In this document: one piece after another, positions 1 through 36,178 of the stretch | Layout of the letters: the number at the start of each line of letters is the position of its first letter | How positions within the stretch are numbered: position 1 is the stretch's first letter | DNA from: a virus | Lineage: Duplodnaviria > Heunggongvirae > Uroviricota > Caudoviricetes | Direction: 5' to 3' (one strand) | Length of the DNA: 36,178 nt | Virus record (IMG/VR): IMGVR_UViG_2695420793_000017 | Program-made: the position numbers and the translations under genes | Notes under the pieces: generated by a model | Database searches by the model: none | Told to the model about the DNA's origin: nothing | Seen by the model: the letters and a program-made list of their open reading frames with translations, nothing else

Positions 1-258
1 ATGCAAACCGTTATTTTTGGTCGTCCGGGTTGCCCTTACTGTGTGCGTGCAAAAGATCTGGCTGAGAAATTGAGCAATGAACGCGATGATTTTCAGTATC
101 AGTATGTAGATATTCGTGCGGAAGGGATCACTAAAGAAGATCTACAACAAAAGGCAGGTAAACCCGTAGAAACCGTGCCGCAGATTTTTGTCGATCAGCA
201 ACATATCGGCGGCTATACCGATTTTGCTGCATGGGTGAAAGAAAATCTGGACGCCTGA
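1..258 (+). CDS. grxA: glutaredoxin 1
   Basis: 85-aa ORF with the CPYC active-site motif; translation matches E. coli GrxA as recalled; window starts at its ATG. Confidence 0.9.
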   Translation: MQTVIFGRPGCPYCVRAKDLAEKLSNERDDFQYQYVDIRAEGITKEDLQQKAGKPVETVPQIFVDQQHIGGYTDFAAWVKENLDA

Positions 259-267
259 TCGTCTGAC

Positions 268-300
268 AAGCCCTCGCGTTGAGGGCTTTACTGATTTTTT
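268..300. terminator. putative bidirectional rho-independent terminator between grxA and ybjM
   Basis: stem AAGCCCTC (268-275) / GAGGGCTT (281-288), loop gcgtt, followed by T-run 295-300. Confidence 0.5.
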
Positions 301-665
301 CTGTGCTGTGGTTTAAACAAACTACTGATAAATAAGAAACACAGTGCCCCCAGCGCACACCAGAACACCGCGCTTAGTAACCATGCCAGCTCTTGCCAGA
401 ATGAGCGCGTCGGTGAAAAAAACAGCCGCATAATGAGCATCGAACAGGGTGCCGCCAGCATTGCGCCAAACAGAGGTTTCAGGACTTCTCTACGCTGTGA
501 AAAGAAGCTGGCGACTGCTCCAGGAAGAATGAAAAATAGCAAGCCGATTTCAGGATGCCCGGCAGCCCGAAAAGCGCCTTTCATGTGCGTCGCCAGAAAA
601 AGGCACACCACAATGAAGAGGACAAAACAGCAGATTGCCCCCGCCCAACGTTGTTTATGTTTCAC
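288..665 (-). CDS. ybjM: inner membrane protein YbjM
   Basis: 125-aa hydrophobic ORF; size and position next to grxA match E. coli ybjM as recalled. Confidence 0.8.
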   Translation of the reverse strand: MKHKQRWAGAICCFVLFIVVCLFLATHMKGAFRAAGHPEIGLLFFILPGAVASFFSQRREVLKPLFGAMLAAPCSMLIMRLFFSPTRSFWQELAWLLSAVFWCALGALCFLFISSLFKPQHRKNQ

Positions 666-934
666 TCGTTCCTCCTGACACTGCGTCTATCGAACACATT
701 TTTCGCCAGTGTGGCGTTCAGTAAGATAAAGCCGCTTCGCATTCCATGCTAATATAGGCCAACGCAATTCATATAGCCGTTGATACCTAATGTGATTACA
801 CTAGTAAAATATATTGTTACTTTACTATCGTTTAGGTGCGCTGAATGAATCTGCGCCCTGAATTCTGGTAAAAAACATTATCGTAAATTACCATTTCTTT
901 CAACAGCTTACTAGTAAACAAGAAGTTAGCCTCC

Positions 935-2620
935 GTGAATATAAACGTCGCCGAATTGTTAAATGGGAATTACATTCTGTTATTATTTGTGGTCCTCGCG
1001 CTTGGGCTATGTCTCGGAAAGTTACGACTTGGTTCGATCCAACTGGGTAATTCCATTGGCGTTTTAGTCGTATCGCTGTTATTAGGCCAACAACATTTCA
1101 GCATTAACACCGATGCGCTTAATCTTGGCTTTATGCTGTTTATTTTCTGCGTCGGGGTCGAAGCCGGACCGAACTTTTTTTCCATTTTTTTTCGCGATGG
1201 GAAAAATTACCTAATGTTAGCACTGGTGATGGTTGGCAGTGCGCTGGTGATCGCCTTAGGGTTAGGTAAGCTGTTTGGCTGGGATATTGGCCTGACGGCC
1301 GGTATGTTAGCAGGCTCTATGACGTCGACACCGGTTCTGGTCGGTGCTGGCGATACACTGCGTCATTCCGGCATGGAAAGCAGGCAGCTCTCACTGGCAC
1401 TGGATAATCTGAGCCTCGGGTATGCCTTAACCTATTTAATCGGTCTGGTGAGTTTGATTGTTGGTGCGCGTTACTTGCCGAAATTGCAGCATCAGGACTT
1501 ACAGACCAGCGCCCAGCAAATCGCCCGCGAACGTGGCCTGGACACTGATGCCAACCGTAAGGTTTATTTACCGGTGATCCGCGCCTATCGCGTCGGCCCG
1601 GAGCTGGTGGCCTGGACCGACGGCAAAAATCTGCGTGAACTGGGTATTTATCGACAAACCGGCTGCTACATTGAACGTATTCGACGTAACGGGATTCTGG
1701 CAAATCCAGACGGTGATGCCGTGCTACAAATGGGCGATGAAATAGCGTTGGTAGGCTATCCCGACGCCCATGCCCGACTCGATCCCAGCTTCCGTAACGG
1801 TAAAGAAGTTTTCGATCGTGACCTTCTCGACATGCGTATCGTCACTGAAGAAGTGGTCGTTAAAAACCATAACGCTGTAGGTAAACGTCTCGCACAACTG
1901 AAGTTGACCGATCACGGTTGCTTCCTTAACCGCGTCATTCGTAGCCAGATTGAGATGCCGATAGATGACAACGTCGTGCTTAACAAAGGTGACGTTTTAC
2001 AAGTCAGCGGTGATGCCCGTCGCGTAAAAACCATCGCCGATCGCATCGGCTTTATCTCGATTCACAGCCAGGTCACTGACCTGCTGGCATTTTGCGCCTT
2101 CTTTGTTATTGGGCTGATGATCGGGATGATCACCTTCCAGTTCAGCACATTCAGTTTCGGCATGGGGAACGCTGCCGGGTTGTTATTCGCCGGAATTATG
2201 CTGGGCTTTATGCGTGCTAACCACCCGACCTTCGGTTACATTCCGCAAGGTGCATTAAGCATGGTGAAAGAGTTCGGCTTGATGGTGTTTATGGCAGGCG
2301 TTGGTCTGAGCGCCGGTAGCGGTATTAATAACGGCCTGGGCGCGATTGGCGGTCAGATGTTGATTGCCGGATTAATTGTCAGTCTTGTGCCCGTGGTTAT
2401 CTGTTTCTTGTTCGGTGCTTATGTATTGCGAATGAACCGCGCACTGTTGTTCGGCGCAATGATGGGCGCACGCACCTGCGCGCCGGCAATGGAGATCATC
2501 AGTGATACAGCTCGCAGTAACATCCCTGCGCTGGGCTACGCGGGCACCTACGCAATCGCCAACGTCCTGCTGACGCTGGCAGGGACAATCATCGTCATGG
2601 TATGGCCAGGATTAGGATAA
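935..2620 (+). CDS. ybjL: putative transporter YbjL (AAE-family membrane protein)
   Basis: 561-aa polytopic membrane ORF; length and synteny with ybjM/grxA match E. coli ybjL. Confidence 0.85.
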
Positions 2621-2732
2621 AACTGAAGTTGCCCTGAAAATGAAATTTTTTTGCACAACCGCAGAACTTTTCCGCAGGGCATCAGTCTTAATTAGTGCCA
2701 CTGCTTTTCTTTGATGTCCCCATTTTGTGGAG

Positions 2733-2776
2733 CCCATCAACCCCGCCATTTCGGTTCAAGGTTGATGGGTTTTTTG
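2733..2776 (+). terminator. rho-independent terminator downstream of ybjL
   Basis: stem CCCATCAACC (2733-2742) / GGTTGATGGG (2760-2769) followed by TTTTTT (2770-2775). Confidence 0.5.
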
Positions 2777-2834
2777 TTGCCTGAAATTTATGCTGTTTAA
2801 AATCATGATGTTAGAAGCACTGTTTTTTAACGAT

Positions 2835-2855
2835 GGCGACAAAATGGCGGCAGCG
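2835..2855. repeat. putative attR core (GGCGACAAAATGGCGGCAGCG)
   Basis: 20/21 identical to 36140-36160 inside the 3' end of int; directly abuts the ogr stop codon. Confidence 0.5.
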
Positions 2856-3074
2856 TCAAAGAGAGAGCGCCACCTGCCCTGATTTCATTGGATGCGGCTG
2901 AACCGGATTTGACTCTTTTGGCGTTGCAATCGAACGAACAAAAGTTTCATGGGTAACAAAAGTATGGCTGCAGTTAATGTTCTGGCACTGGTTGTAACGC
3001 TCTTTGGTCAATGAAGATACCTGAAAACTGCTGCGAGTATGGGCGGCACTTCCACACAGTGGGCAAATCATCAT
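2856..3074 (-). CDS. ogr: late gene transcriptional activator Ogr (zinc finger)
   Basis: CPLCG...CQNINC zinc-finger pattern; aligns with P2 Ogr as recalled; start placed at the second Met because the listed ORF begins at a GTG. Confidence 0.8.
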   Translation of the reverse strand: MMICPLCGSAAHTRSSFQVSSLTKERYNQCQNINCSHTFVTHETFVRSIATPKESNPVQPHPMKSGQVALSL

Positions 3075-3164
3075 TTTTCGAGTTCTCCCCATTTTTGCTA
3101 AATTCACAACAATGATACCGCATTATTCCATTTTGCAAACTTAAAAGTTCTCCATTGCGAAGAA

Positions 3165-4265
3165 TCATTCCATTTCGAAATCATCAATCCTCACTTCAAG
3201 CTCCAGACTGGTCGTAAAACCGTTATCCGGGCTGACGGTATGCGTCAGAGTCGTAATGGTCCATTCCGCATCATCTATCGGCTGTTTAAAGCCACTGACT
3301 TTCACTGGCATTTCCGTGTAGAGATCTGCCCGCCCTTCCGCCAGTTGTAGCGAGAATGACGCAACGCCGCGTTGCAGGCGTTCCCACTGCATTTTCGCTG
3401 CCCGTTCGGCGTTACTCCGATTAGCATAGGTGCGATTAAGTACCAGCACGTTTTCATCCGTACCCACCAGGTAATCGCCCTGCTTCGCTTCCGGCTCTTT
3501 CTTCTGCTTCTTAGTCCTGCGCTTACGCTTCACCGCGGTGCTTTCTTTCTTCGCGGGTTCGCGGGTATGCAACCAGCTGGCAATTACGCCCGTGTAAGCT
3601 CCGCGATCTGCCAGGGTAAAGCGGTGACTGTCGCCGTCCTTACGTGTGATAGTGATAACCGGTAGTGGTTTACCACTGGCGCTTTTACCCTGCCCCTGTC
3701 GGATGAATAACAGATTGCCATTTTTCACCGACGCAATAGCACCGTACTGGCGCGCCAGCCGCATCAGAAAACTGCCGTCACTCTCATTGGTCTGGTCTAT
3801 ATGTTCCACGGGTTTATCTGACAGGTCTTTACCCAATGCCATCTTCAGTTTGTGCCGCGCAGCTATTTCCTTCACCACTTCCCCAACGGTGGTCTTGTGC
3901 CACGACTTTTCACGGCGGGTATTCAGTGTTTCACGAAAATCAGCACTTCGCGCCCGGATAGTCAGGCGATCCGGTGCGCCAGTGTGTTCAATCTCGTCCA
4001 CCGTGAATGCCCCTTTCGGGAAAAGCAGCTGCCCCTTCCAGCCCAGCGCCAGCGTAATGACCGCACCACGGCGCGGCAGCACGATTTTTCCATCGGCGTC
4101 GTCCAGTTCCAGATCAAGCTGGTCCGCTTCAAAGCCCCGGTTATCCGTCAGCGTAAGCCCCATCAGGCGGTTGTCCAGCACAGTAGTGATATCCCTGCCT
4201 TCAATACTGATGCTGAATGCCGGAGTTTTGTTGCCTTTGTTAAGCAGTTCAGAGCTGAAATTCAC
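3165..4265 (-). CDS. D: tail protein D (late control D)
   Basis: 366-aa ORF at the P2 gpD position; translation resembles the gpD family. Confidence 0.8.
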   Translation of the reverse strand: MNFSSELLNKGNKTPAFSISIEGRDITTVLDNRLMGLTLTDNRGFEADQLDLELDDADGKIVLPRRGAVITLALGWKGQLLFPKGAFTVDEIEHTGAPDRLTIRARSADFRETLNTRREKSWHKTTVGEVVKEIAARHKLKMALGKDLSDKPVEHIDQTNESDGSFLMRLARQYGAIASVKNGNLLFIRQGQGKSASGKPLPVITITRKDGDSHRFTLADRGAYTGVIASWLHTREPAKKESTAVKRKRRTKKQKKEPEAKQGDYLVGTDENVLVLNRTYANRSNAERAAKMQWERLQRGVASFSLQLAEGRADLYTEMPVKVSGFKQPIDDAEWTITTLTHTVSPDNGFTTSLELEVRIDDFEME

Positions 4266-4747
4266 GACAGCAGCCCTCCCACCGTTTTACTGATATCGCT
4301 TAAGGCAGACGTTGCCGTGTCCTGCAGATTATTCAGTTGAGTACTGAGATCACCGAACATATCGGACAGGGATTCATCCACCCGTTTTAGCGAAAGGGTG
4401 AACTCAATCCTGCGCGGCATACCGTCGCGGAAAAACTCCGTTTTAGTCTGATTCAGTCCCTCAATCACATACATGCCATAAATCGTGCCGCTGCCTTCAA
4501 TCAGGGGCCATGCTTTCCCCTGTTCTGCCATCTGCTCCAGTGCCAGCAACGACAGCCTGCCACCTGTTATCTCCGGCATAAGAACACCGGAAAGCGTCAG
4601 CATGTCGTTGTCCGGTCCCAGAAACTGCGTGGACGGACGTCGGTTTACCCGGCTGTTTGCCGCATGTCGCCAGCTGCGCTGATACTGCAGCTCCTGATAC
4701 GGCACGGTGCGCAGCATAAACACGTACAATCCCAGCACCATCATCAT
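4262..4747 (-). CDS. U: tail protein U
   Basis: 161-aa ORF; start codon overlaps the gpT stop; P2 gpU position and size. Confidence 0.8.
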   Translation of the reverse strand: MMMVLGLYVFMLRTVPYQELQYQRSWRHAANSRVNRRPSTQFLGPDNDMLTLSGVLMPEITGGRLSLLALEQMAEQGKAWPLIEGSGTIYGMYVIEGLNQTKTEFFRDGMPRRIEFTLSLKRVDESLSDMFGDLSTQLNNLQDTATSALSDISKTVGGLLS

Positions 4748-7700
4748 GCGTCGTATCCCCCCTGATCGCTGTAGTTACTCCTGGCTTTTGCCTTCAGCCT
4801 GCGTTCACGTTCATCAAGCTGGCGGGCCACCTCCCGCGCAATATCCTGCGCACTTTGTCCTGGCTGCGTCTGGATGATGATCTGCGTCGGTGCCTCAATC
4901 CTGTAAACAGGCGGCACAGTGGCTGCGCGACTCACAATTGCTTCTCCACCTTTCGTGGGAAGTGCCAAAGGGTGCAACGGTGGAAGCTCTGCTGGCGCGG
5001 CAGCAACGCCCATCATTCCGGCAACAACGGCAGCCAGTGCAGCTGTATTTCTCCGGCTGGTCACATTTGCCGGGCCGTTAACAATTTCCGGCCCGTTTTC
5101 ACCGACGATGCCAAACTGCCCGCGCGGGATATACCCGCCGCTGTCATACATCCCCGCAAAGCCATATCCCCATGATGGAAAACCACCCGATGGCATCATC
5201 ACTTTACCGTCTGCATTCACCGTCGCAGGTTGCTGACGCGTCACGCTTTCCGGCAGTTTTGCCTTTGCGGCCTCTTTACTGACAATGCCGAGTTTATCCA
5301 GCAACCAGGAAACGCCGGATTTCAGGGAGTCCAGCGGATGCATGACCATATTCAGCCCTTCCGCCAGTGCCTCCCCGAATCGCCGCCCCATTGCCGCTGC
5401 ACTCTGCAGTTCGGCAGAGGTCGACTTAACGGGCGTCAGCAGATCAGTAAACCAGCCCCACAGCGCCTGTACTTTGTCGCCAATCCACTGAAACACAGGC
5501 TTAAGTGGTTCGAATGCAGCACTGATGGGAGCTGCCGCCGCTTTGAATCCTTCAACCACGCCACCGAGAAATGCGGTGATGGGTTGCCAGTATTTCCAGA
5601 CAACCAGCGCCACGCCCGCCAGTGCAGTAACCACAAGACCTATCGGACTGAGCAGAGCACCTAACAGACCAGATATGGCATACAGGGCAACGCGCAGCAT
5701 CGCCAGCGGACCAGATGCAAGCACACGAAGCACCGCGCCTGCGGCAGCCAGTCCACCGCGCAGTACCGCCAGAGGATTCATAAACATCACAGCAACAGCA
5801 CGTAAAGCGGATAATCCAGACCGCAATAGTGCAACCGGCGCACCTGCTACAGTTTTCAGGACATTTCCCGTCAGTGATGCCGTACGGCGCAAAGACGACA
5901 ACGGCGCAGTAAGTAAACCCGCTGCGTTACCCGATGAAGCAAGCCCGCGTCGCAGCACTGCCAGTGGAGCGCCAGCCAGCCAGGACAACGCGCTGCTGGT
6001 TCGTGTTACTGCTGCCGTAACGGAAGGTAACGTTTTGATGCCCAGCACAGAGAATCCCAGACGGATGACTGCCAGCGGCCCCAGCACTGCAGCCAGCGCC
6101 ACAGCCAAGATGCCGAGGCCTACGGTAACCGCAGCCACAATAGCGGCTACTTTCATCAGTGTGCCCGTCAGTTCCGGGTTAGCTTCCACCCAGCGACGCA
6201 ACGCCCCCGTGACGCTTTTCACCGTGTACAGAATATCCATCAGCGGCTGGCGCAGCGTTTCGCCCAGGCTGCTGAAGGTGTTCTGCGCTCCGGTTTTGAC
6301 CAGCAACCACTGAGCAGAAAGTGAATCCTTGTTAATGTCGGATTCTTTCTGCATGGAGCCGAGCGCATCATTGCCCGCTGTCAGTTTTAACTGACGCTGC
6401 AGTTCCGGCAGGTTGTTTGCCAGTTTCGCCGCGTCATCGCCAAACTCTTTACCAAACAACATAGTCATGGCAGACAGGCGCTTGTCCTGCGGCAGCGCGT
6501 TTACCTTCTCCAGCACGCGCTGGATGGTTCCCATCGCATCCTTCGTCATCTGCTTTTCAATCACTTCAGGATTGAGTTTCAGCAGATTCATCCCTTCAAA
6601 GAAACTCTTGCTTTGCATGGTGGCAATGGACAATTCACGCACCATCGCGTTTGCTGCACTGGCTGCAACCTCCGGCGCAGCACCCAGAGTCAGGAAGGTG
6701 GAACCCAGCGCCGCCGCTTTACGATAATCGAGACGGTCAGCCACACCGCCCAGACGTTGCATCACATCGATGATGTCTGCCCCTTTCGACATTGCGTTAT
6801 CATCCAGATAGTTCAGCGCATCACCGAGCTGTTCAATATTGCGGGTAGGTATTTTGTAGAGCTGGGCGATTTTCCCCAGACTTTCTGACAGTTCATCCGC
6901 TGGCAGCTCAAAGGCTGTTGCCGCCTTCGCCGCCGTACTGGCGAAGGCCAGCAGGTCACGTTTCTGGTCTTCCCAGCTGTCGTCAGGATTTGCGACGTTC
7001 ATGCGCGCACCACCTTCAACCAGTGCAGCGAAGTCCACCGCACCGTTTTCCATCGGCAACTGTTCGCTGGCAGCTTTGATGGCATCCTGCATTTCATAAA
7101 AACGTGCAGTGCGGTTGCCATTATCGTCACGCAGACCATTGACCTGCTTTGCCACACCTTTCATGGCATCTTCCATGCTGGTATAGCTTTTTACTGCCGC
7201 CATCACTGGCGTCCCCATTGCCAGCCCTGCAGCCGTGGTGGTGGCTCCGGCTCCTGCGATGCGATCGCGCACCTCCAGCGAACGGGCATAACTGGCACGC
7301 GCTGCATTCATCCTGCGCTGAGCTTCCCCCAGTCGCTTCAGCCGCGCCTCCTGTTTCGACAGTTCCTGGTTATAACGTGATGTTTCACGGGCTAAACGGG
7401 CAGTTGCTCCCGCATCGTCTTTCGCAGAAATTCCCGCCCGGTACAGTTCAGCACGCACAAGCGCCGTCTGCTGCTGCAGCTTTTTCTGGCGTTCTTCCAG
7501 GCGCTGAACAGCCAGCCGTTGACGGCCCAGAGCAACAACCTGACGTTGCGAAGGCGGCCCCATCGCTCCCAGTTCCTGACTGAGCAAATTTGCACGCTGG
7601 CGGGCATAGTTCAGCCTGTCGCCTAATTTCTGATTTTCTGCCTGCAGCTTTCGGAAGCTGTCCAGACTGCTCCCGGCCTGATCAAGCTGCTTTATTGCAT

Positions 7701-7821
7701 CGCGGGATTTTTTGACAGCAGCAGCCAGTTCTCTTGAACTGGCCTGCGCAGATCGAAATGGGCGGGTGAGCTTGTCAACCGCATTAAGAATGACCTGCAG
7801 ACGCAGGTTGTTATCACTCAT
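4744..7821 (-). CDS. T: tail tape measure protein T
   Basis: 1025-aa Ala/Leu-rich ORF with a coiled-coil N-terminus, immediately downstream of E/E'. Confidence 0.85.
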   Translation of the reverse strand: MSDNNLRLQVILNAVDKLTRPFRSAQASSRELAAAVKKSRDAIKQLDQAGSSLDSFRKLQAENQKLGDRLNYARQRANLLSQELGAMGPPSQRQVVALGRQRLAVQRLEERQKKLQQQTALVRAELYRAGISAKDDAGATARLARETSRYNQELSKQEARLKRLGEAQRRMNAARASYARSLEVRDRIAGAGATTTAAGLAMGTPVMAAVKSYTSMEDAMKGVAKQVNGLRDDNGNRTARFYEMQDAIKAASEQLPMENGAVDFAALVEGGARMNVANPDDSWEDQKRDLLAFASTAAKAATAFELPADELSESLGKIAQLYKIPTRNIEQLGDALNYLDDNAMSKGADIIDVMQRLGGVADRLDYRKAAALGSTFLTLGAAPEVAASAANAMVRELSIATMQSKSFFEGMNLLKLNPEVIEKQMTKDAMGTIQRVLEKVNALPQDKRLSAMTMLFGKEFGDDAAKLANNLPELQRQLKLTAGNDALGSMQKESDINKDSLSAQWLLVKTGAQNTFSSLGETLRQPLMDILYTVKSVTGALRRWVEANPELTGTLMKVAAIVAAVTVGLGILAVALAAVLGPLAVIRLGFSVLGIKTLPSVTAAVTRTSSALSWLAGAPLAVLRRGLASSGNAAGLLTAPLSSLRRTASLTGNVLKTVAGAPVALLRSGLSALRAVAVMFMNPLAVLRGGLAAAGAVLRVLASGPLAMLRVALYAISGLLGALLSPIGLVVTALAGVALVVWKYWQPITAFLGGVVEGFKAAAAPISAAFEPLKPVFQWIGDKVQALWGWFTDLLTPVKSTSAELQSAAAMGRRFGEALAEGLNMVMHPLDSLKSGVSWLLDKLGIVSKEAAKAKLPESVTRQQPATVNADGKVMMPSGGFPSWGYGFAGMYDSGGYIPRGQFGIVGENGPEIVNGPANVTSRRNTAALAAVVAGMMGVAAAPAELPPLHPLALPTKGGEAIVSRAATVPPVYRIEAPTQIIIQTQPGQSAQDIAREVARQLDERERRLKAKARSNYSDQGGYDA

Positions 7822-8250
7822 CGTTGGCCCCGCTTCTCTGAATCGCTTTATACCGCCATTCCAGCACTTCGGTCAGCGGCATAACGTCAGTAACGGATGG
7901 CGGCCAGTGAAAAATGGTGGCGATATCTGCCACCAGATCGTCAACCGTCAGGCTGTCGGTAAACCGGCAAGCACCGACTTCTTCAACAAAAAAGTGACAA
8001 CCTCAACCGACATGGCAGTGAGATCTGCCGGGTCCATCTCTGCAATTTCCTGTGCAGTCAGTGCCGGGCTGGAGATGCGGGGGATCACGGTCATCATCGC
8101 GTTCACATCCATATCCATAATCGCCTGCAGGCGTGTACCGCGCAGCGCACCGGAATGCGGTTTGCGCAGCACAATTTCGGTGATTTCTGTTTTACCACGC
8201 TTGATAGGGGTATCCAGTTGAATGGTCTTTTCAGTCTGCTTATCGCTCAT
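7814..8250 (-). CDS. tail assembly chaperone E+E', predicted -1 frameshift product (about 145 aa)
   Basis: heptamer T_TTT_TTG at 7993-7987 (minus strand) in the E frame; the -1 frame stays open for 57 codons to a TGA at 7816-7814 that overlaps the gpT ATG. Confidence 0.7.
7948..8250 (-). CDS. E: tail assembly chaperone E
   Basis: 100-aa ORF between FII and T; contains the T_TTT_TTG slippery heptamer near its 3' end. Confidence 0.8.
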   Translation of the reverse strand: MSDKQTEKTIQLDTPIKRGKTEITEIVLRKPHSGALRGTRLQAIMDMDVNAMMTVIPRISSPALTAQEIAEMDPADLTAMSVEVVTFLLKKSVLAGLPTA

Positions 8251-8304
8251 TTTGCTGTCCTGTAAATTAGGTTCTGGCGCGGTATTCCGCGCCGTTCAGA
8301 TACA

Positions 8305-8820
8305 TCAGAGGCCGAGGGCGTTACGGTGTGCTTCCATCAGGTCCACACCGTCCACGATTTCCACCATGTTGATGAGGTCCACTTCATAGAGCACCTCACC
8401 ATTGATTGTCAGCTTCGCGTAGCTGTTAGTGCTGGTCACTTTGGTGGTGTTGCTTTCGCCCGTCTTCCACTCACCGGAATCCACTTCTTTGTGACGCCCA
8501 CGCACTACAAGCTCTACGGCCTGCACTTCTCCGGTATCGTCACGCTGGATAGAGCCGGTAAAGCGCAACTGGATGCCATCCACAGTGGCTTTGCCCATCT
8601 GCTTAAACAGCAGCAGTTCAGTACCACCAATGGAAAATTCTGTGTCCAGAGCACTGTCATCAAGTCCCAGATCCACATCCACTGCACCCGGCATTCCGCC
8701 GCCGCGATACTTCTCATATTTGCGGGTGAATTTCGGCAGTGTCAGCGACTCAACGATCCCCTGCCAGTTGTTCCCGTCGTTAAACAGGTTCAGATGTTTT
8801 AATTTGCGTGGTAAAGCCAT
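8305..8820 (-). CDS. FII: tail tube protein FII
   Basis: 171-aa ORF at the gpFII position downstream of the sheath gene. Confidence 0.8.
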   Translation of the reverse strand: MALPRKLKHLNLFNDGNNWQGIVESLTLPKFTRKYEKYRGGGMPGAVDVDLGLDDSALDTEFSIGGTELLLFKQMGKATVDGIQLRFTGSIQRDDTGEVQAVELVVRGRHKEVDSGEWKTGESNTTKVTSTNSYAKLTINGEVLYEVDLINMVEIVDGVDLMEAHRNALGL

Positions 8821-8829
8821 GTTGTCCCC

Positions 8830-10002
8830 TTACGCGCTGACCTGGCTGGCAAAATTCACCAGGTACTGATCGGTGATGCGCTGACGCAGCATCAGGTTTT
8901 CAAGTGGCGGCACTGGCGTGTAGTCGTAGTCAATGGTGAGCTTCCCGGCTTTCAGCGTGTCTTTATCGTTCACCGACTCATCCAGCCAGCAATCACCACC
9001 AATGAGATACCCCTGACTGACCAGGCTGCGCATTTTGGCGCGGATACCTTCGATAATGTCGCGGGCCAGCGACGGGTTCAGCGGTTTGTCCACTGCCCAC
9101 ATGTGCGCTTCTGCCATTGTGTCCGTCAGCACCTGCGCCGTGCGGGTGTAGTTTTCGAAGGCAAAGAGCGGGTCATCACTCAGGCAGCGGGAACCCCAGA
9201 AGCGGAAACCGTCTTTACGCACAAGCGTGGTGACGTCGTTCTGGTTCAGCAGACCTGCATCGGTTGCCGGGTCCTGCAGATCCCAGAACACATCTGCAGA
9301 AATTCCGGTGACACCGTTCACGCCCACGTTGGACAGGCTTTTGTGCCATCCGGTCTGCTCATCAATTTTGGCACGCAGACCAAGCGCACGGGCGGTGGCA
9401 TATGCCGTTGCTTCGGCATTCAGCACCGTGTCCCAGCCAGTAAAGTCGGGCCAGATCAGCATTCCTTCGCGCTGGCTGAAGTTTTCACGGTAAGTGATCG
9501 CCTCCTGCACCGTCTTGCAGCCATACGCTGACAGGTAAGCAAACCCACGCAGGCTTTGCGCCACACTCAGCAACTCAGTAGCAACGGCTTTGTTATCGTG
9601 ACCTGGCACGCCGAGAATGCGCGGTTTAACGCCGAGCTGTGTCTGGGCAGATAACAGGGCTTTCATGCCTGTTTTTTTACCTTCAGCAGTCACTGCGCCG
9701 ATGATATTGGTCGTGGTTTCTTCTTCCGTTTCACCCTGCGGCACACGCACAACAACGGTCACGGGTTTTGCCTGGTCAGCGATGGCATCCAGCGAACGGG
9801 CCAGCGTGCCGGACTCACCCGCTTTACCGCTGGCAGTCAGCACATCAGTGATCAGCACGGGTTTATTAAGAGGAAACATTTTTGCATCGGCATCATCGCC
9901 CGTGCAGACCATACCCACGATGGCGGTGCTCACCGTGGTAATGGATCGGGTGCCTTCGTTAACTTCAACAACGCGCACCCCGTGGTGGTAATCCTGAGCC
10001 AT
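8830..10002 (-). CDS. FI: tail sheath protein FI
   Basis: 390-aa ORF; AGGAGG 8 nt upstream of the ATG; gpFI family. Confidence 0.85.
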
Positions 10003-10078
10003 AGTGGCGAACCTCCTGATTGGATTAGGCTTCGCCCTATGTTGAAGTGATTGTGCCTGACAAACAGCTAAGCGCAGT

Positions 10079-10096
10079 TGTACCGTTATTCACACA
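10079..10096 (-). promoter_or_regulatory. putative Ogr-dependent late promoter element (TGT-N12-ACA dyad) upstream of FI
   Basis: TGTaccgttattcacACA, centred about 85 nt upstream of the FI ATG; P2 late promoters carry this dyad (recalled). Confidence 0.5.
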
Positions 10097-10136
10097 AAAT
10101 AACGGTATTTGTCCGCTTGCAGGAAAAATCTCTGCA

Positions 10137-10162
10137 TTTTTATAAACGTTGGTTTAGGAGAT
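10137..10162. promoter_or_regulatory. putative serine-invertase crossover site (gix/hix-like), left
   Basis: TTTTTATAAACG-TT-GGTTTAGGAGAT resembles the hix/gix 12-2-12 sites as recalled; its reverse complement shares a 10/12 half-site and the core with 11683-11708. Confidence 0.45.
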
Positions 10163-10515
10163 GCGGCAAAAAAAATGTTGGCACTGGTTCCGGACAGATT
10201 CCGGACATGTCTTCATTTGGTAATCAGCGAGCCGATTCGGGGTATCAATACCTGCCAGGCGGGTTAATTCTTCAATGGGCAATAGCCAAAACGAAAACAT
10301 CCCCAGAAACAGTATCATTCCCGATTGCGTTTCCAACCAGGGCGCTATGTGTTGTTGCAACAGACCAGAGTGTTGGGGGTACAGGTCAAGGTTTTGCGTT
10401 AACCGCCCAGAATTTTACGAGAACTAATTTCCAGCTACGCGCTTATCAGACAGGAACCAACGCTGAATCATCCATCGGCGCTGGCGGGTTTAACTATTTT
10501 GCTGTGGGGTATTAA
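10151..10515 (+). pseudogene. alternative tail-fibre C-terminal cassette, silent in this orientation and out of frame at an A8 tract
   Basis: the frame ending ...PGGLILQW...FPIAFP...FAVGY is homologous to the C-terminus of H; it has no in-frame 5' continuation unless a -1 shift occurs at A8 (10168-10175). Confidence 0.55.
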
Positions 10516-10518
10516 TAA

Positions 10519-10950
10519 ATGGCTTATTTTTATTCAGCATTAAATAACGCTTTCTACCCTGATGAGCTCAGAGATGTTTATGAAGCGAGTAGAAACTGGC
10601 CTGACGATCTCATAGCCGTCTCAGATGAGACATTCACTGAATATTCGGGGATGCCACCAGAGGGTAAAACTCGTGGAGCTACTGAGGATGGAATGCCGGC
10701 ATGGGTAGACATTCCACCTTTAAGCCATGAGGAGGAAATCGCAGCAGCTGAAGCTGAAAAACAGTATCGTATCGATCAGGCTAATGAGTATATAAACAGC
10801 AAGCAGTGGCCGGGTAAAGCTGCGCTGGGGCGACTTACAGACGACGAGAAGGCCCAGTATAACGAGTGGCTGGATTATCTCGATGCGCTGGAATCTGTGG
10901 ACATATCCAGCGCACCAGATATCAACTGGCCTGAGTCGCCGGAGGAGTAG
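10519..10950 (+). CDS. tail fibre assembly protein, alternative copy (tfa')
   Basis: 143-aa ORF homologous to the minus-strand tfa (shared ...AFY.DEL..., ...WPDD..., ...ALAEAEK... patterns); convergent with and overlapping it at 10922-10950. Confidence 0.7.
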
Positions 10951-11353
10951 GCCAGTCCGGGTCTGCTGTATCAACTCGCATCAGCAGCACCCGGTATTTT
11001 TTCCATTCGGCTAATGAAACAGTTTCTTCTTCCGTCGCGATCCCCGCATCAACGGCGTCCTGCCGCCATTCTATTTCAGAGTCAGCTGAAGCACGCAGTC
11101 GCGATTTTTCGGCTTCTGCCAACGCAATAATTTCCTCTTCAGTTGGTTCGGGAATATCTATCCATTCAGGTAAACCATCAGAATTAGGAGCGCGTAATTT
11201 TCCGTTAGGTGATTCTCCGGCAAACTCAACGAATACGGAATAGTCTACTTCAACGGCATCGTCAGGCCAGCTACCTGCATTTTCATAAATACTTTTTAGC
11301 TCATCAGCGTAGAACGCATTTTCTTTTGCAGAATAAAACATATTAATCACCAT
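10922..11353 (-). CDS. tail fibre assembly protein (gpG-like)
   Basis: 143-aa ORF immediately downstream of H; the P2 G position. Confidence 0.8.
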
Positions 11354-12744
11354 CCAATCGCGAAAACTCTAAAGCCACCGTAGCCAGCACATGTAATCTG
11401 AGTTCTTGTTACCGTCGTATAGTATGATCGGCCCACCGCTAAGCTATATGCGGCTGTAGAACTCAAATCAACTGCCCCAGTTGATACATCACTAAATAAC
11501 GGAATCATGCACTCATTTGGGAATGCAATAGGGAAATTCGCAGTTACTGGTGTCACATAATCAGTTGTAGCAGCACCAAACCACTGCAATATGATCACCC
11601 GTTCTTTCCCGGCGACCATTGCCGGGATAGTCATATAGCCTGTAGAGCCGGTCACACACACCGCTGCGCCTAATTTTGCTCCCTCTCCCAAACCAAGGTA
11701 TGCGAGAAGACCAGCTACATCCTTTCCACTCAAATTAGTCAGCGTATTGTCCAGCGGTTGTTTACCTGCCAGCGCATTAAGCATTGTCGTGGCAAAGTTC
11801 GGGTCATTCCCCAGCGCCGCAGCCAGTTCGTTCAGTGTATCCAGTGCAGCAGGTGCAGACCCCACCATTGCCGCAATTGCCGATTTCACAAAAGCCGTGG
11901 TGGCAATCTGTGTATTGTTAACCGACTGTGCGGCAGTGGGGGCTGTTGGCGTTCCGGTGAGTGCCGGACTTGACAGCGACGCTTTCAGTGCCAGCGCATT
12001 GTTAATGGTGGTACTGAATTTCGGGTCATTATTAATGGCAGCGGCAATTTCTTTCAGCGTATCCAGTGTGGCTGGCGCACCATTAATAAGGGCCATCAGT
12101 GCCGCCTGAACAAACGCGGTGGTCGCAATCTGCGTGGTGTTATTCCCCTCCGCTGGCGTTGGCGCTTTGGGTGTTCCGGTCAATGTCGGGCTTTCTTTGG
12201 GTGCATACTGTGAATGCGGGTCCGGTGCGGCAAGATGTTTTGCCATCTTATCATCCACGAACACCTTCAGCTCCAGTACCTTGTCATCCACATACTTGCG
12301 GGTTGCCAGCACGACGGCAGGGTCGATTTTCAGGGTGATATTGTCCGTGCTGCTGGTAATCAGCACCATGCGCACGGTCTGGGTGCGCCCGCTGCCTTCA
12401 GCCAGTTGCGGCTTATAGCTTTCCGGGCAGTTGCCTACGGCAATCAATGCCCCGGACTCATCAAACAGACCCACTTCACGTATCCACCAACCACCCTCAT
12501 TTTCAGGGATCACCTGTTCAGCAATAATCTGGCTGCTGTTCTGTGGGTCGATATAGAGCATATTCAGCGCAGCCCGACGTTTCTCATTTACCAGTGCACT
12601 CTGCTTTGCGTCCGGCGTCGGCAATGTTCCGCCACCATCGCCCACCGCCATATGGGTAATTTTTAGCGGCACACCGAGCGCGGCGGCGCTGGCAAGTTTC
12701 GCCGCGCCAATATCCGTCAGCAGGGTATAAAATTTTGTGCTCAT
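11347..12744 (-). CDS. H: tail fibre protein H
   Basis: 465-aa ORF with a conserved N-terminus, internal repeats and a variable C-terminus; start overlaps the gpI stop. Confidence 0.85.
11683..11708. promoter_or_regulatory. putative serine-invertase crossover site (gix/hix-like), right, inside H
   Basis: CTCTCCCAAACC-AA-GGTATGCGAGAA; lies in the H codons for AYLGLGEG at the constant/variable junction. Confidence 0.45.
11755..12192. repeat. tandem duplication of about 219 bp (about 73 aa) inside H
   Basis: two protein modules ...LTGTP.APT...[11 protein letters not shown]...APA.LDTL.E.AAA..NDP.F.TT..NALA.K in tandem (H residues about 185-257 and 258-330); boundaries approximate. Confidence 0.6.
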
Positions 12745-13346
12745 GGATTCACTCTCATTGTGTCAATAACATGGACCGCCCCGCCTTCATGCGCGGTGCC
12801 GCCAGAAATAATTGTTTCGTTGATATACGGATAGATCGTGATTTCTTCGCCAAGATAGCTGGCGGCTCCCACCCAATGCGGGCCGCTGGTCTGCAGATTG
12901 ATGGACATGCCGATCATGTGGCGGCTACATGGTTTGGCATCGCTTATCAGTCGCTCAAGTTCCAGATAGGTATCTTCAGTGATGCCCTGGTCCTGCACGC
13001 CGATATCCAGGCGAAACGTGCCCGGAGCCTCTCCGGTCTGCCACCACTCAATAATGCGGATCAGGAATCCGAACGGTTCCACCACCCGCCGCACGGCACT
13101 GGTGGTTCCTTTATGCTGATGAATATAAAAAGCATCCTTCACTACCTGGCGTTTGACGCTTTCTGTCCAGCCCTCGTCCCAGCGATCCACAGAGAACGCC
13201 CAGGCGAGATAAGGCAGGAAGCTGACCGGACAGGTAGCCGGATTCCACAAGTCACGCAGCGGCACCTGCAGATCAGAAATCCCGCTACAGGTTTGCGCCA
13301 GTCGGCGCTCCAGTGAAGTTGAACCCGGTGGCAGCAGACTATTCAT
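12741..13346 (-). CDS. I: baseplate assembly protein I
   Basis: 201-aa ORF in the P2 V-W-J-I-H order. Confidence 0.75.
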   Translation of the reverse strand: MNSLLPPGSTSLERRLAQTCSGISDLQVPLRDLWNPATCPVSFLPYLAWAFSVDRWDEGWTESVKRQVVKDAFYIHQHKGTTSAVRRVVEPFGFLIRIIEWWQTGEAPGTFRLDIGVQDQGITEDTYLELERLISDAKPCSRHMIGMSINLQTSGPHWVGAASYLGEEITIYPYINETIISGGTAHEGGAVHVIDTMRVNP

Positions 13347-14247
13347 CCGTTCCTCCGTTGGTTACGCTCCACTGCGTACATGATGCCGCCTGTGTTTTGT
13401 TCAGGACCACATCCGCCAGAGGAGAAGCCAGCTCCACACGCTGCACACCCTCAACATGCAGGGCGGCAAAGATGGCGCTACGGCGAATATCCCGACCAAG
13501 ACGCGTCTGACTGGCGATGTACTTCTGCAGGCTGGCTTTTGCCGCTGCCATTACCGGCTCTGCTTCCGGTCCCGGATAGAGAAAAATGGTGGCTTCCACG
13601 CGATACGGGATGATTTCTGCGCTGCGAACCGTCAGACGGTCAGCCACCGGGCGGACGTTCTCACTGTTCAGAGCTTTTTCCACCACGTCCAGCAGGTCTT
13701 TTTCTGCAGTTCCATCGCCTTCGCGGCTAAGGACAGTCAGCACCACCTCTGCAGGTGCCGGGCTGGTTGCACTGGCATCCGCCACCCTACCGTCGGCGCT
13801 TCGGGCATGAAATTCATAAGCTGCAGTTGGCCCCGCAACAGAAAGCCCTTCAAAGGCTGCAGGCACACGCAGGCGTAACGCTTCATCGCTTTCCATCACA
13901 GCTGCAACGGGCGGCACAGCATCATCATCAGCAGGCGTCACCGTCAGGCGTGTCACGTTGTAGTTGGCTGCGAGCTGGTCAAGATCGCCGCCCATCGCGT
14001 AAGCCACCATCACCGCCTGCGCGGCTTCGTTAATGCGCTGGCGCAGAAGCAACTCACGGTAAGCGTTCTCCTGCAACAATTTAGTGACGGGTTCAGATTC
14101 CAGTTCCAACGTTCGGATCACGGCTTCCTGCTCATCTTTCGGATGAAGCGCCACAAATTCTGCCTTGCGTTCGGCAAGCAGCGTCTCAAAGTCCGGCATA
14201 TCCACAATCTGCGGTGCAGGCAACTGCGAAAGGTCAATCACTGCCAT
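13339..14247 (-). CDS. J: baseplate assembly protein J
   Basis: start set at MAVIDLSQ (ATG 14247, AGGAG 7 nt upstream) rather than the longest ORF. Confidence 0.75.
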   Translation of the reverse strand: MAVIDLSQLPAPQIVDMPDFETLLAERKAEFVALHPKDEQEAVIRTLELESEPVTKLLQENAYRELLLRQRINEAAQAVMVAYAMGGDLDQLAANYNVTRLTVTPADDDAVPPVAAVMESDEALRLRVPAAFEGLSVAGPTAAYEFHARSADGRVADASATSPAPAEVVLTVLSREGDGTAEKDLLDVVEKALNSENVRPVADRLTVRSAEIIPYRVEATIFLYPGPEAEPVMAAAKASLQKYIASQTRLGRDIRRSAIFAALHVEGVQRVELASPLADVVLNKTQAASCTQWSVTNGGTDE

Positions 14248-14593
14248 TCTCTGCTCCTGTTGATACGGAAAGGGACACAGGCACACCGTTATTCCGCCGC
14301 CCGGTCAGCTCCACCACCATAGAACCGTCAAAGTTGCTGTTGATGGTGATGGAATCCAGCGTCAGCCGTGGCTCCCAGCGACTCAGCGCCACATACACTG
14401 CCGACATGACCTGCAGGCGTAATGCCGGATTTTGTGGCTGATCTATTAAAACCGACAGGAGGGAACCATATTCCCGGCGGGCAATACGGCTACCCTGCGG
14501 TGTCAGCAGAATGTCCCGCACCGACTGGCGCAGATGATCAATATCAGTAATGACTTTGCCGCTGGTATTGTTCATCCCGCTATAAAGCGTCAT
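14234..14593 (-). CDS. W: baseplate protein W
   Basis: 119-aa ORF; translation resembles P2 gpW as recalled. Confidence 0.8.
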   Translation of the reverse strand: MTLYSGMNNTSGKVITDIDHLRQSVRDILLTPQGSRIARREYGSLLSVLIDQPQNPALRLQVMSAVYVALSRWEPRLTLDSITINSNFDGSMVVELTGRRNNGVPVSLSVSTGAENGSD

Positions 14594-15168
14594 ACCGGGC
14601 CTCCGGTTGTATCGCCGCCTTTCAGGACGCCAGTATGCTGATGCGCATCAACCACGATCCCGTTAGAACTCATCGCTCCGCCGCCCTGGGTAACGCCACC
14701 ATTGATCACCACTTCGCTGTTAATGCGCGTGCGGTCAGCCTCCAGTACAAACTCACTGGTTTTCATGGTGATGTTGTCAGCAGCCTCAATGACCATTGAT
14801 TTGATGCCCCTGACATACCAGCGCCCGGTGGCGGGTTCGTATTCAAACCAGCCACCGTCAGGATGTTCTGTCACGCAGGCGTCCGCCGACGTCGACGGTG
14901 GTGCGAACTGATTCGAATAGACAGCGGGCAGCGCAAAGGCGGTTTCCAGATTGCCGCCCAGACTCAGCAGCACCACCTGCTCACCTTCCGATGGTCGCCA
15001 CCATGTACGGGCATTCCCGGCACGCAGCGTCAGCCAGCTGATCCAGTTGGTTTCAAGCTCGCCCGTTTTCACCCGGCAAAGCCAGTTTTCCCTGTCCACT
15101 TCGGTGACTACCCCTGTGCGGATCAGGTTGGTGATAAGGCGCATGATTTCGGTTAATTGTGCGTTCAT
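14590..15168 (-). CDS. V: baseplate spike protein V
   Basis: 192-aa ORF at the gpV position; start overlaps upstream gene boundaries in P2 fashion. Confidence 0.75.
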   Translation of the reverse strand: MNAQLTEIMRLITNLIRTGVVTEVDRENWLCRVKTGELETNWISWLTLRAGNARTWWRPSEGEQVVLLSLGGNLETAFALPAVYSNQFAPPSTSADACVTEHPDGGWFEYEPATGRWYVRGIKSMVIEAADNITMKTSEFVLEADRTRINSEVVINGGVTQGGGAMSSNGIVVDAHQHTGVLKGGDTTGGPV

Positions 15169-15214
15169 AGGGAAAGGTTGCCATCAGGGGAAGAAAGGCG
15201 GCAGTGCTGCAACT

Positions 15215-15232
15215 TGTATCAGTGCTGATACA
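15215..15232 (-). promoter_or_regulatory. putative late promoter dyad (TGT-N12-ACA) upstream of V
   Basis: TGTatcagtgctgatACA, part of the perfect palindrome TTGTATCAGTGCTGATACAA, between the S stop and the V start. Confidence 0.45.
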
Positions 15233-15236
15233 AAGA

Positions 15237-15683
15237 TCACCCCGCCAGCCATTGCAGAATCATGTCGCGAGTCATTGCCTCAACATCATCATTTACACCC
15301 AGAAGGCGACGCTCTGCGTAACGCACCTCCGGTCCCTTACGACTGACGCGATCTCGCAGGCCGTAATGGTGAACGCGGGCAATGCGCTGCACTTTGCCTT
15401 CAAACTGCACGCTGGCAGAGTCGGTGCTGGCGGCAGTTTTCAGGTATTTTGTGGTGCGCAGCTTTGCAAACATCTGACGTTTGATACGGCCTTTTTTACT
15501 GCGTGCTGTTACCCGTCGCGGTTCATAGCTGCTGCCGTCAGGGTTGCGCTGCATCCTGATATTCTGCTGCTGTGTCCGGCGAAGTTCCTGCGCCAGCTGG
15601 CGCATCATGCGGCTTCTCGTGGCTGGTTCCAGATTCGCCAGCAAGGCACTCAGCCAGTCGTCCACCTTCTGCAGTTCAGCCAC
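15237..15683 (-). CDS. S: tail completion protein S
   Basis: 148-aa basic ORF at the gpS position. Confidence 0.75.
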   Translation of the reverse strand: MAELQKVDDWLSALLANLEPATRSRMMRQLAQELRRTQQQNIRMQRNPDGSSYEPRRVTARSKKGRIKRQMFAKLRTTKYLKTAASTDSASVQFEGKVQRIARVHHYGLRDRVSRKGPEVRYAERRLLGVNDDVEAMTRDMILQWLAG

Positions 15684-16128
15684 GTTTCACCGTCCACATT
15701 TCTTCAGGTGCATCAGGTTCCGCTATAGCTTCAACGCTCGACACACTGCCGTCAGTGCTGACCAGCACACGTTCCGTCAGTTGCAGGTTCAGGCTGATAT
15801 CACAGACATCGTTGCGCAGAATATCCACCTCAAAGGTGAATAGCTTTTCCCGTAACGCCGGGTTATTGATGGCATCGGGCTGGTTATCCCTCAGCCACAG
15901 CAAAACCGGGGCCATCAGCAGATTCTGGTCGCCGCTGAAATCCTCAATCACCGCGTTCAGTGTGTAACGGTACTCCCACGACATGGAGCTGGCCCCCGTG
16001 GCAACCAGCGAACCGTTATCCACAAACAGATGCAGTTTGTCCGGGTTATTGCGGACATAAGGCACCGCTTTATTGAGGGCGTGGCGCAGGGATTGTGGTT
16101 TGTTCACTATTTCGCTCCTGACACGCAA
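15676..16128 (-). CDS. R: tail completion protein R
   Basis: 150-aa ORF at the gpR position. Confidence 0.75.
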   Translation of the reverse strand: MRVRSEIVNKPQSLRHALNKAVPYVRNNPDKLHLFVDNGSLVATGASSMSWEYRYTLNAVIEDFSGDQNLLMAPVLLWLRDNQPDAINNPALREKLFTFEVDILRNDVCDISLNLQLTERVLVSTDGSVSSVEAIAEPDAPEEMWTVKRG

Positions 16129-16360
16129 TAATCATGTCCACTTTGTCTGCACAGACCGCCCAGGCGGCCTCCGTTTCATCCAGCAACGCGTTCAGATCAC
16201 CGTTAGTGCGCGGCGTTGTCTGATCCAGCCGACACGGCGTCACTCGCGGACAACCACTGACGGTAAGCCATACCTCCGGTGAGTGCCGGACGTTTCCGCA
16301 GCCGGATAATGTCAGCAGGCAAAGGAGTATCAGCCCAGCGGCGTAAATCCTCGTTCTCAC
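16070..16360 (-). CDS. lysC: o-spanin LysC (Rz1-like outer-membrane lipoprotein)
   Basis: 96-aa ORF in an alternative frame overlapping the 3' part of lysB; lipobox-like LTLSGC after a signal sequence. Confidence 0.65.
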   Translation of the reverse strand: MRTRIYAAGLILLCLLTLSGCGNVRHSPEVWLTVSGCPRVTPCRLDQTTPRTNGDLNALLDETEAAWAVCADKVDMIIACQERNSEQTTIPAPRPQ

Positions 16361-16631
16361 GTTTCAGTTCCTCGATCCGGTGTTGTCGTTGTCTCAGCAG
16401 AGTGCTGGTCTGTTCTGCTTCGGCATAGAGCCGCGCCTGCTCCCGGTTATTGGTTTCAGTCAGAATGGACAGGCTGATAAGCTGGCTATTGCTCTTTGCC
16501 AGTGCCTGGCTTTTGCTCTGCAGCTCGTCTGCCTGCGTGCTGATGGTCTGGCTGGCATCAGCCAGCCGCCACGTCTGCCAGCCCAGCGCCGCCAGTAATA
16601 ACGTCAGCACAACCAGCAGCAACCGGTTCAT
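16203..16631 (-). CDS. lysB: i-spanin LysB (Rz-like)
   Basis: 142-aa ORF with an N-terminal TM helix and a coiled-coil periplasmic part. Confidence 0.75.
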   Translation of the reverse strand: MNRLLLVVLTLLLAALGWQTWRLADASQTISTQADELQSKSQALAKSNSQLISLSILTETNNREQARLYAEAEQTSTLLRQRQHRIEELKRENEDLRRWADTPLPADIIRLRKRPALTGGMAYRQWLSASDAVSAGSDNAAH

Positions 16632-17005
16632 GCTGCTACCTGTTGCGCCATCTGATTACGGGTGATCCAGAAGGCAATAACGGTCAGTAGATAAAAGACC
16701 AGGGTAATAGCCCACCCCGTCCAGGCGAGACTTACAACAATCAGCAATCGCATCACCCAACTGGTAAATACGTTTTCTTTTCGGGTAATTGTCTTCAGCA
16801 AAGATGCCCTTAACTCCTGCCAGAGCGGGCCATTCTTAATTAACGCAGCCAGTGCTACCGGAATTACCGCCCATGTCAGCAAACAGGCTACCCAAACGCC
16901 GGACGCTGCCAGCACCGGAAAAATCCCCTGCGGATAAACCATTGCTGCGATTAACAGCGCCATCCATAACATCAGAAACAGTCCGCTGATTAATTTCTTT
17001 TTCAT
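16628..17005 (-). CDS. lysA: lysis regulatory membrane protein LysA
   Basis: multi-TM ORF; start set at MKKKLISG (ATG 17005), one nucleotide after the K stop. Confidence 0.65.
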   Translation of the reverse strand: MKKKLISGLFLMLWMALLIAAMVYPQGIFPVLAASGVWVACLLTWAVIPVALAALIKNGPLWQELRASLLKTITRKENVFTSWVMRLLIVVSLAWTGWAITLVFYLLTVIAFWITRNQMAQQVAA

Positions 17006-17006
17006 T

Positions 17007-17519
17007 TCAGTTTGCTCCCTGTAAGCACCAGGCCATCTCCCGCGCACGGCGGTTATCCAGCCCCTGATTAAAAACACCTTTCACATAAACCCAGCGCGGC
17101 AACTGTCGGCACGCATCCGCCCAGCGCCGCTGATTGAGCAATTTCACCAGCGTGGAACTACAGGCATTGCCCGTCCCCACGTTGAAGGCAAACGACACCG
17201 TAGCGTCATACACCTTCTGCGGCGGCTGTTGCTTCACACACCTTTTCAGCGCCCGCTCCACACGCAGCACGTTGGAGATCAGCCCTTCCGCTGCCTGTCG
17301 TTCCGTGATGGTTTTGCCGGGAATGACGCCCGATGTATTACCAATGCCATCGGTCCAGACACCCGCGCTGCACTGATACGGCTGCAGACGACAGCCTTCG
17401 TAATCGGCAATCAGTTTCAGCCCCTCCACGGAGGTGTGAAGCTGCTGAAAACCCGGCAGCGTGGCAGCAATAGCCAGCACGGTCCCGACAAGGCAGCGTT
17501 TAACGATTGATGGATTCAT
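17007..17519 (-). CDS. endolysin, lysozyme family, with a predicted signal-anchor-release (SAR) N-terminus
   Basis: 170-aa ORF; Gly/Ala-rich weakly hydrophobic N-terminus followed by a lysozyme-like core resembling the phage 21 R / P1 Lyz family as recalled. Confidence 0.75.
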   Translation of the reverse strand: MNPSIVKRCLVGTVLAIAATLPGFQQLHTSVEGLKLIADYEGCRLQPYQCSAGVWTDGIGNTSGVIPGKTITERQAAEGLISNVLRVERALKRCVKQQPPQKVYDATVSFAFNVGTGNACSSTLVKLLNQRRWADACRQLPRWVYVKGVFNQGLDNRRAREMAWCLQGAN

Positions 17520-17715
17520 AATCCTCCCGCGAGATCTGCCCGTCGCGCAGAAGCTGGTAGGCTTTGTGTTTGTAGTACCAGTTGATAGCCAGCATCAGCA
17601 CACCAATCATCAGGCCGCCCAGCGTTGAGGCATCCTTGATGGACAAATCGCCCAGCCAGGCCAGCACGACGGCGATGCAATACGTGATAAAGGCGCTGAT
17701 TCGCTCAAGCGTCAT
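17500..17715 (-). CDS. holin (small two-TM, pinholin-like)
   Basis: 71-aa ORF with two hydrophobic segments and a charged C-terminus, directly upstream of the endolysin. Confidence 0.7.
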   Translation of the reverse strand: MTLERISAFITYCIAVVLAWLGDLSIKDASTLGGLMIGVLMLAINWYYKHKAYQLLRDGQISREDYESINR

Positions 17716-17718
17716 AAT

Positions 17719-17922
17719 TCAGTCCCATAGCTGGACGGTCTGCACGGTGGTGGTGGTCGGAATGTCCGGCAGCTCCACCTGCAGCCCGTGAGGTAAAAAG
17801 GGGCCGTATTCGGCAAGCCCCGGATTTGCCTTCAGTACCTGCTCCGTGACACCCTGCGTGCGCCCGTAATGACGCCAGCAAAGCGCGTCCACCGTGTCAT
17901 ACTGATGCGCACGCACTTTCAT
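17719..17922 (-). CDS. X: tail protein X
   Basis: 67-aa ORF, same size as P2 gpX, between L and the holin. Confidence 0.7.
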   Translation of the reverse strand: MKVRAHQYDTVDALCWRHYGRTQGVTEQVLKANPGLAEYGPFLPHGLQVELPDIPTTTTVQTVQLWD

Positions 17923-18449
17923 CAGATAAGCTCCACTGTGCAGTGCGGCGCGTCCTGTACCCGGCTGATGGCCCAGCGGGCGTCACGCCATAAATCACCG
18001 CTGGCTTCCGCCAGTTCCTCGCCCCGCTTAACACCGGATGCCGTGGCGTCATAGTCCTGGTAACGTTCGTTGAGCATGGCGCGTGCCCAGCAGTAAACCG
18101 CGTTGAAATAGTGCTGAATACGCTCACTTTTCCCATCCAGCTGTTCTGCCGGAACCTCTGCCAGCGAGGCATATCCCAGCATCTGCTGGCGTCTGCGAAA
18201 CTCATACAGCTCTGCGTTGACCTCCGAAATTGCCGACAGGGCAACCTGTTTTAAACGCGGCTGCGTCACCGTGCCGTCAGTGCGCATCACGCTGCGAAAC
18301 TCCGACAGGTCCACATTAGGCCAGAACGGCGTATTCCTGATGATTTCCGCCTGTTCCGGTGCCTGTTCTGGCGCAACAAACTTCATGCTGCTTTCTCCTG
18401 AAATAGAGGGCGGTGGACGGGGCTTTGATGTGGCAGAGCCTTTCGCCAC
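17922..18449 (-). CDS. L: head completion protein L
   Basis: 175-aa ORF at the gpL position; true start may be the internal Met at MKFVAPEQ. Confidence 0.75.
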   Translation of the reverse strand: MAKGSATSKPRPPPSISGESSMKFVAPEQAPEQAEIIRNTPFWPNVDLSEFRSVMRTDGTVTQPRLKQVALSAISEVNAELYEFRRRQQMLGYASLAEVPAEQLDGKSERIQHYFNAVYCWARAMLNERYQDYDATASGVKRGEELAEASGDLWRDARWAISRVQDAPHCTVELI

Positions 18450-18481
18450 CCCGTGCCGCCCGTGCGCGGGGGCACGTTCTG

Positions 18482-19132
18482 TCAGCGGCTGTCATTGCGC
18501 AGTCTGCGCTCCAGCTGCTGTTTGTCTTTTTTCACGCCACAGCGGGGATCGAGCTGTAACGCATGGTTGAGATGATTAAGGGCGGAAGCCGGGTTGCTTT
18601 CACTCAGGACAGCGCCAATCGCTTTATGCAGACGCGCCCGTGACTGGTCCGGCATATCCAGACCGTCTGTCAGCTCCAGCGTCTGCAGCAACAGATCGGC
18701 ATCAAAGCCGGTGGCGGCAAGCATTGCGCTCTGCGCCGCATCTGCCATTTCCTCTGCCAGCACGGTCTGCACGTTGCGGTTACCCAGCGGCATCACCCAG
18801 CCATGACGCAGGGCATGACGCCCGATCTCCAGCGCCCCGGCATAATCTCCGGCATCAATGCGCCACAGCATCACGTACATCAGCACGTCATCCTGTTGAG
18901 TGCCTCCGGCAGCCAGGACGCCCTCTGCCCAGGCGGCGTACTTCGGCAGCAGCTCCACCTTTATTTCCGCTTTTTTCACCGTGGACTGAACGCCCTTGAG
19001 ACGGCGGCGGTCTTCCGCCAGTTGCAGCAGCATCAGGTCATAGCCCGACGCGTGGCGAACACTGCCGCCCTCACGGGCGGCCTGTTCAGCCTGAACGCGC
19101 AGGCGATGCTGCCGTGCGGGACTCAGGCTCAT
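18482..19132 (-). CDS. M: terminase small/endonuclease subunit M
   Basis: 216-aa ORF at the gpM position downstream of N. Confidence 0.75.
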   Translation of the reverse strand: MSLSPARQHRLRVQAEQAAREGGSVRHASGYDLMLLQLAEDRRRLKGVQSTVKKAEIKVELLPKYAAWAEGVLAAGGTQQDDVLMYVMLWRIDAGDYAGALEIGRHALRHGWVMPLGNRNVQTVLAEEMADAAQSAMLAATGFDADLLLQTLELTDGLDMPDQSRARLHKAIGAVLSESNPASALNHLNHALQLDPRCGVKKDKQQLERRLRNDSR

Positions 19133-19135
19133 GGA

Positions 19136-20194
19136 TTACGCTCCGATTTCTGCTGCGGCGGCGCTGAAGTCGCCAATCTGGATGTTTTCCACCAGTGCGG
19201 CGCAGCGGTAGTCCTCAACCACATAGGCTTCGTTAACGGATTCAAAATTTTCAATCCGGTCACGTTTCGGGTTGTCGATAACTGAACGGCGGCGGGTGTC
19301 TTCCTGCCAGTAGATGGACAGGTTATCCAGACGGGTGATTAGCAGCGCATTCGGCGGGAAGAACGGCGCACGCACGGCCTGCAGGCCACCCATGCGTTTC
19401 TGACTGATGATCATATCGGCAGCGAGTTTTTCACTGTTTTCCTGCTCTTTGTTGACCAGCGGGAAATACTTGTCAGACAGCAGTTCACGACCGCAAATCA
19501 CCACCAGATCGTCATCGTCCTGGTAAACCACGTCGATAAGCTCATTGACGGCATCCATCACCACAGCGTCCAGGTTGGCATATTCGCCACCTTTCCCGAC
19601 TTTCACCGCACCCGGTGTGGTTTCGCCGCCCGCGGTGGTGCTGCCCATGACGTGATCCGGTGCATCCTCACGGATTTTCTGCAGCCAGCCTTTGTTCACA
19701 TCCTGCAGCAGCGGGTTTTCACTACGGTTGGAGGTTTTCGCACGCTTCACGCCGTTAAAGCCGATCATGATGCGGTCCAGTGCCTGACGTTTCACGATGG
19801 CGTCACGGATACGCACCTGGAAATCCTGAAACTTCGCCCACAGGTCCAGCTTCGCGTAGGTCAGTACCGTGTCAAAGTTGGTCTGCTCGCATTTATATTC
19901 CACATCGACCATCAGCGTCGGATCGACAGGTTCACGCTCTTTCGCGGTGGTATCAGTGGTTCCGGCAATGGTGCTGCCAACTCCCAACCCCAGCAGCTGA
20001 CCGGACTGCTCAGTCACTGGCGTGACGTTAATCAGCGTCAGGAAAGCGGCGGACTGCTGGATCTGGTCTTCCAATGTCTGCTGCACGGACGGCTCTACGG
20101 TGAACTTGCTGGACAGTTCTTCAACTGCCACACCGTTCAGACGCGCCAGTTGCTGCAGATAAGCGTTAAAAGCAAAGCGGGTATTCTTCTTCAT
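19136..20194 (-). CDS. N: major capsid protein N
   Basis: 352-aa ORF; gpN family. Confidence 0.85.
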   Translation of the reverse strand: MKKNTRFAFNAYLQQLARLNGVAVEELSSKFTVEPSVQQTLEDQIQQSAAFLTLINVTPVTEQSGQLLGLGVGSTIAGTTDTTAKEREPVDPTLMVDVEYKCEQTNFDTVLTYAKLDLWAKFQDFQVRIRDAIVKRQALDRIMIGFNGVKRAKTSNRSENPLLQDVNKGWLQKIREDAPDHVMGSTTAGGETTPGAVKVGKGGEYANLDAVVMDAVNELIDVVYQDDDDLVVICGRELLSDKYFPLVNKEQENSEKLAADMIISQKRMGGLQAVRAPFFPPNALLITRLDNLSIYWQEDTRRRSVIDNPKRDRIENFESVNEAYVVEDYRCAALVENIQIGDFSAAAAEIGA

Positions 20195-20210
20195 CAGGTT
20201 TTGTGCTCCA

Positions 20211-21044
20211 TCAGCAATTGGTCAGAGTGTCAGCGGGGGCGTTACCGCCTGTTGCACGCTGGCGGTAGTCCTGGCGGCTGTCTTCATGGCTCAGCTTGTC
20301 CACCAGTTCGTTAAAGGCGGTCTGCTGTGCCTGCAGGGCAGTCTCCAGCTCAGACAGGCGTTCTTCCTGCTCAGACAGGGATTTTTCGGTGCGCGCACTC
20401 AGGTTCTGCTGCTCAGTGGCGACCAGTTCCACGGCCTTATGCACATCAGAGAACCGGGCGTCATCGGACTGCTCTTTTTTGGTGAACAGCGCCGTGACAC
20501 GGGCAAACAGGGACGGTTTGTCATCCTGGATTTCTTCCAGTTCGATCACCGTTTCCTCTGCAGCGGTAAAAAGATTGGCGGGATTCTGCTTGCGGTTTGC
20601 CAGCGGGTTATGGGCTGCACTGGCGCTGAATGTAAGCATTTCAGTGCCCAGACTGGCAGGGTCATCAGTGGCAGCCAGGCCGACCAGGTAGGCTTTGCCC
20701 GTATCAGCGAACTTCGGGCTAACTTCCATAGATGTGAATAATTTCTGGCCTTTTTTCACCAGTTCCACCAGGGACTCCGTTGGCTCAACGTCGGCATACA
20801 GCGCCATCTTGCCTGCCAGCGGACCTTCCTTGATTTCTTCAGCAAACAGCGCCGTCACCTTGCCGTAGCGGTTAAAGGTGCTGTCCGGCAGATAAGACTT
20901 GATGTGCTCAAGGTTAATCAGCGCGGTATACACCGCTGGGTTGTAGCTGGCTGCCATCTGTTCCAGCCATTCACGCTGGATTTCGCGTCCGTCGGTGGTG
21001 GCACCTTCCACCCCGATGCGAAAACGCTTTGCTTTCACTGTCAT
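20211..21044 (-). CDS. O: capsid scaffolding protein O
   Basis: 277-aa ORF with an acidic coiled-coil C-terminus; divergent from P. Confidence 0.8.
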   Translation of the reverse strand: MTVKAKRFRIGVEGATTDGREIQREWLEQMAASYNPAVYTALINLEHIKSYLPDSTFNRYGKVTALFAEEIKEGPLAGKMALYADVEPTESLVELVKKGQKLFTSMEVSPKFADTGKAYLVGLAATDDPASLGTEMLTFSASAAHNPLANRKQNPANLFTAAEETVIELEEIQDDKPSLFARVTALFTKKEQSDDARFSDVHKAVELVATEQQNLSARTEKSLSEQEERLSELETALQAQQTAFNELVDKLSHEDSRQDYRQRATGGNAPADTLTNC

Positions 21045-21122
21045 GAGCCGTGCTCCGTTAGAAAAAACTTACTGGAGCCTTATGGTTGCGGTGATGGGGG
21101 CAGTGAAACAATGCGCGGTATT

Positions 21123-21140
21123 TGTACCGACAACCACACA
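21123..21140. promoter_or_regulatory. putative late promoter dyad (TGT-N12-ACA) in the O/P divergent region
   Basis: TGTaccgacaaccacACA, about 87 nt upstream of the O ATG; same half-sites as the FI dyad. Confidence 0.45.
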
Positions 21141-21186
21141 AACCGCAGGCGGGGAAAGCCTTCATTCAAGGTTGTAGGTTTGTGCC

Positions 21187-22953
21187 ATGAACACCACACT
21201 GACACCCGCAGATCTCGATCCCCGTCGGCAGGCCATGCTGCTGTACTTTCAGGGATACCGCGTAGCCCGCATTGCTGAAATGCTGGGCGAGAAAGTTGCA
21301 ACCGTTCACAGCTGGAAAAAACGCGACAAGTGGGGTGACTATGGGCCGCTGGATCAGATGCAGCTCACCACCGCCGCACGCTACTGCCAGCTCATCATGA
21401 AGGAGCACAAAGAAGGGAAAGATTTCAAAGAGATTGACCTGCTGGCGCGCCAGTCGGAGCGCCACGCGCGGATCGGCAAGTTTAACAATGGCGGCAACGA
21501 AGCCGACTTAAACCCTAACGTCGCCAACCGCAATAAAGGCCCACGCCGTCAGCCGGAAAAGAATGTTTTCACCGATGAGCAGATTGAGAAGCTGGAAGAA
21601 ATCTTCCATTCCTCCATGTTCAACTACCAGCGCCACTGGTGGGAAGCCGGAAAAACCAACCGCATCCGCAACCTGCTGAAGTCACGCCAGATCGGCGCGA
21701 CCTTTTACTTTGCCCGTGAAGCCCTGATTGACGCCCTGCTTACCGGACGTAACCAGATTTTCCTTTCCGCCAGCAAGGCACAGGCCCACGTCTTTAAGCA
21801 GTACATCATCGACTTCGCCAAAGAAGTGGGGGTGGAGTTGAAAGGCGATCCGATGGTGCTTCCTAACGGGGCCACGCTTTACTTCCTCGGCACCAATGCC
21901 CGCACGGCCCAGAGTTATCACGGCAACCTGTATCTGGATGAATATTTCTGGATACCGAAATTCCAGGAGCTGCGCAAAGTGGCTTCCGGTATGGCTATTC
22001 ACAAAAAATGGCGACAAACCTATTTTTCCACGCCATCCAGCCTGACACACAGTGCTTATCCGTTCTGGTCCGGTGCGCTGTTCAACCGTGGGCGCAACAA
22101 GGCCGACAAGGTGGACATCGACCTGTCCCACAGCAATCTGGCCCCCGGCCTGCTGTGCGCAGACGGGCAATACCGCCAGATAGTCACCGTGGAAGATGCG
22201 GTGCGCGGCGGCTGTAACCTGTTCGACCTTGACCAGTTGCGCATGGAGTACAGCCCGGACGAATACCAGAACCTGCTGATGTGCGAGTTTGTGGACGATC
22301 TCGCGTCCGTATTTCCGCTCAGCGAGCTGCAGGCGTGCATGGTGGACAGCTGGGAAGTCTGGACCGACTTTCATGCACTGGCTCTGCGCCCGTTTGGCTG
22401 GCGCGAAGTGTGGATCGGTTATGACCCGGCAAAAGGTACGCAAAACGGCGACAGCGCCGGATGCGTGGTGGTGGCACCGCCAGCCGTGCCTGGTGGTAAG
22501 TTCCGCATTCTTGAGCGTCACCAGTGGCGCGGGATGGACTTCCGCGCCCAGGCTGACGCCATCAAAAAACTGACCGAACAGTACAACGTGACCTATATCG
22601 GTATCGACTCAACCGGCGTTGGTCACGGGGTTTATGAGAACGTGAAAGCGTTCTTTCCTGCCGTCCGGGAGTTTGTCTACAACCCCAATGTTAAAAACGC
22701 CCTGGTACTCAAGGCCTACGACATTATCAGCCACCGCCGTCTGGAGTTTGACGCCGGGCACACCGACATTGCGCAGTCATTTATGGCAATCCGTCGCGCT
22801 ACCACTGCCAGTGGCAACCGCCCGACCTATGAAGCCAGCCGCAGCGAAGAAGCCAGCCATGCCGATCTGGCCTGGGCAACAATGCACGCACTGTTTAACG
22901 AACCGCTGCAGGGCGAGTCCGCCAATACCAGCAATATTGTGGAGATTTTTTGA
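21187..22953 (+). CDS. P: terminase large (ATPase) subunit P
   Basis: 588-aa ORF; gpP family; stop overlaps the Q start. Confidence 0.85.
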   Translation: MNTTLTPADLDPRRQAMLLYFQGYRVARIAEMLGEKVATVHSWKKRDKWGDYGPLDQMQLTTAARYCQLIMKEHKEGKDFKEIDLLARQSERHARIGKFNNGGNEADLNPNVANRNKGPRRQPEKNVFTDEQIEKLEEIFHSSMFNYQRHWWEAGKTNRIRNLLKSRQIGATFYFAREALIDALLTGRNQIFLSASKAQAHVFKQYIIDFAKEVGVELKGDPMVLPNGATLYFLGTNARTAQSYHGNLYLDEYFWIPKFQELRKVASGMAIHKKWRQTYFSTPSSLTHSAYPFWSGALFNRGRNKADKVDIDLSHSNLAPGLLCADGQYRQIVTVEDAVRGGCNLFDLDQLRMEYSPDEYQNLLMCEFVDDLASVFPLSELQACMVDSWEVWTDFHALALRPFGWREVWIGYDPAKGTQNGDSAGCVVVAPPAVPGGKFRILERHQWRGMDFRAQADAIKKLTEQYNVTYIGIDSTGVGHGVYENVKAFFPAVREFVYNPNVKNALVLKAYDIISHRRLEFDAGHTDIAQSFMAIRRATTASGNRPTYEASRSEEASHADLAWATMHALFNEPLQGESANTSNIVEIF

Positions 22954-23987
22954 TGGGAAAGAGTAAGAAGAACCGCGCTGCGTCGACGAAACAGATCCAG
23001 CATAAAAGCCAGACTTCAGCCGAAGCATTCAGCTTCGGTGATCCCGTTCCTGTTCTGGACCGCCGCGAACTGCTGGACTATGTGGAATGCGTACAGATGG
23101 AGCGTTGGTACGAGCCACCCGTAAGTTTTGACGGACTGGCGCGCACCTTCCGGGCTGCCGTGCATCACAGTTCCCCGATTGCAGTAAAGTGCAACATTCT
23201 GACCAGTACCTATATCCCTCATCCGCTGCTCAGCCAACAGGCTTTTTCGCGTTTTGTACAGGACTATCTGGTATTTGGTAACGCCTACCTGGAGAAACGC
23301 ACGAACCGATTCGGTGAAGTTATCGCCCTTGAGCCTGCGCTGGCAAAATACACCCGACGCGGGTTAGACCTGGATACCTACTGGTTTGTGCAATACGGTA
23401 TGACAACCCAGCCGTATCAGTTCACGAAAGGCAGCATTTTTCATCTGATGGAACCGGACATCAACCAGGAGATCTACGGCCTGCCCGGCTATCTTTCTGC
23501 CATCCCATCCGCTTTGCTCAACGAGTCCGCCACGCTGTTCCGCCGCAAGTATTACATTAACGGCAGTCATGCCGGCTTCATCATGTACATGACCGATGCC
23601 GCGCAGAACCAGGAGGATGTGAACAACCTCCGCAACGCAATGAAAAGCGCCAAAGGTCCGGGTAACTTCCGCAATCTGTTTATGTACTCGCCTAATGGTA
23701 AAAAAGACGGACTTCAGATTATCCCGTTGTCAGAAGTCGCAGCGAAGGATGAATTTCTGAATATCAAAAATGTTAGTCGCGATGACATGATGGCGGCACA
23801 CCGCGTGCCGCCACAGATGATGGGGATAATGCCAAATAATGTTGGGGGGTTTGGGGATGTGGAGAAGGCAAGTAATGTATTTGTACGCAATGAACTAATA
23901 CCATTGCAAAAAAGATTTGAAGAGTTAAATGTTTGGTTAAAAGAAAAAGTGATACAGTTCGAAGAATATAAACTTCATTCAAATTAG
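22950..23987 (+). CDS. Q: portal protein Q
   Basis: 345-aa ORF; gpQ family. Confidence 0.85.
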   Translation: MMGKSKKNRAASTKQIQHKSQTSAEAFSFGDPVPVLDRRELLDYVECVQMERWYEPPVSFDGLARTFRAAVHHSSPIAVKCNILTSTYIPHPLLSQQAFSRFVQDYLVFGNAYLEKRTNRFGEVIALEPALAKYTRRGLDLDTYWFVQYGMTTQPYQFTKGSIFHLMEPDINQEIYGLPGYLSAIPSALLNESATLFRRKYYINGSHAGFIMYMTDAAQNQEDVNNLRNAMKSAKGPGNFRNLFMYSPNGKKDGLQIIPLSEVAAKDEFLNIKNVSRDDMMAAHRVPPQMMGIMPNNVGGFGDVEKASNVFVRNELIPLQKRFEELNVWLKEKVIQFEEYKLHSN

Positions 23988-23993
23988 CTTTAA

Positions 23994-24012
23994 GGCTGCC
24001 AGTTTGGCAGCC
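23994..24012. terminator. possible bidirectional terminator hairpin between Q and the NTPase gene
   Basis: GGCTGCC-agttt-GGCAGCC hairpin; flanking T-runs are weak. Confidence 0.3.
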
Positions 24013-24019
24013 AGAACCT

Positions 24020-25270
24020 TTATCGCCATTTTAGATAAAAAGCAAAAAATGGATCAGTAATATGCAACTTTCGGTCCTCCTTATCCCAATCTATTACAGG
24101 AGTTGAAGCTTCTTCCGTAGCAGCTATTTTAGCCATTTTTTCTATAACACGAGTAACCTCATGAGCTTGTGGAGGAGCATCTTGCACCAGTTCGCGTATG
24201 GCTGATCTTAACTCCTCATACTGAATACTTTGCATTCCTGGTTTCATATGTGACAATGCATATAATACAACTTTATATATATCTACTTCCTCACCACTTT
24301 TCAGTTTTCTAGGAATTCTGTCAGTTCGCTGATTAGGGCCACTAGCTAACTTATCAAATACTATTTTCCCAGTGGATTCTGCAACCTTTCTAAAAATATC
24401 ATCATCTAAAGAATTAATAACTAACTTACTCGGCAAAGTTTCTTTAACATTATTTACTAAGCATATAGCCTTGCAAAACTCTTGCATTAAATGAGGGCTT
24501 CCCAATGATTCATTGGCAATTTTATCAATTACTGAATCACTAACTTCCATGTTTAACAGAGGAAATCCCACTTTTGCTATTTGTTTTAGTTCATCCATTT
24601 CCCACGAAGGCATGGAAATATTTTCTAGCCGTCCGGTAATTTCTTTTTCAACTTTTACAGCATCATATCTTCGATGTGGAATGGCTATCAGTACAACTGG
24701 TACTCCATCAAAAACTAATGGTTTTATCGCTCTAATAAAGTTACCTTGTAGGTCACGATCAAGGTAATGAAAGTCATCAATTATAAGACTAGACTTGGTT
24801 TGAGAGAGAACTTTTAGTGCAGAACTTTTTGCGGATATCGTTCGCGATTTTTTATTACCATTTGACTTTCCATCCGTCTGAACTAAACCAGCCTCACCTG
24901 TACCTTTAACAACGAATGCACTTGCGGTCCCCGATACCTTACCACTAACTGCAATAGCACTATTTTCTCCAGAATTAACTTCAATACTATGGTAGCCATT
25001 TAGTTTTTCTAATACCTGCTCCCAAATATCATCTTCAGTTGTAATACTCCCACCGTCAATCCATACAACATCATCGTCCATAACTGGGAATACCATTCTT
25101 GTAATTACAGTCTTACCAGACTTTGTTTGCCCAGTTAAAGTCACTAACTTACATAAATTATCTTTAGCACTCTCCAGTTTTCCATGAACCTCTCCTTCAG
25201 AGCGCTCAACATAAGTCAATTTCGGCATACCGCCAGGCACAAAAACTTGTGAAGCACGTTGTTTATCCAT
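24020..25270 (-). CDS. P-loop NTPase of unknown function (accessory gene, candidate anti-phage defence)
   Basis: 416-aa ORF; Walker A GQTKSGKT and Walker B-like LIIDDFHYLDRD; visibly AT-rich versus neighbours; lies between cos and Q. Confidence 0.8.
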   Translation of the reverse strand: MDKQRASQVFVPGGMPKLTYVERSEGEVHGKLESAKDNLCKLVTLTGQTKSGKTVITRMVFPVMDDDVVWIDGGSITTEDDIWEQVLEKLNGYHSIEVNSGENSAIAVSGKVSGTASAFVVKGTGEAGLVQTDGKSNGNKKSRTISAKSSALKVLSQTKSSLIIDDFHYLDRDLQGNFIRAIKPLVFDGVPVVLIAIPHRRYDAVKVEKEITGRLENISMPSWEMDELKQIAKVGFPLLNMEVSDSVIDKIANESLGSPHLMQEFCKAICLVNNVKETLPSKLVINSLDDDIFRKVAESTGKIVFDKLASGPNQRTDRIPRKLKSGEEVDIYKVVLYALSHMKPGMQSIQYEELRSAIRELVQDAPPQAHEVTRVIEKMAKIAATEEASTPVIDWDKEDRKLHITDPFFAFYLKWR

Positions 25271-25378
25271 GAATACTTCCCAATTAACACAGTTCTAGTG
25301 AACTACGATTCTAAAATAACATCTGAGCTTGGACAATTAACATTACATGATTTGAGTATTCAAAGCCACAAGCGCGCG

Positions 25379-25397
25379 CTCGTATCCCCGCCACGCC
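25379..25397 (-). other. putative cos cohesive-end sequence
   Basis: minus strand reads GGCGTGGCGGGGATACGAG, matching the start of the P2/186 cohesive ends as I recall them; exact 3' part differs. Confidence 0.5.
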
Positions 25398-25776
25398 TGC
25401 CCGCTTTATGCAGTGGTTTTCATGCACATGCATGACATGAGCAAAAGCCCGCCAGTTCTGGCGGATCTGAGCAAAGACGATCCTCAATCGATCATGCGAT
25501 TTCATGCAGCATAGTCATGCACTGTCAAGGAAGTGAAAATCCGTATCTGAATGGCCACTTGAAAAACGGATCATACGGGTTTACAAAGATGAATGTTCGC
25601 TGTGAACGGGAAGCGGAAGTTAGCTTTCAGATAACATAATCCATATGCACGAGAACCTCTAAAATAGAATGGGACACCTAAGCGGGGTACTTACAACGAT
25701 TCTTTCCATATTCACAGTTAACACTCTGTTTGGCGTATTTTTATTCAAATAGCAAACACCAATAAAAGGAGTTTCC

Positions 25777-26112
25777 ATGAACAATATTCCCCCTATACCA
25801 CAGTTAGGAATTTATGTCTCAAAAATCGATCCCACCCTACGTATCACTGTAACCGATGTTGATATTGTTGATGGTGAGGATGATTCTCCTGATGATGAAT
25901 TGTTTTATTTAGTCCACTGGATCGAGGGGGAAGATGAAAGTGATATGACAGCAATGGGATTTGAGCTAGACCCAGTAGAGTGGCAGGCTTTCGTTGAATC
26001 TGAGCAATTAGTGTTTGAGCGTGATCCGTACATGGATTCAATCCCCGAAAATTCAAACTTGGCAAAGATTCGGGATTTTCTCATGAAGACTAAACAGAAT
26101 GATCATTCGTAA
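25777..26112 (+). CDS. highly acidic hypothetical protein (possible DNA mimic)
   Basis: 111-aa ORF; AAAGGAG Shine-Dalgarno 7 nt upstream; about 26 Asp/Glu versus about 7 Lys/Arg by hand count. Confidence 0.65.
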   Translation: MNNIPPIPQLGIYVSKIDPTLRITVTDVDIVDGEDDSPDDELFYLVHWIEGEDESDMTAMGFELDPVEWQAFVESEQLVFERDPYMDSIPENSNLAKIRDFLMKTKQNDHS

Positions 26113-26304
26113 GTGTAAGCATCCATCAGGAAAATGGTTTTGTAAGTGAATCATCAACTTTTAGAGAGTCTCAGACACTCCCACTTCTGCTTCTGACACA
26201 AAGCGGACGATCACTTATCAAAATAACCGCCCACCTTACGCCTTATTTCACTCATTGCCCAAACTAGCCCCCATCAGAATGAATCCTCCTGGGGGCCACG
26301 TTTC

Positions 26305-26538
26305 TTAATGCAGCCAGCTGTCGTCCTCCCACACCTTCTGCATAATTTTCATCACTTGTTTTCTTTCTTCATCCAGTTGCAGTCCGGTTAGTTCCACACC
26401 GTTAGAGCTACCTTTGCGAATGCGAATTACCGTTTTGGGATACAGGGGGCGCAGATTGCGGTAAAGCTCGGATTCAAGGGCGTCCAGGGTAGACTGGCTA
26501 ATCTTCTGCTCTTTATCGATCATTATTTCAATGCGCAT
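26305..26538 (-). CDS. DinI-family protein
   Basis: MRIEIMIDK...WEDDSWLH resembles E. coli DinI (MRIEVTIAK...WESADDWF) as recalled; start set at ATG 26538 with a GAGGTGA Shine-Dalgarno overlapping the upstream stop. Confidence 0.7.
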   Translation of the reverse strand: MRIEIMIDKEQKISQSTLDALESELYRNLRPLYPKTVIRIRKGSSNGVELTGLQLDEERKQVMKIMQKVWEDDSWLH

Positions 26539-26548
26539 AAAAGTCACC

Positions 26549-26737
26549 TCAGCTGATGACATCCATTGAGCGGTTGTATTCGTGACTTCTGATTTTTGCC
26601 ATAAGTTCATCAGTCAATTCAGAAACCCACTGCAGAGCCAGCCCCTTCTCTTCATCACTACACTCACTAGCCGCTACAAGCTTAAGAAAAAAATCAATGC
26701 GCTGAAGCTTCAAAGACTCCAAAAAATAGTCCTGCAT
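26549..26737 (-). CDS. small hypothetical protein, first gene of the LexA-box operon (possible Tum-like N-terminal module)
   Basis: 62-aa ORF with an AGGAGG Shine-Dalgarno; a LexA box lies about 45 nt upstream; translationally coupled to the dinI-like gene. Confidence 0.55.
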   Translation of the reverse strand: MQDYFLESLKLQRIDFFLKLVAASECSDEEKGLALQWVSELTDELMAKIRSHEYNRSMDVIS

Positions 26738-26777
26738 CTTTCCTCCTATGACACCAAAACAATACTGTATACATAAC

Positions 26778-26797
26778 CACTGTTTATATTTACAGTA
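26778..26797. promoter_or_regulatory. LexA box (SOS operator)
   Basis: cACTGTttatatttACAGta = CTGT-N8-ACAG with an AT-rich spacer, overlapping a candidate -10 for the minus-strand operon. Confidence 0.65.
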
Positions 26798-26889
26798 TAT
26801 AATAATCTTACTGATGTAAAACGTTTTTTTACGTTCATCGGCCTGATATGCCTGGTATTATTAAGAGCACGAATTGTTAACCCGCGTAA

Positions 26890-29304
26890 TTAATACAGGT
26901 TCCGCCACTTATCATCTTCCTTCAGACGCTGGTTCCGATAGAAGATACGCAGGCCTGCTCCTGACGGAATACTGCCGCCGCGAAGGAGCAAATCGACTTC
27001 TTTCTCGCTGCCATCAAATCCCCTGGACTTCAGTTCATAGACGAGCTGCTGTCGCTGATGGTCTGTAATTCGCTGTTTGTAGTCTTTACGCCGTTTCGGT
27101 TTCACCTGGCGTAACCTTGCAGCCAGTTCCCGGCGCTCTTTTTTGCTCATACTGTGCAGGTAATCGTGCAACTCCTTGTCATTCATACGGGTAATATCCG
27201 TTCTGGAGTCCCCATCAGCTGATTTGTCTTTCCCTTGTTGGTTCAAATTTTCAGCAAGGGGACAGTTATTGCCACGAGTCCAAGGGGCGCAAGCGCCCTG
27301 GTCGGCTGCCGCCTCCTGAACATCAACGGCCTTACGAACCATTTTCCACTTCACGGCATGAGTGCAGATCTTGCCCTCTGCAATAGGTGACCAGATGCCA
27401 TAAATACGAATGCCGTGATCGCCATAGGCGGTCGGCTCTTCGTTGATTTCATAAGCGGTTCTGATGAGGTGATATTTGCGGGGAACCAGTACGCCGCCCT
27501 GCTTCATGATGTAGGTGGCAAAACAACCAGCATCAGCAGCAGCCAGGATGGCATCAAGGCGTGGGTTATCCAGTACCGGCGCACCTGCTTTTTTGTCCCC
27601 CTGTTGCCTTGCCGCCTGACCAGCCAGCAATCGCAGTTCACGGTAAGCCTGACGCCCCGGAATGCCAAAGAAGCGGAATTGCTGAACACGATGCAGAGAC
27701 GCCCAGGCATTCACGTATTCAGCGTTATCACGCAGAGATTTACCCGTTTCCTTACTGATCTCGCCAGCCAGACCACGCCCGTCAATGTTCTTGCTGATAT
27801 ATTTCGCGATGTAGCTTGTCGGCGTTCCTTTGCGCGGGTTAATCAACTCAGACTTAAAGCGCGGCCCCGTGTTATTGCCCAGCTCCTCGCGGTCTTCACG
27901 AATGGCAAACTTACGCAACAAAGCAGTAATGGCGCGGCGATCTTTTTTGCGCATAAAACACAACAGGTGCCAGTGAACTGTACCGTCATGATGCGGCTCC
28001 GCCACCCGCACGCCATACCAGCGCAATCCGGATTTGTGCATAGCCTTACGAAATGCAGCAAACATGCCGACCAGATAATCGCTGCTTTGTCTTACTGTCG
28101 CGTTGGTCCAGGTCGGGTTTGGCCTGCCGTTATTTAGCGTGGAATGGAAACGTGACGGACAGGTGATGGTGTAGAAAACGGCGCAGTCACCACGCATTTC
28201 CGCGATAAGCTCCAGACCTTTAACGCAGGCCATCATCTCATTGCGGCGATGCGCCGGGTTGCTGCTGCTGGCGTTTACCACATCCTCCATGTCCAGCGTG
28301 TCGCCGTCTTCGTTCACCAGTTCATGAGAGCGGAAAAACTCCAGCGACTTACGGCGCTGCTCACGTTTATGCATCACGGCTTCATAGCTAACATAGGGAG
28401 ATGCTTTTTTGCTGACCAGACAAACAGCACGCAACTGCTCTTCCCGCCATTCGCAACGCATCTTCCATAATTTCCGATACCACCAGTCGGCGCACAGCAT
28501 ACGCGCCAGCGAACCCGGAATGAGTTCATAGGGCACAGGTTTGCGGCGGTTTCTTTTCCGGCGGAGTTGCTCAAACGCAGGCGGTATGACATCCAGTCGC
28601 AGGGTTTCTGCTGCCACCTTTTCCCATGTCTTGCGGATTTCTTCCGGCTTAACATCATCGGAGGCATACAAATCGCCACAAGCTGCATCAAGGCACATGC
28701 TCATATGCGCAGCAACAAGGGTGGACAGGCGTTTCACCTGATCCTGACTCATTTCAGGCAGAATCAGCAGGCCGTCCAGCCCTTCATGGCTTGCCATAAA
28801 GCGAAAAGAAGTGGATAGCTGACTGTCGCGTACATGCTCCAGCCGTTCCAGACATGGCTTAATCGTCTCACGCAAATAGCGGGAATAAGCCTTTGGCCTG
28901 CCCAGGCTGCTGAAGTATTCAATACGTTGCATCAGCGGCTTGCTGATATGGGAAGGCTGGGCGCTGACATCTGCCAGAATGACCATGTCCGGGTTAAAAC
29001 GCTGCTGTTCATGCGCCAGCTTTGCCCGGCTAATGAGCTTATCCTGCTCCATTTCGCGCTGGACAGGATCACGGGATTCATTAAAGAAATAACGTTCCCA
29101 GACCTGATCACTCAGTGCCTCGCGGCGGCGCTGTTCCTGCTCGTTATCAGCAGCGTACAGAGTGATCATGTTTGAAAGTGCAGACTCCGGCGCAACTTCC
29201 GCCGGTTCCAGATAAGGGTTAATGGCCTTTTTCGGGCCGTTCCATGAAAATGCTGCGGCAGCCTCGTTAAAGCCGCTAGAGTTGCTCATATCGTCATGAC
29301 TCAT
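26890..29304 (-). CDS. A: replication initiation protein A (rolling-circle nickase family)
   Basis: 804-aa ORF at the gpA position in the early operon. Confidence 0.8.
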
Positions 29305-30158
29305 ACACGCACCTCGTACACAGCAGAACTATCCACGCCACGCGAAGGATCAAATCCCATCCAGCAGCGCGGCCCGGAAACAGCAATGATTTCTGTTGCA
29401 GATTTACTCTCGCCAGCCGACACGCCGATGCTGCGTTTTGCCTTGATGTAGTGGTGAGTGAAATTGCGATACAGCGAACGGATCAGGGATGTGTCACTGT
29501 TAGAAACAATGACCGGATGACCTTCAGATGATCGATGTTCAAGAACGGATGCCAGGTGATACTGGTCATCCTCAGTGAAGCCATCAGTGTGATAGCCGGA
29601 AAACGTACCGTCATACGGCGGATCGCAATACACCACATCCCCCACCTGCAGCATCGCCAGCGTTTCATCAAAGCTGGCGCAGATAAACGTTGCTCGCTGG
29701 GCTTTCTCTGCAAATGCGCGAATTTCTTTTTCAGGGAAATACGGATTTTTATAATTACCGTAGGGAATGTTGAAATGCCCGCTCTTGTTATAGCGACATA
29801 ACCCACGGTAACCGTGACGATTGAGATACAGGAAATATACCGCTTTCATGAAATCAGTAATTTCAGTGGAGTAATTAAACTCCTGCCTTATGTTGTAATA
29901 AGCCACCTCCCTGTTTGCTTCCTCAAATAAAGCTCTGGCACGAGATATAAACGCCTCGCAATCAGCAGCAACCTTTTTATAGAGGTTGATTAAATCAGGA
30001 TTAATATCCGCAACAAGATAGCTGGGGTAATCCGTCTCTATCATCACAGCACAAGAACCCGCGAAAGGTTCAACCAGTCGCGGGCCAGCAGGAAGGTATT
30101 TTTTCAGTTCCGGCATAATGGCGGTTTTATTACCCGCCCATTTCAGGATGGTGCTCAT
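29301..30158 (-). CDS. DNA adenine methyltransferase (Dam-like)
   Basis: DPPY catalytic motif and FAGSCAV SAM-binding motif; start set at [11 protein letters not shown] (ATG 30158), overlapping the upstream gene's stop. Confidence 0.8.
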
Positions 30159-30382
30159 ACAGCACCTCCGTTGTAATGTTTGCCTTTCAGCTCTGCGATT
30201 TCCTGACAGGTAATGCAAAGCTGCACACCCGGAATGGCGCGACGTCGTGCTGGCGGAATTGGTGCTTCGCACTCAATGCAAAGCACGCGGGATACGCCCG
30301 GCGTTTTGGCGCGGGCAGCACGGATATGACGCTGGCGTTCTTCTTCAACGCGCTGCTGTACGAGATCCATTGCATCAGCCAT
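30155..30382 (-). CDS. TraR/DksA-family C4 zinc-finger protein
   Basis: 75-aa ORF with CIEC...N17...CITC. Confidence 0.7.
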   Translation of the reverse strand: MADAMDLVQQRVEEERQRHIRAARAKTPGVSRVLCIECEAPIPPARRRAIPGVQLCITCQEIAELKGKHYNGGAV

Positions 30383-30621
30383 CAGTGGATCTCCTGCGCT
30401 TCGTTCTGGATTGCTTCAGCAGTCACACGCAGCAGTTCTGCCGCTTCGACGTGGTTTAGCTGGCGGGATGTGATATGACACGCCAGGCTATCAAGGCGAG
30501 CTGCCATTGCTTCAGCCCTTGCCCGGCGTTCTTCCAGACGAGCCTCTGTCAGTAAAATATTAAGCCCTGCATCATCCGGTCCGGTTTTAGTCGTGAGGAT
30601 TTCAATATTACGCATAATCAA
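30382..30621 (-). CDS. hypothetical early protein
   Basis: 79-aa ORF tightly packed in the early operon. Confidence 0.5.
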   Translation of the reverse strand: MIMRNIEILTTKTGPDDAGLNILLTEARLEERRARAEAMAARLDSLACHITSRQLNHVEAAELLRVTAEAIQNEAQEIH

Positions 30622-30682
30622 TTCTCCTGAATTTAGATAAAGGGATGCCTGGCGGGTTTACGCCATGAATTTCATTAGTTGG

Positions 30683-31024
30683 TTAATTCGGCATGGTTAG
30701 CCGTCTGGGAAATAAGCTCACCACTGCACGAAAATGATTCATTGCTTTAATCAGCTCCCGCTTTTCGTCAGTGGTCAGCTCATTAATGCTGATGCTATGA
30801 CGTTCAGCTGGAATTTTTGCCATAAAGAATATGGCAGCCAGTGCCCGTTTATTTTGTTCATTATTGATATCCCGTGGATCACGCATATCTTTAATAAACC
30901 GCTCAAGCTCTGACTCAATATTCAGGCCAAAAACTTTCGCTCTTAATTCCGCAATGTGATTAAGTCCATTCAGGCGTTCACCGGGGCTTAATGGAACAGT
31001 CGCCGCAGCGCCATTAATTGCCAT
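30683..31024 (-). CDS. hypothetical early protein
   Basis: 113-aa ORF in the early operon; no family recognised. Confidence 0.5.
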   Translation of the reverse strand: MAINGAAATVPLSPGERLNGLNHIAELRAKVFGLNIESELERFIKDMRDPRDINNEQNKRALAAIFFMAKIPAERHSISINELTTDEKRELIKAMNHFRAVVSLFPRRLTMPN

Positions 31025-31046
31025 AATTCATATCCCCAAAACGCAA

Positions 31047-31271
31047 CTATCGTTCTTTGTTCTTACGGTAACGCTCAAGGGGAGATACATTTTTTCGTAC
31101 CGTCTCTTTAACCTGCTCTCCCCGTAAAAACGTCCCATCCTTTAGTGTGAAAAAGTAACTGCCATCGCCCGACAACGACGGATAACAACAGAGCAAATCA
31201 TCTTCAGGTACTGAATAACTATCCCCTCTGTAACGAAACTGATAAACCACTTCACTTTCTGCCGCATACAT
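31047..31271 (-). CDS. hypothetical early protein
   Basis: 74-aa ORF; overlaps an alternative-frame ORF (31142-31384) that starts inside the 60-bp repeat, so which frame is real is unresolved. Confidence 0.35.
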   Translation of the reverse strand: MYAAESEVVYQFRYRGDSYSVPEDDLLCCYPSLSGDGSYFFTLKDGTFLRGEQVKETVRKNVSPLERYRKNKER

Positions 31272-31361
31272 TTGGACTTTCTCCGTTTCCTCGTGGTCAC
31301 TTCAGACAGCAATTCATCTTGTGAATAACATGGATGCCAGCGTTTACCATCCTCACCCATG

Positions 31362-31421
31362 ATCCAGCCGTGACCGTAGTGCATTGCCGGGCTTTGTTTT
31401 ACCAGCAGCGATGCAAATGAT
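31362..31421. repeat. 60-bp direct repeat, copy 1
   Basis: 59/60 identical to 32165-32224; on the minus strand it carries an ATG and the first codons MHYGHGWI. Confidence 0.8.
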
Positions 31422-31511
31422 TGTGCCGGGAATTTTTCTACACGCCCGGCGCGTGCCTCAGTGGTAGACTATTTGTGCTAACAATCATCTACCCCTCAAA
31501 GGAGAAAACTG

Positions 31512-31592
31512 ATGTCAGAAACAGACAACTTTCATGTACTCCCTCGCCCGGCTCCAGCACCTCAGCCTGAACCGGGGCAAGAGAAGAAATAG
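31512..31592 (+). CDS. possible 26-aa proline-rich leader peptide
   Basis: ATG with AAAGGAG 7 nt upstream; MSETDNFHVLPRPAPAPQPEPGQEKK; stop 9 nt before the next ATG; below the ORF-track size cut-off. Confidence 0.3.
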   Translation: MSETDNFHVLPRPAPAPQPEPGQEKK

Positions 31593-31601
31593 GAATCCGG
31601 C

Positions 31602-32060
31602 ATGACTAAACAAAGCTCCGAATACTTCCAATTACACTACTGTTATTACCTTGAACTAATGACAGCAACGTTCCATGGTCGAGCTGATAAATTAATGACA
31701 GCAATCCAACTTATAAGCGGAACAGCTGTATTTGCTAATACAGGTCTGGAATGGTTGTTCGCTTTTCCTGTTGTTGTAATCGCAACAATCCAACTTGTAT
31801 GGCAACCAGCTATTATTGCGGAACGAGCAAGCATACAAAGCCGACAATATGGTGAGTTGCTTTACGCCGAGGATGAATTGTCTCCACAGTTCATTGCACA
31901 AAAATTGAAAGCTTTGCATCACTCTGACTCCACAACATTCGGATCTTTGTTAAACCCTGCCTACAAAAGAGCTGCTATTGCCTGTGGTCGGGTTGACGAT
32001 GTAAACCTCAGCTTCCAAGAAAAACTTTTCGCTTGGTTCGCAGGTTGTTTGCCACGTTAA
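31602..32060 (+). CDS. hypothetical membrane protein (moron, opposite strand to the early operon)
   Basis: 152-aa ORF with a hydrophobic segment; AGGAAT Shine-Dalgarno; lower GC by eye; bracketed by the 60-bp direct repeats. Confidence 0.55.
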   Translation: MTKQSSEYFQLHYCYYLELMTATFHGRADKLMTAIQLISGTAVFANTGLEWLFAFPVVVIATIQLVWQPAIIAERASIQSRQYGELLYAEDELSPQFIAQKLKALHHSDSTTFGSLLNPAYKRAAIACGRVDDVNLSFQEKLFAWFAGCLPR

Positions 32061-32164
32061 CCATAAATCTTTGTAGGAATCGCTTTTTATTTCTTCCCCG
32101 GTAAGCCTGTTGCCGGGGTTGTAATTCAAAACTTGGATGCCACTTTTTCCCACAAGGTAAATAA

Positions 32165-32224
32165 ATCCAGCCGTGACCGTAGTGCATTGCCGGACTTTGT
32201 TTTACCAGCAGCGATGCAAATGAT
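32165..32224. repeat. 60-bp direct repeat, copy 2
   Basis: 59/60 identical to 31362-31421; immediately downstream of cII. Confidence 0.8.
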
Positions 32225-32248
32225 GGTTCTTTCGTCAGCATAAGCACC

Positions 32249-32758
32249 TCACAGCAAACCGAATGAAGCACCGAGGCCAGTCACGGTATCAACTGCACTC
32301 GCCATCGCAGGATTAGCCTGTAAACGGGCCTGCAATGAAACAGCAGCCAGCGCCATCAGTCGTGTTACAGAGTTAATGCTGCTGATAGCATCACGACGAC
32401 CGGCACTAGTTTTTACATCACCAGATACCGCACCTGCTGCAACACGTCCGATCTCTGCAGTTGCGCTCATGACGTAATGCGGCAGTTTCTCTTTTGCAAC
32501 CTCATTAATCGGTACACATGGCAGGCAGTGAATCTGTGCCAGAAAACCATCTACCAGCGTTGAATCTTCAGTCAGATCGGTAAGCAGCCAGATTTCTGGT
32601 GCAGTTAATAAATGAGGTTGAGATGGGTTCAGCTTGTTCCGCAGAATCTGCACATTCATGCCAGCACGTTCTGCCAGTTGCACCAGGTTGTGGCGCAATG
32701 CGAATGCACGACAGGCTTCATCAAAATGTGGATGTTTGGAAACTTGGTAATCAAACAT
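32249..32758 (-). CDS. cII: CII-like lysogeny establishment regulator (186 type)
   Basis: start set at [19 protein letters not shown]..., which matches the N-terminus and length of phage 186 CII as recalled. Confidence 0.75.
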
Positions 32759-32790
32759 GGTCGATACCCCTGATGTATCCCAAAATGGAA

Positions 32791-33012
32791 CTAGTTGAAT
32801 ACAACATTGCAATCAGTAAGTGCATCAACGGTAAGAGCAGCAAGGTTGATCATCACCTTTTCTCTTTTCTTGTCTTTCCGAAGGCGATGCCGAGGGATGC
32901 GACCGTCAGCCAGCATATCGTTAATTGTATCGATTGAAAGACCAGTAAGTTCGCTATAACGCTCAATTGTGACATGTGGCGTATTCAGAGTTATTGAAAT
33001 GTTAGGGGTCAT
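32791..33012 (-). CDS. apl: Apl/Cox-like excisionase and transcriptional regulator
   Basis: 73-aa HTH-like ORF divergent from cI and first gene of the lytic operon. Confidence 0.65.
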
Positions 33013-33100
33013 GATGCAACATCTCCTATTGGCTTGTGGTGAGCCGGTTTGAATTGTGACCAGAACTTCACAAAACGGAGATTAGGATCTCATAACGGTT

Positions 33101-34039
33101 ATGTCAACTCAAAAAAACACATTTCGCCATATTAGCGAGAGTCTAAAAACTTCAATAATGCAAAACCGTGGGGGACAGAAAGTAATTGAGCGTATACTTG
33201 CTGCGTATGGTTTTACTTCGCGGCAAGCATTTTGCAATCATCTGGGTATCTCACAAAGCACGATGGCTAACAGGTATGCTCGTGACACATTTCCTGCTGA
33301 CTGGGTGATAATTTGCAGTATAGAGACCGGCGCATCTATCGACTGGTTGGCATCGGGAATCAGCTGTGAATCATCCTCAGTTTTATTAAATGATGAACGT
33401 TTAGCCCATACCAAATCTGATGACCTGGATAGAACTAACTCAATAGCCCAAAAGTTCCCAATCGAGACCAGCATAAATCCTAATAAAGGAGGGAAGGCGG
33501 CAATTGATCGCTTAGTCGCAGCCTACGGCTTTAGCACCCGACAAGCCCTAGCAAACCATTTGCAGGTTTCAAAAAGCACTGTAGCAAACAGGTACTTACG
33601 AGACACGTTTCCTAGCGATTGGATCATTCAATGCGCTCTTGAAACAGGAACTTCATTACTCTGGCTCACAAACGGCAATGGCCCCAAATTTATCGATAAT
33701 TCCAGCTCTGTAGCCCAACTTAAACACCAAACAATCATTGACGGTAAATTACATGATGAAGGCTACTTAGCATTTGACAAGACGCTTATACCTTCCGGAT
33801 TGAAAAAACCTATTGGAGTTACCGCAGAAGGAAAAACCTTTATTGCAGATACAGAATATGATGATGTTTCAGATGGTAGTTGGTTGATTGAGATTGAAGG
33901 TAAAGTAAGTTTAAGAAAATTAACAAGAATTCCAGTTGGAAAAGTAAAAATCACATCAGATACAACTGATTTTGTTTGTAAGCTTGAAGACATTACAACC
34001 ATCGCAAAATGTTGTTGCGTTTTTTCAAAGGAAATTTAA
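33101..34039 (+). CDS. cI: CI-like immunity repressor with a tandemly duplicated N-terminal DNA-binding domain
   Basis: 312-aa ORF; two homologous modules (...ERILAAYGF.SRQAFCNHLGISQSTMANRYARDTFPADW... and ...DRLVAAYGFSTRQALANHLQVSKSTVANRYLRDTFPSDW...) followed by a C-terminal domain. Confidence 0.75.
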   Translation: MSTQKNTFRHISESLKTSIMQNRGGQKVIERILAAYGFTSRQAFCNHLGISQSTMANRYARDTFPADWVIICSIETGASIDWLASGISCESSSVLLNDERLAHTKSDDLDRTNSIAQKFPIETSINPNKGGKAAIDRLVAAYGFSTRQALANHLQVSKSTVANRYLRDTFPSDWIIQCALETGTSLLWLTNGNGPKFIDNSSSVAQLKHQTIIDGKLHDEGYLAFDKTLIPSGLKKPIGVTAEGKTFIADTEYDDVSDGSWLIEIEGKVSLRKLTRIPVGKVKITSDTTDFVCKLEDITTIAKCCCVFSKEI

Positions 34040-34049
34040 AGGAACATAC

Positions 34050-35039
34050 ATGAATTCTGAAAATAAAAAAAATGAAAACAACGATTATGTTGAAAAAGTT
34101 AATTGCGAATGGAAAGATCTTTATAATATTTTAAATGAAAATCTGCATAAATTTAATGAAAATGAACGCGCCTACTTAGTCGACTTATTAAAAAAAGGTG
34201 AACTTGATAAATTCAGAGAATACTACTGGAAATTAGCCCAGCAAGAAAAAATGAACTACAGCGATAAAGCTGGAGATATTTTTATTAATGAAAACAATAA
34301 GATAGATGAATTAATAAAAGAACAAAAACATCTTCGAGAGATAATGCGATCATATACCAAACGTTTATTGGAGGCTGAAGAGTCCAAAGCTACGTTACAT
34401 CTTCGGAATGAGAATTTAGAAAAACTAAATTCTGAAAAAGAAGCAATTATTGAGCAAGCCGTATCTAGAATAAAGCAACTTGAAGCATCTAACAGCGAAT
34501 TACAAAGCCGAGTACAACAAGAAAGGATTGATGAGAAAATACCAGGATATGTCGATAGCGTTAAAAGTGAACTAAGTTCAGATGACTTATATTTCATTAA
34601 AATGTCGCAAGTATGGGCTTTTACTGGCTGCATTTTTGGGCTACTTGCTGTATGTGCATCATTTTATACACTCTACGCCACAATTGACTTCAACAATGTT
34701 AAAGGCTTTGAGCTATTTTATTTTTTCACACGTGGTTTAATTGGTATTTCCATTCTTTCTTGGCTAGCATATATTTGCCTTGGCAACTCTAAAAAATATA
34801 CCCATGAATCAATTTTGAGAAAAGATAGAAGACATGCACTAATGTTTGGGCAAGTATTCCTGCAAATTTATGGTTCCACGTCAACAAAAGAAGATGCTGT
34901 GTTAGTCTTTAAAGACTGGAATATGTCTGGTAACTCTGCATTTTCTGACAAAACAGAACTCCCTCCGGGAATCCAATCTTTATGGGATTCAACCAAAGAA
35001 AAACTAAAGCCAAGTACCGCTGAAAAAGCACAGGAGTGA
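34050..35039 (+). CDS. hypothetical coiled-coil/two-TM protein (AT-rich moron between cI and int)
   Basis: start set at MNSENKK (AGGAA Shine-Dalgarno); Lys/Glu/Asn-rich coiled-coil N-half, two hydrophobic helices; strongly AT-rich by eye. Confidence 0.7.
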   Translation: MNSENKKNENNDYVEKVNCEWKDLYNILNENLHKFNENERAYLVDLLKKGELDKFREYYWKLAQQEKMNYSDKAGDIFINENNKIDELIKEQKHLREIMRSYTKRLLEAEESKATLHLRNENLEKLNSEKEAIIEQAVSRIKQLEASNSELQSRVQQERIDEKIPGYVDSVKSELSSDDLYFIKMSQVWAFTGCIFGLLAVCASFYTLYATIDFNNVKGFELFYFFTRGLIGISILSWLAYICLGNSKKYTHESILRKDRRHALMFGQVFLQIYGSTSTKEDAVLVFKDWNMSGNSAFSDKTELPPGIQSLWDSTKEKLKPSTAEKAQE

Positions 35040-35074
35040 GGCCAATGTTTATTTCACCCTAAACATACATTGAT

Positions 35075-35094
35075 AACTGTTTAAATATACAGTT
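35075..35094. promoter_or_regulatory. LexA-box-like palindrome upstream of int
   Basis: aACTGTttaaatatACAGtt = CTGT-N8-ACAG; function uncertain. Confidence 0.35.
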
Positions 35095-35100
35095 AAATTT

Positions 35101-35125
35101 AGCCCTCTGATATGAGGGCTTTTTT
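35101..35125 (+). terminator. rho-independent terminator abutting the int start
   Basis: AGCCCTC-tgatat-GAGGGCT hairpin followed by TTTTT immediately before the int ATG at 35126. Confidence 0.55.
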
Positions 35126-36178
35126 ATGGCAGTACGAAAACTCACCACAGGAAAATGGCTTTGCGAATGTTACCCTGCCGGACGTAGTGGACGTCGTGTG
35201 CGTAAACAATTCGCCACCAAAGGCGAAGCTCTGGCTTTTGAGCGTCACACGATGGAAGAAACCGAAGCAAAACCCTGGCTGGGTGAATCAGTGGATCGTC
35301 GAACACTGAAAGACGTGGTTGAACTATGGTTCAAACTACATGGTAAATCTCTGACAGCTGGGCAGCATGTCTATGACAAATTGCTGTTGATGGTTGACGC
35401 TCTGGGAAATCCCATTGCAACCGATCTCACCTCTAAAATGTTTGCCCACTATCGAGATAAACGCCTGACAGGAGAGATCTACTTCAGCGAAAAATGGAAG
35501 AAAGGAGCAAGCCCGGTCACCATTAACCTGGAGCAAAGCTATCTTAGTAGTGTTTTTAGCGAACTATCCCGCCTGGGCGAATGGTCGTATCCGAACCCAC
35601 TGGAGAACATGCGAAAATTCACCATCGCAGAAAAAGAGATGGCATGGCTTACCCATGAGCAGATTGTTGAATTACTGGCTGATTGCAAACGTCAGGACCC
35701 AATTCTGGCACTGGTAGTTAAGATATGCTTAAGCACAGGCGCACGCTGGCGTGAAGCTGTAAATCTTACCCGCTCACAGGTGACCAAATACCGAATTACC
35801 TTTGTAAGAACGAAGGGGAAGAAAAACAGAAGCATCCCTATCAGTAAAGAACTTTACGAAGAGATCATGGCGCTTGATGGGTTCAATTTCTTCACAGACT
35901 GCTATTTTCAATTTTTATCTGTGATGGGAAAAACGTCTATCGTGCTCCCTCGCGGTCAACTGACACACGTTCTGCGCCATACGTTTGCGGCGCATTTCAT
36001 GATGTCGGGTGGAAATATCCTTGCTTTGCAAAAAATCCTCGGACATCACGACATAAAAATGACTATGCGTTACGCACATCTGGCACCGGATCATCTGGAA
36101 ACGGCGCTCCGTTTCAATCCTCTGGCAACGCTGCCAAGTGGCGACAAAGTGGCGGCAGCGGTTGGCATTACCCCGTAA
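35126..36178 (+). CDS. int: tyrosine integrase (P2/186 type)
   Basis: 350-aa ORF; C-terminal ...HVLRHTFA...GHHDIKMTMRYAHL fits the tyrosine recombinase catalytic region; stop is the last codon of the window. Confidence 0.85.
   Translation: MAVRKLTTGKWLCECYPAGRSGRRVRKQFATKGEALAFERHTMEETEAKPWLGESVDRRTLKDVVELWFKLHGKSLTAGQHVYDKLLLMVDALGNPIATDLTSKMFAHYRDKRLTGEIYFSEKWKKGASPVTINLEQSYLSSVFSELSRLGEWSYPNPLENMRKFTIAEKEMAWLTHEQIVELLADCKRQDPILALVVKICLSTGARWREAVNLTRSQVTKYRITFVRTKGKKNRSIPISKELYEEIMALDGFNFFTDCYFQFLSVMGKTSIVLPRGQLTHVLRHTFAAHFMMSGGNILALQKILGHHDIKMTMRYAHLAPDHLETALRFNPLATLPSGDKVAAAVGITP
36140..36160. repeat. putative attL core (GGCGACAAAGTGGCGGCAGCG) inside the int 3' end
   Basis: 20/21 identical to 2835-2855. 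Confidence 0.5.

Follow-up and report, generated by a model that had tools for sequence, protein, structure and literature searches.

The prophage in the analyzed DNA is very probably integrated at the 3' end of the gene for the small RNA RybB, between ybjL and rcdA, by crossover within a 14-bp core, and the 21-bp direct repeats near its ends, which an initial annotation took for the attachment cores, are most likely arm-type sites predicted to bind the phage integrase (Int). The window (i.e., the whole 36,178-nt stretch analyzed, positions 990-37167 of L001) is 100% identical to the corresponding region of strain Ecol_224. With the RefSeq annotation of that strain, the body of a P2/186-like prophage could be delimited from 2779 to the window end at 36178 and on to window-equivalent position 36266 (unstranded; 33,488 bp with one core copy counted), flanked by ybjL and rcdA.

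Insertion site and att core

The prophage genes are in P2-type order, with int at one end and ogr at the other, in the arrangement ybjL-rybB-prophage-rcdA. The late-gene activator ogr is the first prophage gene on its side (2856..3074, minus strand; Pfam Ogr_Delta, 5e-22, and Ecol_224 RefSeq annotation), and a 186-type tyrosine integrase is encoded at the other end (35126..36178, plus strand; Pfam Int_N and Phage_integrase). Between cI and int lie a PDC-S59-like gene and an open reading frame of 329 aa, and no reverse transcriptase (i.e., no retron) is found in the annotation of Ecol_224, the strain identical to the window. These results agree with the initial annotation that a prophage of P2 size separates ybjL from its downstream neighbor (rcdA/ybjK), at a locus that is uninterrupted in K-12-type strains and also, as a rybB-rcdA site, in 4227 of 5426 complete E. 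coli genomes. In 1115 of the 5426 (~20%), ogr adjoins rybB; several distinct P2-like prophages occupy the site, and their turnover is frequent. The P2-like prophages of E. coli W, B and Crooks have been listed with "rybB ncRNA" as their insertion site (PMC3032704, Table 2), and both integration at rybB and the biology of arm-type sites are already known and ordinary.

The insertion had been described as 3' of ybjL, which is correct for the locus; however, what the phage targets there is an sRNA gene, at its 3' end, and not anonymous intergenic DNA. Host RybB spans 2700..2778 on the plus strand (Rfam RF00110, 105.3 bits, full length 1-79), and in the lysogen it is intact and agrees with K-12-type strains through GTT. 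The attachment core ATGGGTTTTTTGTT is formed by the final 14 nt of this gene and comprises the 3' end of the terminator stem and the U-tract. At the ogr-side junction this core occupies 2765..2778 (plus strand), as placed by attB/attL/attR/attP comparison, by the overlap of split halves and by the att annotation of phage 4LV2017, and it is the only core copy within the window. The second copy of ATGGGTTTTTTGTT lies at window-equivalent 36253-36266, 75-88 bp past the window end and upstream of rcdA, in the Ecol_224 flank; the right-hand host junction is thus outside the window.

The empty site of K-12-type strains reads GGTTGATGGGTTTTTTGTT followed directly by ATCTAAAAC, and the empty-site strain JME66 runs from RybB through GGTTGATGGGTTTTTTGTT into ATCTAAAACTTATCTACTACC (rcdA stop). 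The right flank in Ecol_224 starts 75 bp after the int stop and reads CATAAATGGGTTTTTTGTT joined to ATCTAAAAC. In the alignments, the left part of attL equals that of attB and the right part of attR equals that of attB, with ATGGGTTTTTTGTT present once in attB and attP and duplicated at attL and attR. When the predicted attP (attR-left plus attL-right) was compared with the stretch that runs uninterrupted from int to ogr in sewage phage KP12, the two aligned without gaps and with 9 mismatches in 278 positions, and the metagenomic contig L077 shows the same attP arrangement. Among the split genomes listed, the right piece begins at query position 137 (n = 2) and the left piece extends to 150 (n = 1), so that the 14-bp overlap of the halves (137-150) marks the core. 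The record of Klebsiella phage 4LV2017 likewise gives ATGGGTTTTTTGTT as attL/attR.

On the phage side, the core is followed by an imperfect extension (2779..2791, plus strand), in which GCCTGAAATTTAT matches host ATCTAAAACTTAT at 9 of 13 positions (alignments including L063 and L074). Some hosts carry a phage-like allele of this segment, extending the identity to 27 bp, and left-side homology to empty-site genomes stops at 2791 by megablast. A terminator scan called the phage hairpin at the int-side junction and made no call at the RybB terminator, because the loop of the latter exceeds the limit of the scan. Two further loci, L072 and L092, first resembled secondary-site integrations that might narrow down the crossover point in ATGGGTTTTTTGTT; on inspection, L092 was a variant of the phage in which a cargo gene for an HNH endonuclease starts directly after int.

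The 21-bp repeat and its tandem units

The repeat itself was found as reported, with GGCGACAAAATGGCGGCAGCG at 2835-2855 and GGCGACAAAGTGGCGGCAGCG at 36140-36160 in direct orientation, 20/21 identical and spaced 33,305 bp apart. No further copies occur in the window at ≤3 mismatches, and 0 of 100 dinucleotide-preserving shuffles contained a 21-mer match; by our own estimate, the chance of a 20/21 direct pair in 36 kb is ~0.01 (6.5e8 position pairs × 64/4^21). Beyond their edges the two copies are no longer similar, which gives the repeat sharp limits. Its left copy abuts the ogr stop and its right copy forms codons 339-345 (GDKVAAA) of the 350-codon int.

Orientation, identity, P2-sized spacing and a location at ogr and int, the terminal genes of a P2-type prophage, all speak for reading the 21-mers as att cores, with a prophage of 2835-36160 and crossover in the last int codons. 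We nevertheless give this reading practically no credence. The initial annotation expected the empty site to join ybjL to its neighbor through a single copy of the repeat, and named an empty site lacking the 21-mer, or junctions mapping elsewhere, as evidence to the contrary. Both were found: ybjL and rcdA are joined without any 21-mer in K-12-type strains and JME66, and the junctions lie at ATGGGTTTTTTGTT. No empty site was seen in which one 21-mer stands between rybB and rcdA. Host homology on the left stops at 2778-2791 rather than at 2834, and phage sequence continues for 75-88 bp past the int stop to the second core. In addition, the free-phage attP of KP12, where a core is expected once, carries both 21-mers (183 bp apart, with ATGGGTTTTTTGTT between them, as in L077), and phages with other cores (PSP3, 186) bear the same motif. 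The 21-mer as att core therefore fails on presence in attB, on the position of the host/phage switch and on single copy in attP. The left copy lies 56 nt inside the prophage from the junction (70 bp from the core, start to start) and the right copy 92 nt inside, with the second core starting 93 bp beyond its end; in attP, the two copies therefore flank the core.

Each 21-mer straddles a pair of tandem 11-bp units on the minus strand that we predict to be Int arm-type sites. The ogr-side pair (2831..2852) consists of TGCCGCCATTT (2842-2852) and TGTCGCCATCG (2831-2841) and is predicted from its match to the 186 consensus, and the int-side pair (36136..36157), consisting of TGCCGCCACTT (36147-36157) and TGTCGCCACTT (36136-36146), from consensus and position. 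The latter sits in the last int codons (338-345). On the minus strand the unit reads TGYCGCCAYTT, and the units are spaced by one helical turn, all antisense to int. Scored against the 186-type consensus (YAYCGCCAYTY / tgccGCCActt), TGCCGCCACTT, TGTCGCCACTT and TGCCGCCATTT each match at 10 of 11 positions and the core-proximal ogr-side unit TGTCGCCATCG at 8 of 11. Position 10, where the 21-mers have their sole mismatch (A/G), corresponds to a degenerate position in this consensus. A candidate third, inverted unit, GAGCGCCACCT, in the ogr 3' end (2865..2875, plus strand) is tentative, with the CGCCAC core only and a weaker match than the others; in phages 186 and GCS667, a third unit in inverted orientation is seen at about the same position. 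In the alignments, a tandem pair is present on each arm and absent from attB. The strict arm motif matches five times elsewhere in the window (8 matches in total vs 0.78 expected), so the motif alone is not diagnostic and the argument rests on position and tandem arrangement.

Arm sites were compared across phages at the sequence level. A scan of IMG/VR with Int returned 80 loci, nearly all 99% identical and ending at the int stop, which makes them of little use for conservation; L013, L063, L074 and L077 alone helped. Among five diverged ogr-side arms with this core, the only conserved elements are the core, an IHF consensus at +23..+35 and an invariant TGGCGACA at +56 from the core, with 25-36% identity between them. 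The other ogr-side unit (not TGTCGCCATCG) is degraded or lost in KP12 and L013, and therefore not every unit need be functional. Tandem GGCGACAAARTGGCGGCAG is found on both arms of PSP3, Midge, ev129, GCS667 and 186, of which ev129 has the same core and an Int of 86% identity, and the remaining four a different core and ~55% Int identity.

Given that the right copy is int coding sequence and that prophages at rybB turn over frequently, the left 21-mer might be a functionless relic of an int 3' end, derived from a previous prophage or from a duplication. However, similarity ends abruptly at the edges of the 21-mer with no extended int homology on the left, the 56-nt spacing to the core is fixed in arms otherwise only 25-36% identical, the left copy is present in free-phage attP, and the internal 11-bp tandem fits a published binding consensus. 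We consider a relic most improbable, and rejected it for the missing extended homology, the constant spacing and the left copy in attP.

It is also quite unlikely that the repeats bind another phage protein (CI repressor, a Cox/Apl-like factor or Ogr) in place of Int, even though P2-type attP regions also hold Cox/Apl and IHF sites. The motif tracks Int type (186-type N-terminal domain), whereas the repressors are unlike one another in size and architecture (lengths of 312 aa here, 192 aa for 186 and 286 aa for PSP3). In the early switch region (33013-33100), which must hold the binding sites of Cox/Apl and CI, no similar tandem occurs, and the matched sites are annotated for Int. Specifically, the RefSeq record of 186 (NC_001317) lists "predicted" Int arm-type recognition sequences (YAYCGCCAYTY), three on the left and two on the right; a literature search for experimental work on the 186 arm sites returned nothing beyond this annotation and PMC3448106. 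The Int studied here is 97-99% identical to those of KP12, 4LV2017 and vB_EcoM-813R9, 55% to 186 Int and 35% to P2 Int. By the N-terminal discriminator residues of Nilsson et al. 2011 (PMC3448106), it carries W11/E14/Y16, as do 186 and PSP3, vs Y/D/R in P2.

A proposed intasome and its consequences

An IHF-consensus site, AATCATGATGTTA (2801..2813, plus strand), with 12/13 matches to WATCAANNNNTTR and a conserved offset, separates the core from the ogr-side arm sites; the consensus recurs at equal offset (+23..+35) in the five diverged arms and is perfect in L013 and ev129. A function in IHF binding is predicted from the P2 and 186 annotations. Repeats of AACTTATTGT between int and the core are putative RDF or IHF repeats (a Cox/Apl-like protein is encoded by the ORF at 32791-33012), and the order of attP can be read as arm pair, putative RDF/IHF repeats, terminator/core, IHF site and arm pair.

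We propose that both copies of the 21-bp repeat serve as arm-type sites to which a heterobivalent tyrosine integrase binds. Its small N-terminal domain would grip these sites, and its core-binding and catalytic domains would grip the core. By bending the DNA at its conserved consensus between the core and the arm sites, IHF would allow the intasome formed on attP to capture bare attB, and recombination within the 14-bp ATGGGTTTTTTGTT would leave the core duplicated at both junctions. The arm pairs resemble a terminal direct repeat because one pair remains at each prophage end after integration. Since the int-side pair lies inside the int reading frame, bound Int could also act on int itself, e.g., as a roadblock or modulator of the cI-int transcript ending at the core hairpin, so that int expression would be coupled to assembly of the intasome; the five singleton motifs, for their part, might be weak Int sites with an architectural role. 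We regard these last two ideas as long shots.

For this prophage type, the longest terminal direct repeat is not the att core, and delimiting P2/186-type prophages by that repeat puts both boundaries off by 70-110 bp and misses the sRNA-gene target. The window ends exactly at the int stop, like most IMG/VR contigs of this phage, which suggests that the procedure delimiting these sequences cuts off the int-side junction. The rybB locus offers a clean and, at ~20% of complete E. coli genomes, very common case of an sRNA terminator used as attachment site with the gene restored.

Comparison with known attP regions

Phage 186 shares with this prophage an 11-bp unit with a CGCCA core, in tandem at an 11-bp period on both arms and antisense to int, as well as the order ogr/B homologue, arm, IHF, core, arm and int. 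Its Int is 55% identical with equal N-terminal discriminators, and its core likewise corresponds to the 3' end of a gene for a small structured RNA, and that gene is regenerated on integration. In contrast, 186 targets a tRNA-Ile gene and shares 36 bp with it (for RybB here the figure is 14 bp, rising to 27 in some hosts), has orf69 between arm sites and int (here, the int-side sites are within the int reading frame), and has A at position 2 of the unit, where G is found here.

For P2, the Int, Cox and IHF sites of attP have reportedly been mapped by footprinting (Yu & Haggard-Ljungquist 1993). They appear as protein_bind features in the P2 record (GenBank AF063097), in the same order as here: an int-side arm site in the last int codons, RDF sites, core, IHF site and an ogr-side arm site before ogr, with two tandem units 11 bp apart per arm. 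Unlike here, the P2 arm unit is tgTGGaCa, paired with a P2-type N-terminal domain (Y/D/R), Int identity is 35%, and core and host sites differ.

P2-like prophages known from the rybB site include Rybb*B with retron Ec86, Rybb*W and Rybb*Cr (PMC3032704). Together with 4LV2017 and KP12, these share the insertion site and core with the prophage described here and appear to differ from it in cargo genes. Phage lambda is more distant, with Xis as its RDF and with arm sites that lie outside int, are unrelated in sequence and differ in number and orientation. Its attP (P1, P2, P'1-P'3) nevertheless provides the model of a heterobivalent Int that bridges arm and core with IHF bending the DNA between them, and its arm sites, like those flanking the RybB core, are split between attL and attR.

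Prophage junctions at the RybB gene

A 21-bp direct repeat lies near the two prophage ends, with GGCGACAAAATGGCGGCAGCG at 2835-2855 and GGCGACAAAGTGGCGGCAGCG at 36140-36160 (both plus strand). The initial annotation had recorded the sequences, positions and orientation of both copies correctly; a search allowing up to three mismatches returned only these two matches in the window, and 0/100 dinucleotide-preserving shuffles contained one. The left copy adjoins the stop codon of ogr (2856-3074, minus strand; Pfam Ogr_Delta and RefSeq annotation), and the right copy encodes GDKVAAA near the C-terminus of the tyrosine integrase (int, 35126-36178, plus strand, 350 residues; Pfam).

The copies had been interpreted as att cores bounding a prophage in intergenic DNA 3' of ybjL. 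An Rfam scan instead identified an overlooked full-length RybB sRNA gene (2700-2778, plus strand, 105 bits) in the interval that separates ybjL from the left 21-mer. E. coli Ecol_224 (NZ_CP018948) matches the window at 100% identity, and the right flank absent from the window can be read from that strain: the int stop is followed by 74 nt, then ATGGGTTTTTTGTT, then ATCTAAAACTTATCTACTACC, the 3' end of rcdA (ybjK). In a prophage-free K-12-type strain, the empty site runs from RybB through GGTTGATGGGTTTTTTGTT directly into ATCTAAAACTTATCTACTACC and holds no 21-mer, which refutes the repeat as core. The window carries the identical RybB sequence with ATGGGTTTTTTGTT at 2765-2778, followed by GCCTGAAATTTATGCTG. 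Site alignment matched the left side of attL and the right side of attR to the corresponding sides of attB, with the 14-bp ATGGGTTTTTTGTT as the only sequence common to attB, attL, attR and attP. The true junctions lie at this core, and boundaries drawn at the 21-mers are misplaced, the left one by 70 bp and the right one by about 100 bp. The int-side junction falls at window-equivalent 36253-36266, 75-88 bp past the int stop and outside the window, and the prophage measures 33,488 bp with one core copy counted. The last base of the int stop codon is also the last base of the window, and most IMG/VR contigs of this phage (loci L014-L091) are cut at the same point, so the int-side junction is lost from sequences delimited in this way.

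The predicted attP (left part of attR plus right part of attL) aligned without gaps to the contiguous int-to-ogr segment of sewage phage KP12 (9/278 mismatches), and a metagenomic contig (L077) has the same int-to-ogr arrangement. Among 5426 complete E. coli genomes, the rybB site is uninterrupted in 4227, and ogr lies beside rybB in 1115. In the split genomes listed, the right half begins at query position 137 and the sole listed left half ends at 150, an overlap of 14 bp that is exactly the core. Both site and core were already known, as the GenBank record of Klebsiella phage 4LV2017 (98-99% Int identity to the window) annotates attL and attR as CAGGCAACAAAAAACCCAT, the reverse complement of ATGGGTTTTTTGTTGCCTG, and the genome paper on E. 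coli W names 'rybB ncRNA' as the place where the P2-like prophages of E. coli W, B and Crooks are inserted (PMC3032704).

The att core corresponds to the 3' half and U-tract of the RybB terminator. In the phage, the core copy makes up the 3' half of the hairpin AACCCATTTACATAAATGGGTT, with TTTTGTT behind it; a scan called this structure as a terminator downstream of int. Integration leaves the RybB gene unchanged: the stem remains RybB's own, and the core restores the U-tract. At two loci (L063 and L074, about 2387-2440), the allele downstream of rybB, GCCTGAAATTTAT, has the same sequence as the phage side, which lengthens the stretch common to attP and attB in those hosts from 14 to 27 bp; the shared stretch is 19-20 bp in Klebsiella. 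A variant phage (L092, 2330-3450; 99% Int identity) carries an HNH endonuclease gene directly after int, in place of terminator hairpin and core at that position. In some genomes an AAA ATPase comes next.

Predicted integrase arm sites

Both 21-mers are internal to the prophage, separated from the core by 56 nt on the ogr side and 92 nt on the int side, and thus flank the core in the circular phage with their starts 183 bp apart. With its immediate neighbours, each reads on the minus strand as a tandem pair of 11-bp units: TGCCGCCACTT (36147-36157) and TGTCGCCACTT (36136-36146) on the int side, TGCCGCCATTT (2842-2852) and TGTCGCCATCG (2831-2841) on the ogr side. For coliphage 186, RefSeq lists 'predicted Int arm-type recognition sequences' (consensus YAYCGCCAYTY; three sites left of attP, two right), and Nilsson et al. 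give tgTGGaCa for P2-type and tgccGCCActt for 186-type integrases (PMC3448106). The right 21-mer carries TGCCGCCACTT, a 186-type consensus match, exactly, and the single mismatch between the 21-mers sits on a degenerate (Y) position of YAYCGCCAYTY. Window Int is 55% identical to 186 Int and 35% to P2 Int; at three N-terminal positions proposed to discriminate arm-site type (PMC3448106), window Int, 186 and PSP3 have W, E and Y, and P2 has Y, D and R. The arm pattern matched eight times in the window (0.78 expected from shuffles). Five YRYCGCCAYTY singles outside attP (7851, 8902, 11061, 22006 and 24021) may reflect codon composition or weak sites.

Tandem GGCGACAAARTGGCGGCAG occurs on both attP arms in PSP3, Midge, GCS667 and 186 (about 55% Int identity, different cores) and in ev129 (86%, core as in the window), antisense to int in every case. 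Five ogr-side arms sharing the rybB core but otherwise diverged (window, KP12, strain 2c3, L013 and ev129) aligned without gaps. Across the four most diverged (window, 2c3, L013 and ev129), mean pairwise identity was 100% in the core, 71% in an IHF-consensus site (+23..+35 from the core end; window 2801-2813) and 65% in the arm units (+53..+74), with 36% between these two (+36..+52) and 25% beyond (+75..+100). The IHF-consensus site agrees with WATCAANNNNTTR at 12/13 positions in the window and at every position in L013 and ev129, and TGGCGACA within the arm units is unchanged in 5/5 arms. Constant spacing combined with sequence turnover between sites is the pattern expected of bound sites. 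We infer from consensus, position, conservation and annotated homologues that the repeat is an arm-site pair bound by Int, and that IHF binds the ogr-side arm. In L013 (2387-2560), int and core are identical to those of the window and the ogr-side arm differs, with a perfect IHF site and, at +56 from the core as in the other arms, a sole arm unit, TGGCGACA.

Cargo and other features

The interval from the portal gene to the replication region contains a 415-aa protein gene (24020-25270, minus) and small ORFs at 25311-25505 (minus) and 25777-26112 (plus). The 415-aa protein has weak AAA_22/TniB Pfam matches and a PADLOC match to candidate defence family PDC-S59 (2.9e-31); this interval is probably an anti-phage cargo slot of P2-like phages. 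The repressor-int interval also appears to be a variable cargo slot: it holds a 329-aa ORF here (34050-35039, plus; weak DUF2207_C similarity, no PADLOC match). In KP12 and 813R9 it is occupied by a 558-aa 'chromosome segregation ATPase', and PSP3 and Midge have a DUF2511 protein there. The CI-type repressor (33101-34039, plus) has 312 aa against 192 in 186. Pfam matches it to the Phage_CI_repr HTH domain in two stretches and also to Phage_CI_C; its N-terminal HTH may be duplicated.

The tail-fibre region (10078-12744) looks like a frozen invertible segment, with a 57-nt inverted repeat (77%; 10528-10584 and 11282-11338) common to two tail-fibre-assembly genes in convergent orientation, an orphan gp53-like fragment on the opposite strand and no annotated invertase. 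In L094, a related prophage, a serine recombinase is encoded next to the sheath gene at the corresponding place. The L094 record (NZ_CP148327, 42 kb, circular, deposited as 'plasmid') joins chromosomal potFGHI through ybjL-rybB to the ogr-to-sheath part of a rybB prophage, and represents an artefact of assembly or else a circle from aberrant excision. A 63-nt direct repeat (97%; 31362-31424 and 32165-32227) lies within two Fil-family genes flanking an opposite-strand 152-aa ORF (31602-32060) with no assigned function or PADLOC match, which may be a moron that entered a duplicated fil.

Proposed intasome and comparison with P2

This attP very probably serves a lambda/P2-style heterobivalent integrase system. 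The Int N-terminal domain would bind four (possibly five) arm units while its central and C-terminal domains would bind and cut within ATGGGTTTTTTGTT; with IHF bending the ogr-side arm, the resulting intasome would capture bare attB at the RybB terminator. Recombination would leave one arm pair at each prophage end, producing the apparent 'terminal direct repeat'. Between int and core, beyond the window, there are two AACTTATTGT(T/A)T repeats with a spacing of about 20 bp, which may be either IHF-like sites (12/13) or targets of the Cox/Apl-like protein that ORF 32791-33012 encodes.

The result is of value as a correction: the boundaries had been misplaced, the prophage targets an sRNA gene, and the repeat is read as an arm-site pair. 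It stays within what has been published on P2/186-type site-specific recombination, and the rybB site had been described before. The P2 GenBank record annotates Int, Cox and IHF binding sites in the order Int arm site in the last int codons, Cox sites, core, IHF, Int arm site and ogr terminator, with two TGTCCACA-type units 11 bp apart on each arm. Order and geometry are equal in the window phage, which differs in having the 186-type arm word for that of P2 and the RybB terminator for the P2 core.

Follow-up and report, generated by a model that had tools for sequence, protein, structure and literature searches.

A Din-family tail-fibre switch in an Escherichia coli P2/186-like prophage, very probably fixed in one orientation and decaying

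Introduction

Inversion of the tail-fibre locus has been shown experimentally in P2-like prophages of E. coli (EPEC E2348/69; PMC4272514). The invertases of the Din family can also act on the segment of another prophage, as PinQ of Qin does on the e14 P segment (PMC12529663), and a further precedent for action in trans is provided by Fin of Fels-2, which acts on the H segment of Salmonella (PMC4122451). Inversion by these enzymes is stimulated by an enhancer, which for Hin is described in PMC3798978 as a 65-bp element located ~100 bp from hix, while the title of Kahmann et al. (1985), as it stands in the reference list of the same paper, puts the stimulating site of Mu within the invertase gene.

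The locus described here lies in a 36,178-nt stretch of DNA (IMG/VR record IMGVR_UViG_2695420793_000017), referred to below as the window. It is very probably a Din-family invertible tail-fibre cassette in an E. coli P2/186-like prophage that has become fixed in one orientation and is decaying. The evidence for this comes from the layout of the cassette, from related prophages in which the switch is intact, and from two lesions that distinguish the window from them.

Results

Cassette Layout and Crossover Sites

The locus has the layout of a G segment (Table 1), with the constant 5' exon of the fibre gene H on the outside and two 3' exons with their chaperones convergent within the 1.55 kb between the sites. 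The original prediction of an invertible fibre cassette resembling the Mu G segment is borne out, as far as architecture is concerned, by the sites and by the presence of two Gp53-like_C and two Caudo_TAP domains. The 465-aa H and its tfa on the minus strand, and the second tfa and tip convergent with them on the plus strand, are present where they had been placed. The 3' ends of tfa and tfa' overlap by 29 bp; the two chaperones share 41% amino acid identity, and the expressed tip and tip' share 31%. To the left, the dyad 5' of the sheath gene falls within a block (9800-10130) that is 97% identical to the relatives described below, and we take it to be a candidate late promoter, given its similarity to the Ogr/Delta-dependent elements of late promoters in P2-like phages.

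Table 1. Features of the tail-fibre switch and its left flank, in window coordinates.
Feature	Coordinates	Strand	Evidence and remarks
Tail sheath gene FI	8830..10002	-	390-aa ORF, annotated phage tail sheath protein; left neighbour of the switch
TGT-N12-ACA dyad, 5' of the sheath gene, kept	10079..10096		Read from the sequence
Deletion junction	10128..10132		Alignment to L002/L003
Left (invertase-proximal) crossover site, TTTTTATAAACG-TT-GGTTTAGGAGAT	10137..10162		Half-site scan; core 10149-10150
Silent alternative fibre-tip exon (tip')	10151..10515	+	Gp53-like_C, E 5.5e-19
Silent alternative tail-fibre assembly chaperone (tfa')	10519..10950	+	Caudo_TAP, E 1.9e-38
Expressed tail-fibre assembly chaperone (tfa)	10922..11353	-	Caudo_TAP, E 1e-33
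Expressed variable tip exon of H	11347..11694	-	Gp53-like_C at H residues 384-465
Right crossover site, inside H, CTCTCCCAAACC-AA-GGTATGCGAGAA	11683..11708		Half-site scan; core 11695-11696
Constant part of tail-fibre gene H	11697..12744	-	Phage_tail_fib N-terminal domain, E 1.3e-64
Whole H, 465 aa	11347-12744	-	Phage_tail_fib N-terminal domain and Gp53-like_C

Both 26-bp sites are imperfect 12-2-12 palindromes, inverted with respect to each other, and their 2-bp cores are identical (AA) when read in inverted orientation. When the 36 kb were scanned for a 12-2-12 pattern with the half-site consensus TTCTCNNAAACC, exactly two sites were returned, 10137-10162 and 11683-11708, with scores of 16/20 and 18/20, and shuffled sequence yielded 0.008 sites at a score of at least 16. 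The 13-mer TCTCCYAAACCAA, common to both sites, likewise has exactly two mismatch-free occurrences, the chance expectation being 0.05 matches with up to one mismatch. The two sites exceed chance expectation, and the inverted crossover-like pair that had been predicted is real and was placed correctly to the base. The same consensus recovers gixL and gixR of Mu at the annotated boundaries of the G segment, so that the comparison with gix that had been proposed as a check turned out in favor of the sites, and it also recovers the site pairs of four related prophages. A third half-site match at 24795-24807 is attributed to chance because the palindromic partner half is absent there. The right site lies at the codons for AYLGLGEG, a motif that starts at H residue 348, as had been predicted. 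In comparison with the related prophages L002 (the E47 prophage) and L003, positions 11659-12900 of the window, with the constant part of H, show 94-95% nucleotide identity to both, and the similarity ends ~25-35 bp inside the crossover core.

Relatives with an Intact Switch

L002 and L003 share the backbone of the window, with the sheath protein of L002 showing 99.5% amino acid identity to that of the window, and both carry a 188-aa recombinase with Resolvase and HTH_7 domains between the sheath gene and the cassette, in L002 adjoining the sheath gene. This protein is 73-76% identical to Gin of Mu, 79% identical to Cin of P1 and 99.5% identical to the invertase annotated in Klebsiella phage KP12. 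A second pair, L004 (another E. coli prophage) and L005, has a different backbone (70% amino acid identity for the constant part of H, 68% for the sheath protein) and an intact 197-aa invertase. A serine recombinase with Resolvase and HTH_7 domains is present in all four of these prophages and in KP12. The start codon of the invertase follows the site core at a distance of 67-68 bp in Mu as well as in L003 and L004.

Despite their different backbone, L004 and L005 carry the cassette of the window at 99.6 and 97.7% nucleotide identity, respectively. There it is inverted relative to H and the invertase, and the outer half-sites are exchanged exactly at the dinucleotide core. The expressed tip exon of the window has no differences from the silent copy of L004, and tfa' shares its protein accession (WP_060615093.1) with the tfa of L004 that lies behind H in the same direction. 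The intact cassette of the E47 type is also seen in both orientations (one forward, two flipped). Inversion by exchange at the core dinucleotide is therefore found in the cassette lineage, both in L004/L005 and in the E47 type, whereas the window allele has a single orientation in 5/5 complete genomes, a small sample of 100% identical E. coli sequences (Ecol_224, to which the window belongs, MS6192, MS6193, CH468 and NCTC11023).

Loss of the Invertase Gene

The adjacent small serine recombinase (Resolvase domain plus C-terminal HTH_7) that characterizes the Din family is missing from the window. As had been noted from the open reading frames, the 36 kb contain no recombinase of the Hin/Gin/Cin/Pin type: tblastn with the proteins of two relatives found neither an invertase nor a remnant (best match E = 0.06, chance level), and no invertase is listed in the RefSeq annotation of the stretch. 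Positions 9800-10130 of the window align with 2601-2931 of L002 and L003, and the alignment resumes from 10128 (L003, from 3559) or 10130 (L002, from 3561), while the recombinase CDS, at 2946-3512 in both relatives, is absent. The window is thus ~630 bp shorter than its relatives in the interval from the sheath gene to the left site, having lost the entire invertase gene along with the greater part of the 68-bp spacer, and the junction features a 3-bp microhomology. The deletion spared both sites, the sequence preceding the sheath gene and the expressed H-tfa pair. Judged from these alignments, the invertase gene was evidently lost from the window by a ~630-bp deletion. The invertase itself was considered as the author of the deletion and rejected, because the junction lies ~18 bp outside the core and has only 3 bp of microhomology. 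An ancestral absence of the invertase was also rejected, since the outer half-site and the 18 bp of spacer that remain match the invertase-proximal sequence of the relatives, and since the 67-68-bp geometry is fixed across Mu, L003 and L004.

Frameshift of the Silent Tip

The second lesion affects the silent exon. The tip' of the window contains an A8 run at 10168-10175, as opposed to A9 in the functional copies of L004 and L005, and because of the one missing A, it stands at -1 relative to the crossover site, with only the expressed tip in frame. In L004 and L005, H reads in frame into the alternative tip (397-aa ORF). When the window is flipped in silico, H stops 30 codons past AYLGLGD, ending in ...QAG and a stop codon; owing to the A8 frameshift, the flipped state encodes a truncated H. 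The out-of-frame state of the second tip was omitted from the original prediction. The A8 run can revert to A9 by slippage. For annotation, it is relevant that the 133-aa "gp53-like" CDS called by PGAP at 10117-10515 is the silent frameshifted exon and not a gene.

Discussion

The comparison shows how the switch works when intact and how it very probably failed in the window. In the close relatives, the gene for a Gin-like serine invertase, which starts 68 bp from the left site, separates the sheath gene from the cassette, and the enzyme recombines the inverted 26-bp sites at the core dinucleotide, flipping 1.55 kb. The constant exon of H (residues 1 to ~350) is thereby joined to either of two unrelated tips of ~113 aa, each with its own chaperone behind it. 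In the window, a ~630-bp deletion flanked by microhomology took the whole invertase gene and presumably the enhancer with it. The unexpressed tip also lost one A from its A9 run, and a flip would now give a truncated, tipless H. The switch was probably locked first and frameshifted afterwards.

With the invertase gene (and the presumed enhancer) deleted and the silent tip frameshifted, the switch of the window is very probably dead. The predicted swap of fibre tip and chaperone through inversion of the ~1.55-kb segment therefore fails for this allele on account of both the deletion and the -1 frameshift. The same two losses imply that the prophage most likely makes a single fibre type, with no productive switching. 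As regards the enhancer, the fully deleted gene is homologous to gin and hin, whose Fis-dependent enhancer is internal, so the enhancer probably went with the gene; a generic Fis-motif regular expression applied to the invertase genes of the relatives gave no clear site pair with enhancer spacing.

An alternative possibility is residual activity of the switch at a low rate, with a resident Pin-type invertase of another prophage flipping the cassette in trans to a biologically relevant extent. Both 26-bp sites are intact with matching cores, and a search of the host genomes for Hin-family invertases found homologous loci beyond the control in four of the five chromosomes (Ecol_224 and CH468, +3 each; MS6192 and MS6193, +2 each), by virtue of which supply in trans is possible in principle. 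NCTC11023, however, has no extra chromosomal homologue, and in Ecol_224 no recombinase is found within 37 kb on either side of the switch. Moreover, the segments acted upon by Fin and PinQ still have an invertase gene of their own, and with it the enhancer, whereas the gene of the window is gone. A flipped state that encodes a truncated H would lead to fibre-less particles and not to a new host range, and all 5/5 assemblies have the same orientation. Flipping in trans may occur rarely, but it would proceed with no enhancer close by and yield no working fibre, and we consider a functional switch of this kind unlikely. The original prediction had left the choice between an invertase in trans and a fossil; the fossil is supported by the deletion and the frameshift, and supply in trans, though possible in principle, does not stand as a working switch.

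It is very unlikely that the locus is a host-controlled switch of two layers, in which Pin-type inversion in trans and A8/A9 slippage would together occasionally restore the second host range or yield a truncated H of benefit to the host. It is exceedingly improbable that errors of assembly or sequencing account for the lack of an invertase and for the A8 run: some sequencing platforms do make mistakes in homopolymers, but a 2301-bp stretch that takes in the junction and the A8 run is 100% identical in the five separately assembled complete genomes. Finally, there is next to no chance that the apparent sites are a by-product of opposite-strand protein homology in a segment that never inverted, since, even though the inner half-sites encode LGLG(D/E), conserved in the GLG motif of both tips, and the inverted repeat reaches ~12 nt further into coding sequence, the outer half of the left site (TTTTTATAAACG) is non-coding and still pairs with the inner half as a 12-2-12 palindrome, the same consensus locates gixL and gixR of Mu, the Gin-like invertase of the relatives lies at the canonical 68-bp distance, and the swap at the core in L004 and L005 rules out an origin in protein homology alone.

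A decaying cassette locked in one orientation is thus the best account of the locus, and it has several implications. The comparison provides a validated map of the crossover sites of a P2-like fibre switch that is precise to the base, although its practical value is modest. There was a recent transfer of the complete cassette between two P2-like lineages that are 30-45% apart in protein sequence, and the boundaries of the moved unit fall at the crossover sites. Such switches have been lost repeatedly in E. coli prophages, in the window and, by another deletion, in the EC11 type. For the prediction of host range, one fibre type is expected on the phage of the window.

Comparison with Known Systems

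The Mu G segment shares with the window the order of constant exon, 26-bp site, tip and chaperone, inverted chaperone' and tip', and 26-bp site, as well as half-sites of the form TTnTCnnAAACC flanking a 2-bp core, and the relatives' invertase resembles Gin in sequence (73-76% identity) and in its distance of 67-68 bp from the core. Unlike Mu, the window has no invertase gene and its silent tip is frameshifted; its cassette is 1.55 kb as compared to ~3 kb, its tips are short Gp53-like_C domains, and its core is AA where that of Mu is TC/GA. The e14 P segment (PinE) belongs to the same family of sites and invertases, and a counterpart of the expressed cassette half (10777-11700, 97% nucleotide identity) adjoins pinE in strains KW21 and Combat11I9. 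In contrast to the window, e14 keeps pinE and hence the enhancer, and its inversion yields an intact chimeric protein, whereas the flip product of the window is truncated.

The EC11 type (L006), a common one seen in at least 13 of the genomes listed, combines a window-like backbone with a non-functional invertase. There, a deletion took the N-terminus of the invertase, tip' and the 5' part of tfa', leaving the H-side site alone, whereas the window keeps both sites and both halves of the cassette. The cassettes of E. coli and Klebsiella P2-like phages and prophages (the E47, WEC and 02B21CPO003B prophages, KP12 and EPEC E2348/69) share the gene order H, tfa, tfa', tip', invertase, sheath and have the same sites, and the window is a locked derivative of them, set apart by the ~630-bp deletion and the A8 frameshift. 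Ultimately, the locus is an ordinary decayed example of a known system, and it leaves the current understanding of such switches unchallenged.

Architecture of the Fiber Locus

The window is identical to positions 3366989-3403166 of the E. coli Ecol_224 chromosome (NZ_CP018948.1) and holds a complete P2/186-like prophage, flanked by ybjL and rcdA, in which every gene is annotated as intact. ORFs and domains agree with the convergent layout originally predicted, in which the tail-fiber gene H and its chaperone gene tfa on the minus strand face a second chaperone gene (tfa') and a second fiber tip (tip') on the plus strand. Identity is 31% between the tips and 41% between the chaperones; these are true alternatives as opposed to duplicates. 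The convergent tfa' and tfa overlap at their 3' ends by 29 bp (10922-10950), as they also do in L004, a related E. coli locus. H encodes 465 aa in the window versus 397 aa in L004, and it contains an internal direct repeat (11752-12000; 222-nt spacing, ~74 aa) that includes the motif LDTL(K/N)E(I/L)AAA.

Features of the fiber locus, in window coordinates
Feature	Position	Strand	Remarks
Tail sheath gene	8830-10002	-	
Gap, sheath gene to left site			135 bp
Left 26-bp site	10137-10162		
tip'	end at 10515		Gp53-like_C; rightward-reading
tfa'	10519-10950	+	Caudo_TAP chaperone
tfa	10922-11353	-	second Caudo_TAP chaperone
H	11347-12744	-	Phage_tail_fib N-terminal domain and Gp53-like_C tip
Right 26-bp site	11683-11708		within H, codons for AYLGLGEG

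Elsewhere in the prophage, a 416-aa "hypothetical protein" (24020-25270, minus strand) adjoins the portal gene, where cargo genes are usually found in P2. Its matches are to the PADLOC candidate defense family PDC-S59 (E 2.4e-31) and, weakly, to AAA_22, and it may be the product of an anti-phage cargo gene. Just beyond the window in Ecol_224 (35837-36559 of locus L010), the annotation lists nfsA as a pseudogene interrupted by an internal stop, a feature unrelated to the switch.

Crossover Sites and Evidence of Past Inversion

The left site reads TTTTTATAAACG-TT-GGTTTAGGAGAT and the right site CTCTCCCAAACC-AA-GGTATGCGAGAA. Both are imperfect 12-2-12 palindromes, with cores that agree in inverted alignment. 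A 12-2-12 palindrome scan of the window with TTCTCNNAAACC, a consensus composed in part after these two sites had been seen, returned these two sites only (16/20 and 18/20), with 0.008 sites at >=16 in the shuffled-sequence control. The same consensus recovers Mu gixL and gixR at the annotated boundaries of the G segment, and it also finds the paired sites in each of four related prophages. The 13-mer common to both sites has two exact occurrences, where 0.05 matches at <=1 mismatch are expected by chance; a third match, at 24795 with one mismatch, is without a partner half-site and is attributed to chance. The scan, the shuffles and the recovery of gixL and gixR uphold the two inverted sites of the original prediction, and the placement of the right site at the AYLGLGEG codons of H is likewise correct.

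Two other E. coli genomes, NZ_CM151386 (L004) and NZ_CP182145 (L005), contain this cassette (99.6% and 97.7% nucleotide identity) in a different P2-like backbone (amino acid identity to the window of 70% for the constant part of H, 68% for the sheath and 55% for protein I) that has an intact 197-aa Resolvase+HTH_7 recombinase. In these genomes, the cassette faces the other way with respect to H and the invertase: H continues in frame (397-aa ORF) into the tip that the window keeps silent, and the window's expressed tip is the silent one. The L004 sites read TTCTCGCATACC-TT-GGTTTAGGAGAT and CTCTCCCAAACC-AA-CGTTTATGAAAA; compared with the window, the outer half-sites are swapped in L004/L005, with the breakpoint exactly at the 2-bp core. 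This swap is the signature of serine-invertase exchange, and it rules out the possibility that the sites are a mere by-product of protein homology. Such similarity of the cassette (99.6% identity of window 10146-11696 to L004 3501-5052), set in P2-like backbones whose proteins share only 55-70% identity, points to its recent lateral transfer from one lineage to another. The window and L004 cassettes differ by four substitutions. All are non-synonymous and fall in the tip that L004 expresses and the window keeps silent, with none in the remaining ~1180 bp.

Loss of the Invertase and Frameshift in the Second Tip

The E47 (L002) and WEC (L003) prophages share the window-type backbone (sheath 99.5% identical in amino acids), and in both a gene for a 188-aa recombinase separates the sheath gene from the cassette. 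Window 9800-10130 aligns with 2601-2931 of both, and the window from 10128/10130 onward aligns with L003 from 3559 and L002 from 3561; the break between these blocks indicates that ~630 bp are absent from the window. The loss covers the entire recombinase CDS (2946-3512), 14 bp downstream and 49 bp upstream, with 3-bp microhomology at the junction, and a search of the window found no invertase remnant, in keeping with the predicted absence of this gene. The missing recombinase is a Din-family enzyme that shares 73-76% identity with Mu Gin, 79% with P1 Cin and 99.5% with the invertase annotated in Klebsiella phage KP12. The crossover site was spared, with 18 bp of a 68-bp spacer remaining (site core and invertase start codon are 67-68 bp apart in Mu, L003 and L004). 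Also spared, by 34 bp, was a TGT-N12-ACA dyad (10079-10096, upstream of the sheath gene and ~85 bp from its start codon), which is probably the Ogr/Delta-dependent late-promoter element known from P2. This dyad sits inside a larger inverted repeat (10070-10090/10098-10118).

A run of A residues immediately interior to the left site is eight long in the window (10168-10175) and nine long in L004 and L005. With A9 the tip reads in frame with H, while an in-silico flip of the window with A8 yields an H lacking the receptor-binding tip. Sequencing error is an unlikely source of the deletion junction or of the A8 run because the five complete genomes carrying the window allele (Ecol_224, MS6192, MS6193, CH468 and NCTC11023) show 100% identity across 2301 bp, both features included.

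Can the Cassette Still Flip?

All five of these genomes have the cassette in the same orientation. The E47-type cassette, with its intact invertase, is found once forward and twice flipped in public assemblies (comparison with Z1323PEC0012 and JML285, H125/H126); these numbers are small and agree with a locked window allele.

Supply of an invertase in trans was the other route proposed. Invertase-homologous loci, counted per genome as the difference in matching places between a chimera of cassette and invertase gene and a control query of the cassette alone, number +3 in Ecol_224 and CH468, +2 in MS6192 and MS6193, and 0 in NCTC11023; no recombinase gene was found within 37 kb to either side in Ecol_224. 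Fels-2 Fin works in trans on the Salmonella H segment (PMC4122451), as does PinQ of Qin on the e14 P segment (PMC12529663), but in both cases the substrate retains its own invertase gene, whereas the window has lost the whole gene.

A simple Fis-motif scan of the relatives' invertase genes gave no decisive enhancer signal. The Mu stimulating site reportedly lies within gin (Kahmann et al. 1985, by its title as listed in PMC3798978). In the Hin system, the enhancer bound by Fis spans 65 bp and is ~100 bp from hix (PMC3798978). By homology, the enhancer was probably lost from the window along with the invertase gene.

With the invertase gene deleted and a flipped H left without a tip, the proposal that inversion changes host range is not supported for the window allele; the predicted architecture stands, as does the alternative that the switch is a fossil, given the deletion and the frameshifted silent tip. 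The locus derives from a well-known type of host-range switch and is now locked and decaying. Most economically, the invertase would have been deleted first and the silent tip, no longer selected, frameshifted afterwards, since a switch that was still active would kill some progeny through such a tip. The prophage should make a single fiber type, that with the currently expressed tip.

Comparison With Known Inversion Systems

Invertible fiber loci of E. coli P2-like prophages phase-vary experimentally (PMC4272514), and decay of such switches is recurrent. In EC11 (NZ_CP073360, L006), the invertase is reduced to its C-terminal HTH (2946-3367), a different deletion has removed tip' and the 5' part of tfa', and only the H-side site is kept. 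This type of decay occurs in at least 13 of the listed genomes (H13-H25) and is commoner than that of the window. The expressed half of the cassette (tfa and tip; window 10777-11700, 97% nucleotide identity) adjoins pinE in KW21 and Combat11I9 (H58/H59), so the same tip module circulates among e14-like and P2-like elements. The locus is only mildly notable, for the base-precise validation of its sites and the apparent recent movement of a complete cassette across P2-like lineages that are themselves divergent. In architecture and sites, it matches the Mu G segment, the P1 C segment and the e14 P segment. It has the sites and cassette of Din-type inversion systems and lacks both an invertase and an in-frame second tip, and it should therefore be classed as a remnant of a Din-type switch as opposed to a functional member.

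Follow-up and report, generated by a model that had tools for sequence, protein, structure and literature searches.

Why does a P2-like prophage with an intact tail-fibre gene H carry, on the opposite strand, a second fibre C-terminus that inversion of the intervening DNA could join to H, and why does that second C-terminus lie one base out of frame at a run of eight adenines? The window studied here is the whole stretch of 36,178 nucleotides, and a first-pass annotation of it, made from the letters alone, had left three answers side by side, namely a sequencing or mutational error in the homopolymer, a decayed cassette, or a slippage-dependent (phase-variable or programmed) way of making the alternative fibre. 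All the elements which that annotation described are present in the sequence where it had placed them, the A8 run at 10168-10175 among them. Here, we argue that the locus is most probably (at about 0.8) a case of ordinary prophage decay, in which a fossil inversion switch and a frameshifted orphan exon have been left behind, the latter by the loss of one base from a hypermutable A9 run. Among the three earlier answers, mutational error and a decayed cassette are upheld by the A9 found in intact fibres, by the deletion of the invertase and by one relative (L033) that carries this deletion with an A9; sequencing error is rejected, and slippage-dependent expression is not supported.

Two fibre tips in mirror arrangement

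The window is identical to E. coli Ecol_224 (NZ_CP018948.1, 3366989-3403166) and contains a complete P2-like prophage of E. coli flanked by ybjL and rcdA. On the minus strand the baseplate genes V, W, J and I are followed by the fibre gene H and an assembly chaperone, and these are mirrored on the plus strand by a second chaperone and a promoterless fibre C-terminus, with the sheath gene FI coming directly after. The genes of the locus are as follows.

8830..10002, minus strand: tail sheath gene FI, the far border of the locus, on the side usually occupied by the invertase
10151..10515, plus strand: orphan alternative H C-terminal cassette (Sv'-like), with a Pfam Gp53-like_C domain and in-frame fibre fusions in relatives
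10519..10950, plus strand: tail-fibre assembly chaperone (U'-like), intact, which pairs with the alternative cassette; Pfam Caudo_TAP, E 1.9e-38
10922..11353, minus strand: G/U-like tail-fibre assembly chaperone that serves the resident tip of H; Pfam Caudo_TAP, E 1e-33
11347..12744, minus strand: tail-fibre gene H, 465 aa, intact; Pfam Phage_tail_fib and Gp53-like_C

The resident variable tip of H is the part downstream of a crossover site that lies within the gene, and the exact 465-aa protein occurs on 21 contigs; the U'-like chaperone is likewise found as an identical protein, in 457 collection blocks. The segment thus holds a pair of Gp53-like_C tips, each with a Caudo_TAP gene, as mirror images of one another, the layout expected of a Din-family invertible segment.

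Within the alternative cassette, positions 10151-10175 are in the frame that H would enter, and 10177-10515 (stop codon 10513-10515) are in the -1 frame. The translation of this second part matches Pfam Gp53-like_C (E 5.4e-19) and aligns with the C-terminus of the resident H at 32% identity (E 8e-12), in keeping with the earlier proposal that it is the -1 frame which is homologous to the resident tip. The RefSeq/PGAP annotation of 10117-10515 (plus strand) gives an intact 132-aa 'gp53-like domain-containing protein' (WP_165843458.1) that begins at a TTG in the wrong frame; this start is spurious, and what is annotated as an intact gene is really a frameshifted orphan exon of H.

Crossover sites and the effect of inversion

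The segment is bounded by an inverted repeat of 26 nt (10146-10171 and 11674-11699; 81% complementary) that contains an AAACC-NN-GGTTT dyad, which is typical of Gin, Hin, Cin and Pin sites. Two crossover sites are recognized.

10137..10162, no strand: sheath-proximal Din-type crossover site, core TT at 10149-10150, placed by the inverted repeat, homology breakpoints and contig ends
11683..11708, no strand: crossover site inside gene H, core AA at 11695-11696, encoding ...AYLGLG

The cores are also fixed independently of the repeat, in that homology to relatives whose segment has different flanks begins and stops exactly at them, and contigs of collapsed repeats start at TT and end at AA or at AA followed by GGT. 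In this respect the window agrees with the Din family, whose paired crossover sites are inverted, ~26 bp long and built around a 2-bp core.

Inversion of the segment in silico at these cores yields an H of 388 aa that reads ...AYLGLGDAAKK and runs on for 30 codons, just as the first-pass annotation had predicted, to the following stop.

10265..10267, plus strand: stop codon at which H, with the segment inverted, would terminate 30 codons past the A-run (ORF 10109-10267; in-silico inversion)

The predicted arrangement exists in nature. In relative L025 (GCA_026220995.1; 1583-2749 and ~4246-4820) the segment is turned so that H reads into the A8 cassette, and H stops at 388 aa with precisely the tail foreseen for it; the invertase of this genome has itself suffered a 1-nt deletion, which shifts the frame at codon 8-9, immediately ahead of the catalytic serine. 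This example was found at the DNA level only, the H gene not being called there, and a protein search for ...GLGDAAKKMLALVPDRF fused to H returned no match.

For the lineage of the window itself, the five complete genomes all have the segment in one and the same orientation, so that the two orientations expected of a working Din-family segment are not seen among them, and none of the flipped-state products predicted for this lineage occurs in a collection of 15 billion proteins. Relatives that bear an invertase show both orientations (L019 against L028, and L031 against L034). Stand-alone contigs of 1548 or 1551 bp (L009-L013), whose ends coincide with the crossover cores, were considered as proof of active inversion, a reading rejected for L011-L013. 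Genomes of the GCA_052874175.1 type carry two near-identical A8 segments in two prophages, whose flanks diverge right before TT and have only GGT in common after AA, which are precisely the ends of the L011-L013 contigs; these 1551-bp contigs are collapsed copies from strains with the segment in two prophages. The collapse explanation covers L011-L013, the contigs of L009 and L010 ending exactly at AA.

An in-frame A9 as the functional state of the cassette

The frame of the alternative tip depends on a single homopolymer.

10168..10175, plus strand: A8 homopolymer at which the frame is lost; its ancestral and functional form, A9, reads GCA AAA AAA AAT (A K K N)

The run lies 19 nt inside the crossover site with core TT at 10149-10150 and is one of only three runs of at least 8 bases in the 36-kb window. 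It had been suggested that an A9 allele would join the two parts of the cassette, and relatives encode exactly this in-frame fusion, the A9 allele reading ...GLGDAAKKNVGTGSGQIPDM... In E. coli 02B21CPO003B and CUWW10 (L002 and L003), the 1.55-kb segment is 99.6% and 97.7% identical to that of the window and lies in the opposite orientation beside a Gin-like invertase; both have A9 and an intact 397-aa H reading ...AYLGLGDAAKKNVGTGSGQIPDM... An A9 is also found in the intact 471-aa H of L028, in the intact 211-aa fibre of an unrelated myovirus-type prophage (L014-L016), in P0005 with its intact fibre, and, as an A9-type junction, in many in-frame fusion proteins of 216-324 aa. Silent A9 copies adjoin invertases in L006, L007, L008, L019 and L043. 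Among the copies examined, every intact fibre that uses the cassette has A9 in frame, which establishes A9 as its functional state.

The run itself is a property of one group of alleles. It is kept as a pure A-run in a cassette allele of 93% identity, is confined to this close group (at least 93% amino acid identity), and is absent at 75% identity and from other cassettes. More distant cassettes make the same junction without any run, using GCA AAA CGG AAT/GAT (P2 from strain T22 and pro483), TCG AAA AGG AAT (E47) or GCA ACG AAG AAC (L039). As the tract occurs only in one allele group and is absent from the distant cassettes, it is a by-product of the codons chosen for K-K-N rather than a conserved device.

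The A8 allele is not an assembly error

If the homopolymer had been miscalled by long-read assembly and were really A9, the cassette would be a plain in-frame gene, and this reading draws on the PacBio RS data from which several of the complete genomes were assembled and on the fact that the one missing base is the only window-specific change in the 1.55-kb segment. The allele is, however, reproduced in genomes that were corrected by other means. Five complete genomes (Ecol_224, MS6192, MS6193, CH468 and NCTC11023) are 100% identical over 1801 nt that include the A8; small indels in the ST101 strains MS6192 and MS6193 had been corrected with Illumina reads and Pilon, and the Ecol_224 assembly had been checked against Illumina reads. 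The same allele recurs in short-contig drafts (L009, L011-L013 and L025), and an A8-type ORF is present on 37 contigs. In NCTC11023, a single assembly resolves A8 in the P2-like prophage and A9 in a second prophage with identical local sequence. A miscall is thus hardly credible, assembly error having been ruled out by the Illumina-corrected assemblies, the 37 contigs and the coexistence of both alleles in one genome, and the A8 is a real mutation. The first-pass annotation had regarded a consistent A9 in related prophages as the sign of an error in assembly; what the relatives show is A9 in some and A8 in others, and therefore a hypermutable tract rather than an artefact.

Loss of the invertase and the order of the two lesions

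No serine invertase adjoins the segment, and no recombinase is present in the window. In relatives with the same backbone (L019, E47, L028 and L043), a 188-aa gene with Resolvase and HTH_7 domains lies between the sheath gene and the cassette, and the related invertase of L002 matches the Mu Gin structures 3UJ3 and 4M6F (E 1e-94). When the window is aligned to L019 (1996-2562), 630 bp are found to be absent between two ATC triplets.

10128..10130, no strand: junction of the 630-bp deletion at ATC microhomology, from alignment to L019 and E47; the junction in L033 is identical

The deletion takes the whole invertase gene together with its promoter-proximal region and leaves the neighbouring 26-bp crossover site untouched. 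The Fis-dependent enhancer of Gin, Hin and Cin systems lies within the 5' part of the invertase gene; because this region is deleted, the enhancer of the window is presumably gone, so that a cis-acting element would have been lost along with the enzyme. The segment of the window prophage has probably ceased to invert, unless an invertase encoded elsewhere in the Ecol_224 genome acts on its intact crossover sites. Other P2-like prophages of E. coli have only a 'helix-turn-helix' remnant annotated at the position of the invertase, which suggests that the invertase has been lost repeatedly.

The order of the two lesions can be read from L033 (GCA_019701985.1), which has the identical deletion junction and the identical cassette haplotype, yet retains A9 and an open ORF of 135 aa. 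This combination indicates that the invertase was lost first and the A afterwards. Nowhere else in the segment does the window have a change of its own, so that the 1-nt deletion is also recent.

From these comparisons the history of the locus may be reconstructed. Gene H would once have formed part of a Gin/Pin-type inversion switch, its 1.55-kb segment between two 26-bp crossover sites supplying two alternative tips, each with its own assembly chaperone. The first lesion, the 630-bp deletion of the invertase gene and, it seems, of the enhancer, would have locked the segment with the resident tip expressed. In the second, replication slippage would have turned the A9 (GCA AAA AAA AAT) into A8 and put the spare tip one base out of frame, so that this tip and its chaperone would now be untranslatable cargo, with the resident 465-aa fibre still being made. 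On several backgrounds in E. coli prophages the A9 run appears to have lost an A in the same manner, as would be expected of a mutational hot spot and not of a designed recoding site.

The arrangement is that of well-known switches. Like the Mu G segment with Gin, the P1 C segment with Cin and the e14 P segment with Pin, the window has a segment flanked by two inverted crossover sites (26 bp each, around a core of 2 bp), a constant part of the fibre outside the segment and two alternative C-terminal cassettes inside it, each accompanied by a chaperone; its relatives also carry a Gin-like serine invertase beside the segment. Unlike these systems, the window has lost its invertase and has a frameshifted spare cassette, so that only the fossil of a switch is left, and the backbone is P2-like with the switch placed between G and FI. 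Invertible tail-fibre loci are known in P2-like prophages of E. coli, such as that of EPEC E2348/69, where inversion was seen experimentally (Goldberg et al. 2014, PMC4272514). These loci belong to the same phage family and share the position and logic of the window's locus, but they are active, whereas the locus in the window is without invertase and known in one orientation only; inversion among the relatives of the window is deduced from opposite orientations in different strains. The window prophage accordingly offers a dated case of decay in an inversion switch, with the invertase going first and the silent cassette then failing at its most mutable site, and its paired chaperone still intact after both lesions.

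Recoding at the A8 run

A different kind of explanation would make the A8 useful, with the alternative tip expressed from it by -1 ribosomal frameshifting on A_AAA_AAA or by an RNA polymerase that slips and adds an A. In favour of this proposal, inversion in silico does place the heptamer gcA AAA AAA in the frame of H, transcription can slip productively on runs of 8-9 A in some bacteria (PMC1088944) and an A11 run rescues tssM1 in Citrobacter (PMC4256274). It is the remainder of the locus that speaks against it. Every intact fibre using the cassette already has its A9 in frame; the out-of-frame arrangement is not conserved, distant cassettes being in frame without a run; and no downstream stimulatory RNA structure was detected when 10176-10260 was folded (z 0.04, with 96 of 200 shuffled sequences folding as well). 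In addition, the cassette cannot be joined to H in the window prophage because the invertase is deleted. The suggestion of programmed or slippage-dependent expression made in the earlier annotation is therefore not sustained, and we regard it as very unlikely, although some low-level rescue of an A8 by transcriptional slippage would be plausible in principle from the published cases (PMC1088944, PMC4256274).

Comparison with individual systems leads to the same point. The poly-A just before a change of frame is reminiscent of genes rescued by transcriptional slippage, such as IS elements with A9, Thermus dnaX and the Citrobacter tssM1 with A11 (PMC1088944, PMC4256274), but the run in the window is shorter (A8) and not conserved, and it is the in-frame A9 that intact genes use. 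The P2 E/E+E' and dnaX-type -1 frameshifts share with the window an X_XXY_YYZ heptamer in phase; unlike them, the A8 site has no stimulatory element and its arrangement is not conserved. The locus thus reveals no new recoding mechanism.

Recurrence of A8 and the possibility of a contingency tract

In some 30 copies of the 1.55-kb segment, no indel is found outside the A-run. At least three cassette haplotypes are known with A8, and each of them with A9 too; the backgrounds on which A8 is found are the haplotype of the window, a haplotype one substitution away (in the JBJWF* assemblies), the cassette of L025, and a second cassette allele in L009 and L010. Because the A8 backgrounds also exist as A9, either recurrent slippage or recombination within a 54-nt interval must be invoked, and the occurrence of A8 on at least three haplotypes marks the A9 run as a recurrent mutational hot spot. 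In a biased sample, A8 was present in eight of the ten places covered.

Attempts at a wider count added little. A pattern scan gave no matches among genome contigs, one in the viral scan and two in the metagenome scan, all of them A9 and too few for a census, and at the DNA level the cassette had no match in the phage collection. A 102-aa ORF that starts at an internal ATG was tried as a marker of A8 and proved unreliable, L033 being A9 with the same gene call.

Decay after the cassette had been stranded does not cover all A8 copies. The JBJWF* genomes, which are long-contig assemblies from one strain set, have A8 in three prophage types beside intact-looking invertases of 186-193 aa, an observation whose weight is limited by the unestablished quality of these assemblies; the A8 segment is found there in both orientations between strains. 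When contexts are tallied, A9 occurs eight times with an invertase and once without, and A8 three times with the invertase missing or broken and three times with one that looks intact. This is a trend only, not significant and drawn from contexts that are not independent, so that an association of A8 with loss of the invertase is not upheld beyond it.

These copies give some room to the idea of a contingency tract, in which reversible slippage between A9 and A8 would act as a heritable on/off switch of the alternative tip, set atop inversion and kept for its usefulness. Length polymorphism on at least three nearly identical haplotypes, the restriction of indels to the run, the presence in the JBJWF* genomes of A8 copies in either orientation beside invertases that look intact, and the persistence of a pure A-run in the 93%-identical allele are all what such a switch would produce. 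As in the contingency loci of Neisseria, Haemophilus and Campylobacter, a coding homopolymer here differs by one unit between close relatives and would turn a surface-recognition protein on or off. Unlike those loci, the tract is absent from the more distant homologous cassettes. Run lengths other than A8 and A9 have not been seen, a pattern to be expected if a hot spot decays in one direction only; several A8 copies belong to switches that are otherwise dead (the deletion of the window and L033 type, the frameshifted invertase of L025 and the L029 type without invertase); and the 'off' state in the expressed orientation is a truncated H and not a useful alternative. We consider a maintained contingency tract improbable, and our confidence in an adaptive on/off role for the run is low, no positive support for it having emerged.

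A narrower form of this idea confines the second switch to prophages that still invert, as those of the JBJWF* type may do, and allows the A8 to be leaky through slippage of RNA polymerase. It too is doubtful. Were it true, host range would be governed by a three-state system (resident tip, alternative tip on, and alternative tip off or leaky), and the exchange of the 1.55-kb segment between unrelated prophages at the crossover sites would spread the switch. Under the preferred reading of decay at a hypermutable run, the A8 copies are presumably selectively neutral. The repeated breakage of an A9 run in a fibre cassette that is so widely shared calls for caution in predicting host range from prophage sequence, and equally when such cassettes are borrowed for engineered phages or tailocins.

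Sharing of the segment between prophages

The 1.55-kb segment (window 10149-11696) is found with 0-35 differences in at least five unrelated prophage backbones (L014-L016 and L021-L038), whose fibres measure 211/228, 243, 278, 389/312, 397 and 465/471 aa. Across these backbones homology breaks exactly at the crossover cores, and some genomes hold two or three almost identical copies. These near-identical segments in unrelated backbones imply that whole segments have been exchanged between prophages or transferred by gene conversion. In one metagenome contig (L016, ENA k141_1968, 5001-7865) the segment common to both links a prophage with the 211-aa fibre to a P2-type H of 465 aa, a junction that is probably a chimeric assembly across the repeat.

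Other features of the window

Three further observations concern parts of the window outside the invertible segment. At 10079-10096, ~85 bp upstream of the start of the sheath gene, there is a TGT-N12-ACA dyad (TGTACCGTTATTCACACA) that belongs to a hairpin-like repeat and has what we take to be the form of the Ogr/Delta-dependent operator of P2 late promoters. On the minus strand at 7987-7993, a T_TTT_TTG heptamer stands in phase in the tail-chaperone gene E, with a GpE-family ORF in the -1 frame; this is the known programmed frameshift of P2 E/E+E', and the site lies between ORFs 7948-8250 and 7814-7933, which are annotated as two separate genes. Finally, a 416-aa 'hypothetical protein' encoded beside the portal gene (24020-25270, minus strand) has a weak AAA_22 match under the Pfam cut-off (26.2 against 27 bits) and matches PDC-S59, a candidate defence family in PADLOC (E 2.4e-31); in P2-like phages, anti-phage cargo is often found at this place.

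Follow-up and report, generated by a model that had tools for sequence, protein, structure and literature searches.

A predicted Cdc6/Orc1-like ATPase of the PDC-S59 candidate family carried as cos-proximal cargo by a Fels-2/P2-like prophage

The stretch of viral DNA analyzed here (the window; 36,178 nucleotides of the Caudoviricetes record IMGVR_UViG_2695420793_000017) represents a Fels-2/P2-like prophage in which a 416-aa ORF occupies the junction between cos and the portal gene Q. A preliminary description of the locus had given this junction as gene-free in P2, and the P2 map bears this out, with cosL at 1–19, the terminator tQ at 160–181, Q at 187–1221 and no gene between cosL and Q. What kind of gene has entered this junction, and what might its product do for the prophage that carries it?

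A cargo gene beside cos

The ORF was called on the minus strand with an ATG start, convergent with Q as first described, and the two stop codons are separated by 32 nt. Its product is identical to RefSeq WP_060615098.1, labeled ‘hypothetical protein’, and all annotation sources apply the same ‘hypothetical’ label. The ORF is no chance reading frame, because a protein homolog search recovered 1674 homologous proteins at E<=1e-3 and a representative-library search recovered 1694 at the same threshold, 415 of them at E<=1e-30. The visual impression that the gene is more AT-rich than its surroundings held on measurement: its GC content is 37% (0.372, with a GC3 of 0.242) against 49–57% in the flanking genes (Q 0.492, with a GC3 of 0.575; P 0.566; A, located at 26890–29304, 0.532) and 0.513 for the whole prophage. 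A sigma-70-like promoter match lies upstream, within the variable cassette itself, a Shine–Dalgarno-like GGGAAG (consensus match) stands 7 nt ahead of the ATG, and the GC-rich hairpin between the two stop codons, which lacks a clear U-tract, is a candidate bidirectional terminator (Table 1).

The proposed cohesive end next to the gene is supported by P2 itself, as the reverse complement of 25379–25397, GGCGTGGCGGGGATACGAG, matches the annotated P2 cosL, GGCGAGGCGGGGAAAGCAC, at 14 of 19 positions. Comparison of the cos–Q junction among P2-like phages revealed at least five different contents in the same slot. Siblings with 87–97% identical flanks carry AbiU, a HEPN/PD-Lambda-3_B-like gene or a three-gene cassette; AbiU is the occupant in Fels-2 (E 2.7e-112) and RE2010 (E 7.8e-68), and the deposited records of Fels-2, RE2010, vB_EcoM-813R9 and KP12 all hold genes other than the ATPase there. 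Two E. coli prophages have flanks 96–100% identical, whereas the segment 23751–25500 is only 59–74% identical and encodes ATPase alleles of 71% identity; a cassette swap is visible between the two. The Q 3' end, the cargo and cos appear to move as one unit, and the locus illustrates cleanly how cassettes around cos are exchanged in nature. The acidic 111-aa ORF, which lies across cos on the strand opposite to the ATPase gene, was considered as a partner and rejected, being 99% conserved beside a 71%-identical ATPase allele and absent at the Salmonella loci.

The view of the gene as horizontally acquired cargo is upheld by its foreign composition, the promoter-like site, the differing slot content of siblings and the cassette swap. 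Within the gpA–gpQ hotspot it is best explained as a moron that was gained by horizontal transfer and is probably transcribed on its own. The existence of such variable cargo hotspots in P2-like prophages, which the preliminary description had also invoked, was already established: the cos-proximal gpA–gpQ hotspot has been defined and its cargo includes old, tin, retrons, DUF4238, DprA-PRTase and TIR+TM, together with non-defensive genes such as partition systems and toxins (Rousset et al. 2022, PMC9122126).

Table 1. Coordinates of the ATPase gene, its encoded features and the surrounding hotspot elements in the window.
Feature	Coordinates	Strand	Basis
Portal gene Q, left hotspot boundary; diverges along with the cassette over its final ~240 nt	22950..23987	+	Alignment to sibling phages
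Variable slot L (Q-to-cos), cargo cassette	23970..25370		Sibling homology ends ~23915–23969, restarts at 25371
GC-rich 8-bp hairpin GGCTGCCAGTTTGGCAGCC, between the Q and ATPase-gene stop codons	23994..24012		-15.3 kcal/mol, z -3.4
CDS of stand-alone AAA+ ATPase, PDC-S59-like, 416 aa	24020..25270	-	ORF call, profile match
C-terminal winged helix (aa 328–405) and aromatic terminal helix DPFFAFYLKW (aa 406–415)	24023..24289	-	Predicted structure
AAA+ helical lid domain (aa 222–275), motif G257-S-P259-H260	24446..24607	-	P259 invariant
R214, invariant, within ITGRLENISMPSW	24629..24631	-	116-homolog alignment
Walker B LIIDDFHY (aa 162–169), hhhhDD type	24764..24787	-	D165, D166, F167, H168 >=90% conserved
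Family-specific long beta-hairpin arm (aa 95–144), inserted into alpha2 (AAA+ core)	24839..24988	-	Model and alignment
Walker A / P-loop GQTKSGKT (aa 47–54)	25109..25132	-	G47, G52, K53 invariant in family
Sigma-70-like promoter TTGTCC-17-TAGAAT, within the variable cassette and 38 nt ahead of the ATG	25308..25336	-	Consensus match only
Conserved cos core, ~150 bp, with putative 19-nt cohesive end (25379–25397)	25371..25523		87–91% identity to siblings with other cargo
Variable slot R (cos to DinI), other half of the gpA–gpQ hotspot	25524..26294		Sibling comparison
Acidic 111-aa ORF within slot R	25777..26112	+	ORF call

Family membership and domain architecture

No named family had been assigned to the protein from its sequence. 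Of the profile searches suggested at that stage, the one against PADLOC supplied a name, with a near full-length match to the PDC-S59 model (PDLC05049; E 2.4e-31, 107.2 bits, aa 7–415 against profile positions 6–402 of 428) that places the ATPase in this family, whereas the Pfam search yielded only a borderline AAA_22 match (PF13401; 26.2 bits, E 1.1e-5), just under the gathering threshold of 27 bits; many homologs have a precomputed PF13401 match. Pfam TniB matches were weak (E 1.8e-3) and those to NB-ARC, NACHT and nSTAND insignificant, NCBIfam gave no match and holds no anti-phage model that fits the ATPase, and the sole PHROGs match was phrog_6841, an entry without an assigned function. 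A PDB sequence search with the family profile retrieved marginal matches only, to zeta toxin and the RuvB lid. Fusion relatives of ~900 aa also match the PDC-S59 model. The PDCs are 145 ‘guilt-by-embedding’ phage defense candidates, called untested by their authors, whose source genes lie inside BREX, DISARM or type I RM systems, and the PDC-S59 cluster contains at least one protein so embedded (Payne et al. 2024 preprint, 10.1101/2024.01.29.577857). Literature searches on PDC-S59, WP_060615098, PABY2304 and Cdc6 together with anti-phage terms retrieved no characterization or experimental assay.

Translating the coordinates back confirmed both nucleotide-binding motifs that had been read in the ORF, the Walker A GQTKSGKT and the hhhhDD-type Walker B. 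Residue conservation was scored in 116 homologs reaching down to 28% identity, among which G47, G52, K53, R214 and P259 are invariant; this pattern of motif conservation suggests that the ATPase is active and under selection. The structure was modeled with AlphaFold from a 116-sequence alignment (pLDDT 92), which replaced a run with 43 close homologs that was poor near the P-loop (pLDDT 73). Fold searches returned a Cdc6/Orc1-like AAA+ fold with a winged helix; the nearest folds are replication initiators and DNA-target selectors, with TnsC and MuB among the structural neighbors, and the winged helix of the first model separately matched histone H5, ESCRT-II and Fur. As modeled, the protein is a Cdc6/Orc1-like AAA+ switch ATPase with core, lid and winged helix, in which a hairpin arm replaces the initiator-specific motif. 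Core, hairpin, lid and winged helix account for all 416 aa, and no other Pfam or PADLOC domain and no recognizable effector was found in the protein.

The hairpin arm takes the place of the initiator-specific motif and is modeled as strands E95–112 and E127–144. It is Ser/Gly-rich and the most variable segment in sequence, with constant length; hydrophobic and polar residues alternate along its distal part, and its tip, A-(L/F)-(V/I)-A-K-G-x-G, is conserved. R214 lies within a Cdc6/TniB-like GRL...P.W segment and is a putative arginine finger, since the surrounding ITGRLENISMPSW resembles the box VII/arginine-finger motif of Cdc6/Orc1 and TniB. By sequence resemblance the putative sensor-2 position is held by His260, which in our alignment occupies the place of the sensor-2 Arg of RuvB; Cdc6 also has an Arg there. 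The winged helix follows the order alpha1-beta1-alpha2-alpha3-beta2-beta3 (aa 331–404 in the pLDDT 92 model), and the terminal helix DPFFAFYLKW is among the best-conserved segments of the protein. With a net charge of about -3 the ATPase is acidic and its hairpin is weakly basic, so simple DNA coating is not favored. A PD-(D/E)xK-like reading of YDAVKVExE was rejected because the residues are not kept in the wider family.

Distribution and gene neighborhoods of homologs

The family is large and consists of stand-alone proteins of ~420 aa in bacteria, prophages, plasmids and probably archaea. It is highly conserved: members from many bacterial phyla, and from contigs whose binning assigns them to CPR bacteria and DPANN archaea, share ~50% identity. 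Fels-2-like prophages of Salmonella commonly carry it; there, a 69%-identical homolog, indexed in 2787 collection blocks, fills the same slot, and lambdoid prophages of Serratia have a 70%-identical homolog as a moron on the opposite strand. The ATPase gene itself was found in 10 of 5426 complete E. coli genomes, and a tblastn search of 50,697 deposited phage records returned no homolog of >=60% identity and one distant match (27%).

ORF calling and all-against-all BLASTP at 46 loci from many phyla detected no recurring neighbor gene, except that P2-like loci share portal and terminase genes of P2. Contexts in Vibrio, Pseudomonas and Sideroxyarcus are solitary, and the gene likewise stands alone in unrelated chromosomes, lambdoid phages and plasmids, where no cognate DNA site or partner was seen. 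Homologs were also recovered in cyanobacteria, Bacteroidota and Gram-positive plasmids adjoining RM systems; distant plasmid homologs adjoin type I and type III-like RM, Fic and MqsA genes, and distant homologs also occur near nSTAND1 with AbiC/AbiP-like genes. A PADLOC and Pfam scan of 149 neighbor proteins, run without a background control, gave only scattered single matches (mad3/6/8, PDC-S01, BstA, DrmC, a kinase) amid a majority of housekeeping families; outside phages and plasmids the neighbors are mostly housekeeping genes with only scattered defense matches. A Tn5-type transposase gene lies ~750 bp downstream of the Vibrio cholerae homolog, an association not conserved elsewhere.

Candidate function and relation to known systems

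The explanation that best accounts for the whole, to which we give a probability of about one half, is that this cargo moron encodes a Cdc6/Orc1-like ATPase that is most likely a prophage-encoded exclusion factor of the PDC-S59 candidate family and acts by assembly. The original suggestion of a single-gene NTPase defense factor gains from the PDC-S59 match, the lack of a conserved neighbor across the 46 loci, AbiU in the same slot of Fels-2 and RE2010, and the RM genes beside distant plasmid homologs. We infer the defense function, oligomerization, nature of the target and blocked step as follows. The ATP-bound protein would recognize a phage-specific nucleic-acid or nucleoprotein structure through its winged helix and hairpin arm; it would then oligomerize, with the invariant R214 serving as a trans arginine finger; and the assembly itself might block phage DNA replication or packaging, or arrest the cell. 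The missing recognizable effector, the net acidic protein, the housekeeping neighbors outside phages and plasmids and the non-defensive genes among the hotspot's cargo are features that count against this reading.

Because its nearest folds are replication initiators and DNA-target selectors, the protein could instead be non-defensive prophage cargo serving maintenance, partition, control of replication or transcription in host or phage, or another lysogenic-conversion function. Partition systems and toxins share the hotspot in other P2-like phages (PMC9122126), and many chromosomal homologs have no defense neighbors. We nevertheless judge this unlikely, as the gene is optional (scarce in complete E. 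coli genomes, absent from P2, and with other genes in its place in Fels-2, RE2010, vB_EcoM-813R9 and KP12), has no homolog of >=60% identity in the deposited phage records, is interchangeable with Abi genes, is solitary on unrelated replicons without a cognate DNA site or partner, and belongs to a cluster with at least one protein embedded in BREX, DISARM or type I RM. A weapon between mobile elements, whether for counter-defense or as an anti-satellite or anti-helper factor acting on the cos-dependent packaging of P4-like satellites or rival P2-like phages, would suit a gene that directly adjoins cos, Q and P and whose cassette swaps with cos and the Q 3' end; systems of P2 hotspots can target P2 relatives (PMC9122126), and the Rousset tables place solitary ‘AAA_22’ genes, matched by domain label only, in P2 as well as P4 hotspots. 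This is quite improbable, given that homologs in cyanobacteria, Bacteroidota and Gram-positive plasmids reside in replicons unrelated to P2/P4 or cos packaging, so that a P2/P4-specific target cannot explain the family, and that adjacency to cos belongs to the hotspot and not to the ATPase gene.

The protein offers no candidate effector other than its hairpin, and a defense factor could be imagined in which the hairpin fills that role, with a phage-triggered, ATP-dependent ring whose hairpins form a membrane-permeabilizing beta-barrel (abortive infection) or serve as pore loops that remodel a phage protein. The predicted 18+18-residue hairpin and the conserved alternation of hydrophobic or small with polar residues at aa 108–131, rich in Gly, Ser and Thr and including the conserved tip, speak for this arrangement. 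Its proximal half, however, is polar, hypervariable and not amphipathic, its tip is hydrophobic where the hairpins of beta-pore-forming toxins have a polar one, fold searches gave no membrane-related match, and no AAA+ insertion known to us forms a pore; we consider it very improbable. Scarcely credible, finally, is a transposition-type or selfish-element ATPase, either a TniB/TnsC/MuB-like target selector or a mobile-element remnant, to which the weak TniB matches, a GRL...P.W segment that resembles the TniB motif, the structural neighbors TnsC and MuB, the Vibrio cholerae transposase gene and the solitary, patchy, highly mobile distribution could point. Unlike TniB/TnsC/MuB and the BREX ATPase BrxC, the protein has no transposase or BREX partner at the 46 loci and carries an added winged helix and hairpin.

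A further proposal, which we regard as a long shot, is that PDC-S59-type proteins form a new class of self-contained immune ATPase that would need no enzymatic effector, with assembly as the weapon. Amphipathic hairpin arms of an ATP-bound oligomer might clamp phage DNA or replication intermediates as an ‘anti-origin’ complex, or come together as a beta-barrel in the membrane; such a mechanism could operate unchanged in E. coli, in cyanobacteria and possibly in CPR bacteria or archaea, and would explain the ~50% identity across phyla. NTPases joined by fusion or coupling to nucleases, TIR/SIR2 domains or membrane effectors make up most of the known defense repertoire. Were the gene protective, it would add an effector-less Cdc6/Orc1-like single protein to this repertoire and validate one of PADLOC's 145 candidates as a defense system; the family is compact (1.25 kb), and as it is common in Salmonella Fels-2-like prophages it could affect phage-therapy host range in Enterobacteriaceae. 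Were it non-defensive, it would counsel caution on guilt-by-position in prophage hotspots.

Among known ATPases, the Cdc6/Orc1 initiator clade shares with the protein the Walker A and B motifs in an AAA+ alpha/beta core, the helical lid that follows and the C-terminal winged-helix domain. The ATPase differs in that the helical initiator-specific motif (ISM) is missing from alpha2, where the 50-residue beta-hairpin stands, in probably having His260 for the sensor-2 Arg and in having DD rather than DE in Walker B, and in that its gene is solitary, sporadic and mobile, neither a core replication gene nor in an origin context. The archaeal proteins PABY2304 (PDB 2qen) and SSO1545 (PDB 2fna), whose family we take to be Pfam ATPase_2 (a weak match in the relatives P0124/P0139), are 12–15% identical to the ATPase; the second model aligns with PABY2304 over 295 of 350 residues, the hairpin appears absent from both proteins and about 120 query residues are left unaligned. 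As neither has an assigned function, none can be transferred. STAND NTPases share the NBD-HD-WHD module, the hhhhDD Walker B and the GxP motif, but the ATPase has neither the N-terminal effector nor the C-terminal repeat sensor of Avs, bNACHT and TIR-NLR proteins, and its structural scores against STAND proteins fall below those against Cdc6/Orc1. An arginine finger, as R214 may provide, is typical of AAA+ proteins and not of STAND.

With PDC-S59 the ATPase shares its organization as a single-gene unit of ~420 aa and the near full-length profile match; at 107 bits it represents a diverged branch of the model's seed cluster, and its gene lies in a prophage hotspot rather than embedded in BREX, DISARM or RM. 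Solitary ‘AAA_22’ genes in the Rousset tables (including Table S5A) may or may not be PDC-S59-like, and for the accessions WP_032286573 and WP_000160301 from these tables no link to the family was found. The ATPase is absent from the systems cloned or validated in that study, and it occupies the Q side of cos, empty in P2, whereas old and tin are named for the gpA–gpQ locus as a whole (Rousset et al. 2022, PMC9122126). Like other gpA–gpQ cargo, it lies between A/DinI and Q beside cos, has a foreign composition and is replaced as a cassette. Hotspot and candidate family are both already known, and the ATPase is a good candidate and no surprise.

Cargo of the Q–cos slot

A complete Fels-2/P2-like prophage makes up the window; it lies reversed beside the host gene ybjM, with the gene order D, tail, L, M, N, O, P, Q, followed by cos, DinI, A, Dam, a CII-like gene, CI and Int. 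Among 5426 complete E. coli genomes, 7 contain identical DNA and three more carry a ~70%-identical allele of the ATPase. The preliminary description had reported an ORF with Walker motifs, convergent with Q and richer in AT than its flanks, and our re-analysis reproduced its coordinates, strand, length, motifs and orientation. The ORF has a GC content of 0.372 (GC3 0.242), against 0.492 for Q (GC3 0.575), 0.566 for P, 0.532 for A and 0.513 for the whole prophage. Its RefSeq protein, WP_060615098.1, is annotated only as hypothetical.

Features of the window; the five hotspot segments were delimited by BLASTN of the window against sibling phages
Feature	Position	Strand	Remarks
ATPase ORF	24020-25270	-	416 aa, ATG start
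Walker A GQTKSGKT	aa 47-54 of ATPase	-	translated ORF
Walker B-like LIIDDFHY	aa 162-169 of ATPase	-	translated ORF
Portal gene Q	22950-23987	+	convergent with ATPase ORF
GC hairpin	23994-24012		in 32-nt gap between Q and ATPase stop codons; -15.3 kcal/mol, z -3.4
Sigma-70-like promoter TTGTCC-17-TAGAAT	25336-25308	-	sequence match, within slot L
Putative cos	25379-25397		opposite strand reads GGCGTGGCGGGGATACGAG; matches P2 cosL at 14/19 positions
Conserved Q segment	ends about 23915-23969
Variable slot L	23970-25370		ATPase and promoter
Conserved cos core	25371-25523
Variable slot R	25524-26294		acidic 111-aa ORF
Conserved segment from DinI onward	beyond slot R
Acidic 111-aa ORF	25777-26112	+	within slot R; phrog_17127
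64-aa hypothetical protein WP_072199413.1	25311-25505	-	RefSeq/PGAP; spans cos site and ATPase promoter
355-aa protein without known function	33972-35039	+	phrog_2628; weak coiled-coil match
Tail-fibre C-terminal fragment (Gp53-like_C) and tail-fibre assembly gene (Caudo_TAP)	10078-10950, with 10922-11353	+, with -	local GC dip

The cos position proposed earlier resembles the annotated P2 cosL, and the putative site (GGCGTGGCGGGGATACGAG on the opposite strand) lies within a ~150-bp block that is 87-91% identical in sibling phages carrying other cargo. In P2 itself, where cosL occupies 1-19, the terminator tQ 160-181 and Q 187-1221, there is no space for an intervening gene, unlike in the window, so the gene-free junction given in the preliminary description is correct for P2. 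Comparison of this junction across related prophages, as had been suggested, revealed variable content: slot L cargo is convergent with Q in all relatives compared, but the genes differ: Fels-2 and RE2010 carry AbiU (E 2.7e-112 and E 7.8e-68, respectively), vB_EcoM-813R9 a Hypoth_Ymh protein whose domain is HEPN/PD-Lambda-3_B-like, and Klebsiella phage KP12 a three-gene cassette without assigned function. Another E. coli prophage, L077, shares 96-100% identity with the window on either flank, but only 59-74% across 23751-25500, the stretch encoding its 71%-identical ATPase allele; the exchanged unit thus appears to comprise the cargo together with cos and the 3' end of Q. Foreign composition and the presence of other genes in slot L of relatives establish the ATPase gene as horizontally acquired cargo within a defence hotspot, the cos-proximal gpA-gpQ hotspot described by Rousset et al. 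2022 (PMC9122126) and confirmed in a 2026 preprint as the main P2 hotspot.

A 45-nt remnant of the 3' end of the gene, 100% identical, persists beside the portal gene in E. coli IAI39 (locus L081, 4501-4545), where the rest was lost through an IS3 insertion in a decaying prophage; the same remnant is present in four other E. coli genomes and in viral loci L031 and L032. In slot R, the very acidic 111-aa ORF has a 99%-identical twin in L077 (precomputed Pfam DUF8087), is kept beside two different ATPase alleles, is missing from the Salmonella loci and returned no match in PADLOC; a role as a small DNA-mimic or anti-defence-type protein is conceivable but speculative. WP_072199413.1 is probably a spurious call within the conserved cos core. 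The 355-aa gene, flanked by the CI repressor (33101-34039) and the integrase (35126-36178), occupies the lowest-GC stretch of the window (0.30-0.36) and may mark a second cargo slot; minor P2 defence hotspots close to the integrase are reported in the 2026 preprint. The Gp53-like_C fragment and Caudo_TAP gene, described on the plus strand and facing minus-strand tail genes, look like an alternative fibre cassette or the remnant of an invertible segment.

Family assignment and genomic contexts of homologs

The profile searches proposed in the preliminary description identified a full-length match to PADLOC PDC-S59 (E 2.4e-31), while Pfam AAA_22 fell narrowly under threshold (26.2 bits against 27). 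NCBIfam profiles yielded no match, and the sole PHROGs match was a family without known function. The PDCs are 145 predicted candidates, selected on account of homologs embedded in loci for BREX, DISARM or type I RM (Payne et al. 2024, 10.1101/2024.01.29.577857); neither PDC-S59 nor WP_060615098.1 was mentioned in any paper found by our literature search. Homologs are numerous (1674 proteins at E<=1e-3; 1694 in a representative library, including 415 at E<=1e-30), nearly all ~420 aa long, and unusually similar: 69-70% identical in Salmonella and Serratia, and ~50-55% in Vibrio, Pseudomonas, Nostoc, Bacteroidota and Planctomycetota. Across 116 sequences reaching down to 28% identity, G47, G52, K53, R214, W223 and P259 are invariant and D165, D166, F167, H168, P198 and H199 at least 90% conserved, a pattern that looks like that of an active NTPase under purifying selection. 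Binning assigns the contigs of two ~50%-identical homologs (L053, L063) to a DPANN archaeon (Aenigmatarchaeota) and a CPR bacterium (Kaiserbacteria); provided that these bins are correct, a very recent inter-domain transfer would be implied.

In Salmonella, Fels-2-like prophages likewise bear the homolog (69%) in their Q-cos slot; it is very common, with 2787 collection blocks indexed for it. That of Serratia (70%) is an opposite-strand moron of lambdoid prophages, between replication genes and the Q-antiterminator region. A tblastn search of 50,697 deposited phage records recovered no homolog with at least 60% identity. Solitary insertions adjoin a Bro-N gene in Pseudomonas, housekeeping genes in Sideroxyarcus, and an nSTAND1 and AbiC/AbiP-like pair in Pseudoduganella. 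Distant homologs (~27%) neighbour a type I RM system, MqsA and Fic on a Selenomonas plasmid, and a methylase/helicase RM with Fic on a Glutamicibacter plasmid. ORF clustering across 46 homolog loci disclosed no recurrent neighbour; the gene therefore works alone and is stand-alone cargo.

Some loci show additional arrangements. In Pseudoduganella (L012, 8976-10975), a 392-aa ATPase resembling the PDC-S59 profile in its N-terminal ~70 residues only (E 2.7e-11) lies 1.7 kb downstream of the homolog and precedes an AbiP/AbiC-like gene; these two may form a related two-gene system. On Clostridium estertheticum plasmids (L079, 8170-8988), a 272-aa hypothetical gene begins 3 bp downstream of a distant (27%) homolog on the same strand, so the Gram-positive branch may be a two-gene operon. 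Homologs in Pseudomonas oryziphila (L011), Stutzerimonas stutzeri (L037) and Luteimonas deserti (L070) seem to have inserted at a common site. The L011 copy is immediately downstream of called nrdA/nrdB, and upstream of all three copies is a large ORF of a single family, which in L011 runs antisense to nrdA. Two rare fusions, P0124 (902 aa) and P0125 (917 aa), join a complete PDC-S59-like module to a second STAND/ATPase_2-like P-loop NTPase (weak ATPase_2, nSTAND3 and ORC-CDC6-like matches), hinting that the module can act in tandem with a STAND-like partner.

Predicted domain architecture

Structure prediction and fold search, also advised at the outset, yielded a confident AlphaFold2 model (116 diverse homologs; pLDDT 92, pTM 0.86) with a Cdc6/Orc1-like fold. 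The predicted chain opens with a strand and helix; the AAA+ alpha/beta core then spans about aa 36-220 and the lid aa 222-275. Next come a helical linker bearing a conserved basic GPxQRxDRxxR segment, and a canonical winged helix (aa 331-404) capped by an aromatic terminal helix. Its distinctive feature is a predicted 50-residue beta-hairpin (aa 95-144) with two 18-residue strands, in the position held by the helical initiator-specific motif in initiator-clade AAA+ proteins; no other part of the protein varies as much in sequence, yet the hairpin's length is constant among homologs. As leads only, we take ITGRLENISMPSW to resemble Cdc6/TniB box VII, with R214 as the candidate arginine finger, and GSPHL to resemble the Cdc6 sensor-2 motif (His260 for Arg) and also the STAND GxP motif. 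The conserved ATPase motifs are present, and an effector domain is absent.

Proposed mode of action and relation to known systems

We propose that the protein is an ATP-dependent switch that would sense a phage nucleic-acid or nucleoprotein structure through its winged helix and hairpin, and oligomerise through R214, after which the assembly would stop phage replication or packaging or arrest the cell. This scheme fits the closest characterised folds, since all of these assemble on DNA, and fits the need for host-independent action in very different hosts; an acidic net charge and a weakly basic hairpin are points against it. We place this whole statement at a probability of about 0.5, and regard a role in defence or exclusion by whatever mechanism as somewhat more probable.

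Among 149 neighbour proteins scanned, housekeeping genes predominate and defence matches are sporadic, so guilt-by-association is weak outside mobile elements; that the gene is non-defensive cargo seems rather unlikely. We also consider it unlikely that the protein is a counter-defence factor or serves as a weapon in conflicts among mobile elements. The distal hairpin (aa 108-131), rich in Gly, has hydrophobic or small residues alternating with polar ones and terminates in a conserved A-(L/F)-(V/I)-A-K-G-x-G tip; that the hairpin acts as a pore or effector strikes us as improbable. Weak Pfam matches to TniB, seen alongside AAA_16 and NB-ARC, and the Tn5-type transposase adjoining the solitary Vibrio homolog bring to mind a transposition-type ATPase, a reading that we consider very improbable.

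A candidate defence gene at the gpA-gpQ hotspot will not surprise specialists, as both the hotspot and the listing of PDC-S59 among computational candidates were already known. What is new is the assignment of this ATPase branch to PDC-S59, its recurrence as allele-swapping cargo of the Q-cos slot and as a lambdoid moron, and a confident structural model, in which the protein is Cdc6/Orc1-like, lacks an effector and bears a unique hairpin arm. To our knowledge, this architecture is shared by no characterised defence system.

Follow-up and report, generated by a model that had tools for sequence, protein, structure and literature searches.

A conserved acidic DUF8087 protein encoded next to the cos site of a P2-like prophage is a candidate inhibitor carried on a single-gene cassette

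The window analysed here (the whole 36,178-nucleotide stretch of DNA) corresponds, according to its gene content and to family searches, to a P2/Fels-2-like prophage, and contains close to its cos end a small gene that codes for a highly acidic protein of the DUF8087 family. This gene is under purifying selection, and thus functional and maintained, and the copy in the window is an autonomous orphan single-gene cassette that moved into a cos-proximal accessory (defence) hotspot. It is a reasonable and easily testable inhibitor candidate, the evidence for any function being circumstantial. Our tentative preference goes to an acidic inhibitor, decoy- or DNA-mimic-like, that may serve in conflicts among P2-family elements, their hosts and competing elements.

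The product of the 111-codon gene contains 15 Asp and 11 Glu, i.e. 26 acidic residues against 7 basic ones (4 Lys and 3 Arg), which corresponds to 23% Asp+Glu, a pI of 4.05 and a net charge of approximately -19, and among the 156 window ORFs that reach 60 aa its ORF is the most acidic, with a net charge of -0.17 per residue. These are exactly the numbers that had been estimated in the first-pass annotation (about 26 against about 7), and the two other sequence features reported there, a strong Shine-Dalgarno sequence AAAGGAG, which lies 5 nt before the ATG, and the acidic runs DGEDDSPDDE and EGEDESD, are indeed present in the DNA and in its translation, respectively. Because of this strong Shine-Dalgarno sequence, the conserved start and pairwise dN/dS ratios of 0.10-0.22, orphan-orphan pairs included, the ORF can be considered a real gene. 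The protein is identical to WP_001059831.1 of E. coli BL21(DE3) and of EPEC E2348/69, and the orphan-cassette copies, including that of the window, are at least 85% identical to the query. One relative (L050) contains an internal stop codon. The positions of all features are listed in Table 1.

Table 1. Coordinates of the cos region, the DUF8087 cassette and the neighbouring genes in the window
Feature	Coordinates	Strand	Basis or remark
Terminase gpP	21187-22953	+	window gene
Portal gpQ	22950-23987	+	window gene
416-aa P-loop ATPase, variable cargo	24020-25270	-	PADLOC PDC-S59 match, E 2e-31
Conserved non-coding cos block, 154 bp	25370-25523	.	83-91% identity over query positions 100-253
cos cohesive-end sequence	25379-25397	-	motif search; reverse complement reads GGCGTGGCGGGGATACGAG, 186/P2-type cohesive end; end of linear virion DNA
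Mobile DUF8087 cassette (upstream DNA, ORF and integrase 5' remnant)	~25600-26148	+	blastn
Conserved upstream region, ~170 nt, travels with the ORF	25603-25776	+	alignment A2
Shine-Dalgarno AAAGGAG	25765-25771	+	5 nt before the ATG of the DUF8087 gene
DUF8087 gene, 111 aa	25777-26112 (ATG to TAA)	+	translation, family match
P2-type integrase 5' remnant, 16 codons (MIIRKCKHPSGKWFCK*)	26099-26149	+	translation; overlaps the end of the DUF8087 ORF
GC-rich hairpin GCCCCCA...TGGGGGC	26267-26296	.	between the convergent DUF8087 and DinI-like genes
DinI-like gene	26305-26610	-	convergent with the DUF8087 gene
Replication endonuclease gpA	26890-29304	-	window gene

The ATPase cargo gene is located between cos and the portal gene, on the opposite side of cos from the acidic ORF, from which it is separated by a non-coding stretch, and a Dam methylase gene is listed after gpA. 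The same gene layout is annotated in two further loci (L001 and L002). The hairpin downstream of the DUF8087 gene, with a minimum free energy of -16.8 kcal/mol and a z-score of -1.96, is a probable bidirectional terminator.

The cos site was placed at its position because the surrounding block is conserved and because the record of the Felsduovirus phage SEN8 terminates exactly at the base that aligns with position 25398 of the window; the length of 19 nt was set by analogy with P2 and 186. The cos sequence of P2 itself, GGCGAGGCGGGGAAAGCAC, was absent from the window when up to 3 mismatches were allowed. The conserved block is common to Fels-2, SopEPhi and P2-like phages of Klebsiella, Yersinia and Salmonella, and is found in 1267 of 5426 complete E. 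coli genomes. As cos lies 379 bp upstream of the DUF8087 ORF, and as no other gene precedes this ORF at that end of the virion DNA, the location next to cos given in the first-pass annotation is upheld, also by the SEN8 terminus. The cassette, with a coverage of at least 80%, was detected in about 132 of the 5426 E. coli genomes, so that roughly one in ten of such prophages carries it, and in related phages the segment between cos and the DinI-like gene is empty or contains other ORFs.

The protein belongs to a family that is already catalogued as a domain of unknown function and to which no function has been assigned. It matches phrog_17127, of unknown function, over its entire length (E 2e-70, residues 1-111 of 111), and the identical E. 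coli protein is named 'DUF8087 domain-containing protein' by PGAP. The Pfam scan returned no family at E <= 1, as the local Pfam-A copy is older than the PF26332 model, and no family was matched in PADLOC (PADLOC-DB 2.0) or NCBIfam, anti-phage models included. Only 61 clusters were recovered from 5.8 billion proteins, all of them 50-100% identical, from Enterobacterales and assigned to PF26332, and an exhaustive profile search of 1.84 billion representatives gave only 35 matches. A second profile search gave 86 matches, every one of which is a single-domain protein, so that no domain fusion hinting at a function was found among them; the PF26332 (DUF8087) assignment was precomputed on all homologues of the sets of 61 and 86. 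No literature was found on DUF8087, PF26332, phrog_17127 or WP_001059831.

Distant members range from 68 to 132 aa around a common core of ~70 aa with the pattern P..GLYVS...P..R..VEDV, an acidic loop, and FFLV..V.E.D..DM.A...ELDP.EW..FV....L, in which P8, G11 and W69 are invariant in the family alignment. All 31 members examined, 25-68% identical to the query, are acidic (pI 4.05-4.53, median Asp+Glu 23%), and since this acidity is conserved in 31 of 31 members of a family whose gene is under purifying selection, it is not due to chance. The two acidic runs differ in their conservation. In the closer members the EGEDExD loop hardly varies, residues E50, G51, E52, D53, E54 and D56 being nearly invariant, whereas DGEDDSPDDE forms a loop that differs in length between members and has almost disappeared from several of them.

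The protein is a single-domain soluble protein with neither a membrane segment nor a catalytic motif. AlphaFold2, run on a 30-sequence alignment, yielded a folded model with a mean pLDDT of 79 and a pTM of 0.65, and the possibility of a disordered protein, raised in the first-pass annotation, is thus not borne out by the prediction. The mean pLDDT of the five models ranged from 43 to 79, and because of this spread the confidence in the fold is moderate. The model comprises strands at residues 11-15, 22-32, 42-50, 60-64 and 78-82 and helices at 66-76, 84-87 and 94-109, and a small SH3-like beta-barrel of ~70 aa plus helices is predicted; the acidic loop 31-40, which holds DGEDDSPDDE, is of low confidence (block mean 61). 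A Foldseek search against the PDB and viral models gave no match below E = 0.01, and the family profile searched against all PDB sequences gave only unrelated proteins at E > 1.

The family is confined to temperate elements; plasmids practically lack it (1 of 72,556 records), as do sequenced phage isolates (none of 50,697 GenBank phage records). Its distant members are recurrently found close to integrases. Those of 94 aa, which have a basic N-terminal extension, lie between a P4-type integrase and alpA with a gpA-like operon, on islands that carry BglII restriction-modification, Gabija-like or TIR-NLR-like cargo, and others lie between int and alpA, next to integrase fragments, or convergent with an Int_N integrase; some have no obvious mobile context. 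A lone copy in Pantoea is located at the pgsA-uvrC attachment site, which is one used by P2-like prophages of Klebsiella, and in a Morganella island the DUF8087 gene is ~4 kb from a separate Antirestrict (PF03230) gene.

Relatives that are 42-77% identical to the query, from Klebsiella, Buttiauxella and other P2-like prophages, are found in the order CI-type repressor, ~210-aa tail-anchored protein, DUF8087 and P2-type integrase. A similarity to the N-terminal domain of Flk, a flagellar regulator, was detected in the tail-anchored protein (NCBIfam PRK10715, E 3e-16), and the DUF8087 gene often overlaps the start of the integrase gene by 4-14 nt. Judging from this gene order, the home of the family is a variable slot just upstream of the integrase gene in the P2-like lysogeny operon; in P2, the repressor-integrase operon gives the lysogenic transcript. 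In other loci, genes for signal-peptide proteins, BRCT-like proteins or pairs of zinc-ribbon and membrane coiled-coil proteins occupy this slot between the Flk-like gene and int. These unrelated occupants abut or overlap the int start in the same manner, and the overlap therefore reflects module exchange via the conserved 5' end of int and not a specific coupling, so that translational coupling to int was rejected as a functional link.

The integrase remnant of the window, whose 16 codons overlap the end of the DUF8087 ORF, is the scar of this original place of the gene just upstream of int. Longer remnants of 28-62 aa are found in other loci (L003-L006, L013 and L043-L045), and an intact int gene lies downstream in L008-L012, L019, L051 and L053-L055. 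The loci of Serratia, Symbiopectobacterium, Lonsdalea and Proteus share with the window only a cassette of ~550 bp, which is 84-89% identical (window 25599/25614-26148). The cassette is located beside cos in the E. coli P2-like prophages, and elsewhere, i.e. in these four genera and in Morganella, it is found without P2 genes within 6-7 kb. As judged from these alignments, the same cassette has spread into islands of several Enterobacterales genera.

The upstream region that travels with the ORF has diverged by K = 0.16-0.20, compared to a dS of 0.27-0.41 in the ORF, i.e. at about half the synonymous rate. As it diverges more slowly than synonymous sites, these ~170 nt are suggested to function as promoter and 5' UTR. 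The only promoter-like sequence detected there is a weak sigma-70-like site at 25711-25741 (TTCACA-19 nt-TATTTT); a scan for consensus sigma-70 promoters found none on the plus strand, and neither an Ogr-type late promoter (TGT-N12-ACA) nor a LexA box was found upstream of the ORF. Inverted repeats were detected at 25727-25732/25753-25758 and at 25739-25745/25761-25767, the second of which lies just upstream of the ribosome-binding site and overlaps its start, and no structured RNA was matched in Rfam at E <= 1 in or around the cassette. The region was also considered as a remnant of the Flk-like gene, and this origin was rejected since tblastn gave no match.

Neighbouring genes offered several potential partners, none of which was retained. 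The identical protein is encoded beside the retron St85/Ec86 in BL21(DE3) and beside DprA-type cargo in E2348/69. Among 27 IMG/VR contigs that carry this cassette, the spacer between gpQ and cos varies from ~200 to ~2500 bp, and the 416-aa ATPase of the window is present in none of them. A partnership with the PDC-S59-like ATPase, the retron or the DprA cargo was therefore rejected, as the cargo differs while the acidic protein is identical. An obligate pair with the Flk_N-like membrane protein, of the toxin-antitoxin or Abi-like type, was likewise rejected because DUF8087 is present in only 5 of 80 Flk-like loci; conversely, the window and L001-L006, L013 and L020-L050 contain DUF8087 without a Flk-like gene.

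The two slots in which DUF8087 occurs are both hotspots of P2-like phages: the gpA-gpQ/cos region is a variable accessory hotspot with anti-phage cargo (PMC9122126), and the integrase-primase region is another one (PMC13586616). These hotspots are mostly known for defence and not for counter-defence genes (PMC13586616). The combination of a folded small acidic protein, an accessory hotspot and an autonomous cassette fits an inhibitor or 'anti-defence-type' protein. With respect to the hotspot, a location of this kind amounts to guilt by association.

If the protein is such an inhibitor, it would act stoichiometrically: its acidic face would occupy, and so block, a basic surface by which a target protein binds nucleic acids. 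This target could be a nuclease of host defence, or else a recombinase or DNA-binding regulator that belongs to a P2-family element. The sole family-wide property, on which this action would rest, is a high density of negative charge on a rigid scaffold, to which the nearly invariant EGEDExD loop contributes. Such binding is the most economical explanation, since there is no enzymatic motif, membrane segment or partner gene and the charge alone is common to the whole family. Restriction enzymes are not singled out as the target by the data. A bolder version, to which we give rather little weight, is that DUF8087 is a new-fold nucleic-acid mimic that neutralises a widely conserved DNA-binding defence or regulatory protein, and as such the first counter-defence family native to the P2 hotspots. 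Candidate targets for a mimic of this kind include type I restriction-modification or BREX systems, a CRISPR effector, or the repressor or recombinase of a rival P2-like element.

The gene might instead encode a lysogenic-conversion, superinfection-exclusion or defence factor, expressed in the lysogen, which disables a DNA-binding protein of an incoming phage or protects the cell otherwise. Its position and orientation, which are those of P2 old, point in this direction, as do its native place inside the immunity-repressor operon, its restriction to temperate elements and the alternative occupants of the Flk-int slot, which look like exclusion or defence morons. Soluble proteins of 70-110 aa with neither an enzymatic nor a membrane domain are however atypical as stand-alone defence effectors, and DUF8087 is such a protein. 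Such a role is also consistent with both occupied slots being documented defence hotspots (PMC9122126, PMC13586616), although the protein has no anti-phage match in PADLOC or NCBIfam, and on balance we regard it as somewhat unlikely.

It is unlikely that DUF8087 regulates the integration, excision or lysogeny of its own element by binding and restraining Int, the repressor or an excisionase of the Cox/AlpA type, much as an anti-excisionase or an antirepressor like CarS would. The recurrence near integrases in unrelated lineages would be explained in this way, both directly upstream of P2-type int genes, where the short overlap is common, and in the positions next to a P4-type int with alpA and a gpA-like operon, between int and alpA, or convergent with Int_N. 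There is also a precedent in CarS of Myxococcus xanthus, an acidic SH3-fold antirepressor that mimics operator DNA. However, unrelated occupants of this slot adjoin or overlap int likewise, which points to a recombination junction, and integrase-proximal regions are generic cargo sites. Most P2-like phages moreover do without the gene, which is missing from 75 of 80 Flk-like loci and present in only ~132 genomes compared to 1267 E. coli genomes with the cos block, and orphan copies that lack an intact int are still under purifying selection.

The first-pass annotation had proposed a DNA-mimic anti-restriction factor, and this proposal is supported in part: the protein is genuine, small, strongly acidic and predicted to be folded, and its gene is a mobile cassette in a hotspot, whereas no resemblance to the known factors was detected. 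In its specific form, an Ocr/ArdA-like mimic that blocks type I restriction-modification (or BREX) upon entry of the phage DNA, we consider it decidedly improbable. The small size with an extreme and conserved negative charge, the predicted fold, the position as first gene inside the cos end and the Antirestrict (PF03230) gene ~4 kb away in the Morganella island would all agree with it. Yet the protein resembles Ocr, ArdA and ArdB neither in sequence nor in fold, the DUF8087 model is beta-rich whereas Ocr is all-alpha, and the DGEDDSPDDE loop is dispensable in relatives. Furthermore, the ancestral place is the repressor-integrase operon and not a leading or early region, the family is nearly absent from plasmids and phage isolates, and, as cos phages circularise quickly, a position at the end would probably give little head start. 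It is the lack of resemblance, the dispensable loop, the origin in a lysogenic operon and this near-absence that make anti-restriction of the Ocr/ArdA type unlikely.

Finally, a decaying hitch-hiker, left over from a lysogeny module that was rearranged and no longer functional, might be suspected from the truncated integrase fragment adjoining the ORF, the internal stop codon in L050 and the lone Pantoea copy at an old attachment site, but is highly improbable in view of the low dN/dS among orphan copies (0.10-0.22), the identical protein in many E. coli lineages and the conserved upstream region and Shine-Dalgarno sequence.

In E. coli, Klebsiella and Salmonella, P2-like prophages constitute a major reservoir of anti-phage systems. 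Counter-defence genes, by comparison, are hardly recognised in them, known types having been detected in no more than 28 of 1511 elements (PMC13586616). If DUF8087 is an inhibitor, it adds a new fold to the DNA-mimic and anti-defence proteins and indicates that 'defence hotspots' carry offensive cargo too; if it serves lysogeny or exclusion instead, it joins the ordinary morons. As BL21(DE3) and EPEC E2348/69 encode the very same protein, this can be tested immediately in standard strains, and the protein might quietly affect phage and defence experiments done in BL21.

Among known proteins, DUF8087 shares with Ocr (T7 gp0.3) and ArdA a small size, a very low pI and carriage on mobile elements. 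One feature of the DNA-mimic class, dense Asp/Glu on a stable folded scaffold, is found in DUF8087 (23% Asp+Glu, pI 4.05, charge -19, AlphaFold2 pLDDT 79). However, no sequence homology to the Ocr family was detected in the Pfam scan at E <= 1 or in the PDB profile search (E > 1), and Ocr and ArdA are elongated helical dimers, whereas DUF8087 is modelled as a beta-barrel monomer whose ~70-aa domain is small compared to either dimer. The all-alpha elongated dimer of Ocr, whose carboxylates trace bent B-DNA, has no counterpart in this beta-rich model. Neither homology to the ArdA family nor its three-domain elongated fold was found, the Pfam scan gave no match to ArdB/KlcA (PF03230 Antirestrict), and more generally no significant similarity to any solved DNA mimic or known anti-defence protein was detected by sequence and fold searches. 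Generic anti-restriction genes of the ardA type are common in plasmids and phages.

Acidic DNA-mimic anti-CRISPR and takeover inhibitors have idiosyncratic folds and are encoded by stand-alone cassettes at variable prophage positions. Like AcrIF2, AcrIIA4, T7 gp5.9 and SPO1 Gp44 (PMC8208478), DUF8087 is a single small acidic protein, although there is no homology to any of them. Downstream of DUF8087 only the int remnant, the hairpin and the convergent DinI-like gene are found, and no aca-type HTH gene adjoins it. The absence of an aca gene is compatible with Acr activity. A literature search for a link between DNA mimics and P2-like elements returned nothing relevant. With regard to location, the gene is comparable to old and tin, accessory cargo of the gpA-gpQ (cos) hotspot of P2. 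The Old and Tin proteins are larger and have known exclusion phenotypes, whereas DUF8087 has no PADLOC match, but its gene shares with this cargo the position that separates cos from the replication genes, and is likewise swapped between otherwise similar prophages.

The interval between the Flk_N-like gene, which encodes a tail-anchored protein, and int is a hypervariable slot in P2-like contigs from IMG/VR (L062-L140, positions ~3600-5800 of each locus), where the gap between the two genes measures between 306 and 2251 bp. Among the occupants are signal-peptide proteins of 115 aa, BRCT-like proteins of 288-392 aa, and pairs made of a zinc-ribbon protein and a membrane coiled-coil protein. 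In the window's own repressor-to-integrase slot, the repressor is an unusual protein of 312 aa with duplicated HTH regions (phrog_4). After it comes a coiled-coil protein of ~330 aa from phrog_2628 (function unknown), with hydrophobic segments at its C-terminal end. This protein is probably another moron, located in the slot where DUF8087 sits in relatives.

DUF8087 genes were also found in islands. In the Nitrosospira multiformis genome (L142) and a metagenome contig (L143), small integrative islands (~3400-8800) are composed of a P4-type integrase, an AlpA-like HTH protein and a gpA-like replicase, and carry BglII R-M, Gabija-like (OLD-TOPRIM + UvrD), SMEK_N or TIR-NLR-like cargo. Their DUF8087 proteins are 94-101 aa long with a basic N-terminal extension (MGQAKLRGSKEERIAQ...), and the gene and the alpA-gpA operon are transcribed in divergent directions. 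In Morganella (L013-L016, 2242-5751), the mobile DUF8087 cassette comes after the gene of a 1169-aa helicase (AAA_11/AAA_12) to which a PLD nuclease domain is fused, and a CP4-like island segment with IrmA, DUF932, Antirestrict (PF03230) and a YeeP-like GTPase lies downstream.

The slot between the portal gene gpQ and cos is occupied in the window by a P-loop ATPase gene, found only there among 27 related loci. Its GC content is 37%, compared to 51% for the window, and its product matched PDC-S59, a candidate defence family in PADLOC (E 2e-31).

The ORFs next in acidity after the DUF8087 ORF in the window are the two phrog_188 genes; they converge and overlap, which points to alternative or invertible tail-fibre cassettes.

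Features of the window outside the DUF8087 gene
Feature	Position	Strand
Tail-fibre-assembly gene, phrog_188, 143 aa, acidic	10519-10950	+
Tail-fibre-assembly gene, phrog_188, 143 aa, acidic	10922-11353	-
P-loop ATPase, AAA_22/AAA_16-like, 416 aa	24020-25270	-
DinI-like ORF	26305-26610	-
phrog_698 ORF, 62 aa	26549-26737	-
LexA-box-like palindrome CTGTTTATATTTACAG	26780-26795	
Repressor-to-integrase slot of the prophage	33101-35039	+
Second CTGT-N8-ACAG palindrome, CTGTTTAAATATACAG	35077-35092	

Two CTGT-N8-ACAG palindromes are present in the window, versus 0.5 expected by chance. The integrase gene starts at 35126, 34 bp downstream of CTGTTTAAATATACAG. CTGTTTATATTTACAG lies upstream of the phrog_698 ORF, which is followed by the DinI-like ORF, the two overlapping in different frames; this arrangement resembles the tum module of phage 186, which is under SOS control and lies at that phage's cos-proximal end.

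Follow-up and report, generated by a model that had tools for sequence, protein, structure and literature searches.

The question raised by this locus is whether the short minus-strand segment between gene A and cos of a P2/186-like prophage encodes an SOS-controlled induction switch and, if it does, whether that switch is a natural pair of genes or the wreck of a single one. The window analysed here is the whole stretch of 36,178 nucleotides held in the IMG/VR virus record IMGVR_UViG_2695420793_000017; the original prediction, made from the letters alone, described a two-gene operon controlled by a LexA box and ending in a DinI-like protein, to be understood either as two proteins or as a frameshifted tum. 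We put the probability at about 0.9 that the module is an SOS operon in its split tumA-tumB form, belonging to a P2-like Escherichia coli prophage of the Fels-2/186 type; the operon is real and almost certainly functional.

The published background for such a module is substantial. Tum of phage 186 is an antirepressor fused to a DinI-like half, and tum is split in two in Fels-2 and PSP3, where antirepressor activity has been placed in the upstream PSP3 gene (PMC3121763); among split-form proteins, the product of that gene, PSP3 TumA, is alone in having been credited with this activity in the literature. According to a passage of the same paper that cites Shearwin et al. 1998, Tum of 186 binds CI and prevents operator binding, and a further passage, citing Bunny, Liu and Roth 2002, has lexA null mutations lethal through Fels-2. 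More recently, in the prophage DuoHS of E. coli HS, either deletion of 'tum' or a lexA(Ind-) allele was found to abolish mitomycin C induction, mitomycin C-induced lysis and virion foci (PMC12055606), the deleted gene being locus tag ECHS_RS04495 (PMC12055606 supplement). ECHS_RS04495 is a 62-aa gene whose product is 100% identical to the 62-aa ORF of the window, and the DNA of the two modules is 97% identical.

The genomic setting agrees with that of the known modules. The stretch is a prophage of E. coli, P2/186-like (Peduoviridae) and of the Fels-2/186 type, with portal and terminase genes on its left side and, to the right of gene A, genes for a Dam methylase, CII (PF06892), a 186-type CI and an integrase. 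In the E. coli lineage, a second LexA-like box precedes int. The interval of interest is bounded by two features:

26890..29304, minus strand: gene A, encoding the gpA-type replicase, with its stop at 26890
25379..25397, minus strand: cos, the 19-nt cohesive-end sequence GGCGTGGCGGGGATACGAG, identical to 186 cos at 15 of 19 positions and ending the A-to-cos interval

We located cos by comparing the window directly with both ends of the 186 record: the junction CATAAAGCGGGCA|GGCGTGGCGGGGATACGAG matches the joined ends of that record, and the flanks also agree with 186 (CATAAAG(C/T)GGGCA on one side, GGCGTGGCGGGGA... on the other). A P2 cos sequence used as a query gave no match within 3 mismatches, and an Rfam search of positions 25200-27000 returned no RNA family. 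The tum module lies on the minus strand just downstream of gene A, between A and cos, so that the predicted equivalence of its place with that of tum in 186 is borne out. The 651 bases around it are 100% identical to several E. coli chromosomes.

The regulatory region upstream of the 62-aa ORF comprises a promoter and two LexA boxes, as follows:

26815..26830, minus strand: upstream part of the promoter, an A7 tract (26830..26824) followed by the -35 hexamer TTTACA (26820..26815)
26792..26797, minus strand: -10 hexamer TACTGT, 17 nt downstream of TTTACA and forming the left arm of LexA box 1
26797..26778, minus strand: LexA box 1 (distal), TACTGTAAATATAAACAGTG, with its CTGT-N8-ACAG core at 26795..26780 and 17 of 20 positions agreeing with the consensus
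26782..26763, minus strand: LexA box 2 (proximal), CAGTGGTTATGTATACAGTA, with its GTG-N10-CAG core GTGGTTATGTATACAG at 26780..26765

The layout of TTTACA, 17 nt and TACTGT reproduces p95 of 186 and is kept across related loci; TACTGT is itself the hexamer annotated as the -10 of p95, where it likewise forms the left arm of a LexA site. A box overlapping the promoter of the 62-aa ORF, as had been proposed, is therefore what the sequence holds, and the A7 tract may act in the manner of an UP element, which it resembles. A generic promoter scan called no promoter at the tum module, because TACTGT agrees with TATAAT at only 3 of 6 positions. Taken alone, the CTGT-N8-ACAG motif is weak evidence for a LexA box: the whole window contains two such cores where 0.5 would be expected by chance, and at least two occurred in 8 of 100 shuffles of the window. 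The canonical box that the original prediction placed at 26778-26797 is nonetheless present there, and all 23 distinct long-leader promoters of related loci carry a box, as CTG-N10-CAG, at the corresponding position. In an anchored comparison of those 23 distinct upstream regions, conservation peaks at the A-tract, TTTTACA, TATACTGT, TATAAACAGTGG and TATA-ATACAGT and is low elsewhere.

What had been taken for a single LexA box proved to be two, with an overlap of one base. The second, box 2 (left arm GTGG), is kept in 19 of the 23 distinct long-leader loci; one box only is found in 186, in PSP3 and in a short-leader variant of Erwiniaceae. The 38-nt operator agrees at 34 of 37 positions with the DNA immediately preceding the small-plasmid genes cya (colicin Y) and pst (pesticin), a likeness that includes the bases just after box 2, and by this resemblance boxes 1 and 2 together read as a colicin-type double SOS operator. 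The colicin and pesticin promoters share with the window two LexA boxes that overlap by one base; in the Col plasmids, however, the boxes lie downstream of a TTGACA-type promoter, whereas in the window box 1 itself carries the -10 hexamer, and the genes that follow are not related. In colicin promoters, double boxes of this kind accommodate two LexA dimers and repress very tightly (PMC2994835). LexA probably binds both boxes of the window, in the case of box 2 to judge from its likeness to the colicin operators, and a high damage threshold for induction of this prophage may follow by the same analogy.

The first gene of the operon has the strong Shine-Dalgarno sequence that had been noted for it:

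26747..26742, minus strand: Shine-Dalgarno AGGAGG of tumA, 4 nt before the ATG at 26737
26549..26737, minus strand: tumA, 62 aa, homologous to the N-terminal half of Tum and hence a putative antirepressor

The (T)AGGAGG sequence is kept in nearly all related loci. Alignment to 186 Tum, which had been proposed as the means of checking the identity of both ORFs, succeeded for the DinI-like ORF by pairwise comparison and for the 62-aa ORF by profile: pairwise BLASTP found no similarity of the latter to 186 Tum or to PSP3 TumA, nor, likewise, of PSP3 TumA to 186 Tum. In PHROG profile searches the window protein belongs to phrog_698 (5.9e-38) and also matches phrog_8554 and phrog_1993; 186 Tum matches phrog_1993 (1e-22), phrog_8554 and phrog_698 (2.4e-5; residues 7-44 on profile positions 7-44), and PSP3 TumA is phrog_1993. 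With hhalign, a TumA profile built from 28 diverse family members aligned to 186 Tum at 94.9% probability (E 4.5e-8), residues 3-44 to 3-44 and in register; its match to PSP3 TumA was weak (E 0.004, probability 8.6%). All three proteins (window TumA, 186 Tum and PSP3 TumA) have in common the motif C-x6-[IL]AL-x-[LW][IV]x[DE][IL]. These profiles support homology of the 62-aa ORF with the N-terminal half of Tum. Among closer relatives, window TumA is 97% identical to STM2728 of Fels-2, besides its full identity with ECHS_RS04495.

Structural and domain searches add little to the profile evidence. An AF2 model of TumA is a two-helix hairpin (pLDDT 88; helices 2-23 and 28-61), for which Foldseek returned generic helical hairpins only, all at E > 0.8; no solved structure matches the TumA profile, Pfam holds no family for TumA (its sole match, at E 0.095, is one of chance) and PADLOC has no TumA entry. 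The conservation of TumA, its promoter and its operator indicates that all three are intact and under evident purifying selection.

The second gene and its surroundings required more correction of the earlier description. The relevant features are:

26543..26560, minus strand: tumA-tumB junction, with the tumA TGA stop at 26551..26549 and the tumB Shine-Dalgarno GAGGTG at 26550..26545
26305..26538, minus strand: tumB, 77 aa (MRIEIM...), of the DinI family
26267..26297, minus strand: GC-rich hairpin (GGCCCCCA...TGGGGGC) with TAGTTT behind it, directly beyond the tumB stop; a candidate operon terminator, probably weak

The DinI assignment of the second ORF was correct; its start was not. It had been placed at ATG 26610, giving a 101-aa ORF and a 26549-26610 overlap with the first gene, which turn out to be the product of mechanical upstream extension: the true start is ATG 26538, in agreement with the Fels-2 annotation, the start of E. 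coli DinI and the limits of the Pfam domain, and the two genes do not overlap, 10 nt separating the tumA stop from the tumB ATG, with GAGGTG spanning the tumA TGA. TumB matches Pfam DinI (PF06183) over residues 14-76 at 6.6e-23 (81.3 bits, cut-off 24.2) and E. coli DinI (PDB 1GHH) over residues 1-75, its full length, at E 2.7e-6; its C-terminus carries the acidic motif WEDDSW. Its identity is 78% to PSP3 TumB and 41% to residues 71-145 of 186 Tum, so that the proposed kinship of the C-terminal part of Tum with DinI also holds. Membership of this family suggests that TumB binds RecA filaments, and TumB is presumed to be a modulator of those filaments and of the SOS response.

A small hairpin at the junction (GTCATC-AGCTGA-GGTGAC, 26560..26543), the only one called here by the promoter and terminator scan, puts the tumB Shine-Dalgarno in its 3' arm. 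Because it is kept in the close relatives Fels-2 and E. coli HS and not in more distant loci, coupling of tumB to tumA through this hairpin is only a suggestion. Beyond the tumB stop, the 81-nt segment 26240-26320, which contains the GC-rich hairpin, folds at -27.7 kcal/mol (z -2.3); the terminator scan did not call this hairpin, because of its long loop and poor T-run. The similarity to Fels-2 and E. coli HS stops at the tumB stop, after which the window has the hairpin and then an unrelated 111-aa gene on the opposite strand, with no orf97.

Comparison with described systems places the module most closely beside Fels-2 (STM2728 and STM2726.1) and DuoHS (ECHS_RS04495 and ECHS_RS04500), which have the same promoter, double operator, two ORFs, 10-nt junction and place after gene A; over the promoter and both genes, nucleotide identity is 96% to Fels-2 and 97% to DuoHS. 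The Fels-2 record annotates a hypothetical protein and a 'DinI family protein similar to TumB of PSP3'. These two relatives differ from the window in having an orf97-like gene after tumB, where the window has its hairpin and opposite-strand gene, and in their CI proteins, of 210 aa (Fels-2) and 189 aa (E. coli HS) with a single HTH each, as against 312 aa and a double HTH in the window. PSP3 shares the split, its genes being annotated tumA ('UV induction of prophage') and tumB (dinI homologue) with a LexA box before tumA; its TumA, however, is of another subfamily (phrog_1993), related to that of the window through the shared motif and weak profile match only, with no BLASTP similarity, and in PSP3 only one LexA box precedes the two genes, which lie 3 nt apart.

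The 186 locus (p95 - tum - orf97) resembles the window in its LexA box overlapping the -10 TACTGT, its A-to-cos location, the homology of the N-terminal part of Tum to TumA and of the C-terminal DinI-like part to TumB, and the presence in the prophage of a 186-type CI with an Apl and CII switch. It differs in making one 146-aa protein, plus shorter in-frame DinI-like products, where the window has two ORFs with a stop and 10 nt between them, in having a single LexA box, and in having orf97, absent in the window, after tum. Since the antirepressor and DinI parts lie on separate ORFs, we class the module as the split form and not as 186 tum itself. The Gifsy dinI-gfoA/gftA operons of Salmonella are likewise LexA-repressed and pair a small antirepressor with a DinI homologue, which is dispensable for induction there (PMC3121763); they differ in placing dinI first, in belonging to lambdoid phages and in their unrelated antirepressor and repressor families.

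The alternative that the two ORFs are debris of a single ancestral 146-aa Tum, broken by mutation or by a sequencing error, is suggested by the single polypeptide of 186 and by the different frames of the ORFs in the window; we give it almost no credence. With this same layout, the tum module is present in 1124 of the 5426 complete E. coli genomes, and two ORFs are also found in Fels-2, PSP3 and many Klebsiella phages. A scan using one genome per species found 33 loci from other Enterobacterales species (spanning Escherichia, Citrobacter, Enterobacter, Klebsiella, Raoultella, Kluyvera, Serratia, Pantoea, Erwinia, Tatumella and other genera), in 30 of which TumA is a separate 62-aa ORF; where tumB follows, tumA may end in TGA, TAA or TAG, 8-12 nt separate the two genes, and they can stand in relative frame 0, 1 or 2. 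A search of 1.84 billion proteins gave 67 library representatives matching TumA at E <= 0.001, nearly all of them stand-alone proteins of 55-75 aa. Moreover, tumB has its own Shine-Dalgarno and ATG and begins where E. coli DinI begins, and deletion of the 62-aa gene alone leaves the E. coli HS prophage non-inducible (PMC12055606). We accordingly rejected the frameshift or sequencing-error reading on the conservation of the layout across species and E. coli genomes; of the two alternatives originally offered, that of two proteins stands, and the sequence comparisons identify a natural two-gene arrangement with no frameshift. A read-through TumA-TumB fusion was also considered: the two genes share a frame in some loci, yet frames vary, so there is no conserved fusion product. 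From about a dozen of the 33 loci tumB is missing, and in four it is truncated, with tumA intact there; TumB is thus often lost and appears dispensable.

Two further alternatives accept the split operon and concern the target of TumA, presumed to be the CI of the prophage:

33101..34039, plus strand: cI, 312 aa, 186-type immunity repressor and presumed TumA target, with PF07022 twice and PF16452

The N-terminal HTH domain of this protein is tandemly duplicated, a doubling seen in no other CI of the 30 prophages compared. By one alternative, the module is intact but mismatched, TumA having recombined in with the A-cos segment and being blind to the resident CI, so that the prophage would not be SOS-inducible through TumA. 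The double HTH speaks for this, as do the low identities of the window CI to those of Fels-2 (39%) and E. coli HS (46%), whose TumA proteins are 97-100% identical to that of the window, and the mosaic nature of P2-like prophages, here visible in the end of Fels-2 similarity right after tumB. We nevertheless think it improbable. Identical TumA proteins accompany CIs with only 58-62% N-terminal and 26-37% C-terminal identity in many species, and the pairing in the window is therefore the rule and no exception; each HTH copy keeps the motifs common to all compared CIs, and TumA, promoter and operator are intact and evidently under purifying selection. By the other alternative, TumA induces through a target other than CI, for example another lysogeny factor or a host protein, homology with Tum not necessarily meaning CI binding. 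Across 29 prophages, the identities of TumA and CI are indeed uncorrelated (Mantel r = 0.00 with the N-terminal and -0.10 with the C-terminal domain of CI), whereas the two CI domains co-vary with each other (r = 0.45, p = 0.0005), and the published deletion establishes a requirement for tumA and says nothing on its binding partner (PMC12055606). Against this stand the annotation of 186 Tum (NC_001317) and its citation in a passage of PMC3121763 as binding CI and blocking operator binding, the register of TumA with the N-terminal part of Tum, and the presence of a CI with a Fels-2-class N-terminal domain in 27 of 28 related prophages (the exception, L027, has a 186-like CI); a conserved CI surface would also explain the absent co-variation. 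A target other than CI seems to us very unlikely.

A specific binding partner of CI would be expected to co-vary with it, which TumA does not do. Either TumA binds a surface shared by these CIs or CI is not what it acts on directly, and the first fits the 186 precedent better; direct binding of CI by TumA is accordingly how we would read the pairing. A more speculative extension, which we hold only tentatively and think rather doubtful as a whole, is that TumA of the Fels-2 group is an immunity-independent, 'universal' antirepressor that acts on a surface shared by the N-terminal domains of all 186-type CIs and could induce heteroimmune P2-like prophages in the same cell, with the colicin-like double operator setting a high damage threshold and the LexA-like box of int providing an SOS-driven supply of integrase.

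Taken with the preferred reading, in which the split tumA-tumB operon is the SOS switch of the prophage, these observations suggest a simple course of events. In an undamaged cell, LexA on the double overlapping operator would cover the -10 and the transcription start and keep the operon silent; upon DNA damage, RecA-stimulated cleavage of LexA would free the promoter and TumA would be made. By homology with the N-terminal half of Tum, TumA would then bind the 186-type CI and end its hold on the lytic promoter, leading to lytic growth, and TumB, from its gene 10 nt downstream, would most likely bind RecA filaments and tune the SOS signal. By analogy with E. coli HS, inducibility of the window prophage by mitomycin C would be expected, though the CI differs (46% identity); because the window CI is so distinct, with its 312 aa and two HTH domains, the E. 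coli HS result may not carry over directly. The original proposal of a Tum-like SOS-induction module is thus supported by homology, by the 186-type CI, by the A-to-cos place and by the E. coli HS deletion of a gene for the identical protein (PMC12055606).

The split tum is already known, having been described for Fels-2 and PSP3 since 2002-2011, with the identical gene deleted in E. coli HS in 2025, and the module by itself brings no new biology. The additions made here, by-products of modest value, are the double overlapping SOS box, the frequent loss of TumB and the absence of TumA-CI co-variation. A double operator of the colicin type suggests that SOS control of induction is very tight and late, and the lack of co-variation suggests cross-induction among heteroimmune P2-like prophages. 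Given the module, DNA damage can be expected to induce this prophage, and so can the damage caused by antibiotics such as fluoroquinolones and trimethoprim, and the same module is present in about a fifth of complete E. coli genomes.

Beyond the double operator that precedes tumA, the window carries a second LexA-like box, AACTGTTTAAATATACAGTT, which matches the consensus at 16 of 20 positions and lies 5' of the integrase gene, in a part of the prophage laid out as follows:

33101-34039, + strand: CI repressor, matched twice by PF07022
34050-35039, + strand: inserted gene between cI and int, encoding a 329-aa protein
35070-35125, + strand: int-upstream region with the LexA-like box (int itself at 35126-36178)

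The box falls between the two hexamers of a promoter-like TTGATA...TAAATT, whose spacer is 18 nt long, and a hairpin followed by T6 lies 3' of the box, immediately ahead of the int ATG. The same layout recurs in E. coli HS, an Escherichia sp., phage vB_EcoM-813R9 and E. coli L725, and the substitutions among these relatives leave both CTG-N10-CAG and the pairing of the stem intact. We found the region in 350 of 5426 E. coli genomes; among the related loci compared, it was found neither in Fels-2 nor in those from outside Escherichia. This element may serve as an SOS-inducible promoter of the integrase gene. The neighboring 329-aa protein gives weak Pfam matches to Rod_CreS (a crescentin coiled-coil rod) and DUF2207_C (a predicted membrane-protein domain) and has no match among defence families; relatives carry another gene, DUF4041, at this spot between cI and int.

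Variable genes are also found next to tumA and around cos. The DinI-like gene tumB is absent or truncated in roughly half of the related prophages (loci L009, L010, L012, L020, L021, L023, L024 and L029-L038 of our tumA-bearing set from other Enterobacterales), which retain an intact tumA, with variable cargo found 3' of it. Judged by eye, this cargo seems to include genes for a UmuD-like protein (L021), a protein resembling cytosine methyltransferases (L029) and an NTPase (L031). Around cos, the window itself contains:

24020-25270, - strand: AAA-type ATPase (AAA_22), 416 aa, between cos and the portal gene
25311-25505, - strand: 64-aa ORF MKSHDRLRIVFA..., overlapping the conserved cos region (25379-25397)
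25777-26112, + strand: acidic protein of 111 aa in phrog_17127, a family of unknown function; strand opposite to the tum operon

The 416-aa ATPase has a match at 2.4e-31 to PDC-S59, one of the candidate defence families of PADLOC, and is probably an anti-phage cargo gene of the variable region adjacent to cos. Many related loci share the 64-aa ORF, but because it overlaps the conserved cos region, its conservation more likely reflects the packaging site than a protein. The 111-aa protein occupies the position that orf97 holds in 186, Fels-2 and E. coli HS.

The immunity repressor, presumed target of TumA, also varies. CI of the window comprises two 186-type HTH domains in tandem (59% identical to each other) and a single C-terminal domain, an architecture seen in no other CI of the 30-prophage comparison. 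In several Klebsiella phages, however, CI likewise has 312 aa and is 50-54% identical to that of the window. In Pantoea stewartii ATCC 8199 (locus L027), a Fels-2-type TumA, 84% identical to that of the window, occurs together with a 186-like CI, which is 62-64% identical to 186 CI versus only ~43% to the N-terminal domain of Fels-2 CI. This locus presents the strongest case for an uncoupling of TumA from CI.

Follow-up and report, generated by a model that had tools for sequence, protein, structure and literature searches.

Small inner-membrane proteins that bring about exclusion or abortive infection are known from several phages, such as RexB of lambda, SieB of lambda and P22, and Imm of T4; they are encoded by morons in or beside immunity or early regions and are expressed by the prophage. 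The word moron, in the sense of Hendrix and colleagues, reportedly denotes an independently transcribed unit that has inserted into a phage operon. Membrane toxins of the hok/sok type exclude T4 upon shut-off of host gene expression and, together with Pro-codon leader peptides (for example, mgtP and mgtL of Salmonella), they are conceptual analogues for the infection-triggered release or up-regulation of a membrane-active protein. In phage 186, a single fil comes after cII in the pR operon, with dhr and the tR1 terminator next, and transcriptional interference between its convergent promoters pR and pL was reportedly described by Callen, Shearwin and Egan in 2004.

SLATT proteins are another group of membrane proteins, predicted to be pore-forming defence effectors (PMC9226505; PMC7159879; bioRxiv 10.64898/2026.04.29.721553), and a toxic action has been reported for deregulated SLATT proteins (PMC9226505; bioRxiv 10.64898/2026.04.29.721553). 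These small, all-helical proteins, which are carried on mobile elements, have a membrane hairpin of two helices with cytoplasmic helices on either side. They are predicted to act as gated pore-formers in CBASS, DRT10, RADAR and similar systems, and as effectors they use a partner that produces nucleotides or DNA, such as a cyclase, a TIR protein or a reverse transcriptase.

The locus presented here lies in a stretch of 36,178 nt, referred to as the window, which corresponds to a complete 186/Fels-2-type (Peduoviridae) prophage of Escherichia coli with the gene order of phage 186; the same sequence is found, identical, in E. coli Ecol_224, and the integration site lies between ybjL and rcdA. 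The pR early operon is read from the minus strand in the order apl, cII, filF, the antisense cassette, truncated fil_L, orf74, DUF5347, DUF2732, TraR, Dam and gpA (Table 1). The cassette is encoded on the plus strand and is thus antisense to early, lytic transcription, as had been proposed in the original prediction. It occupies the same post-cII position in the pR operon as the fil-dhr region of phage 186, and both fil copies of the window belong to the Pfam family Phage_186_Fil, but phage 186 has no cassette, and the window carries orf74 and DUF5347 in place of dhr. The account given below combines this prophage anatomy with a crossover origin of the repeats that flank the cassette and a putative exclusion or abortive-infection function of its membrane protein, X, expressed in the lysogen; taken as a whole, it is considered moderately probable.

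Table 1. Features of the cassette and its surroundings, in coordinates of the window.
Feature	Position	Strand	Remarks
orf74, conserved 74-aa early gene	31047..31271	-	overlaps the 3' half of fil_L in another frame
fil_L remnant, 80-aa ORF from internal Met19	31142..31384	-	fil homology extends to 31424
Left repeat copy	31362..31424	-	fil nt 15-77 (codons 6-26) of the 5'-truncated fil_L
Proposed recombination junction	31421..31425	.	GCAAATGA/TTGTGCCGGG; fil_L homology stops and cassette homology starts
Conserved GC hairpin, GCCGGG-N14-CCCGGC	31425..31450	.	upstream edge of the cassette
Candidate extended -10 element, TGgTAGACT	31462..31470	+	50 nt upstream of the small-ORF ATG
sORF26, 26-aa Pro-rich small ORF	31512..31592	+	MSETDNFHVLPRPAPAPQPEPGQEKK; strong Shine-Dalgarno AAGGAG at 31499-31504
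X, 152 aa, SLATT-like, two predicted transmembrane helices	31602..32060	+	phrog_6315; RefSeq WP_060615101.1 'hypothetical protein'
Internal 43-nt repeat pair in X	31693-31735 and 31777-31819	+	72% identical; encodes both membrane helices
filF, intact 77-aa Fil (cell-division inhibitor family), Fels-2-type	32008..32241	-	Pfam, PHROG and RefSeq matches
Terminator-like hairpin	32096..32118	+	36 nt past the X stop, inside the filF coding sequence
Right repeat copy	32165..32227	-	equivalent fil codons within intact Fels-2-type filF

A repeat search of the window recovers two direct copies of 63 nt, identical at 61 of 63 positions, the core of which is the 60-nt repeat (59/60 identical) that had been noticed before; a match of this length in 36 kb cannot be due to chance. 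Similarity resumes more weakly at 31327-31349 and 32130-32152 (78% identical). On the minus strand, both copies contain the codons MHYGHGWI, followed by GKRWHP in one case and GKKWHP in the other, as first described (...SFASLLVKQSPAMHYGHGWI). The reading of the repeat as a duplicated gene start has to be given up, as its ATG is Met19 inside Fil. The true start, MLTKEPSFASLLVKQSPAMHYGHGWI, lies 54 nt upstream of this ATG in phage 186, Fels-2 and the empty-site relatives, and the repeat therefore corresponds to fil nt 15-77.

The right copy belongs to an intact fil, which retains its start codon and matches the full-length Fil domain (Pfam Phage_186_Fil, PF10893: 83.6 bits, above the gathering score; profile positions 1-51/56) as well as phrog_816 (positions 1-64/66) and the RefSeq protein WP_001350183.1. 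The left copy belongs to a truncated one. Compared with the 98-aa Fil of the cassette-less relative L002, fil_L lacks the ribosome-binding site and the first 14 nt, start codon included, and only positions 15-48/56 of the Pfam profile are matched (48.3 bits; positions 1-14 missing), along with positions 19-97/98 of phrog_32377. The true start is therefore retained by the right copy alone. On the left-repeat side, the sequence runs without interruption along the single fil of L002, at approximately 96-97% identity up to 31424, and Fels-2-type loci have the right repeat copy only. Neither Fil copy has a PADLOC-DB v2 match at E<=1. The overlapping gene orf74, which has no Pfam match, is retained from the cassette-less parent; its homologs in the loci L009, L058 and L027 (58-63% amino acid identity by tblastn) are found without an overlapping fil_L.

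The region is matched by 1,320 of 5,426 E. coli genomes, out of which 40 carry the cassette, leaving about 1,280 with one fil and no cassette. The empty site with a single repeat copy, for which a search in related prophages had been suggested, was thus found (L002 is an example), and presence and absence of the cassette among close relatives was substantiated by aligning both types. Compared with the empty-site genomes, the window has 803 extra bases bounded by the 63-bp direct repeat. The same duplication, with at least 99% identity, is seen in 38 of the 40 cassette-bearing genomes, while the other two are Fels-2-like and have no duplication. Among 65 IMG/VR loci, around 45 are Fels-2-like and six are of the window type, and in Fels-2 as well as in loci of Citrobacter, Klebsiella, Enterobacter and Yersinia, the cassette is accompanied by one fil or none. 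The gene order is cII, filF, cassette, DUF5347 in the Fels-2 type, and cII, fil_L, orf74, DUF5347 in most E. coli relatives.

From these arrangements, we strongly infer that the repeats are the scar of an unequal, illegitimate crossover between a cassette-bearing and a cassette-less phage. In one crossover, nucleotide 15 of fil_L would have been fused to the upstream border of the cassette, and the conserved 5' part of fil would therefore be present twice, as the 63-bp repeat. Alignments with L002, L003 and L019 leave room for a microhomology of about 3 nt at most at the junction, which is situated at the base of the GC palindrome, and the left boundary of the cassette beside this palindrome is the same nucleotide in every locus compared. 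A junction at this shared boundary is somewhat surprising for a random illegitimate event, and a palindrome-directed or recurrent mechanism may be involved. The right-hand crossover is not placeable, the cII alleles being equally near both parental types, and a single crossover is indistinguishable from a double one because these alleles are too alike. The locus L027 shows a second, independent unequal crossover with another junction, its order being cII, fil, orf74, DUF5347 (codons 1-29) joined to filF (codons 19-76), X, the small ORF and DUF5347.

The original prediction had also considered that the cassette had inserted into an early gene, at its 5' end. This is contradicted by the right repeat copy, which lies in a complete and different fil allele that accompanies the cassette, and by the Fels-2-type phages, which carry the cassette and filF without a second fil copy. 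An insertion inside fil that left the 3' part of the gene downstream was likewise rejected, as nothing is left of fil in the interval from the cassette to orf74 in the Klebsiella-type loci. A transposon-like element that entered fil and generated a 63-bp target duplication would fit the presence of exactly 803 extra bases between direct repeats relative to the roughly 1,280 genomes, as well as the one constant left boundary that adjoins the GC palindrome in all loci. However, the supposed insert holds the 3' two-thirds of a diverged fil allele with a near-complete Fil domain, similarity continues past the repeat at 78%, the arrangement without duplication is widespread among Fels-2-type loci, and the duplication in L027 is a different one, made of 5' codons of DUF5347 and of filF from codon 19. 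Moreover, the repeat search of the window detects no terminal inverted repeats flanking the cassette, there is no transposase in its gene content, and 63 bp far exceeds the known target-site duplications, all of which are, to our knowledge, far shorter. Such a transposition is already largely refuted and is regarded as extremely improbable.

The cassette whose transfer is thus attributed to unequal crossover (approximately 31421-32130) is a bicistronic unit on the plus strand, composed of the GC hairpin, an extended -10-like element, a Shine-Dalgarno sequence and sORF26, a second Shine-Dalgarno sequence and X, and a hairpin. Judging from its sequence, it appears to be an autonomous, self-contained two-gene unit, of which the promoter and the terminator are candidates. 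The GC content is 44.3% (42% in the X gene), compared with 47-48% in the flanks and 51% in the window, so that the lower GC content noted by eye is real but modest. Of the marks of a moron, variable presence at one position and (modestly) deviating base composition are found in the cassette.

The GC hairpin is possibly an insulator or a regulator site; an equivalent hairpin occurs upstream of distant X homologs, and in L016 it forms a perfect bidirectional terminator. The candidate promoter motif TGGTAnnnT is conserved across distant loci, at a fixed distance from the small ORF: it lies at -50/-51 in the window, L003, L011, L079 and L090, with positions of -42 for L016 and -75 for L004. A perfect TATAAT is present in L005 and L014. 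A generic sigma-70 scan called no promoter upstream of the small ORF. CII half-sites (ATGTTTG/CAAACAT), which are present at the pE equivalent of the window, are absent upstream of the small ORF, and activation by CII is therefore unlikely. The promoter region of the cassette has no 8-mer or longer word in common with the pR/pL switch, so there is no sign of control by CI. The terminator-like hairpin has a weak T-tail, and its stem is kept in Fels-2 but its T-tail is not. Rfam gives no match over 31000-32600. At their 3' ends, filF and X overlap convergently by 53 nt, and the minus strand opposite X holds only broken ORFs of 62-76 aa each.

The plus-strand ORFs of 26 and 152 aa in the original prediction both exist as described, and they are conserved and coding. 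Between the window and Fels-2, substitutions at the three codon positions number 3/0/11 in sORF26, a third-position bias, and 18/3/64 in X, a pattern that points to purifying selection on both. In nearly all of some 80 loci, distant ones included, the X homolog is directly preceded by a Pro-rich small ORF, which in every case stops 5-13 nt short of the X start, the Shine-Dalgarno sequence of X overlapping its stop codon. Residues other than proline are conserved as well, in the pattern F-H-V/I-L/P-x-R/K-P-A-P. A fusion of the small ORF to X by stop-codon read-through was rejected as a conserved feature, since the two share a frame in the close group only, and distant loci have them out of frame.

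Across eight genera, X keeps a length of exactly 152 aa, with identities of 66-99%, and the protein matches phrog_6315 over its full length (8.9e-76). Its family comprises 168 clusters at 50% identity, almost all of 150-175 aa, and a word-indexed search with the family profile added little in terms of further homologs. The hydrophobic segment from which X had been taken for a membrane protein proved by hydropathy to be a pair of neighbouring hydrophobic helices at residues 31-47 and 51-73, which are separated by a 3-residue loop and form a predicted two-helix hairpin. An AF2 model built on an alignment of 107 sequences, with a pLDDT of 94.6 (62 in an earlier run with eight sequences), contains helices 6-43, 50-67, 69-88, 95-106, 114-127 and 138-146. 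In the IMG/VR contig L072, an 84-bp in-frame deletion in X lies between the two 43-nt copies of the internal repeat.

X itself has no match in Pfam, SieB included, or in NCBIfam or PADLOC-DB v2, even at E<=1, and a sequence profile search of the PDB returned nothing meaningful, while structural searches of the PDB returned generic helical folds only. Among 107 members of its family, however, 44 give sub-threshold matches to SLATT_4 (NCBIfam; best E 2.2e-5) and 14 to SLATT_1, in a consistent register, with scores of 12-16 bits against curated cut-offs of 55 and 41. In a Foldseek search of BFVD with the X model, nine of the 24 top hits are annotated as SLATT, with a probability of up to 1.0 but E-values of 0.04-1 and TM scores of 0.45-0.56; these weakly matching SLATT-annotated proteins are the best structural neighbours of X. 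As in SLATT proteins, a two-helix hairpin is found in a small, all-helical protein, both by hydropathy and in the AF2 model. Profile matches and modelled structure together indicate that the X family is distantly SLATT-like, at the level of remote homology only, although it falls under every curated SLATT threshold and is absent from Pfam. Unlike in SLATT systems, neither a SMODS cyclase nor a SLOG, TIR or reverse transcriptase gene adjoins X in the window or in approximately 90 related loci. Its sole constant neighbour there is the Pro-rich small ORF, and the only conserved partner of X would be a peptide of 24-50 aa, encoded upstream under its own putative promoter.

This sORF-X module is found in P2-like, lambdoid and other phages and in the cargo region of a Tn7-like element, often in antisense orientation to its neighbours. 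Some of its sites have no fil or cII nearby, such as the interval between Q and the holins of lambdoid phages, the terminase-portal interval, a position beside baseplate genes and the Tn7-like cargo, and in Yersinia loci, X abuts cII in the absence of fil. In the Providencia phage PSTNGR2lys, the module occupies the pL-operon region, where lambda has sieB. It is also present in well-studied strains, namely S. Typhimurium LT2 (Fels-2) and E. coli NC101. The cassette of Fels-2 (STM2733-STM2735 interval; X with 88% amino acid identity) and that of the Yersinia phage vB_YenM_42.18 (36%) resemble the one in the window in orientation, upstream small ORF and promoter-like element, but Fels-2 has a single fil and no truncated second copy. 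In both records, opposite-strand ORFs were annotated (STM2733.1 in Fels-2 and gp08 in vB_YenM_42.18), so that the real gene is unannotated there. In the literature searched for STM2734, for antisense transcripts of Fels-2 and for SLATT proteins of prophages, the module did not come up.

A membrane-acting role of X in exclusion or abortive infection is plausible because X is distantly related to SLATT proteins. In the lysogen, where pR is repressed by CI, nothing would oppose the putative cassette promoter, and X would be located in the inner membrane. Upon infection by another phage, X would permeabilise or depolarise the membrane, which would lead to exclusion or abortive infection, and the Pro-rich peptide would gate X as a labile partner, as an inhibitor or as a translation-sensing leader. 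After induction, strong pR transcription running head-on through the cassette would silence it by transcriptional interference, like that between pR and pL of 186, and spare the phage's own lytic cycle. In such a role, X would be comparable to RexB, SieB and Imm, although, unlike in these, its gene runs antisense to the operon and has a micropeptide as its partner. The cassette has no homology to hok/sok or mgtP/mgtL, nor was an antisense RNA or attenuator structure found in it. The broader proposal, that the micropeptide and X form an undescribed, self-sufficient two-gene anti-phage system of many temperate phages, in which the micropeptide or its translation serves as infection sensor or as gate of a membrane pore and the antisense placement acts as a lytic off-switch, is possible but can be put forward only tentatively.

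Other functions can be conceived for the same genes. If sORF26 were a cis-acting leader only, ribosome pausing on its Pro-rich stretch would tune X translation, much as in mgtP and mgtL, and the peptide would be functionless, which would agree with Pro-richness as the most conserved property across distant loci and with the tight coupling of the small-ORF stop to the start and Shine-Dalgarno sequence of X. The conservation of non-Pro residues and the third-position bias argue against it, as do the absence of consecutive PPP or PPG, the strongest ribosome stallers, from most small ORFs and a single-sequence fold in which no conserved mRNA structure sequesters the Shine-Dalgarno sequence of X; a pure leader is therefore judged unlikely. 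A toxin-antitoxin-like addiction module, with X as membrane toxin and a labile peptide, serving mainly to maintain the prophage or element, is suggested by the two-gene layout with a small upstream gene and its strong Shine-Dalgarno sequence, by the occurrence on phages and a Tn7-like element and by the toxicity of deregulated SLATT proteins mentioned above. Yet the module bears no likeness to known toxin-antitoxin or PADLOC models, and its frequent antisense placement in early operons better suits lysogen-specific expression, which makes addiction distinctly unlikely as the main role. Maintenance and abortive infection are compatible roles. The cassette could also serve phage development, either by its transcript acting in antisense on fil, cII or early transcription or through X modulating lysis, lysogeny or division with Fil. 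The convergent overlap of X with filF, the terminator hairpin of X within filF and the position beside fil and cII in nearly all 186/Fels-2-type loci are in line with this; but the same module occurs in unrelated contexts without fil or cII, the Yersinia X abuts cII without fil, and both proteins are under purifying selection, so the transcript is more than an antisense RNA. A developmental function is accordingly rated very unlikely.

The flanking repeats are an ordinary but instructive scar, which illustrates how an accessory cassette moves among P2/186-like phages by unequal, illegitimate crossover, and at least two independent cassette junctions exist. The sORF-X cassette is the more valuable part of the finding, being conserved, absent from Pfam and PADLOC, and annotated on the wrong strand in two phage records. 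If it is a defence or exclusion module, it would represent a SLATT-type membrane effector that operates without a nucleotide-signalling partner, with a Pro-rich micropeptide alone as its partner, and it would provide a minimal system for studying SLATT gating.

The direct repeat at 31362-31424 and 32165-32227 is 63 nt long, with 61/63 positions identical and a start-to-start spacing of 803 nt, and it is the single long direct repeat that a repeat search detects in the region 30000-34000; a weaker extension pairs 31327-31349 with 32130-32152 (78% identical). The coordinates and 59/60 identity of the original prediction are right for the 60-nt core. On the minus strand, both copies carry the codons ...SFASLLVKQSPAMHYGHGWI, followed by GKRWHP or GKKWHP. 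The ATG that had been read there as a gene start is instead Met19 of Fil, because Fil of phage 186, Fels-2 and cassette-less E. coli relatives starts further upstream, with the N-terminus MLK/TxEPSFASLLVKQSPxMHYGHGWI; the repeat corresponds to fil nt 15-77. The right copy lies within a complete Fil (filF; Pfam Phage_186_Fil, 83.6 bits, profile positions 1-51/56; phrog_816 positions 1-64/66), and the left copy matches only positions 15-48 of the Phage_186_Fil profile, together with positions 19-97/98 of phrog_32377. The left copy is a second fil allele (fil_L) that lacks the first 14 nt, the start codon and the ribosome-binding site.

The window, 100% identical to E. coli Ecol_224 (NZ_CP018948), contains a complete P2/186-like prophage whose integration site lies between ybjL and rcdA. 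The minus-strand genes that flank the cassette, a plus-strand unit at ~31421-32130, are the pR early operon of a 186-type phage; the same place in phage 186 reads cII - fil (75 aa) - dhr - tR1. The reading frame orf74 overlaps the annotated 80/98-aa Fil over its 3' half, in another frame, and is conserved with 58-63% amino acid identity in Klebsiella-type loci, which have no fil overlapping it. Probably orf74 is the real gene at the overlap and the long Fil C-terminus is probably read-through; orf74 has no Pfam match and no similarity to 186 Dhr.

Features of the cassette and of the neighbouring early and lysogenic genes
Feature	Coordinates	Strand	Remark
329-aa coiled-coil protein	34050-35039	+	lysogenic operon, between cI and int
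CI repressor, 312 aa	33101-34039	+
apl	32791-33012	-	pR early operon
cII	32249-32758	-	pR early operon
Fil, 77 aa (filF)	32008-32241	-	pR early operon
Hairpin	32096-32118		after X stop codon
X, 152-aa ORF	31602-32060	+	ORF search
Small ORF, 26 aa, MSETDNFHVLPRPAPAPQPEPGQEKK	31512-31592	+	ORF search
GC hairpin	31425-31450		upstream of small ORF
'Fil family' ORF, 80 aa	31142-31384	-	pR early operon
orf74	31047-31271	-
DUF5347	30683-31024	-	pR early operon
DUF2732, TraR/DksA, Dam, replication endonuclease, in order	after DUF5347	-	pR early operon

Both plus-strand ORFs predicted between the repeat copies are found, and so is the lower GC content, at 44.3% for the cassette against 47-48% in the flanks and 51% in the whole window. 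Between the window and Fels-2 (82% nucleotide identity), substitutions fall 18/3/64 by codon position in X and 3/0/11 in the small ORF, and the minus strand opposite X is split into ORFs of 62-76 aa. In the records of Fels-2 (STM2733.1, L003 2595-2999) and vB_YenM_42.18 (gp08, L004 3312-3977), X and the small ORF are unannotated because ORFs on the wrong strand, which are not conserved, are annotated over X; in RefSeq, PGAP gives X the name 'hypothetical protein' and leaves the small ORF uncalled. Homologs of exactly 152 aa, with 66-99% identity, occur in Escherichia, Salmonella, Citrobacter, Klebsiella, Enterobacter, Kosakonia, Yersinia, Hafnia and Pectobacterium. With few exceptions among the ~80 loci examined, the small ORF precedes the X homolog by 5-13 nt; in one locus it is frameshifted in an A-run. 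At the sequence level, these comparisons show a real, conserved, coding two-gene unit.

The peptide of the small ORF (sORF) reads ...NDFHILHKPAPPEEKK... in vB_YenM_42.18, ...NHLNPKPIRPTPPPPSTP... in the Providencia lambdoid phage PSTNGR2lys, and ...RIPREAPPPPAPSPQP..., ...FNVPHRPAPVPVRPPQR, ...HVPRTPPPPPPAR, MPRPDQTKGQVPPKPPPPKPKLDL and ...ANVPPRPTPTGVLPP... in the related loci L013, L016, L018, L088 and L090, respectively. Some distant members have two tandem Pro-rich small ORFs before the X homolog, such as MTIFDSFGDRGGAHVPRSPAPIPVPIQPEKQ followed by MNRDQNQEFKDHVPRTPPPPPPAR; these are located at L018 ~2900-3136 and L015 2-219.

Upstream of the small ORF, an extended -10-like element, TGGTAnnnT, is found at -50/-51 from the ATG in five divergent loci, and two other loci have perfect TATAAT boxes. 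From this promoter-like element to the small ORF runs a CA-rich leader (CCAAYCAAC..ACC, 31477-31511), which is recognisably conserved in distant loci, with equivalents in L011, L079, L090, L005 and L014. Neither CII half-sites nor motifs in common with the pR/pL switch are present upstream of the small ORF, and the cassette region has no match in Rfam.

An empty site with a single repeat copy, as anticipated in the original prediction, exists in E. coli 2547 (L002). There, window positions 31000-31424 align with L002 1501-1925 and positions 32165-32700 with L002 1863-2398, and since these stretches overlap, L002 has one 63-nt copy, inside a single fil of 98 aa. The region is matched in 1,320 of 5,426 complete E. 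coli genomes and the cassette is carried by only 40, of which 38 have the duplication; with cassettes at least 99% identical, these 38 are one recent phage lineage, also present in Escherichia sp. E1V33 and six IMG/VR contigs. The remaining two (e.g. 14EC029, L019) read DUF5347 - 38 nt - cassette - filF - cII, without a second fil, an order shared with Fels-2, Citrobacter, Enterobacter, one MAG and ~45/65 IMG/VR loci. Klebsiella-type loci are arranged as cII - filF - cassette - orf74 - DUF5347, and in Yersinia loci the cassette directly adjoins cII.

Left of 31424, the window is of the cassette-less type and shares 95.7% identity with L002 (29500-31424); from 31421 rightward it is of the cassette-bearing type and shares 91.9% identity with L019 (31421-33027). 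The junction, where GCAAATGA meets TTGTGCCGGG, has microhomology of at most ~3 nt and is located at the base of a GC palindrome. The simplest history is that a Fels-2-type phage and a fil_L - orf74 phage recombined in a single unequal, illegitimate crossover. On the right-hand side, a single and a double crossover look alike because the cII alleles are too similar. Unequal crossover is backed by the IMG/VR locus L027 (cII - fil - orf74 - DUF5347 (codons 1-29)/filF (codons 19-76) - X - sORF - DUF5347), an independent recombinant with another junction and the same outcome, cassette gain with partial gene duplication. Transposon-style insertion with target duplication was rejected: the 'insert' contains the diverged 3' part of fil, has neither terminal inverted repeats nor a transposase, the 63-bp repeat greatly exceeds the length of a target duplication, and most carriers do not have the duplication. 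The junction falls within ~4 nt of the left edge of cassette conservation in all other loci, which may simply be the end of the conserved regulatory region, or breakage may be favoured at the palindrome. The repeats, shown to be recombinational in origin, are an ordinary scar with a clear history.

Elsewhere, sORF-X lies in antisense orientation in early regions of P2-like and lambdoid phages; in one lambdoid phage it sits between the holins and the Q antiterminator. It is also found between terminase and portal genes, adjoining baseplate genes, and in the cargo of a Tn7-like element. An autonomous accessory (moron) module would be expected to be distributed in this way.

X matches phrog_6315 over its full length, and searching 1.84 billion cluster representatives with a profile gives a family of 168 members, almost all of 150-175 aa; X alone matches nothing in Pfam, NCBIfam or PADLOC, nor in the PDB by sequence. 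The AlphaFold2 model, built on a 107-sequence alignment, is all-helical (pLDDT 94.6, pTM 0.87), and hydropathy reveals adjacent hydrophobic helices at residues 31-47 and 51-73 with a three-residue link, showing a membrane-hairpin architecture. When the 107 members are scanned singly against NCBIfam, SLATT_4 is matched by 44/107 (best E 2.2e-5), SLATT_1 by 14 and SLATT_fungal by 2, with any other family matched by at most 7. The SLATT matches keep a consistent register (e.g. residues 21-91 vs profile positions 19-96/154) at 12-16 bits only, far under curated cut-offs, and PDB structure searches return generic helical folds only. We conclude that X, whose remote SLATT relationship is shown here, is a distant, unannotated branch of the superfamily that falls below every curated membership threshold. 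A 43-nt internal repeat (31693-31735 and 31777-31819, 72% identical) codes for the two membrane helices, and the IMG/VR contig L072 has, at 4092-4114 of that contig, an 84-bp in-frame deletion exactly between its copies, which reflects either natural loss of function or a collapsed assembly.

The CI repressor has two tandem Phage_CI_repr helix-turn-helix domains and one CI C-terminal domain, at 312 aa against ~190 aa in ordinary 186-type phages; that of L019 is also long (894 nt). The 329-aa coiled-coil protein has C-terminal hydrophobic segments, a phrog_2628 match and a weak DUF2207_C match, and in L002 a 63-aa ORF, in L019 an AAA ATPase, stands in its place; this looks like a second variable accessory slot, co-expressed with the repressor. 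A 416-aa AAA_22/TniB-like ATPase and small hypothetical ORFs occupy the portal-to-replication gene interval (~24020-26112), the P2 hotspot (Rousset et al., 2022; PMC9122126), which makes it probable that the prophage has additional accessory or defence cargo. At ~10100-11350 (locus L085 11106-12342), tail-fibre assembly genes on both strands adjoin the tail-fibre gene, as in invertible or alternative tail-fibre segments.

SLATT proteins are predicted pore-forming effectors in CBASS, DRT10/UG17, DRT3, RADAR and TIR-SLATT loci (PMC9226505; PMC7159879; PMC9503650; bioRxiv 10.64898/2026.04.29.721553), and the cassette differs from these in having no nucleotide- or DNA-producing partner. For its function, a well-motivated hypothesis is that in the lysogen the cassette would be transcribed from its own constitutive promoter while CI silences pR, and that X would permeabilise the membrane in a gated manner, aborting or excluding infections by other phages. 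Control of X would fall to the Pro-rich peptide, as a labile partner or a translation-sensing leader; a rival reading makes the small ORF a purely cis-acting leader. Upon induction, head-on pR transcription would silence the cassette, much as the convergent pR and pL of phage 186 are subject to transcriptional interference. Alternatively, sORF-X may be an addiction module, or the cassette may serve the development of the phage itself. No published description was found in the literature searched, and sORF-X, an uncharacterised two-gene module, is apparently unpublished. In it, a SLATT-like protein has no signalling partner and is always accompanied by a Pro-rich micropeptide.

Follow-up and report, generated by a model that had tools for sequence, protein, structure and literature searches.

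A 312-aa immunity repressor of the phage 186 CI family with two CI-type N-terminal domains of different subtypes

The cI gene of the prophage contained in the analyzed stretch of 36,178 nucleotides (hereafter the window) encodes a 312-aa immunity repressor with two CI-type HTH domains per monomer, N1 and N2, which are followed by a single C-terminal domain (CTD). Sequence comparisons indicate that these two heads are two repressor subtypes joined by recombination and not the products of a duplication within the gene. Phage 186 CI is a textbook alternative to the lambda switch, and repressors of this type typically carry one N-terminal domain (NTD) per monomer and are about 190-210 aa long. 186 CI assembles into a wheel of seven dimers (a 14-mer), which wraps and loops operator DNA; it binds three operators at pR as well as the distal sites FL, FR and pB, and one type of head serves both pR and the distal sites. 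Shearwin, Dodd and Egan (2002, J Biol Chem 277:3186) reportedly described that this single HTH reads two types of site, whereas the window CI carries two different heads.

Architecture of the repressor

The gene (33101..34039, plus strand) is an uninterrupted open reading frame and is annotated in RefSeq at the same coordinates as 'phage repressor protein CI' (WP_077870828.1). Pfam searches with the 312-aa protein yielded two stretches matching PF07022 (Phage_CI_repr; E 8e-55) and a match to PF16452 (Phage_CI_C) at residues 207-305 (E 1.5e-30), which is the order of two Phage CI repressor N-terminal domains and a single CTD that a preliminary description, made from the letters of the sequence, had anticipated. 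These were the only families above the Pfam cut-offs; neither an S24 peptidase domain nor the P2 C-type repressor family was among the matches of the 312-aa CI, and no NCBIfam model was found for it. With a custom NTD HMM the two copies were located at residues 24-88 (N1; 33170..33364, plus strand) and 130-194 (N2; 33488..33682, plus strand). N1 is preceded by a leader of codons 1-23 (MSTQKNTFRHISESLKTSIMQNR; 33101..33169, plus strand) that overlaps regulatory DNA, namely the pR -35 element and an upstream site. The heads are connected by an interdomain linker (residues 89-129; 33365..33487, plus strand), which is predicted to be disordered and is hypervariable among homologues, and N2 is followed by the C-terminal oligomerisation domain (residues 207-305; 33719..34015, plus strand) with the fold of the 186 CI CTD. 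The start of the gene (ATGTCAAC) is conserved across switch classes, and among tandem loci both ATGTCAAC and CACATTTCGCC in the leader are conserved at the DNA level. One phage record lists a shorter CDS of 257 aa that starts within N1, and in the Dryocola relative L010 the CTD is disrupted.

The recognition helices read SQSTMANRYAR in N1 ('Q-type') and SKSTVANRYLR in N2 ('K-type'), and the signature of single-domain repressors is complete in the recognition helices of both; at one position N2 of the window has Val where single-domain K-type CIs have Leu. A BLASTP comparison of the two halves of the protein aligned residues 14-86 with residues 120-192 without gaps (42/73 identical residues, or 58%; E 1e-33), which is far above chance expectation and close to the identity of about 60% noticed in the preliminary description. 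Between the corresponding DNA segments identity is 56.6%, with 23 of 73 third codon positions alike, so that the two copies were correctly described as diverged at the DNA level.

Phage 186 CI (192 aa, CDS 22433-23011; PDB 2FJR, 2FKD) shares with the window CI both the NTD family PF07022 and the CTD family PF16452, but it has a single NTD, as stated in the preliminary description, where the window CI has two. The full window CI matches 2FJR with an E value of 1.8e-32, the alignment being confined to residues 134-310, and N2 aligns to residues 10-82 of 186 CI. In an AlphaFold2 model both heads are predicted as complete five-helix domains, with pLDDT values of about 80-87 for N1 and of 25-32 for linker residues 89-122. 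The modeled CTD superimposes on 2fkd_A with a TM score of 0.91 and an rmsd of 1.6 Å (Foldseek), while the model of the whole monomer has a pTM of 0.40. Lambda CI and LexA are S24 repressors with a Ser-Lys dyad and an Ala-Gly cleavage site; the fold similarity of the window CTD to LexA and lambda CTDs is weak (E 1e-6 and weaker, 9-16% identity). The P2 C repressor, a small protein of about 99 aa that binds direct repeats, differs from the window CI, and the genetic context in the window is that of the 186 type, with cII and apl.

Two head subtypes of different origin

Each of the two heads has close relatives among single-domain repressors. The NTD of N1 is 85% identical to those of the single-domain CIs P0099 and P0049, and the NTD of N2 is 85% identical to many single-domain K-type NTDs. 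In a neighbor-joining tree of 65 residues, calculated without bootstrap support, the N1 copies form a clade that is sister to single Q-type NTDs, and the N2 copies are interleaved with single K-type NTDs. N2 and CTD together correspond, from about codon 4 of the ancestral gene onwards, to a K-type CI of the ordinary single-domain kind: codons 4-18 of K-type cI are matched by residues 116-131 (QKFPIETSINPNKG) as well as by the DNA encoding them, and identity to the single-domain K-type CI P0026 amounts to 77% over N2 and CTD. Single-domain K-type CIs (P0026 and the 198-aa CI of Escherichia phage vB_EcoM-813R9) are thus equivalent to the N2 and CTD part of the window CI without N1, and 813R9 also shares the rcdA/ybjJ attachment site and the backbone with the window prophage. 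The CTD of the window CI is 75% identical to that of P0026, but has a median identity of 31% to other tandem CTDs. This holds more generally, as tandem CTDs are often 73-97% identical to single-domain CTDs yet show a median identity of 31% among themselves, a pattern that points to module shuffling.

In a set of 58 tandem loci, every one has the helix SQSTMANRYAR in N1 and SKST[LV]A[NT]RY[LM]R in N2. N1 heads of SQ, SS, SA, SN and SK type all occur, N2 is always K-type, and the same K-type N2 is preceded by at least three types of N1, which are each accompanied by a candidate set of pR operators of their own. L178 and L180 represent an independent lineage with a 186-like N1 (SS+SK), whose left junction is as in the window phage, and L140 is an independent lineage with an ev040-like N1 (SA+SK). 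The tandem and single switch loci compared here stem mainly from scans of viral contigs; a scan of genome contigs gave 5 loci only.

The preliminary description had considered the two modules an old duplication that is presumably maintained. Maintenance is borne out for both heads, which are under purifying selection: among 31 distinct homologues N1 and N2 had median pN/pS values of 0.13 and 0.19, as compared to 0.73 in the linker, while synonymous sites were near saturation. The linker varies in length from 37 to 48 aa in these homologues, with a median identity of 27%, and the frame is kept despite indels. A duplication within the gene that has aged in place, on the other hand, is contradicted by the existence of single-domain relatives at 85% identity for each head together with the chimeric nature of the flanking DNA.

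A chimeric switch region with candidate N1-type operators

By analogy with the annotated pR of phage 186, the lytic promoter pR of the window is inferred at 33079..33107 (minus strand), with a -35 element TTGACA (33107..33102) overlapping the cI ATG and a -10 element TAATCT (33084..33079). The motif (A/G)TGTCAAC is kept in every switch class. This overlap with the cI start codon distinguishes the window switch from that of 186, as does the length of the intergenic gap (88 bp, as compared to 129 bp in 186). Generic repeat and promoter scans of positions 32700-33500 gave short chance-level repeats only; pR was missed in the consensus scan because its -10 element matches the consensus at only three of six positions.

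From -400 to -50, identity amounts to 94% with L097, a single-domain phage of K-type, and to 60% with Q-type phages, and the apl/cII DNA of the window prophage is 94-98% identical to that of K-type phages. Single-domain K-type loci contain GT(A/C)CCCAA(A/T)TGGG(A/T)AC at -45..-30 and GTACCCAAxTGAGATC at +14..+29. The palindrome at -45..-30 is absent from the tandem phages, which have the TCACA layout of Q-type singles in its place (the palindrome reads GTACCCAATTGGGTAC at the pR of single-domain K-type phages such as 813R9), and no K-type half-site (CCCAA/TTGGG) was found in the pR region of the window or of other SQ+SK loci. These comparisons indicate that a foreign cassette consisting of the pR core promoter with its operators, the start codon, N1 and the linker has replaced the K-type pR palindrome and gene start.

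Three candidate N1-type operators flank pR, all assigned by position or by comparison. The first, CTTCACAAAACGGAGATT (33066..33083), belongs to a TTCAC-N6-GAGAAT class and lies over the start and the -10 element of pR. Its arms recur at the same position in other tandem loci as well as in Q-type singles; the corresponding sequence of the SS+SK class is ATTCACGTTAAGGAGAAT, and the 186 pB site, for comparison, reads ATTCACGAATTGAGAAT. The right arm of CTTCACAAAACGGAGATT coincides with the pR -10 element. The second candidate is a TCNCA repeat, ATCTCA, in the pR spacer (33087..33092), 20 bp from the first, and the third, AACACATTTCGCC (33116..33128), is located upstream of the pR -35 element in cI codons 6-10; its DNA is conserved in tandem loci, and AACACAAATCGCC is found in Q singles. 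Synonymous divergence is low in the leader, at 0.40 as compared to 0.77 in N1. The layout of repeats at -34/-14/+15 is common to all SQ+SK tandem loci and to L011-type Q singles, and in L178/L180 three clear operators, identified by comparison, show the same spacing of 20 and 29 bp. Three sites around pR are also known from phage 186. A window-wide scan with the Q-type 17-mer (TTCAC-N6-GAGAAT class) revealed no enrichment. An inverted repeat, TTGTGA-N8-TCACAA (33054-33073), was dismissed as an operator: although found only once in the window, it is to be expected by chance, its left arm is part of the shared K backbone, and its spacing varies between 7 and 9 bp in relatives.

A K-type operator-like site within the gene and conserved distal elements

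A K-type operator-like site (GTTCCCAATCGAGACC; 33454..33469, plus strand) is located in the linker coding DNA and is homologous to positions +14..+29 of single-domain K-type cI. It is the best match to a K-type PWM in the whole window (14.2 bits, a score similarly reached in shuffled sequence) and stands out, with a DNA identity of 70-79%, from a linker that otherwise looks random and whose DNA is 28-38% identical across non-redundant tandem loci with an ANRY-type N2 helix. Among unique tandem loci, CCCAA precedes N2 in 15 of 18 whose N2 helix is ANRY and in none of 10 with ATRY, a covariation that may reflect a single phylogenetic event; the motif is lost from the entire ATRY subgroup and, with this subgroup included, from about half of all unique tandem loci. 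The independent SS+SK and SA+SK tandem lineages have retained the K-type site before N2, and L140 has a perfect K palindrome there. The position of 33454-33469 is analogous to that of FL, the intragenic distal site of phage 186. Its conservation could instead be due to the peptide encoded there (K-F/S-P-I/N-E), which forms an arm at the N-terminus of the K-type NTD, or it could simply mark a cassette boundary.

Divergently from cI, the window encodes a Cox-like excisionase/repressor of 73 aa, Apl (32791..33012, minus strand; phrog_575, E 7e-31), followed by cII of the CP76 family (32249..32758, minus strand; PF06892, E 3.6e-42; also annotated in RefSeq). The gene order, with cII and apl on one strand and cI, cargo and int on the other, is shared with phage 186. 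The gap between apl and cII contains TATCCCAAAATGGAAC (32776..32791), which corresponds in position to FR and the pE start of 186 and shares the 10-mer CAAAATGGAA with the promoter spacer of an ogr/B-like late activator gene (2856-3074); there, TTGCAAAATGGAA (3126..3138, minus strand) occupies the position of the 186 pB CI site. Conservation of the element in the apl-cII gap, and likewise of its pB partner, extends to all CI classes. TATCCCAAAATGGAAC was rejected as an N2-type site, since an element kept in all CI classes can be assigned neither to N1 nor to N2. GATAC-N7-GTATC in the same gap and CATTTTGCAAAATG were also discarded as sites, as neither was enriched.

A putative LexA/Tum induction module is present, as in 186. 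A split tum-like operon, presumably SOS-controlled (26305..26795, minus strand), consists of a LexA box (26780-26795), a 62-aa open reading frame (26549-26737) and a DinI-like gene (26305-26538), with matches to phrog_698 and phrog_189, the latter at profile positions 72-148 of 151. In PSP3 and Fels-2 tum is split in the same way, with the upstream open reading frame being the antirepressor, and Tum acts through binding of CI (PMC3121763). The operon is likely the induction route of the window prophage.

Distribution of tandem CI proteins

Tandem CIs are a common minority form among P2/186-like phages. Among the best homologues, about 50 of 120 clusters at 90% identity and about 25 of 150 representatives at 50% identity show the tandem architecture, and the preliminary description had noted that its case would weaken if two heads were the norm in this family: they are not, yet the window prophage is no rarity either. 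The order PF07022-linker-PF07022-PF16452 in one polypeptide was found in the window CI, PSP3, P0130, P0137, P0151, P0252 and P0198; three further multi-stretch matches of the census (P0177, P0236, P0243) are unrelated repetitive proteins. The cI allele of the window occurs in 24 of 5426 E. coli genomes, and the identical open reading frame is present in complete E. coli genomes.

ICTV-classified Klebsiella phages also encode tandem CIs. Phages 4LV2017 (Elveevirus) and ST11-VIM1phi8.4 (Kapieceevirus) belong to the same SQ+SK class as the window phage and share its 88-bp switch layout and apl/cII backbone; their CIs are 50-54% identical overall to the window CI, with about 30% identity in the CTD, and in contrast to the window 4LV2017 has the N2 helix variant ATRY and no CCCAA site before N2. 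The CI of Salmonella phage PSP3 (286 aa) and its relatives in SEN1, SW9, Midge and 613R3 also consist of two PF07022 domains and PF16452, and PSP3 shares the split tum operon. The PSP3 group is nevertheless a separate sequence group, with NTDs about 40% identical to N2 of the window, WV[QR]R-type recognition helices and a different protein at the Apl position. Median identity within this group is 46% for N1, whose recognition helix is hypervariable, and 69% for N2; as in the SQ+SK-like class, N1 is the variable head and the CTD-proximal N2 the conserved one. In the literature searched we found no description of tandem CI domains, which is not proof of their absence from it; the single comparative paper found on long CIs places the extra length of the PSP3 group at the C-terminus, as 'a longer C-terminal domain' (PMC3448106).

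Possible roles of the two heads

The protein is the immunity repressor of an E. coli P2/186-like prophage, a member of the 186 CI family with a modular extra head, and on balance we consider it probable that N1 serves pR and N2 serves retained sites. N1, encoded beside the operators with which it arrived, would bind the three pR-flanking sites (about 33066-33128), and we propose that it would for this reason set which phages are repressed. A link between the extra head and immunity specificity, drawn already in the preliminary description, counts among its supported points and is plausible. N2 would bind the retained K-type site (33454-33469), which lies about 350 bp from pR in a position like that of FL, and possibly further conserved sites of the backbone; at these distal sites it would help to loop or anchor the CI oligomer, like FL and FR in 186. 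Induction would depend on the LexA-controlled Tum-like antirepressor and not on cleavage. The modular logic resembles that of an engineered lambda-186 hybrid repressor (PDB 7JVT), in which a foreign NTD was mounted on the 186 CTD; there the NTD was artificially replaced, whereas in the window CI a second NTD has been added.

More tentatively, N2 might have been kept mainly to repress superinfecting phages of the ancestral K-type while N1 runs the phage's own pR, which is compatible with the use of N2 at retained sites and may act together with it. In that case both types would be repressed in a lysogen of the tandem phage, making it immune to either, and the tandem phage would escape K-type repressors. 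This is suggested by the recognition helix of N2, essentially that of single-domain K-type CIs, by the nearly identical apl/cII DNA of K-type phages, one of which (813R9) uses the same rcdA/ybjJ site, by the absence of the K-type pR palindrome from the tandem phage's own pR, and by the strong purifying selection on N2 after loss of the main operator. Against such a putative broadened or asymmetric immunity, the Val/Leu difference to the K singles may be cited, and the K-type site retained within the gene hints that N2 also takes part in self-regulation.

The preliminary description had inferred a longer or bipartite operator, with both heads of one monomer sitting on neighboring half-sites at pR. 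A flexible linker of about 40 aa would let both heads reach nearby grooves, the three pR-flanking sites have an unusual spacing of 20 and 29 bp, and the single-domain variants L163/L165 possess a hybrid palindrome (GTTCACAGATGGGTAC) mixing both half-site types. We nevertheless regard a composite operator as unlikely and found no evidence for it: the N2-type palindrome and its half-sites are missing from the pR region, the unconstrained linker fits a fixed two-head geometry poorly, and in the 186 wheel model there is already one HTH per helical turn on the bound face. As the only good N2-type site is intragenic and far from pR, two separate sets of sites are indicated rather than one long site.

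More doubtful still is the possibility that one head does not bind DNA at all but acts as a spacer or intramolecular regulator, or offers the Tum-like antirepressor a decoy or an additional target, thereby altering induction rather than operator recognition. The LexA-controlled operon and the binding of CI by Tum (PMC3121763) would accommodate this, and CTD and linker are hypervariable, in contrast to the conserved heads; something besides DNA specificity appears to diversify. Both heads, however, have the helix signature of single-domain repressors, which must bind DNA, both are predicted to be complete domains, and a candidate operator set of its own accompanies each N1 type. Finally, an artefact, in which an error of sequencing or annotation has fused two neighboring genes or the gene is a pseudogene in decay, and for which the disrupted CTD of L010 and the 257-aa CDS might be cited, is refuted by the identical open reading frame in complete E. 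coli genomes, the frame remaining open through the linker in all 31 distinct homologues despite indels (so that N1 is not a separate small gene with a missed stop, as the preliminary description had allowed for), the purifying selection on both heads and the conserved start context.

Conclusions

Annotation pipelines and one phage record give tandem cI genes a wrong size. A natural and widespread two-head CI is a ready-made experiment on the 186 wheel model, which could show which sites need which head and whether wrapping can be separated from looping, and which also addresses how 28 heads fit on one wheel. As a possible generalization, put forward with reserve, immunity of P2/186-like phages might evolve by swaps of a compact cassette, in which pR, operators and the cognate HTH head are placed before a complete cI already resident, whose own head is kept, so that two operator vocabularies are read, immunity becomes asymmetric and a 14-mer wheel carries 28 heads. 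If this is true, the 28 heads would be of two kinds, and binding at pR would not have to share its heads with looping at distal sites, in contrast to the competition for the same heads in 186. A recombinant lysogen would exclude both donor-type and ancestral-type phages, while the recombinant phage would escape the ancestral repressor. Cassette swapping would thus be a testable change of immunity in one recombination step, without a non-immune intermediate, and tandem CIs could explain patterns of superinfection exclusion among the P2-like prophages common in E. coli, Klebsiella and Salmonella.

A CI repressor with two DNA-binding heads

The P2/186-like E. coli prophage of the window lies between ybjL and rcdA and is identical to NZ_CP018948. 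Its cI gene (33101-34039, + strand) is an open frame of 312 codons (RefSeq product: phage repressor protein CI), in which Pfam detects PF07022 (Phage_CI_repr) in two stretches (E 8e-55) and a single PF16452 (Phage_CI_C) at residues 207-305 (E 1.5e-30). An HMM built from both copies of the N-terminal domain (NTD) places them at residues 24-88 (N1) and 130-194 (N2). The two halves are 58% identical over 73 residues without a gap (E 1e-33); their DNA is 56.6% identical and agrees at 23 of 73 third codon positions, which is near random. Phage 186 CI has 192 aa and aligns to residues 134-310 only. The preliminary description, which had reported two CI-type NTDs and one C-terminal domain (CTD), copies about 60 percent identical and diverged at the DNA level, and a 186 CI of about 192 aa, was right in all particulars.

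Both heads are under selection. Among 150 pairs from 31 distinct tandem proteins, median identity and pN/pS were 86% and 0.13 for N1 and 80% and 0.19 for N2, compared with 65% and 0.48 for the leader, 27% and 0.73 for the linker (37 to 48 aa long) and 32% and 0.66 for the CTD. Synonymous divergence, only 0.40 in the leader as opposed to about 0.77 in the heads, indicates that the first 69 nt of cI, within which the inferred -35 of the lytic promoter pR and the third candidate operator fall, are constrained at the DNA level. AlphaFold2 (30-sequence alignment) predicts both heads as helical with confidence (pLDDT about 80-88) and the linker as disordered (25-32 for residues 89-122), and the modelled CTD fits that of 186 CI (TM 0.91, rmsd 1.6 A). 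In single-domain and tandem CIs alike the heads are conserved, with near-invariant recognition helices, and the CTD (33719-34015 in the window) is extremely divergent (median 31-32%, pN/pS 0.66), the reverse of the usual pattern in immunity repressors. This hints that CTD diversification outweighs helix change in the CI family, and that it could avoid mixed oligomers or escape antirepressors.

Distribution of the tandem form

Of 5426 complete E. coli genomes, 24 contain the exact allele (2401-base query, 32700-35100, coverage at least 80%). Among 5.8 billion proteins searched, 806 relatives were recovered; the best 120 fall into two length classes (about 188-209 aa and about 291-330 aa), and together with the window CI 50/121 have two NTDs, with origins in E. 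coli, Klebsiella, Citrobacter, Enterobacter, Salmonella, Kosakonia and Edwardsiella. Among deposited phages, Klebsiella 4LV2017 (Elveevirus) and ST11-VIM1phi8.4 (Kapieceevirus) have a tandem CI. The deposited CDS of the latter (locus L003 from MK416020.1, locus positions 3001-3936) starts at an internal codon, and this 257-aa annotation loses the leader and part of N1; a full 311-aa frame with the conserved start exists. A wider census, with N2 alone as query against the representatives of 1.84 billion 50%-identity clusters, yielded 178 matches. Of the best 150, about 25 contain two real NTD stretches; three multi-stretch matches were dropped as unrelated proteins. The census also revealed a second, distant tandem group in Hafnia, Citrobacter, Pantoea, Edwardsiella, Enterobacter and Shewanella, which contains the classic Salmonella phage PSP3 (CI of 286 aa, PF07022 twice plus PF16452). 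Because of these two counts and the PSP3 group, the tandem design is best described as a frequent minority, neither a singleton nor the family norm; this last possibility had been raised at the outset. No description of a tandem-head CI was found in the literature searched; the variant is already present, unremarked, in known phages. In Dryocola sp. BD586 (locus L010 from NZ_CP150452, locus positions ~3690 onward) the CTD of a tandem cI is broken by frameshifts and stops, and the 229-aa product (P0034) consists of N1, linker and N2 alone, a decaying or repurposed copy.

Origin from two repressor subtypes

The two heads belong to different subtypes. In all 58 tandem loci, taken from IMG/VR, genomes and phages, the recognition helix reads SQSTMANRYAR in N1 (Q-type) and SKST[LV]A[NT]RY[LM]R in N2 (K-type), and any single-domain CI has just one of these two signatures. 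A tree of 168 NTDs groups the N1 copies of the main tandem class into a single clade, whose sister NTDs come from single-domain CIs 206-209 aa long; the N2 copies are dispersed among NTDs from single-domain CIs 196-201 aa long. Since N1 of the window is 85% identical to the single-domain relatives P0099 and P0049, and N2 85% identical to many other single-domain proteins, as against 58% mutually, the old in-gene duplication suggested previously is not borne out.

Between -400 and -50 of the cI ATG (apl through the side of the lysogenic promoter pL) the window shares 94% identity with a K-type single-domain phage, as against 60% with Q-type phages. In K-type phages, -45..-30 is occupied by the palindrome GT(A/C)CCCAA(A/T)TGGG(A/T)AC, of which GTACCCAAxTGAGATC (+14..+29 of cI) is a second copy. 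The palindrome at -45..-30 is missing from tandem phages, which have (T/A)TCACA at -34, (A/T)TCNCA at -14 and A(A/T)CACATTTCGCC at +15, a layout common to them and one group of Q-type phages. Residues 116-131 of the window CI (QKFPIETSINPNKG) and their DNA, which includes the old second operator copy, match K-type cI codons 4-18 (SKYPSEIKINPNKGG). On the strength of the tree, the helix signatures and the flanking DNA, cI is a nearly complete K-type gene whose promoter, operators and start were swapped for a cassette of another type, comprising pR, operators, start, N1 and linker, joined in frame. This chimeric origin is a new point.

The cassette structure recurs with other heads. In proteins of the P0022/P0029 group a 186-like N1 (SSSTLANRYTRD) is mounted on a K-type N2; their loci L178 and L180 have the same left junction as the window (…GGTGAGCC), three clear operators (ATTCACGTTAAGGAGAAT, ATTCTCACAAAATGTGAGT, ATTCTCACATTTTGGGAGT) around a TTGACA -35, spaced by 20 and 29 bp, and AAGTTCCCAATTGAGATC retained directly before N2. 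Locus L140 combines an ev040-like N1 with an ev040-like switch; ahead of its K-type N2, the linker DNA holds a perfect K palindrome (GTCCCCAATTGGGAAC). N1 helix types SN and SK are likewise found with K-type N2. Tandem CTDs are often 73-97% identical to that of some single-domain CI and yet mutually diverse (median 31%); heads and body have therefore been reshuffled repeatedly. In the PSP3 group the N1 recognition helix is hypervariable (N1 median identity 46%) and N2 is conserved at 69%. That a variable outer head sits on a conserved inner one is also new.

Candidate operators and the SOS response

The motif (A/G)TGTCAAC is kept in every switch class and holds the cI start codon in the window's class; on the opposite strand it is a perfect TTGACA (33107..33102, - strand), presumably the -35 of pR, with TAATCT (33084..33079, - strand) as its putative -10. 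The consensus promoter scanner did not call pR. Three candidate N1-associated sites cover the start/-10, the spacer and the region upstream of the -35, matching the arrangement of the three annotated CI operators of 186. The first (33066-33083, CTTCACAAAACGGAGATT) is of the TTCAC-N6-GAGAAT class, also present in the cassette with SS-type N1 and SK-type N2, and resembles the 186 pB site ATTCACGAATTGAGAAT. In a close relative of the window (L022, IMGVR_UViG_2740892419_000001) 18 bp (ATTGGCTTGTGGTGAGCC) are tandemly duplicated in the apl-proximal half of the switch, some 60-100 nt before the cI ATG, and the pR -10 region is also changed (GATTTGAATCTT), which may represent a switch variant or a virulent-type mutation. 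Two single-domain IMG/VR loci with the helix SKSTMANRYSR (L163, L165) have the site GTTCACA(T/G)(C/A)TGGGTAC ~30-50 nt before the cI start and again at +14..+30 within cI; this hybrid palindrome of TTCAC-type and GGGTAC-type half-sites bears on the reading of both site vocabularies.

A candidate K-type site is retained inside cI (33454-33469, GTTCCCAATCGAGACC). It is the top K-type match in the whole window, with a score not significant by itself, and forms an island of 70-79% DNA identity within a linker otherwise 28-38% identical. CCCAA precedes N2 in 15/18 unique tandem loci with an ANRY N2 helix and in 0/10 with ATRY. The distance from this site to pR is about 350 bp; for the distal site FL of 186, likewise inside cI, it is about 285 bp. 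An element in the apl-cII gap (TATCCCAAAATGGAAC) occupies the position of 186 FR, and a 10-mer of it (CAAAATGGAA) recurs in the pB promoter spacer; as all CI classes conserve the element, it was rejected as a discriminator of heads.

Two perfect LexA boxes were found in the window, compared with 0.5 expected. One (26780-26795) stands ahead of a 62-aa ORF and a DinI-like gene, a split tum arrangement shared with PSP3 and Fels-2, where the upstream ORF is the antirepressor (PMC3121763); by analogy this LexA-controlled tum-like operon is the probable induction route. The other (CTGTTTAAATATACAG, 35077-35092) lies between a cargo gene (34050-35039, + strand) and int (35126-), which suggests that integrase expression, or a promoter in this gap, is under SOS control.

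The cargo gene, in the lysogenic operon, encodes a 329-aa coiled-coil protein that matches phrog_2628 (unknown function, E 1e-88), with no Pfam match above cut-off and no PADLOC match. The cI-int slot holds a 558-aa 'chromosome segregation ATPase' in 813R9 and a 349-aa hypothetical protein in 4LV2017 and is empty in SopEPhi and phi12.1, a pattern that resembles a variable slot for cargo or defence genes. A 415-aa cargo gene adjoining the portal gene (24020-25270, - strand) has a match to PDC-S59, a candidate defence family of PADLOC (E 3e-31), and a weak one to LmuA/DUF4297. A 152-aa ORF (31602-32060, + strand), which interrupts the early operon in antisense orientation between two Fil-family genes, gave no family match.

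Proposed roles of the two heads

N1 would bind the pR sites that arrived with it and would thereby set immunity specificity, and N2, its pR palindrome lost, would act at the K-type site kept inside cI, and perhaps at others of the backbone, much as FL and FR assist the 186 wheel. The preliminary description had proposed that both heads read one longer or bipartite operator; we rate this lower, as an N2-type half-site is absent near pR and the linker is unconstrained. That one head is a decoy or spacer is unlikely, since neither has lost any part of the signature of single-domain repressors that bind DNA, and an artefact is excluded. The tandem CI is a real, selected and recurrent variant of the 186 CI repressor, and N2 may also repress ancestral K-type competitors that have the backbone and attachment site in common with the prophage.
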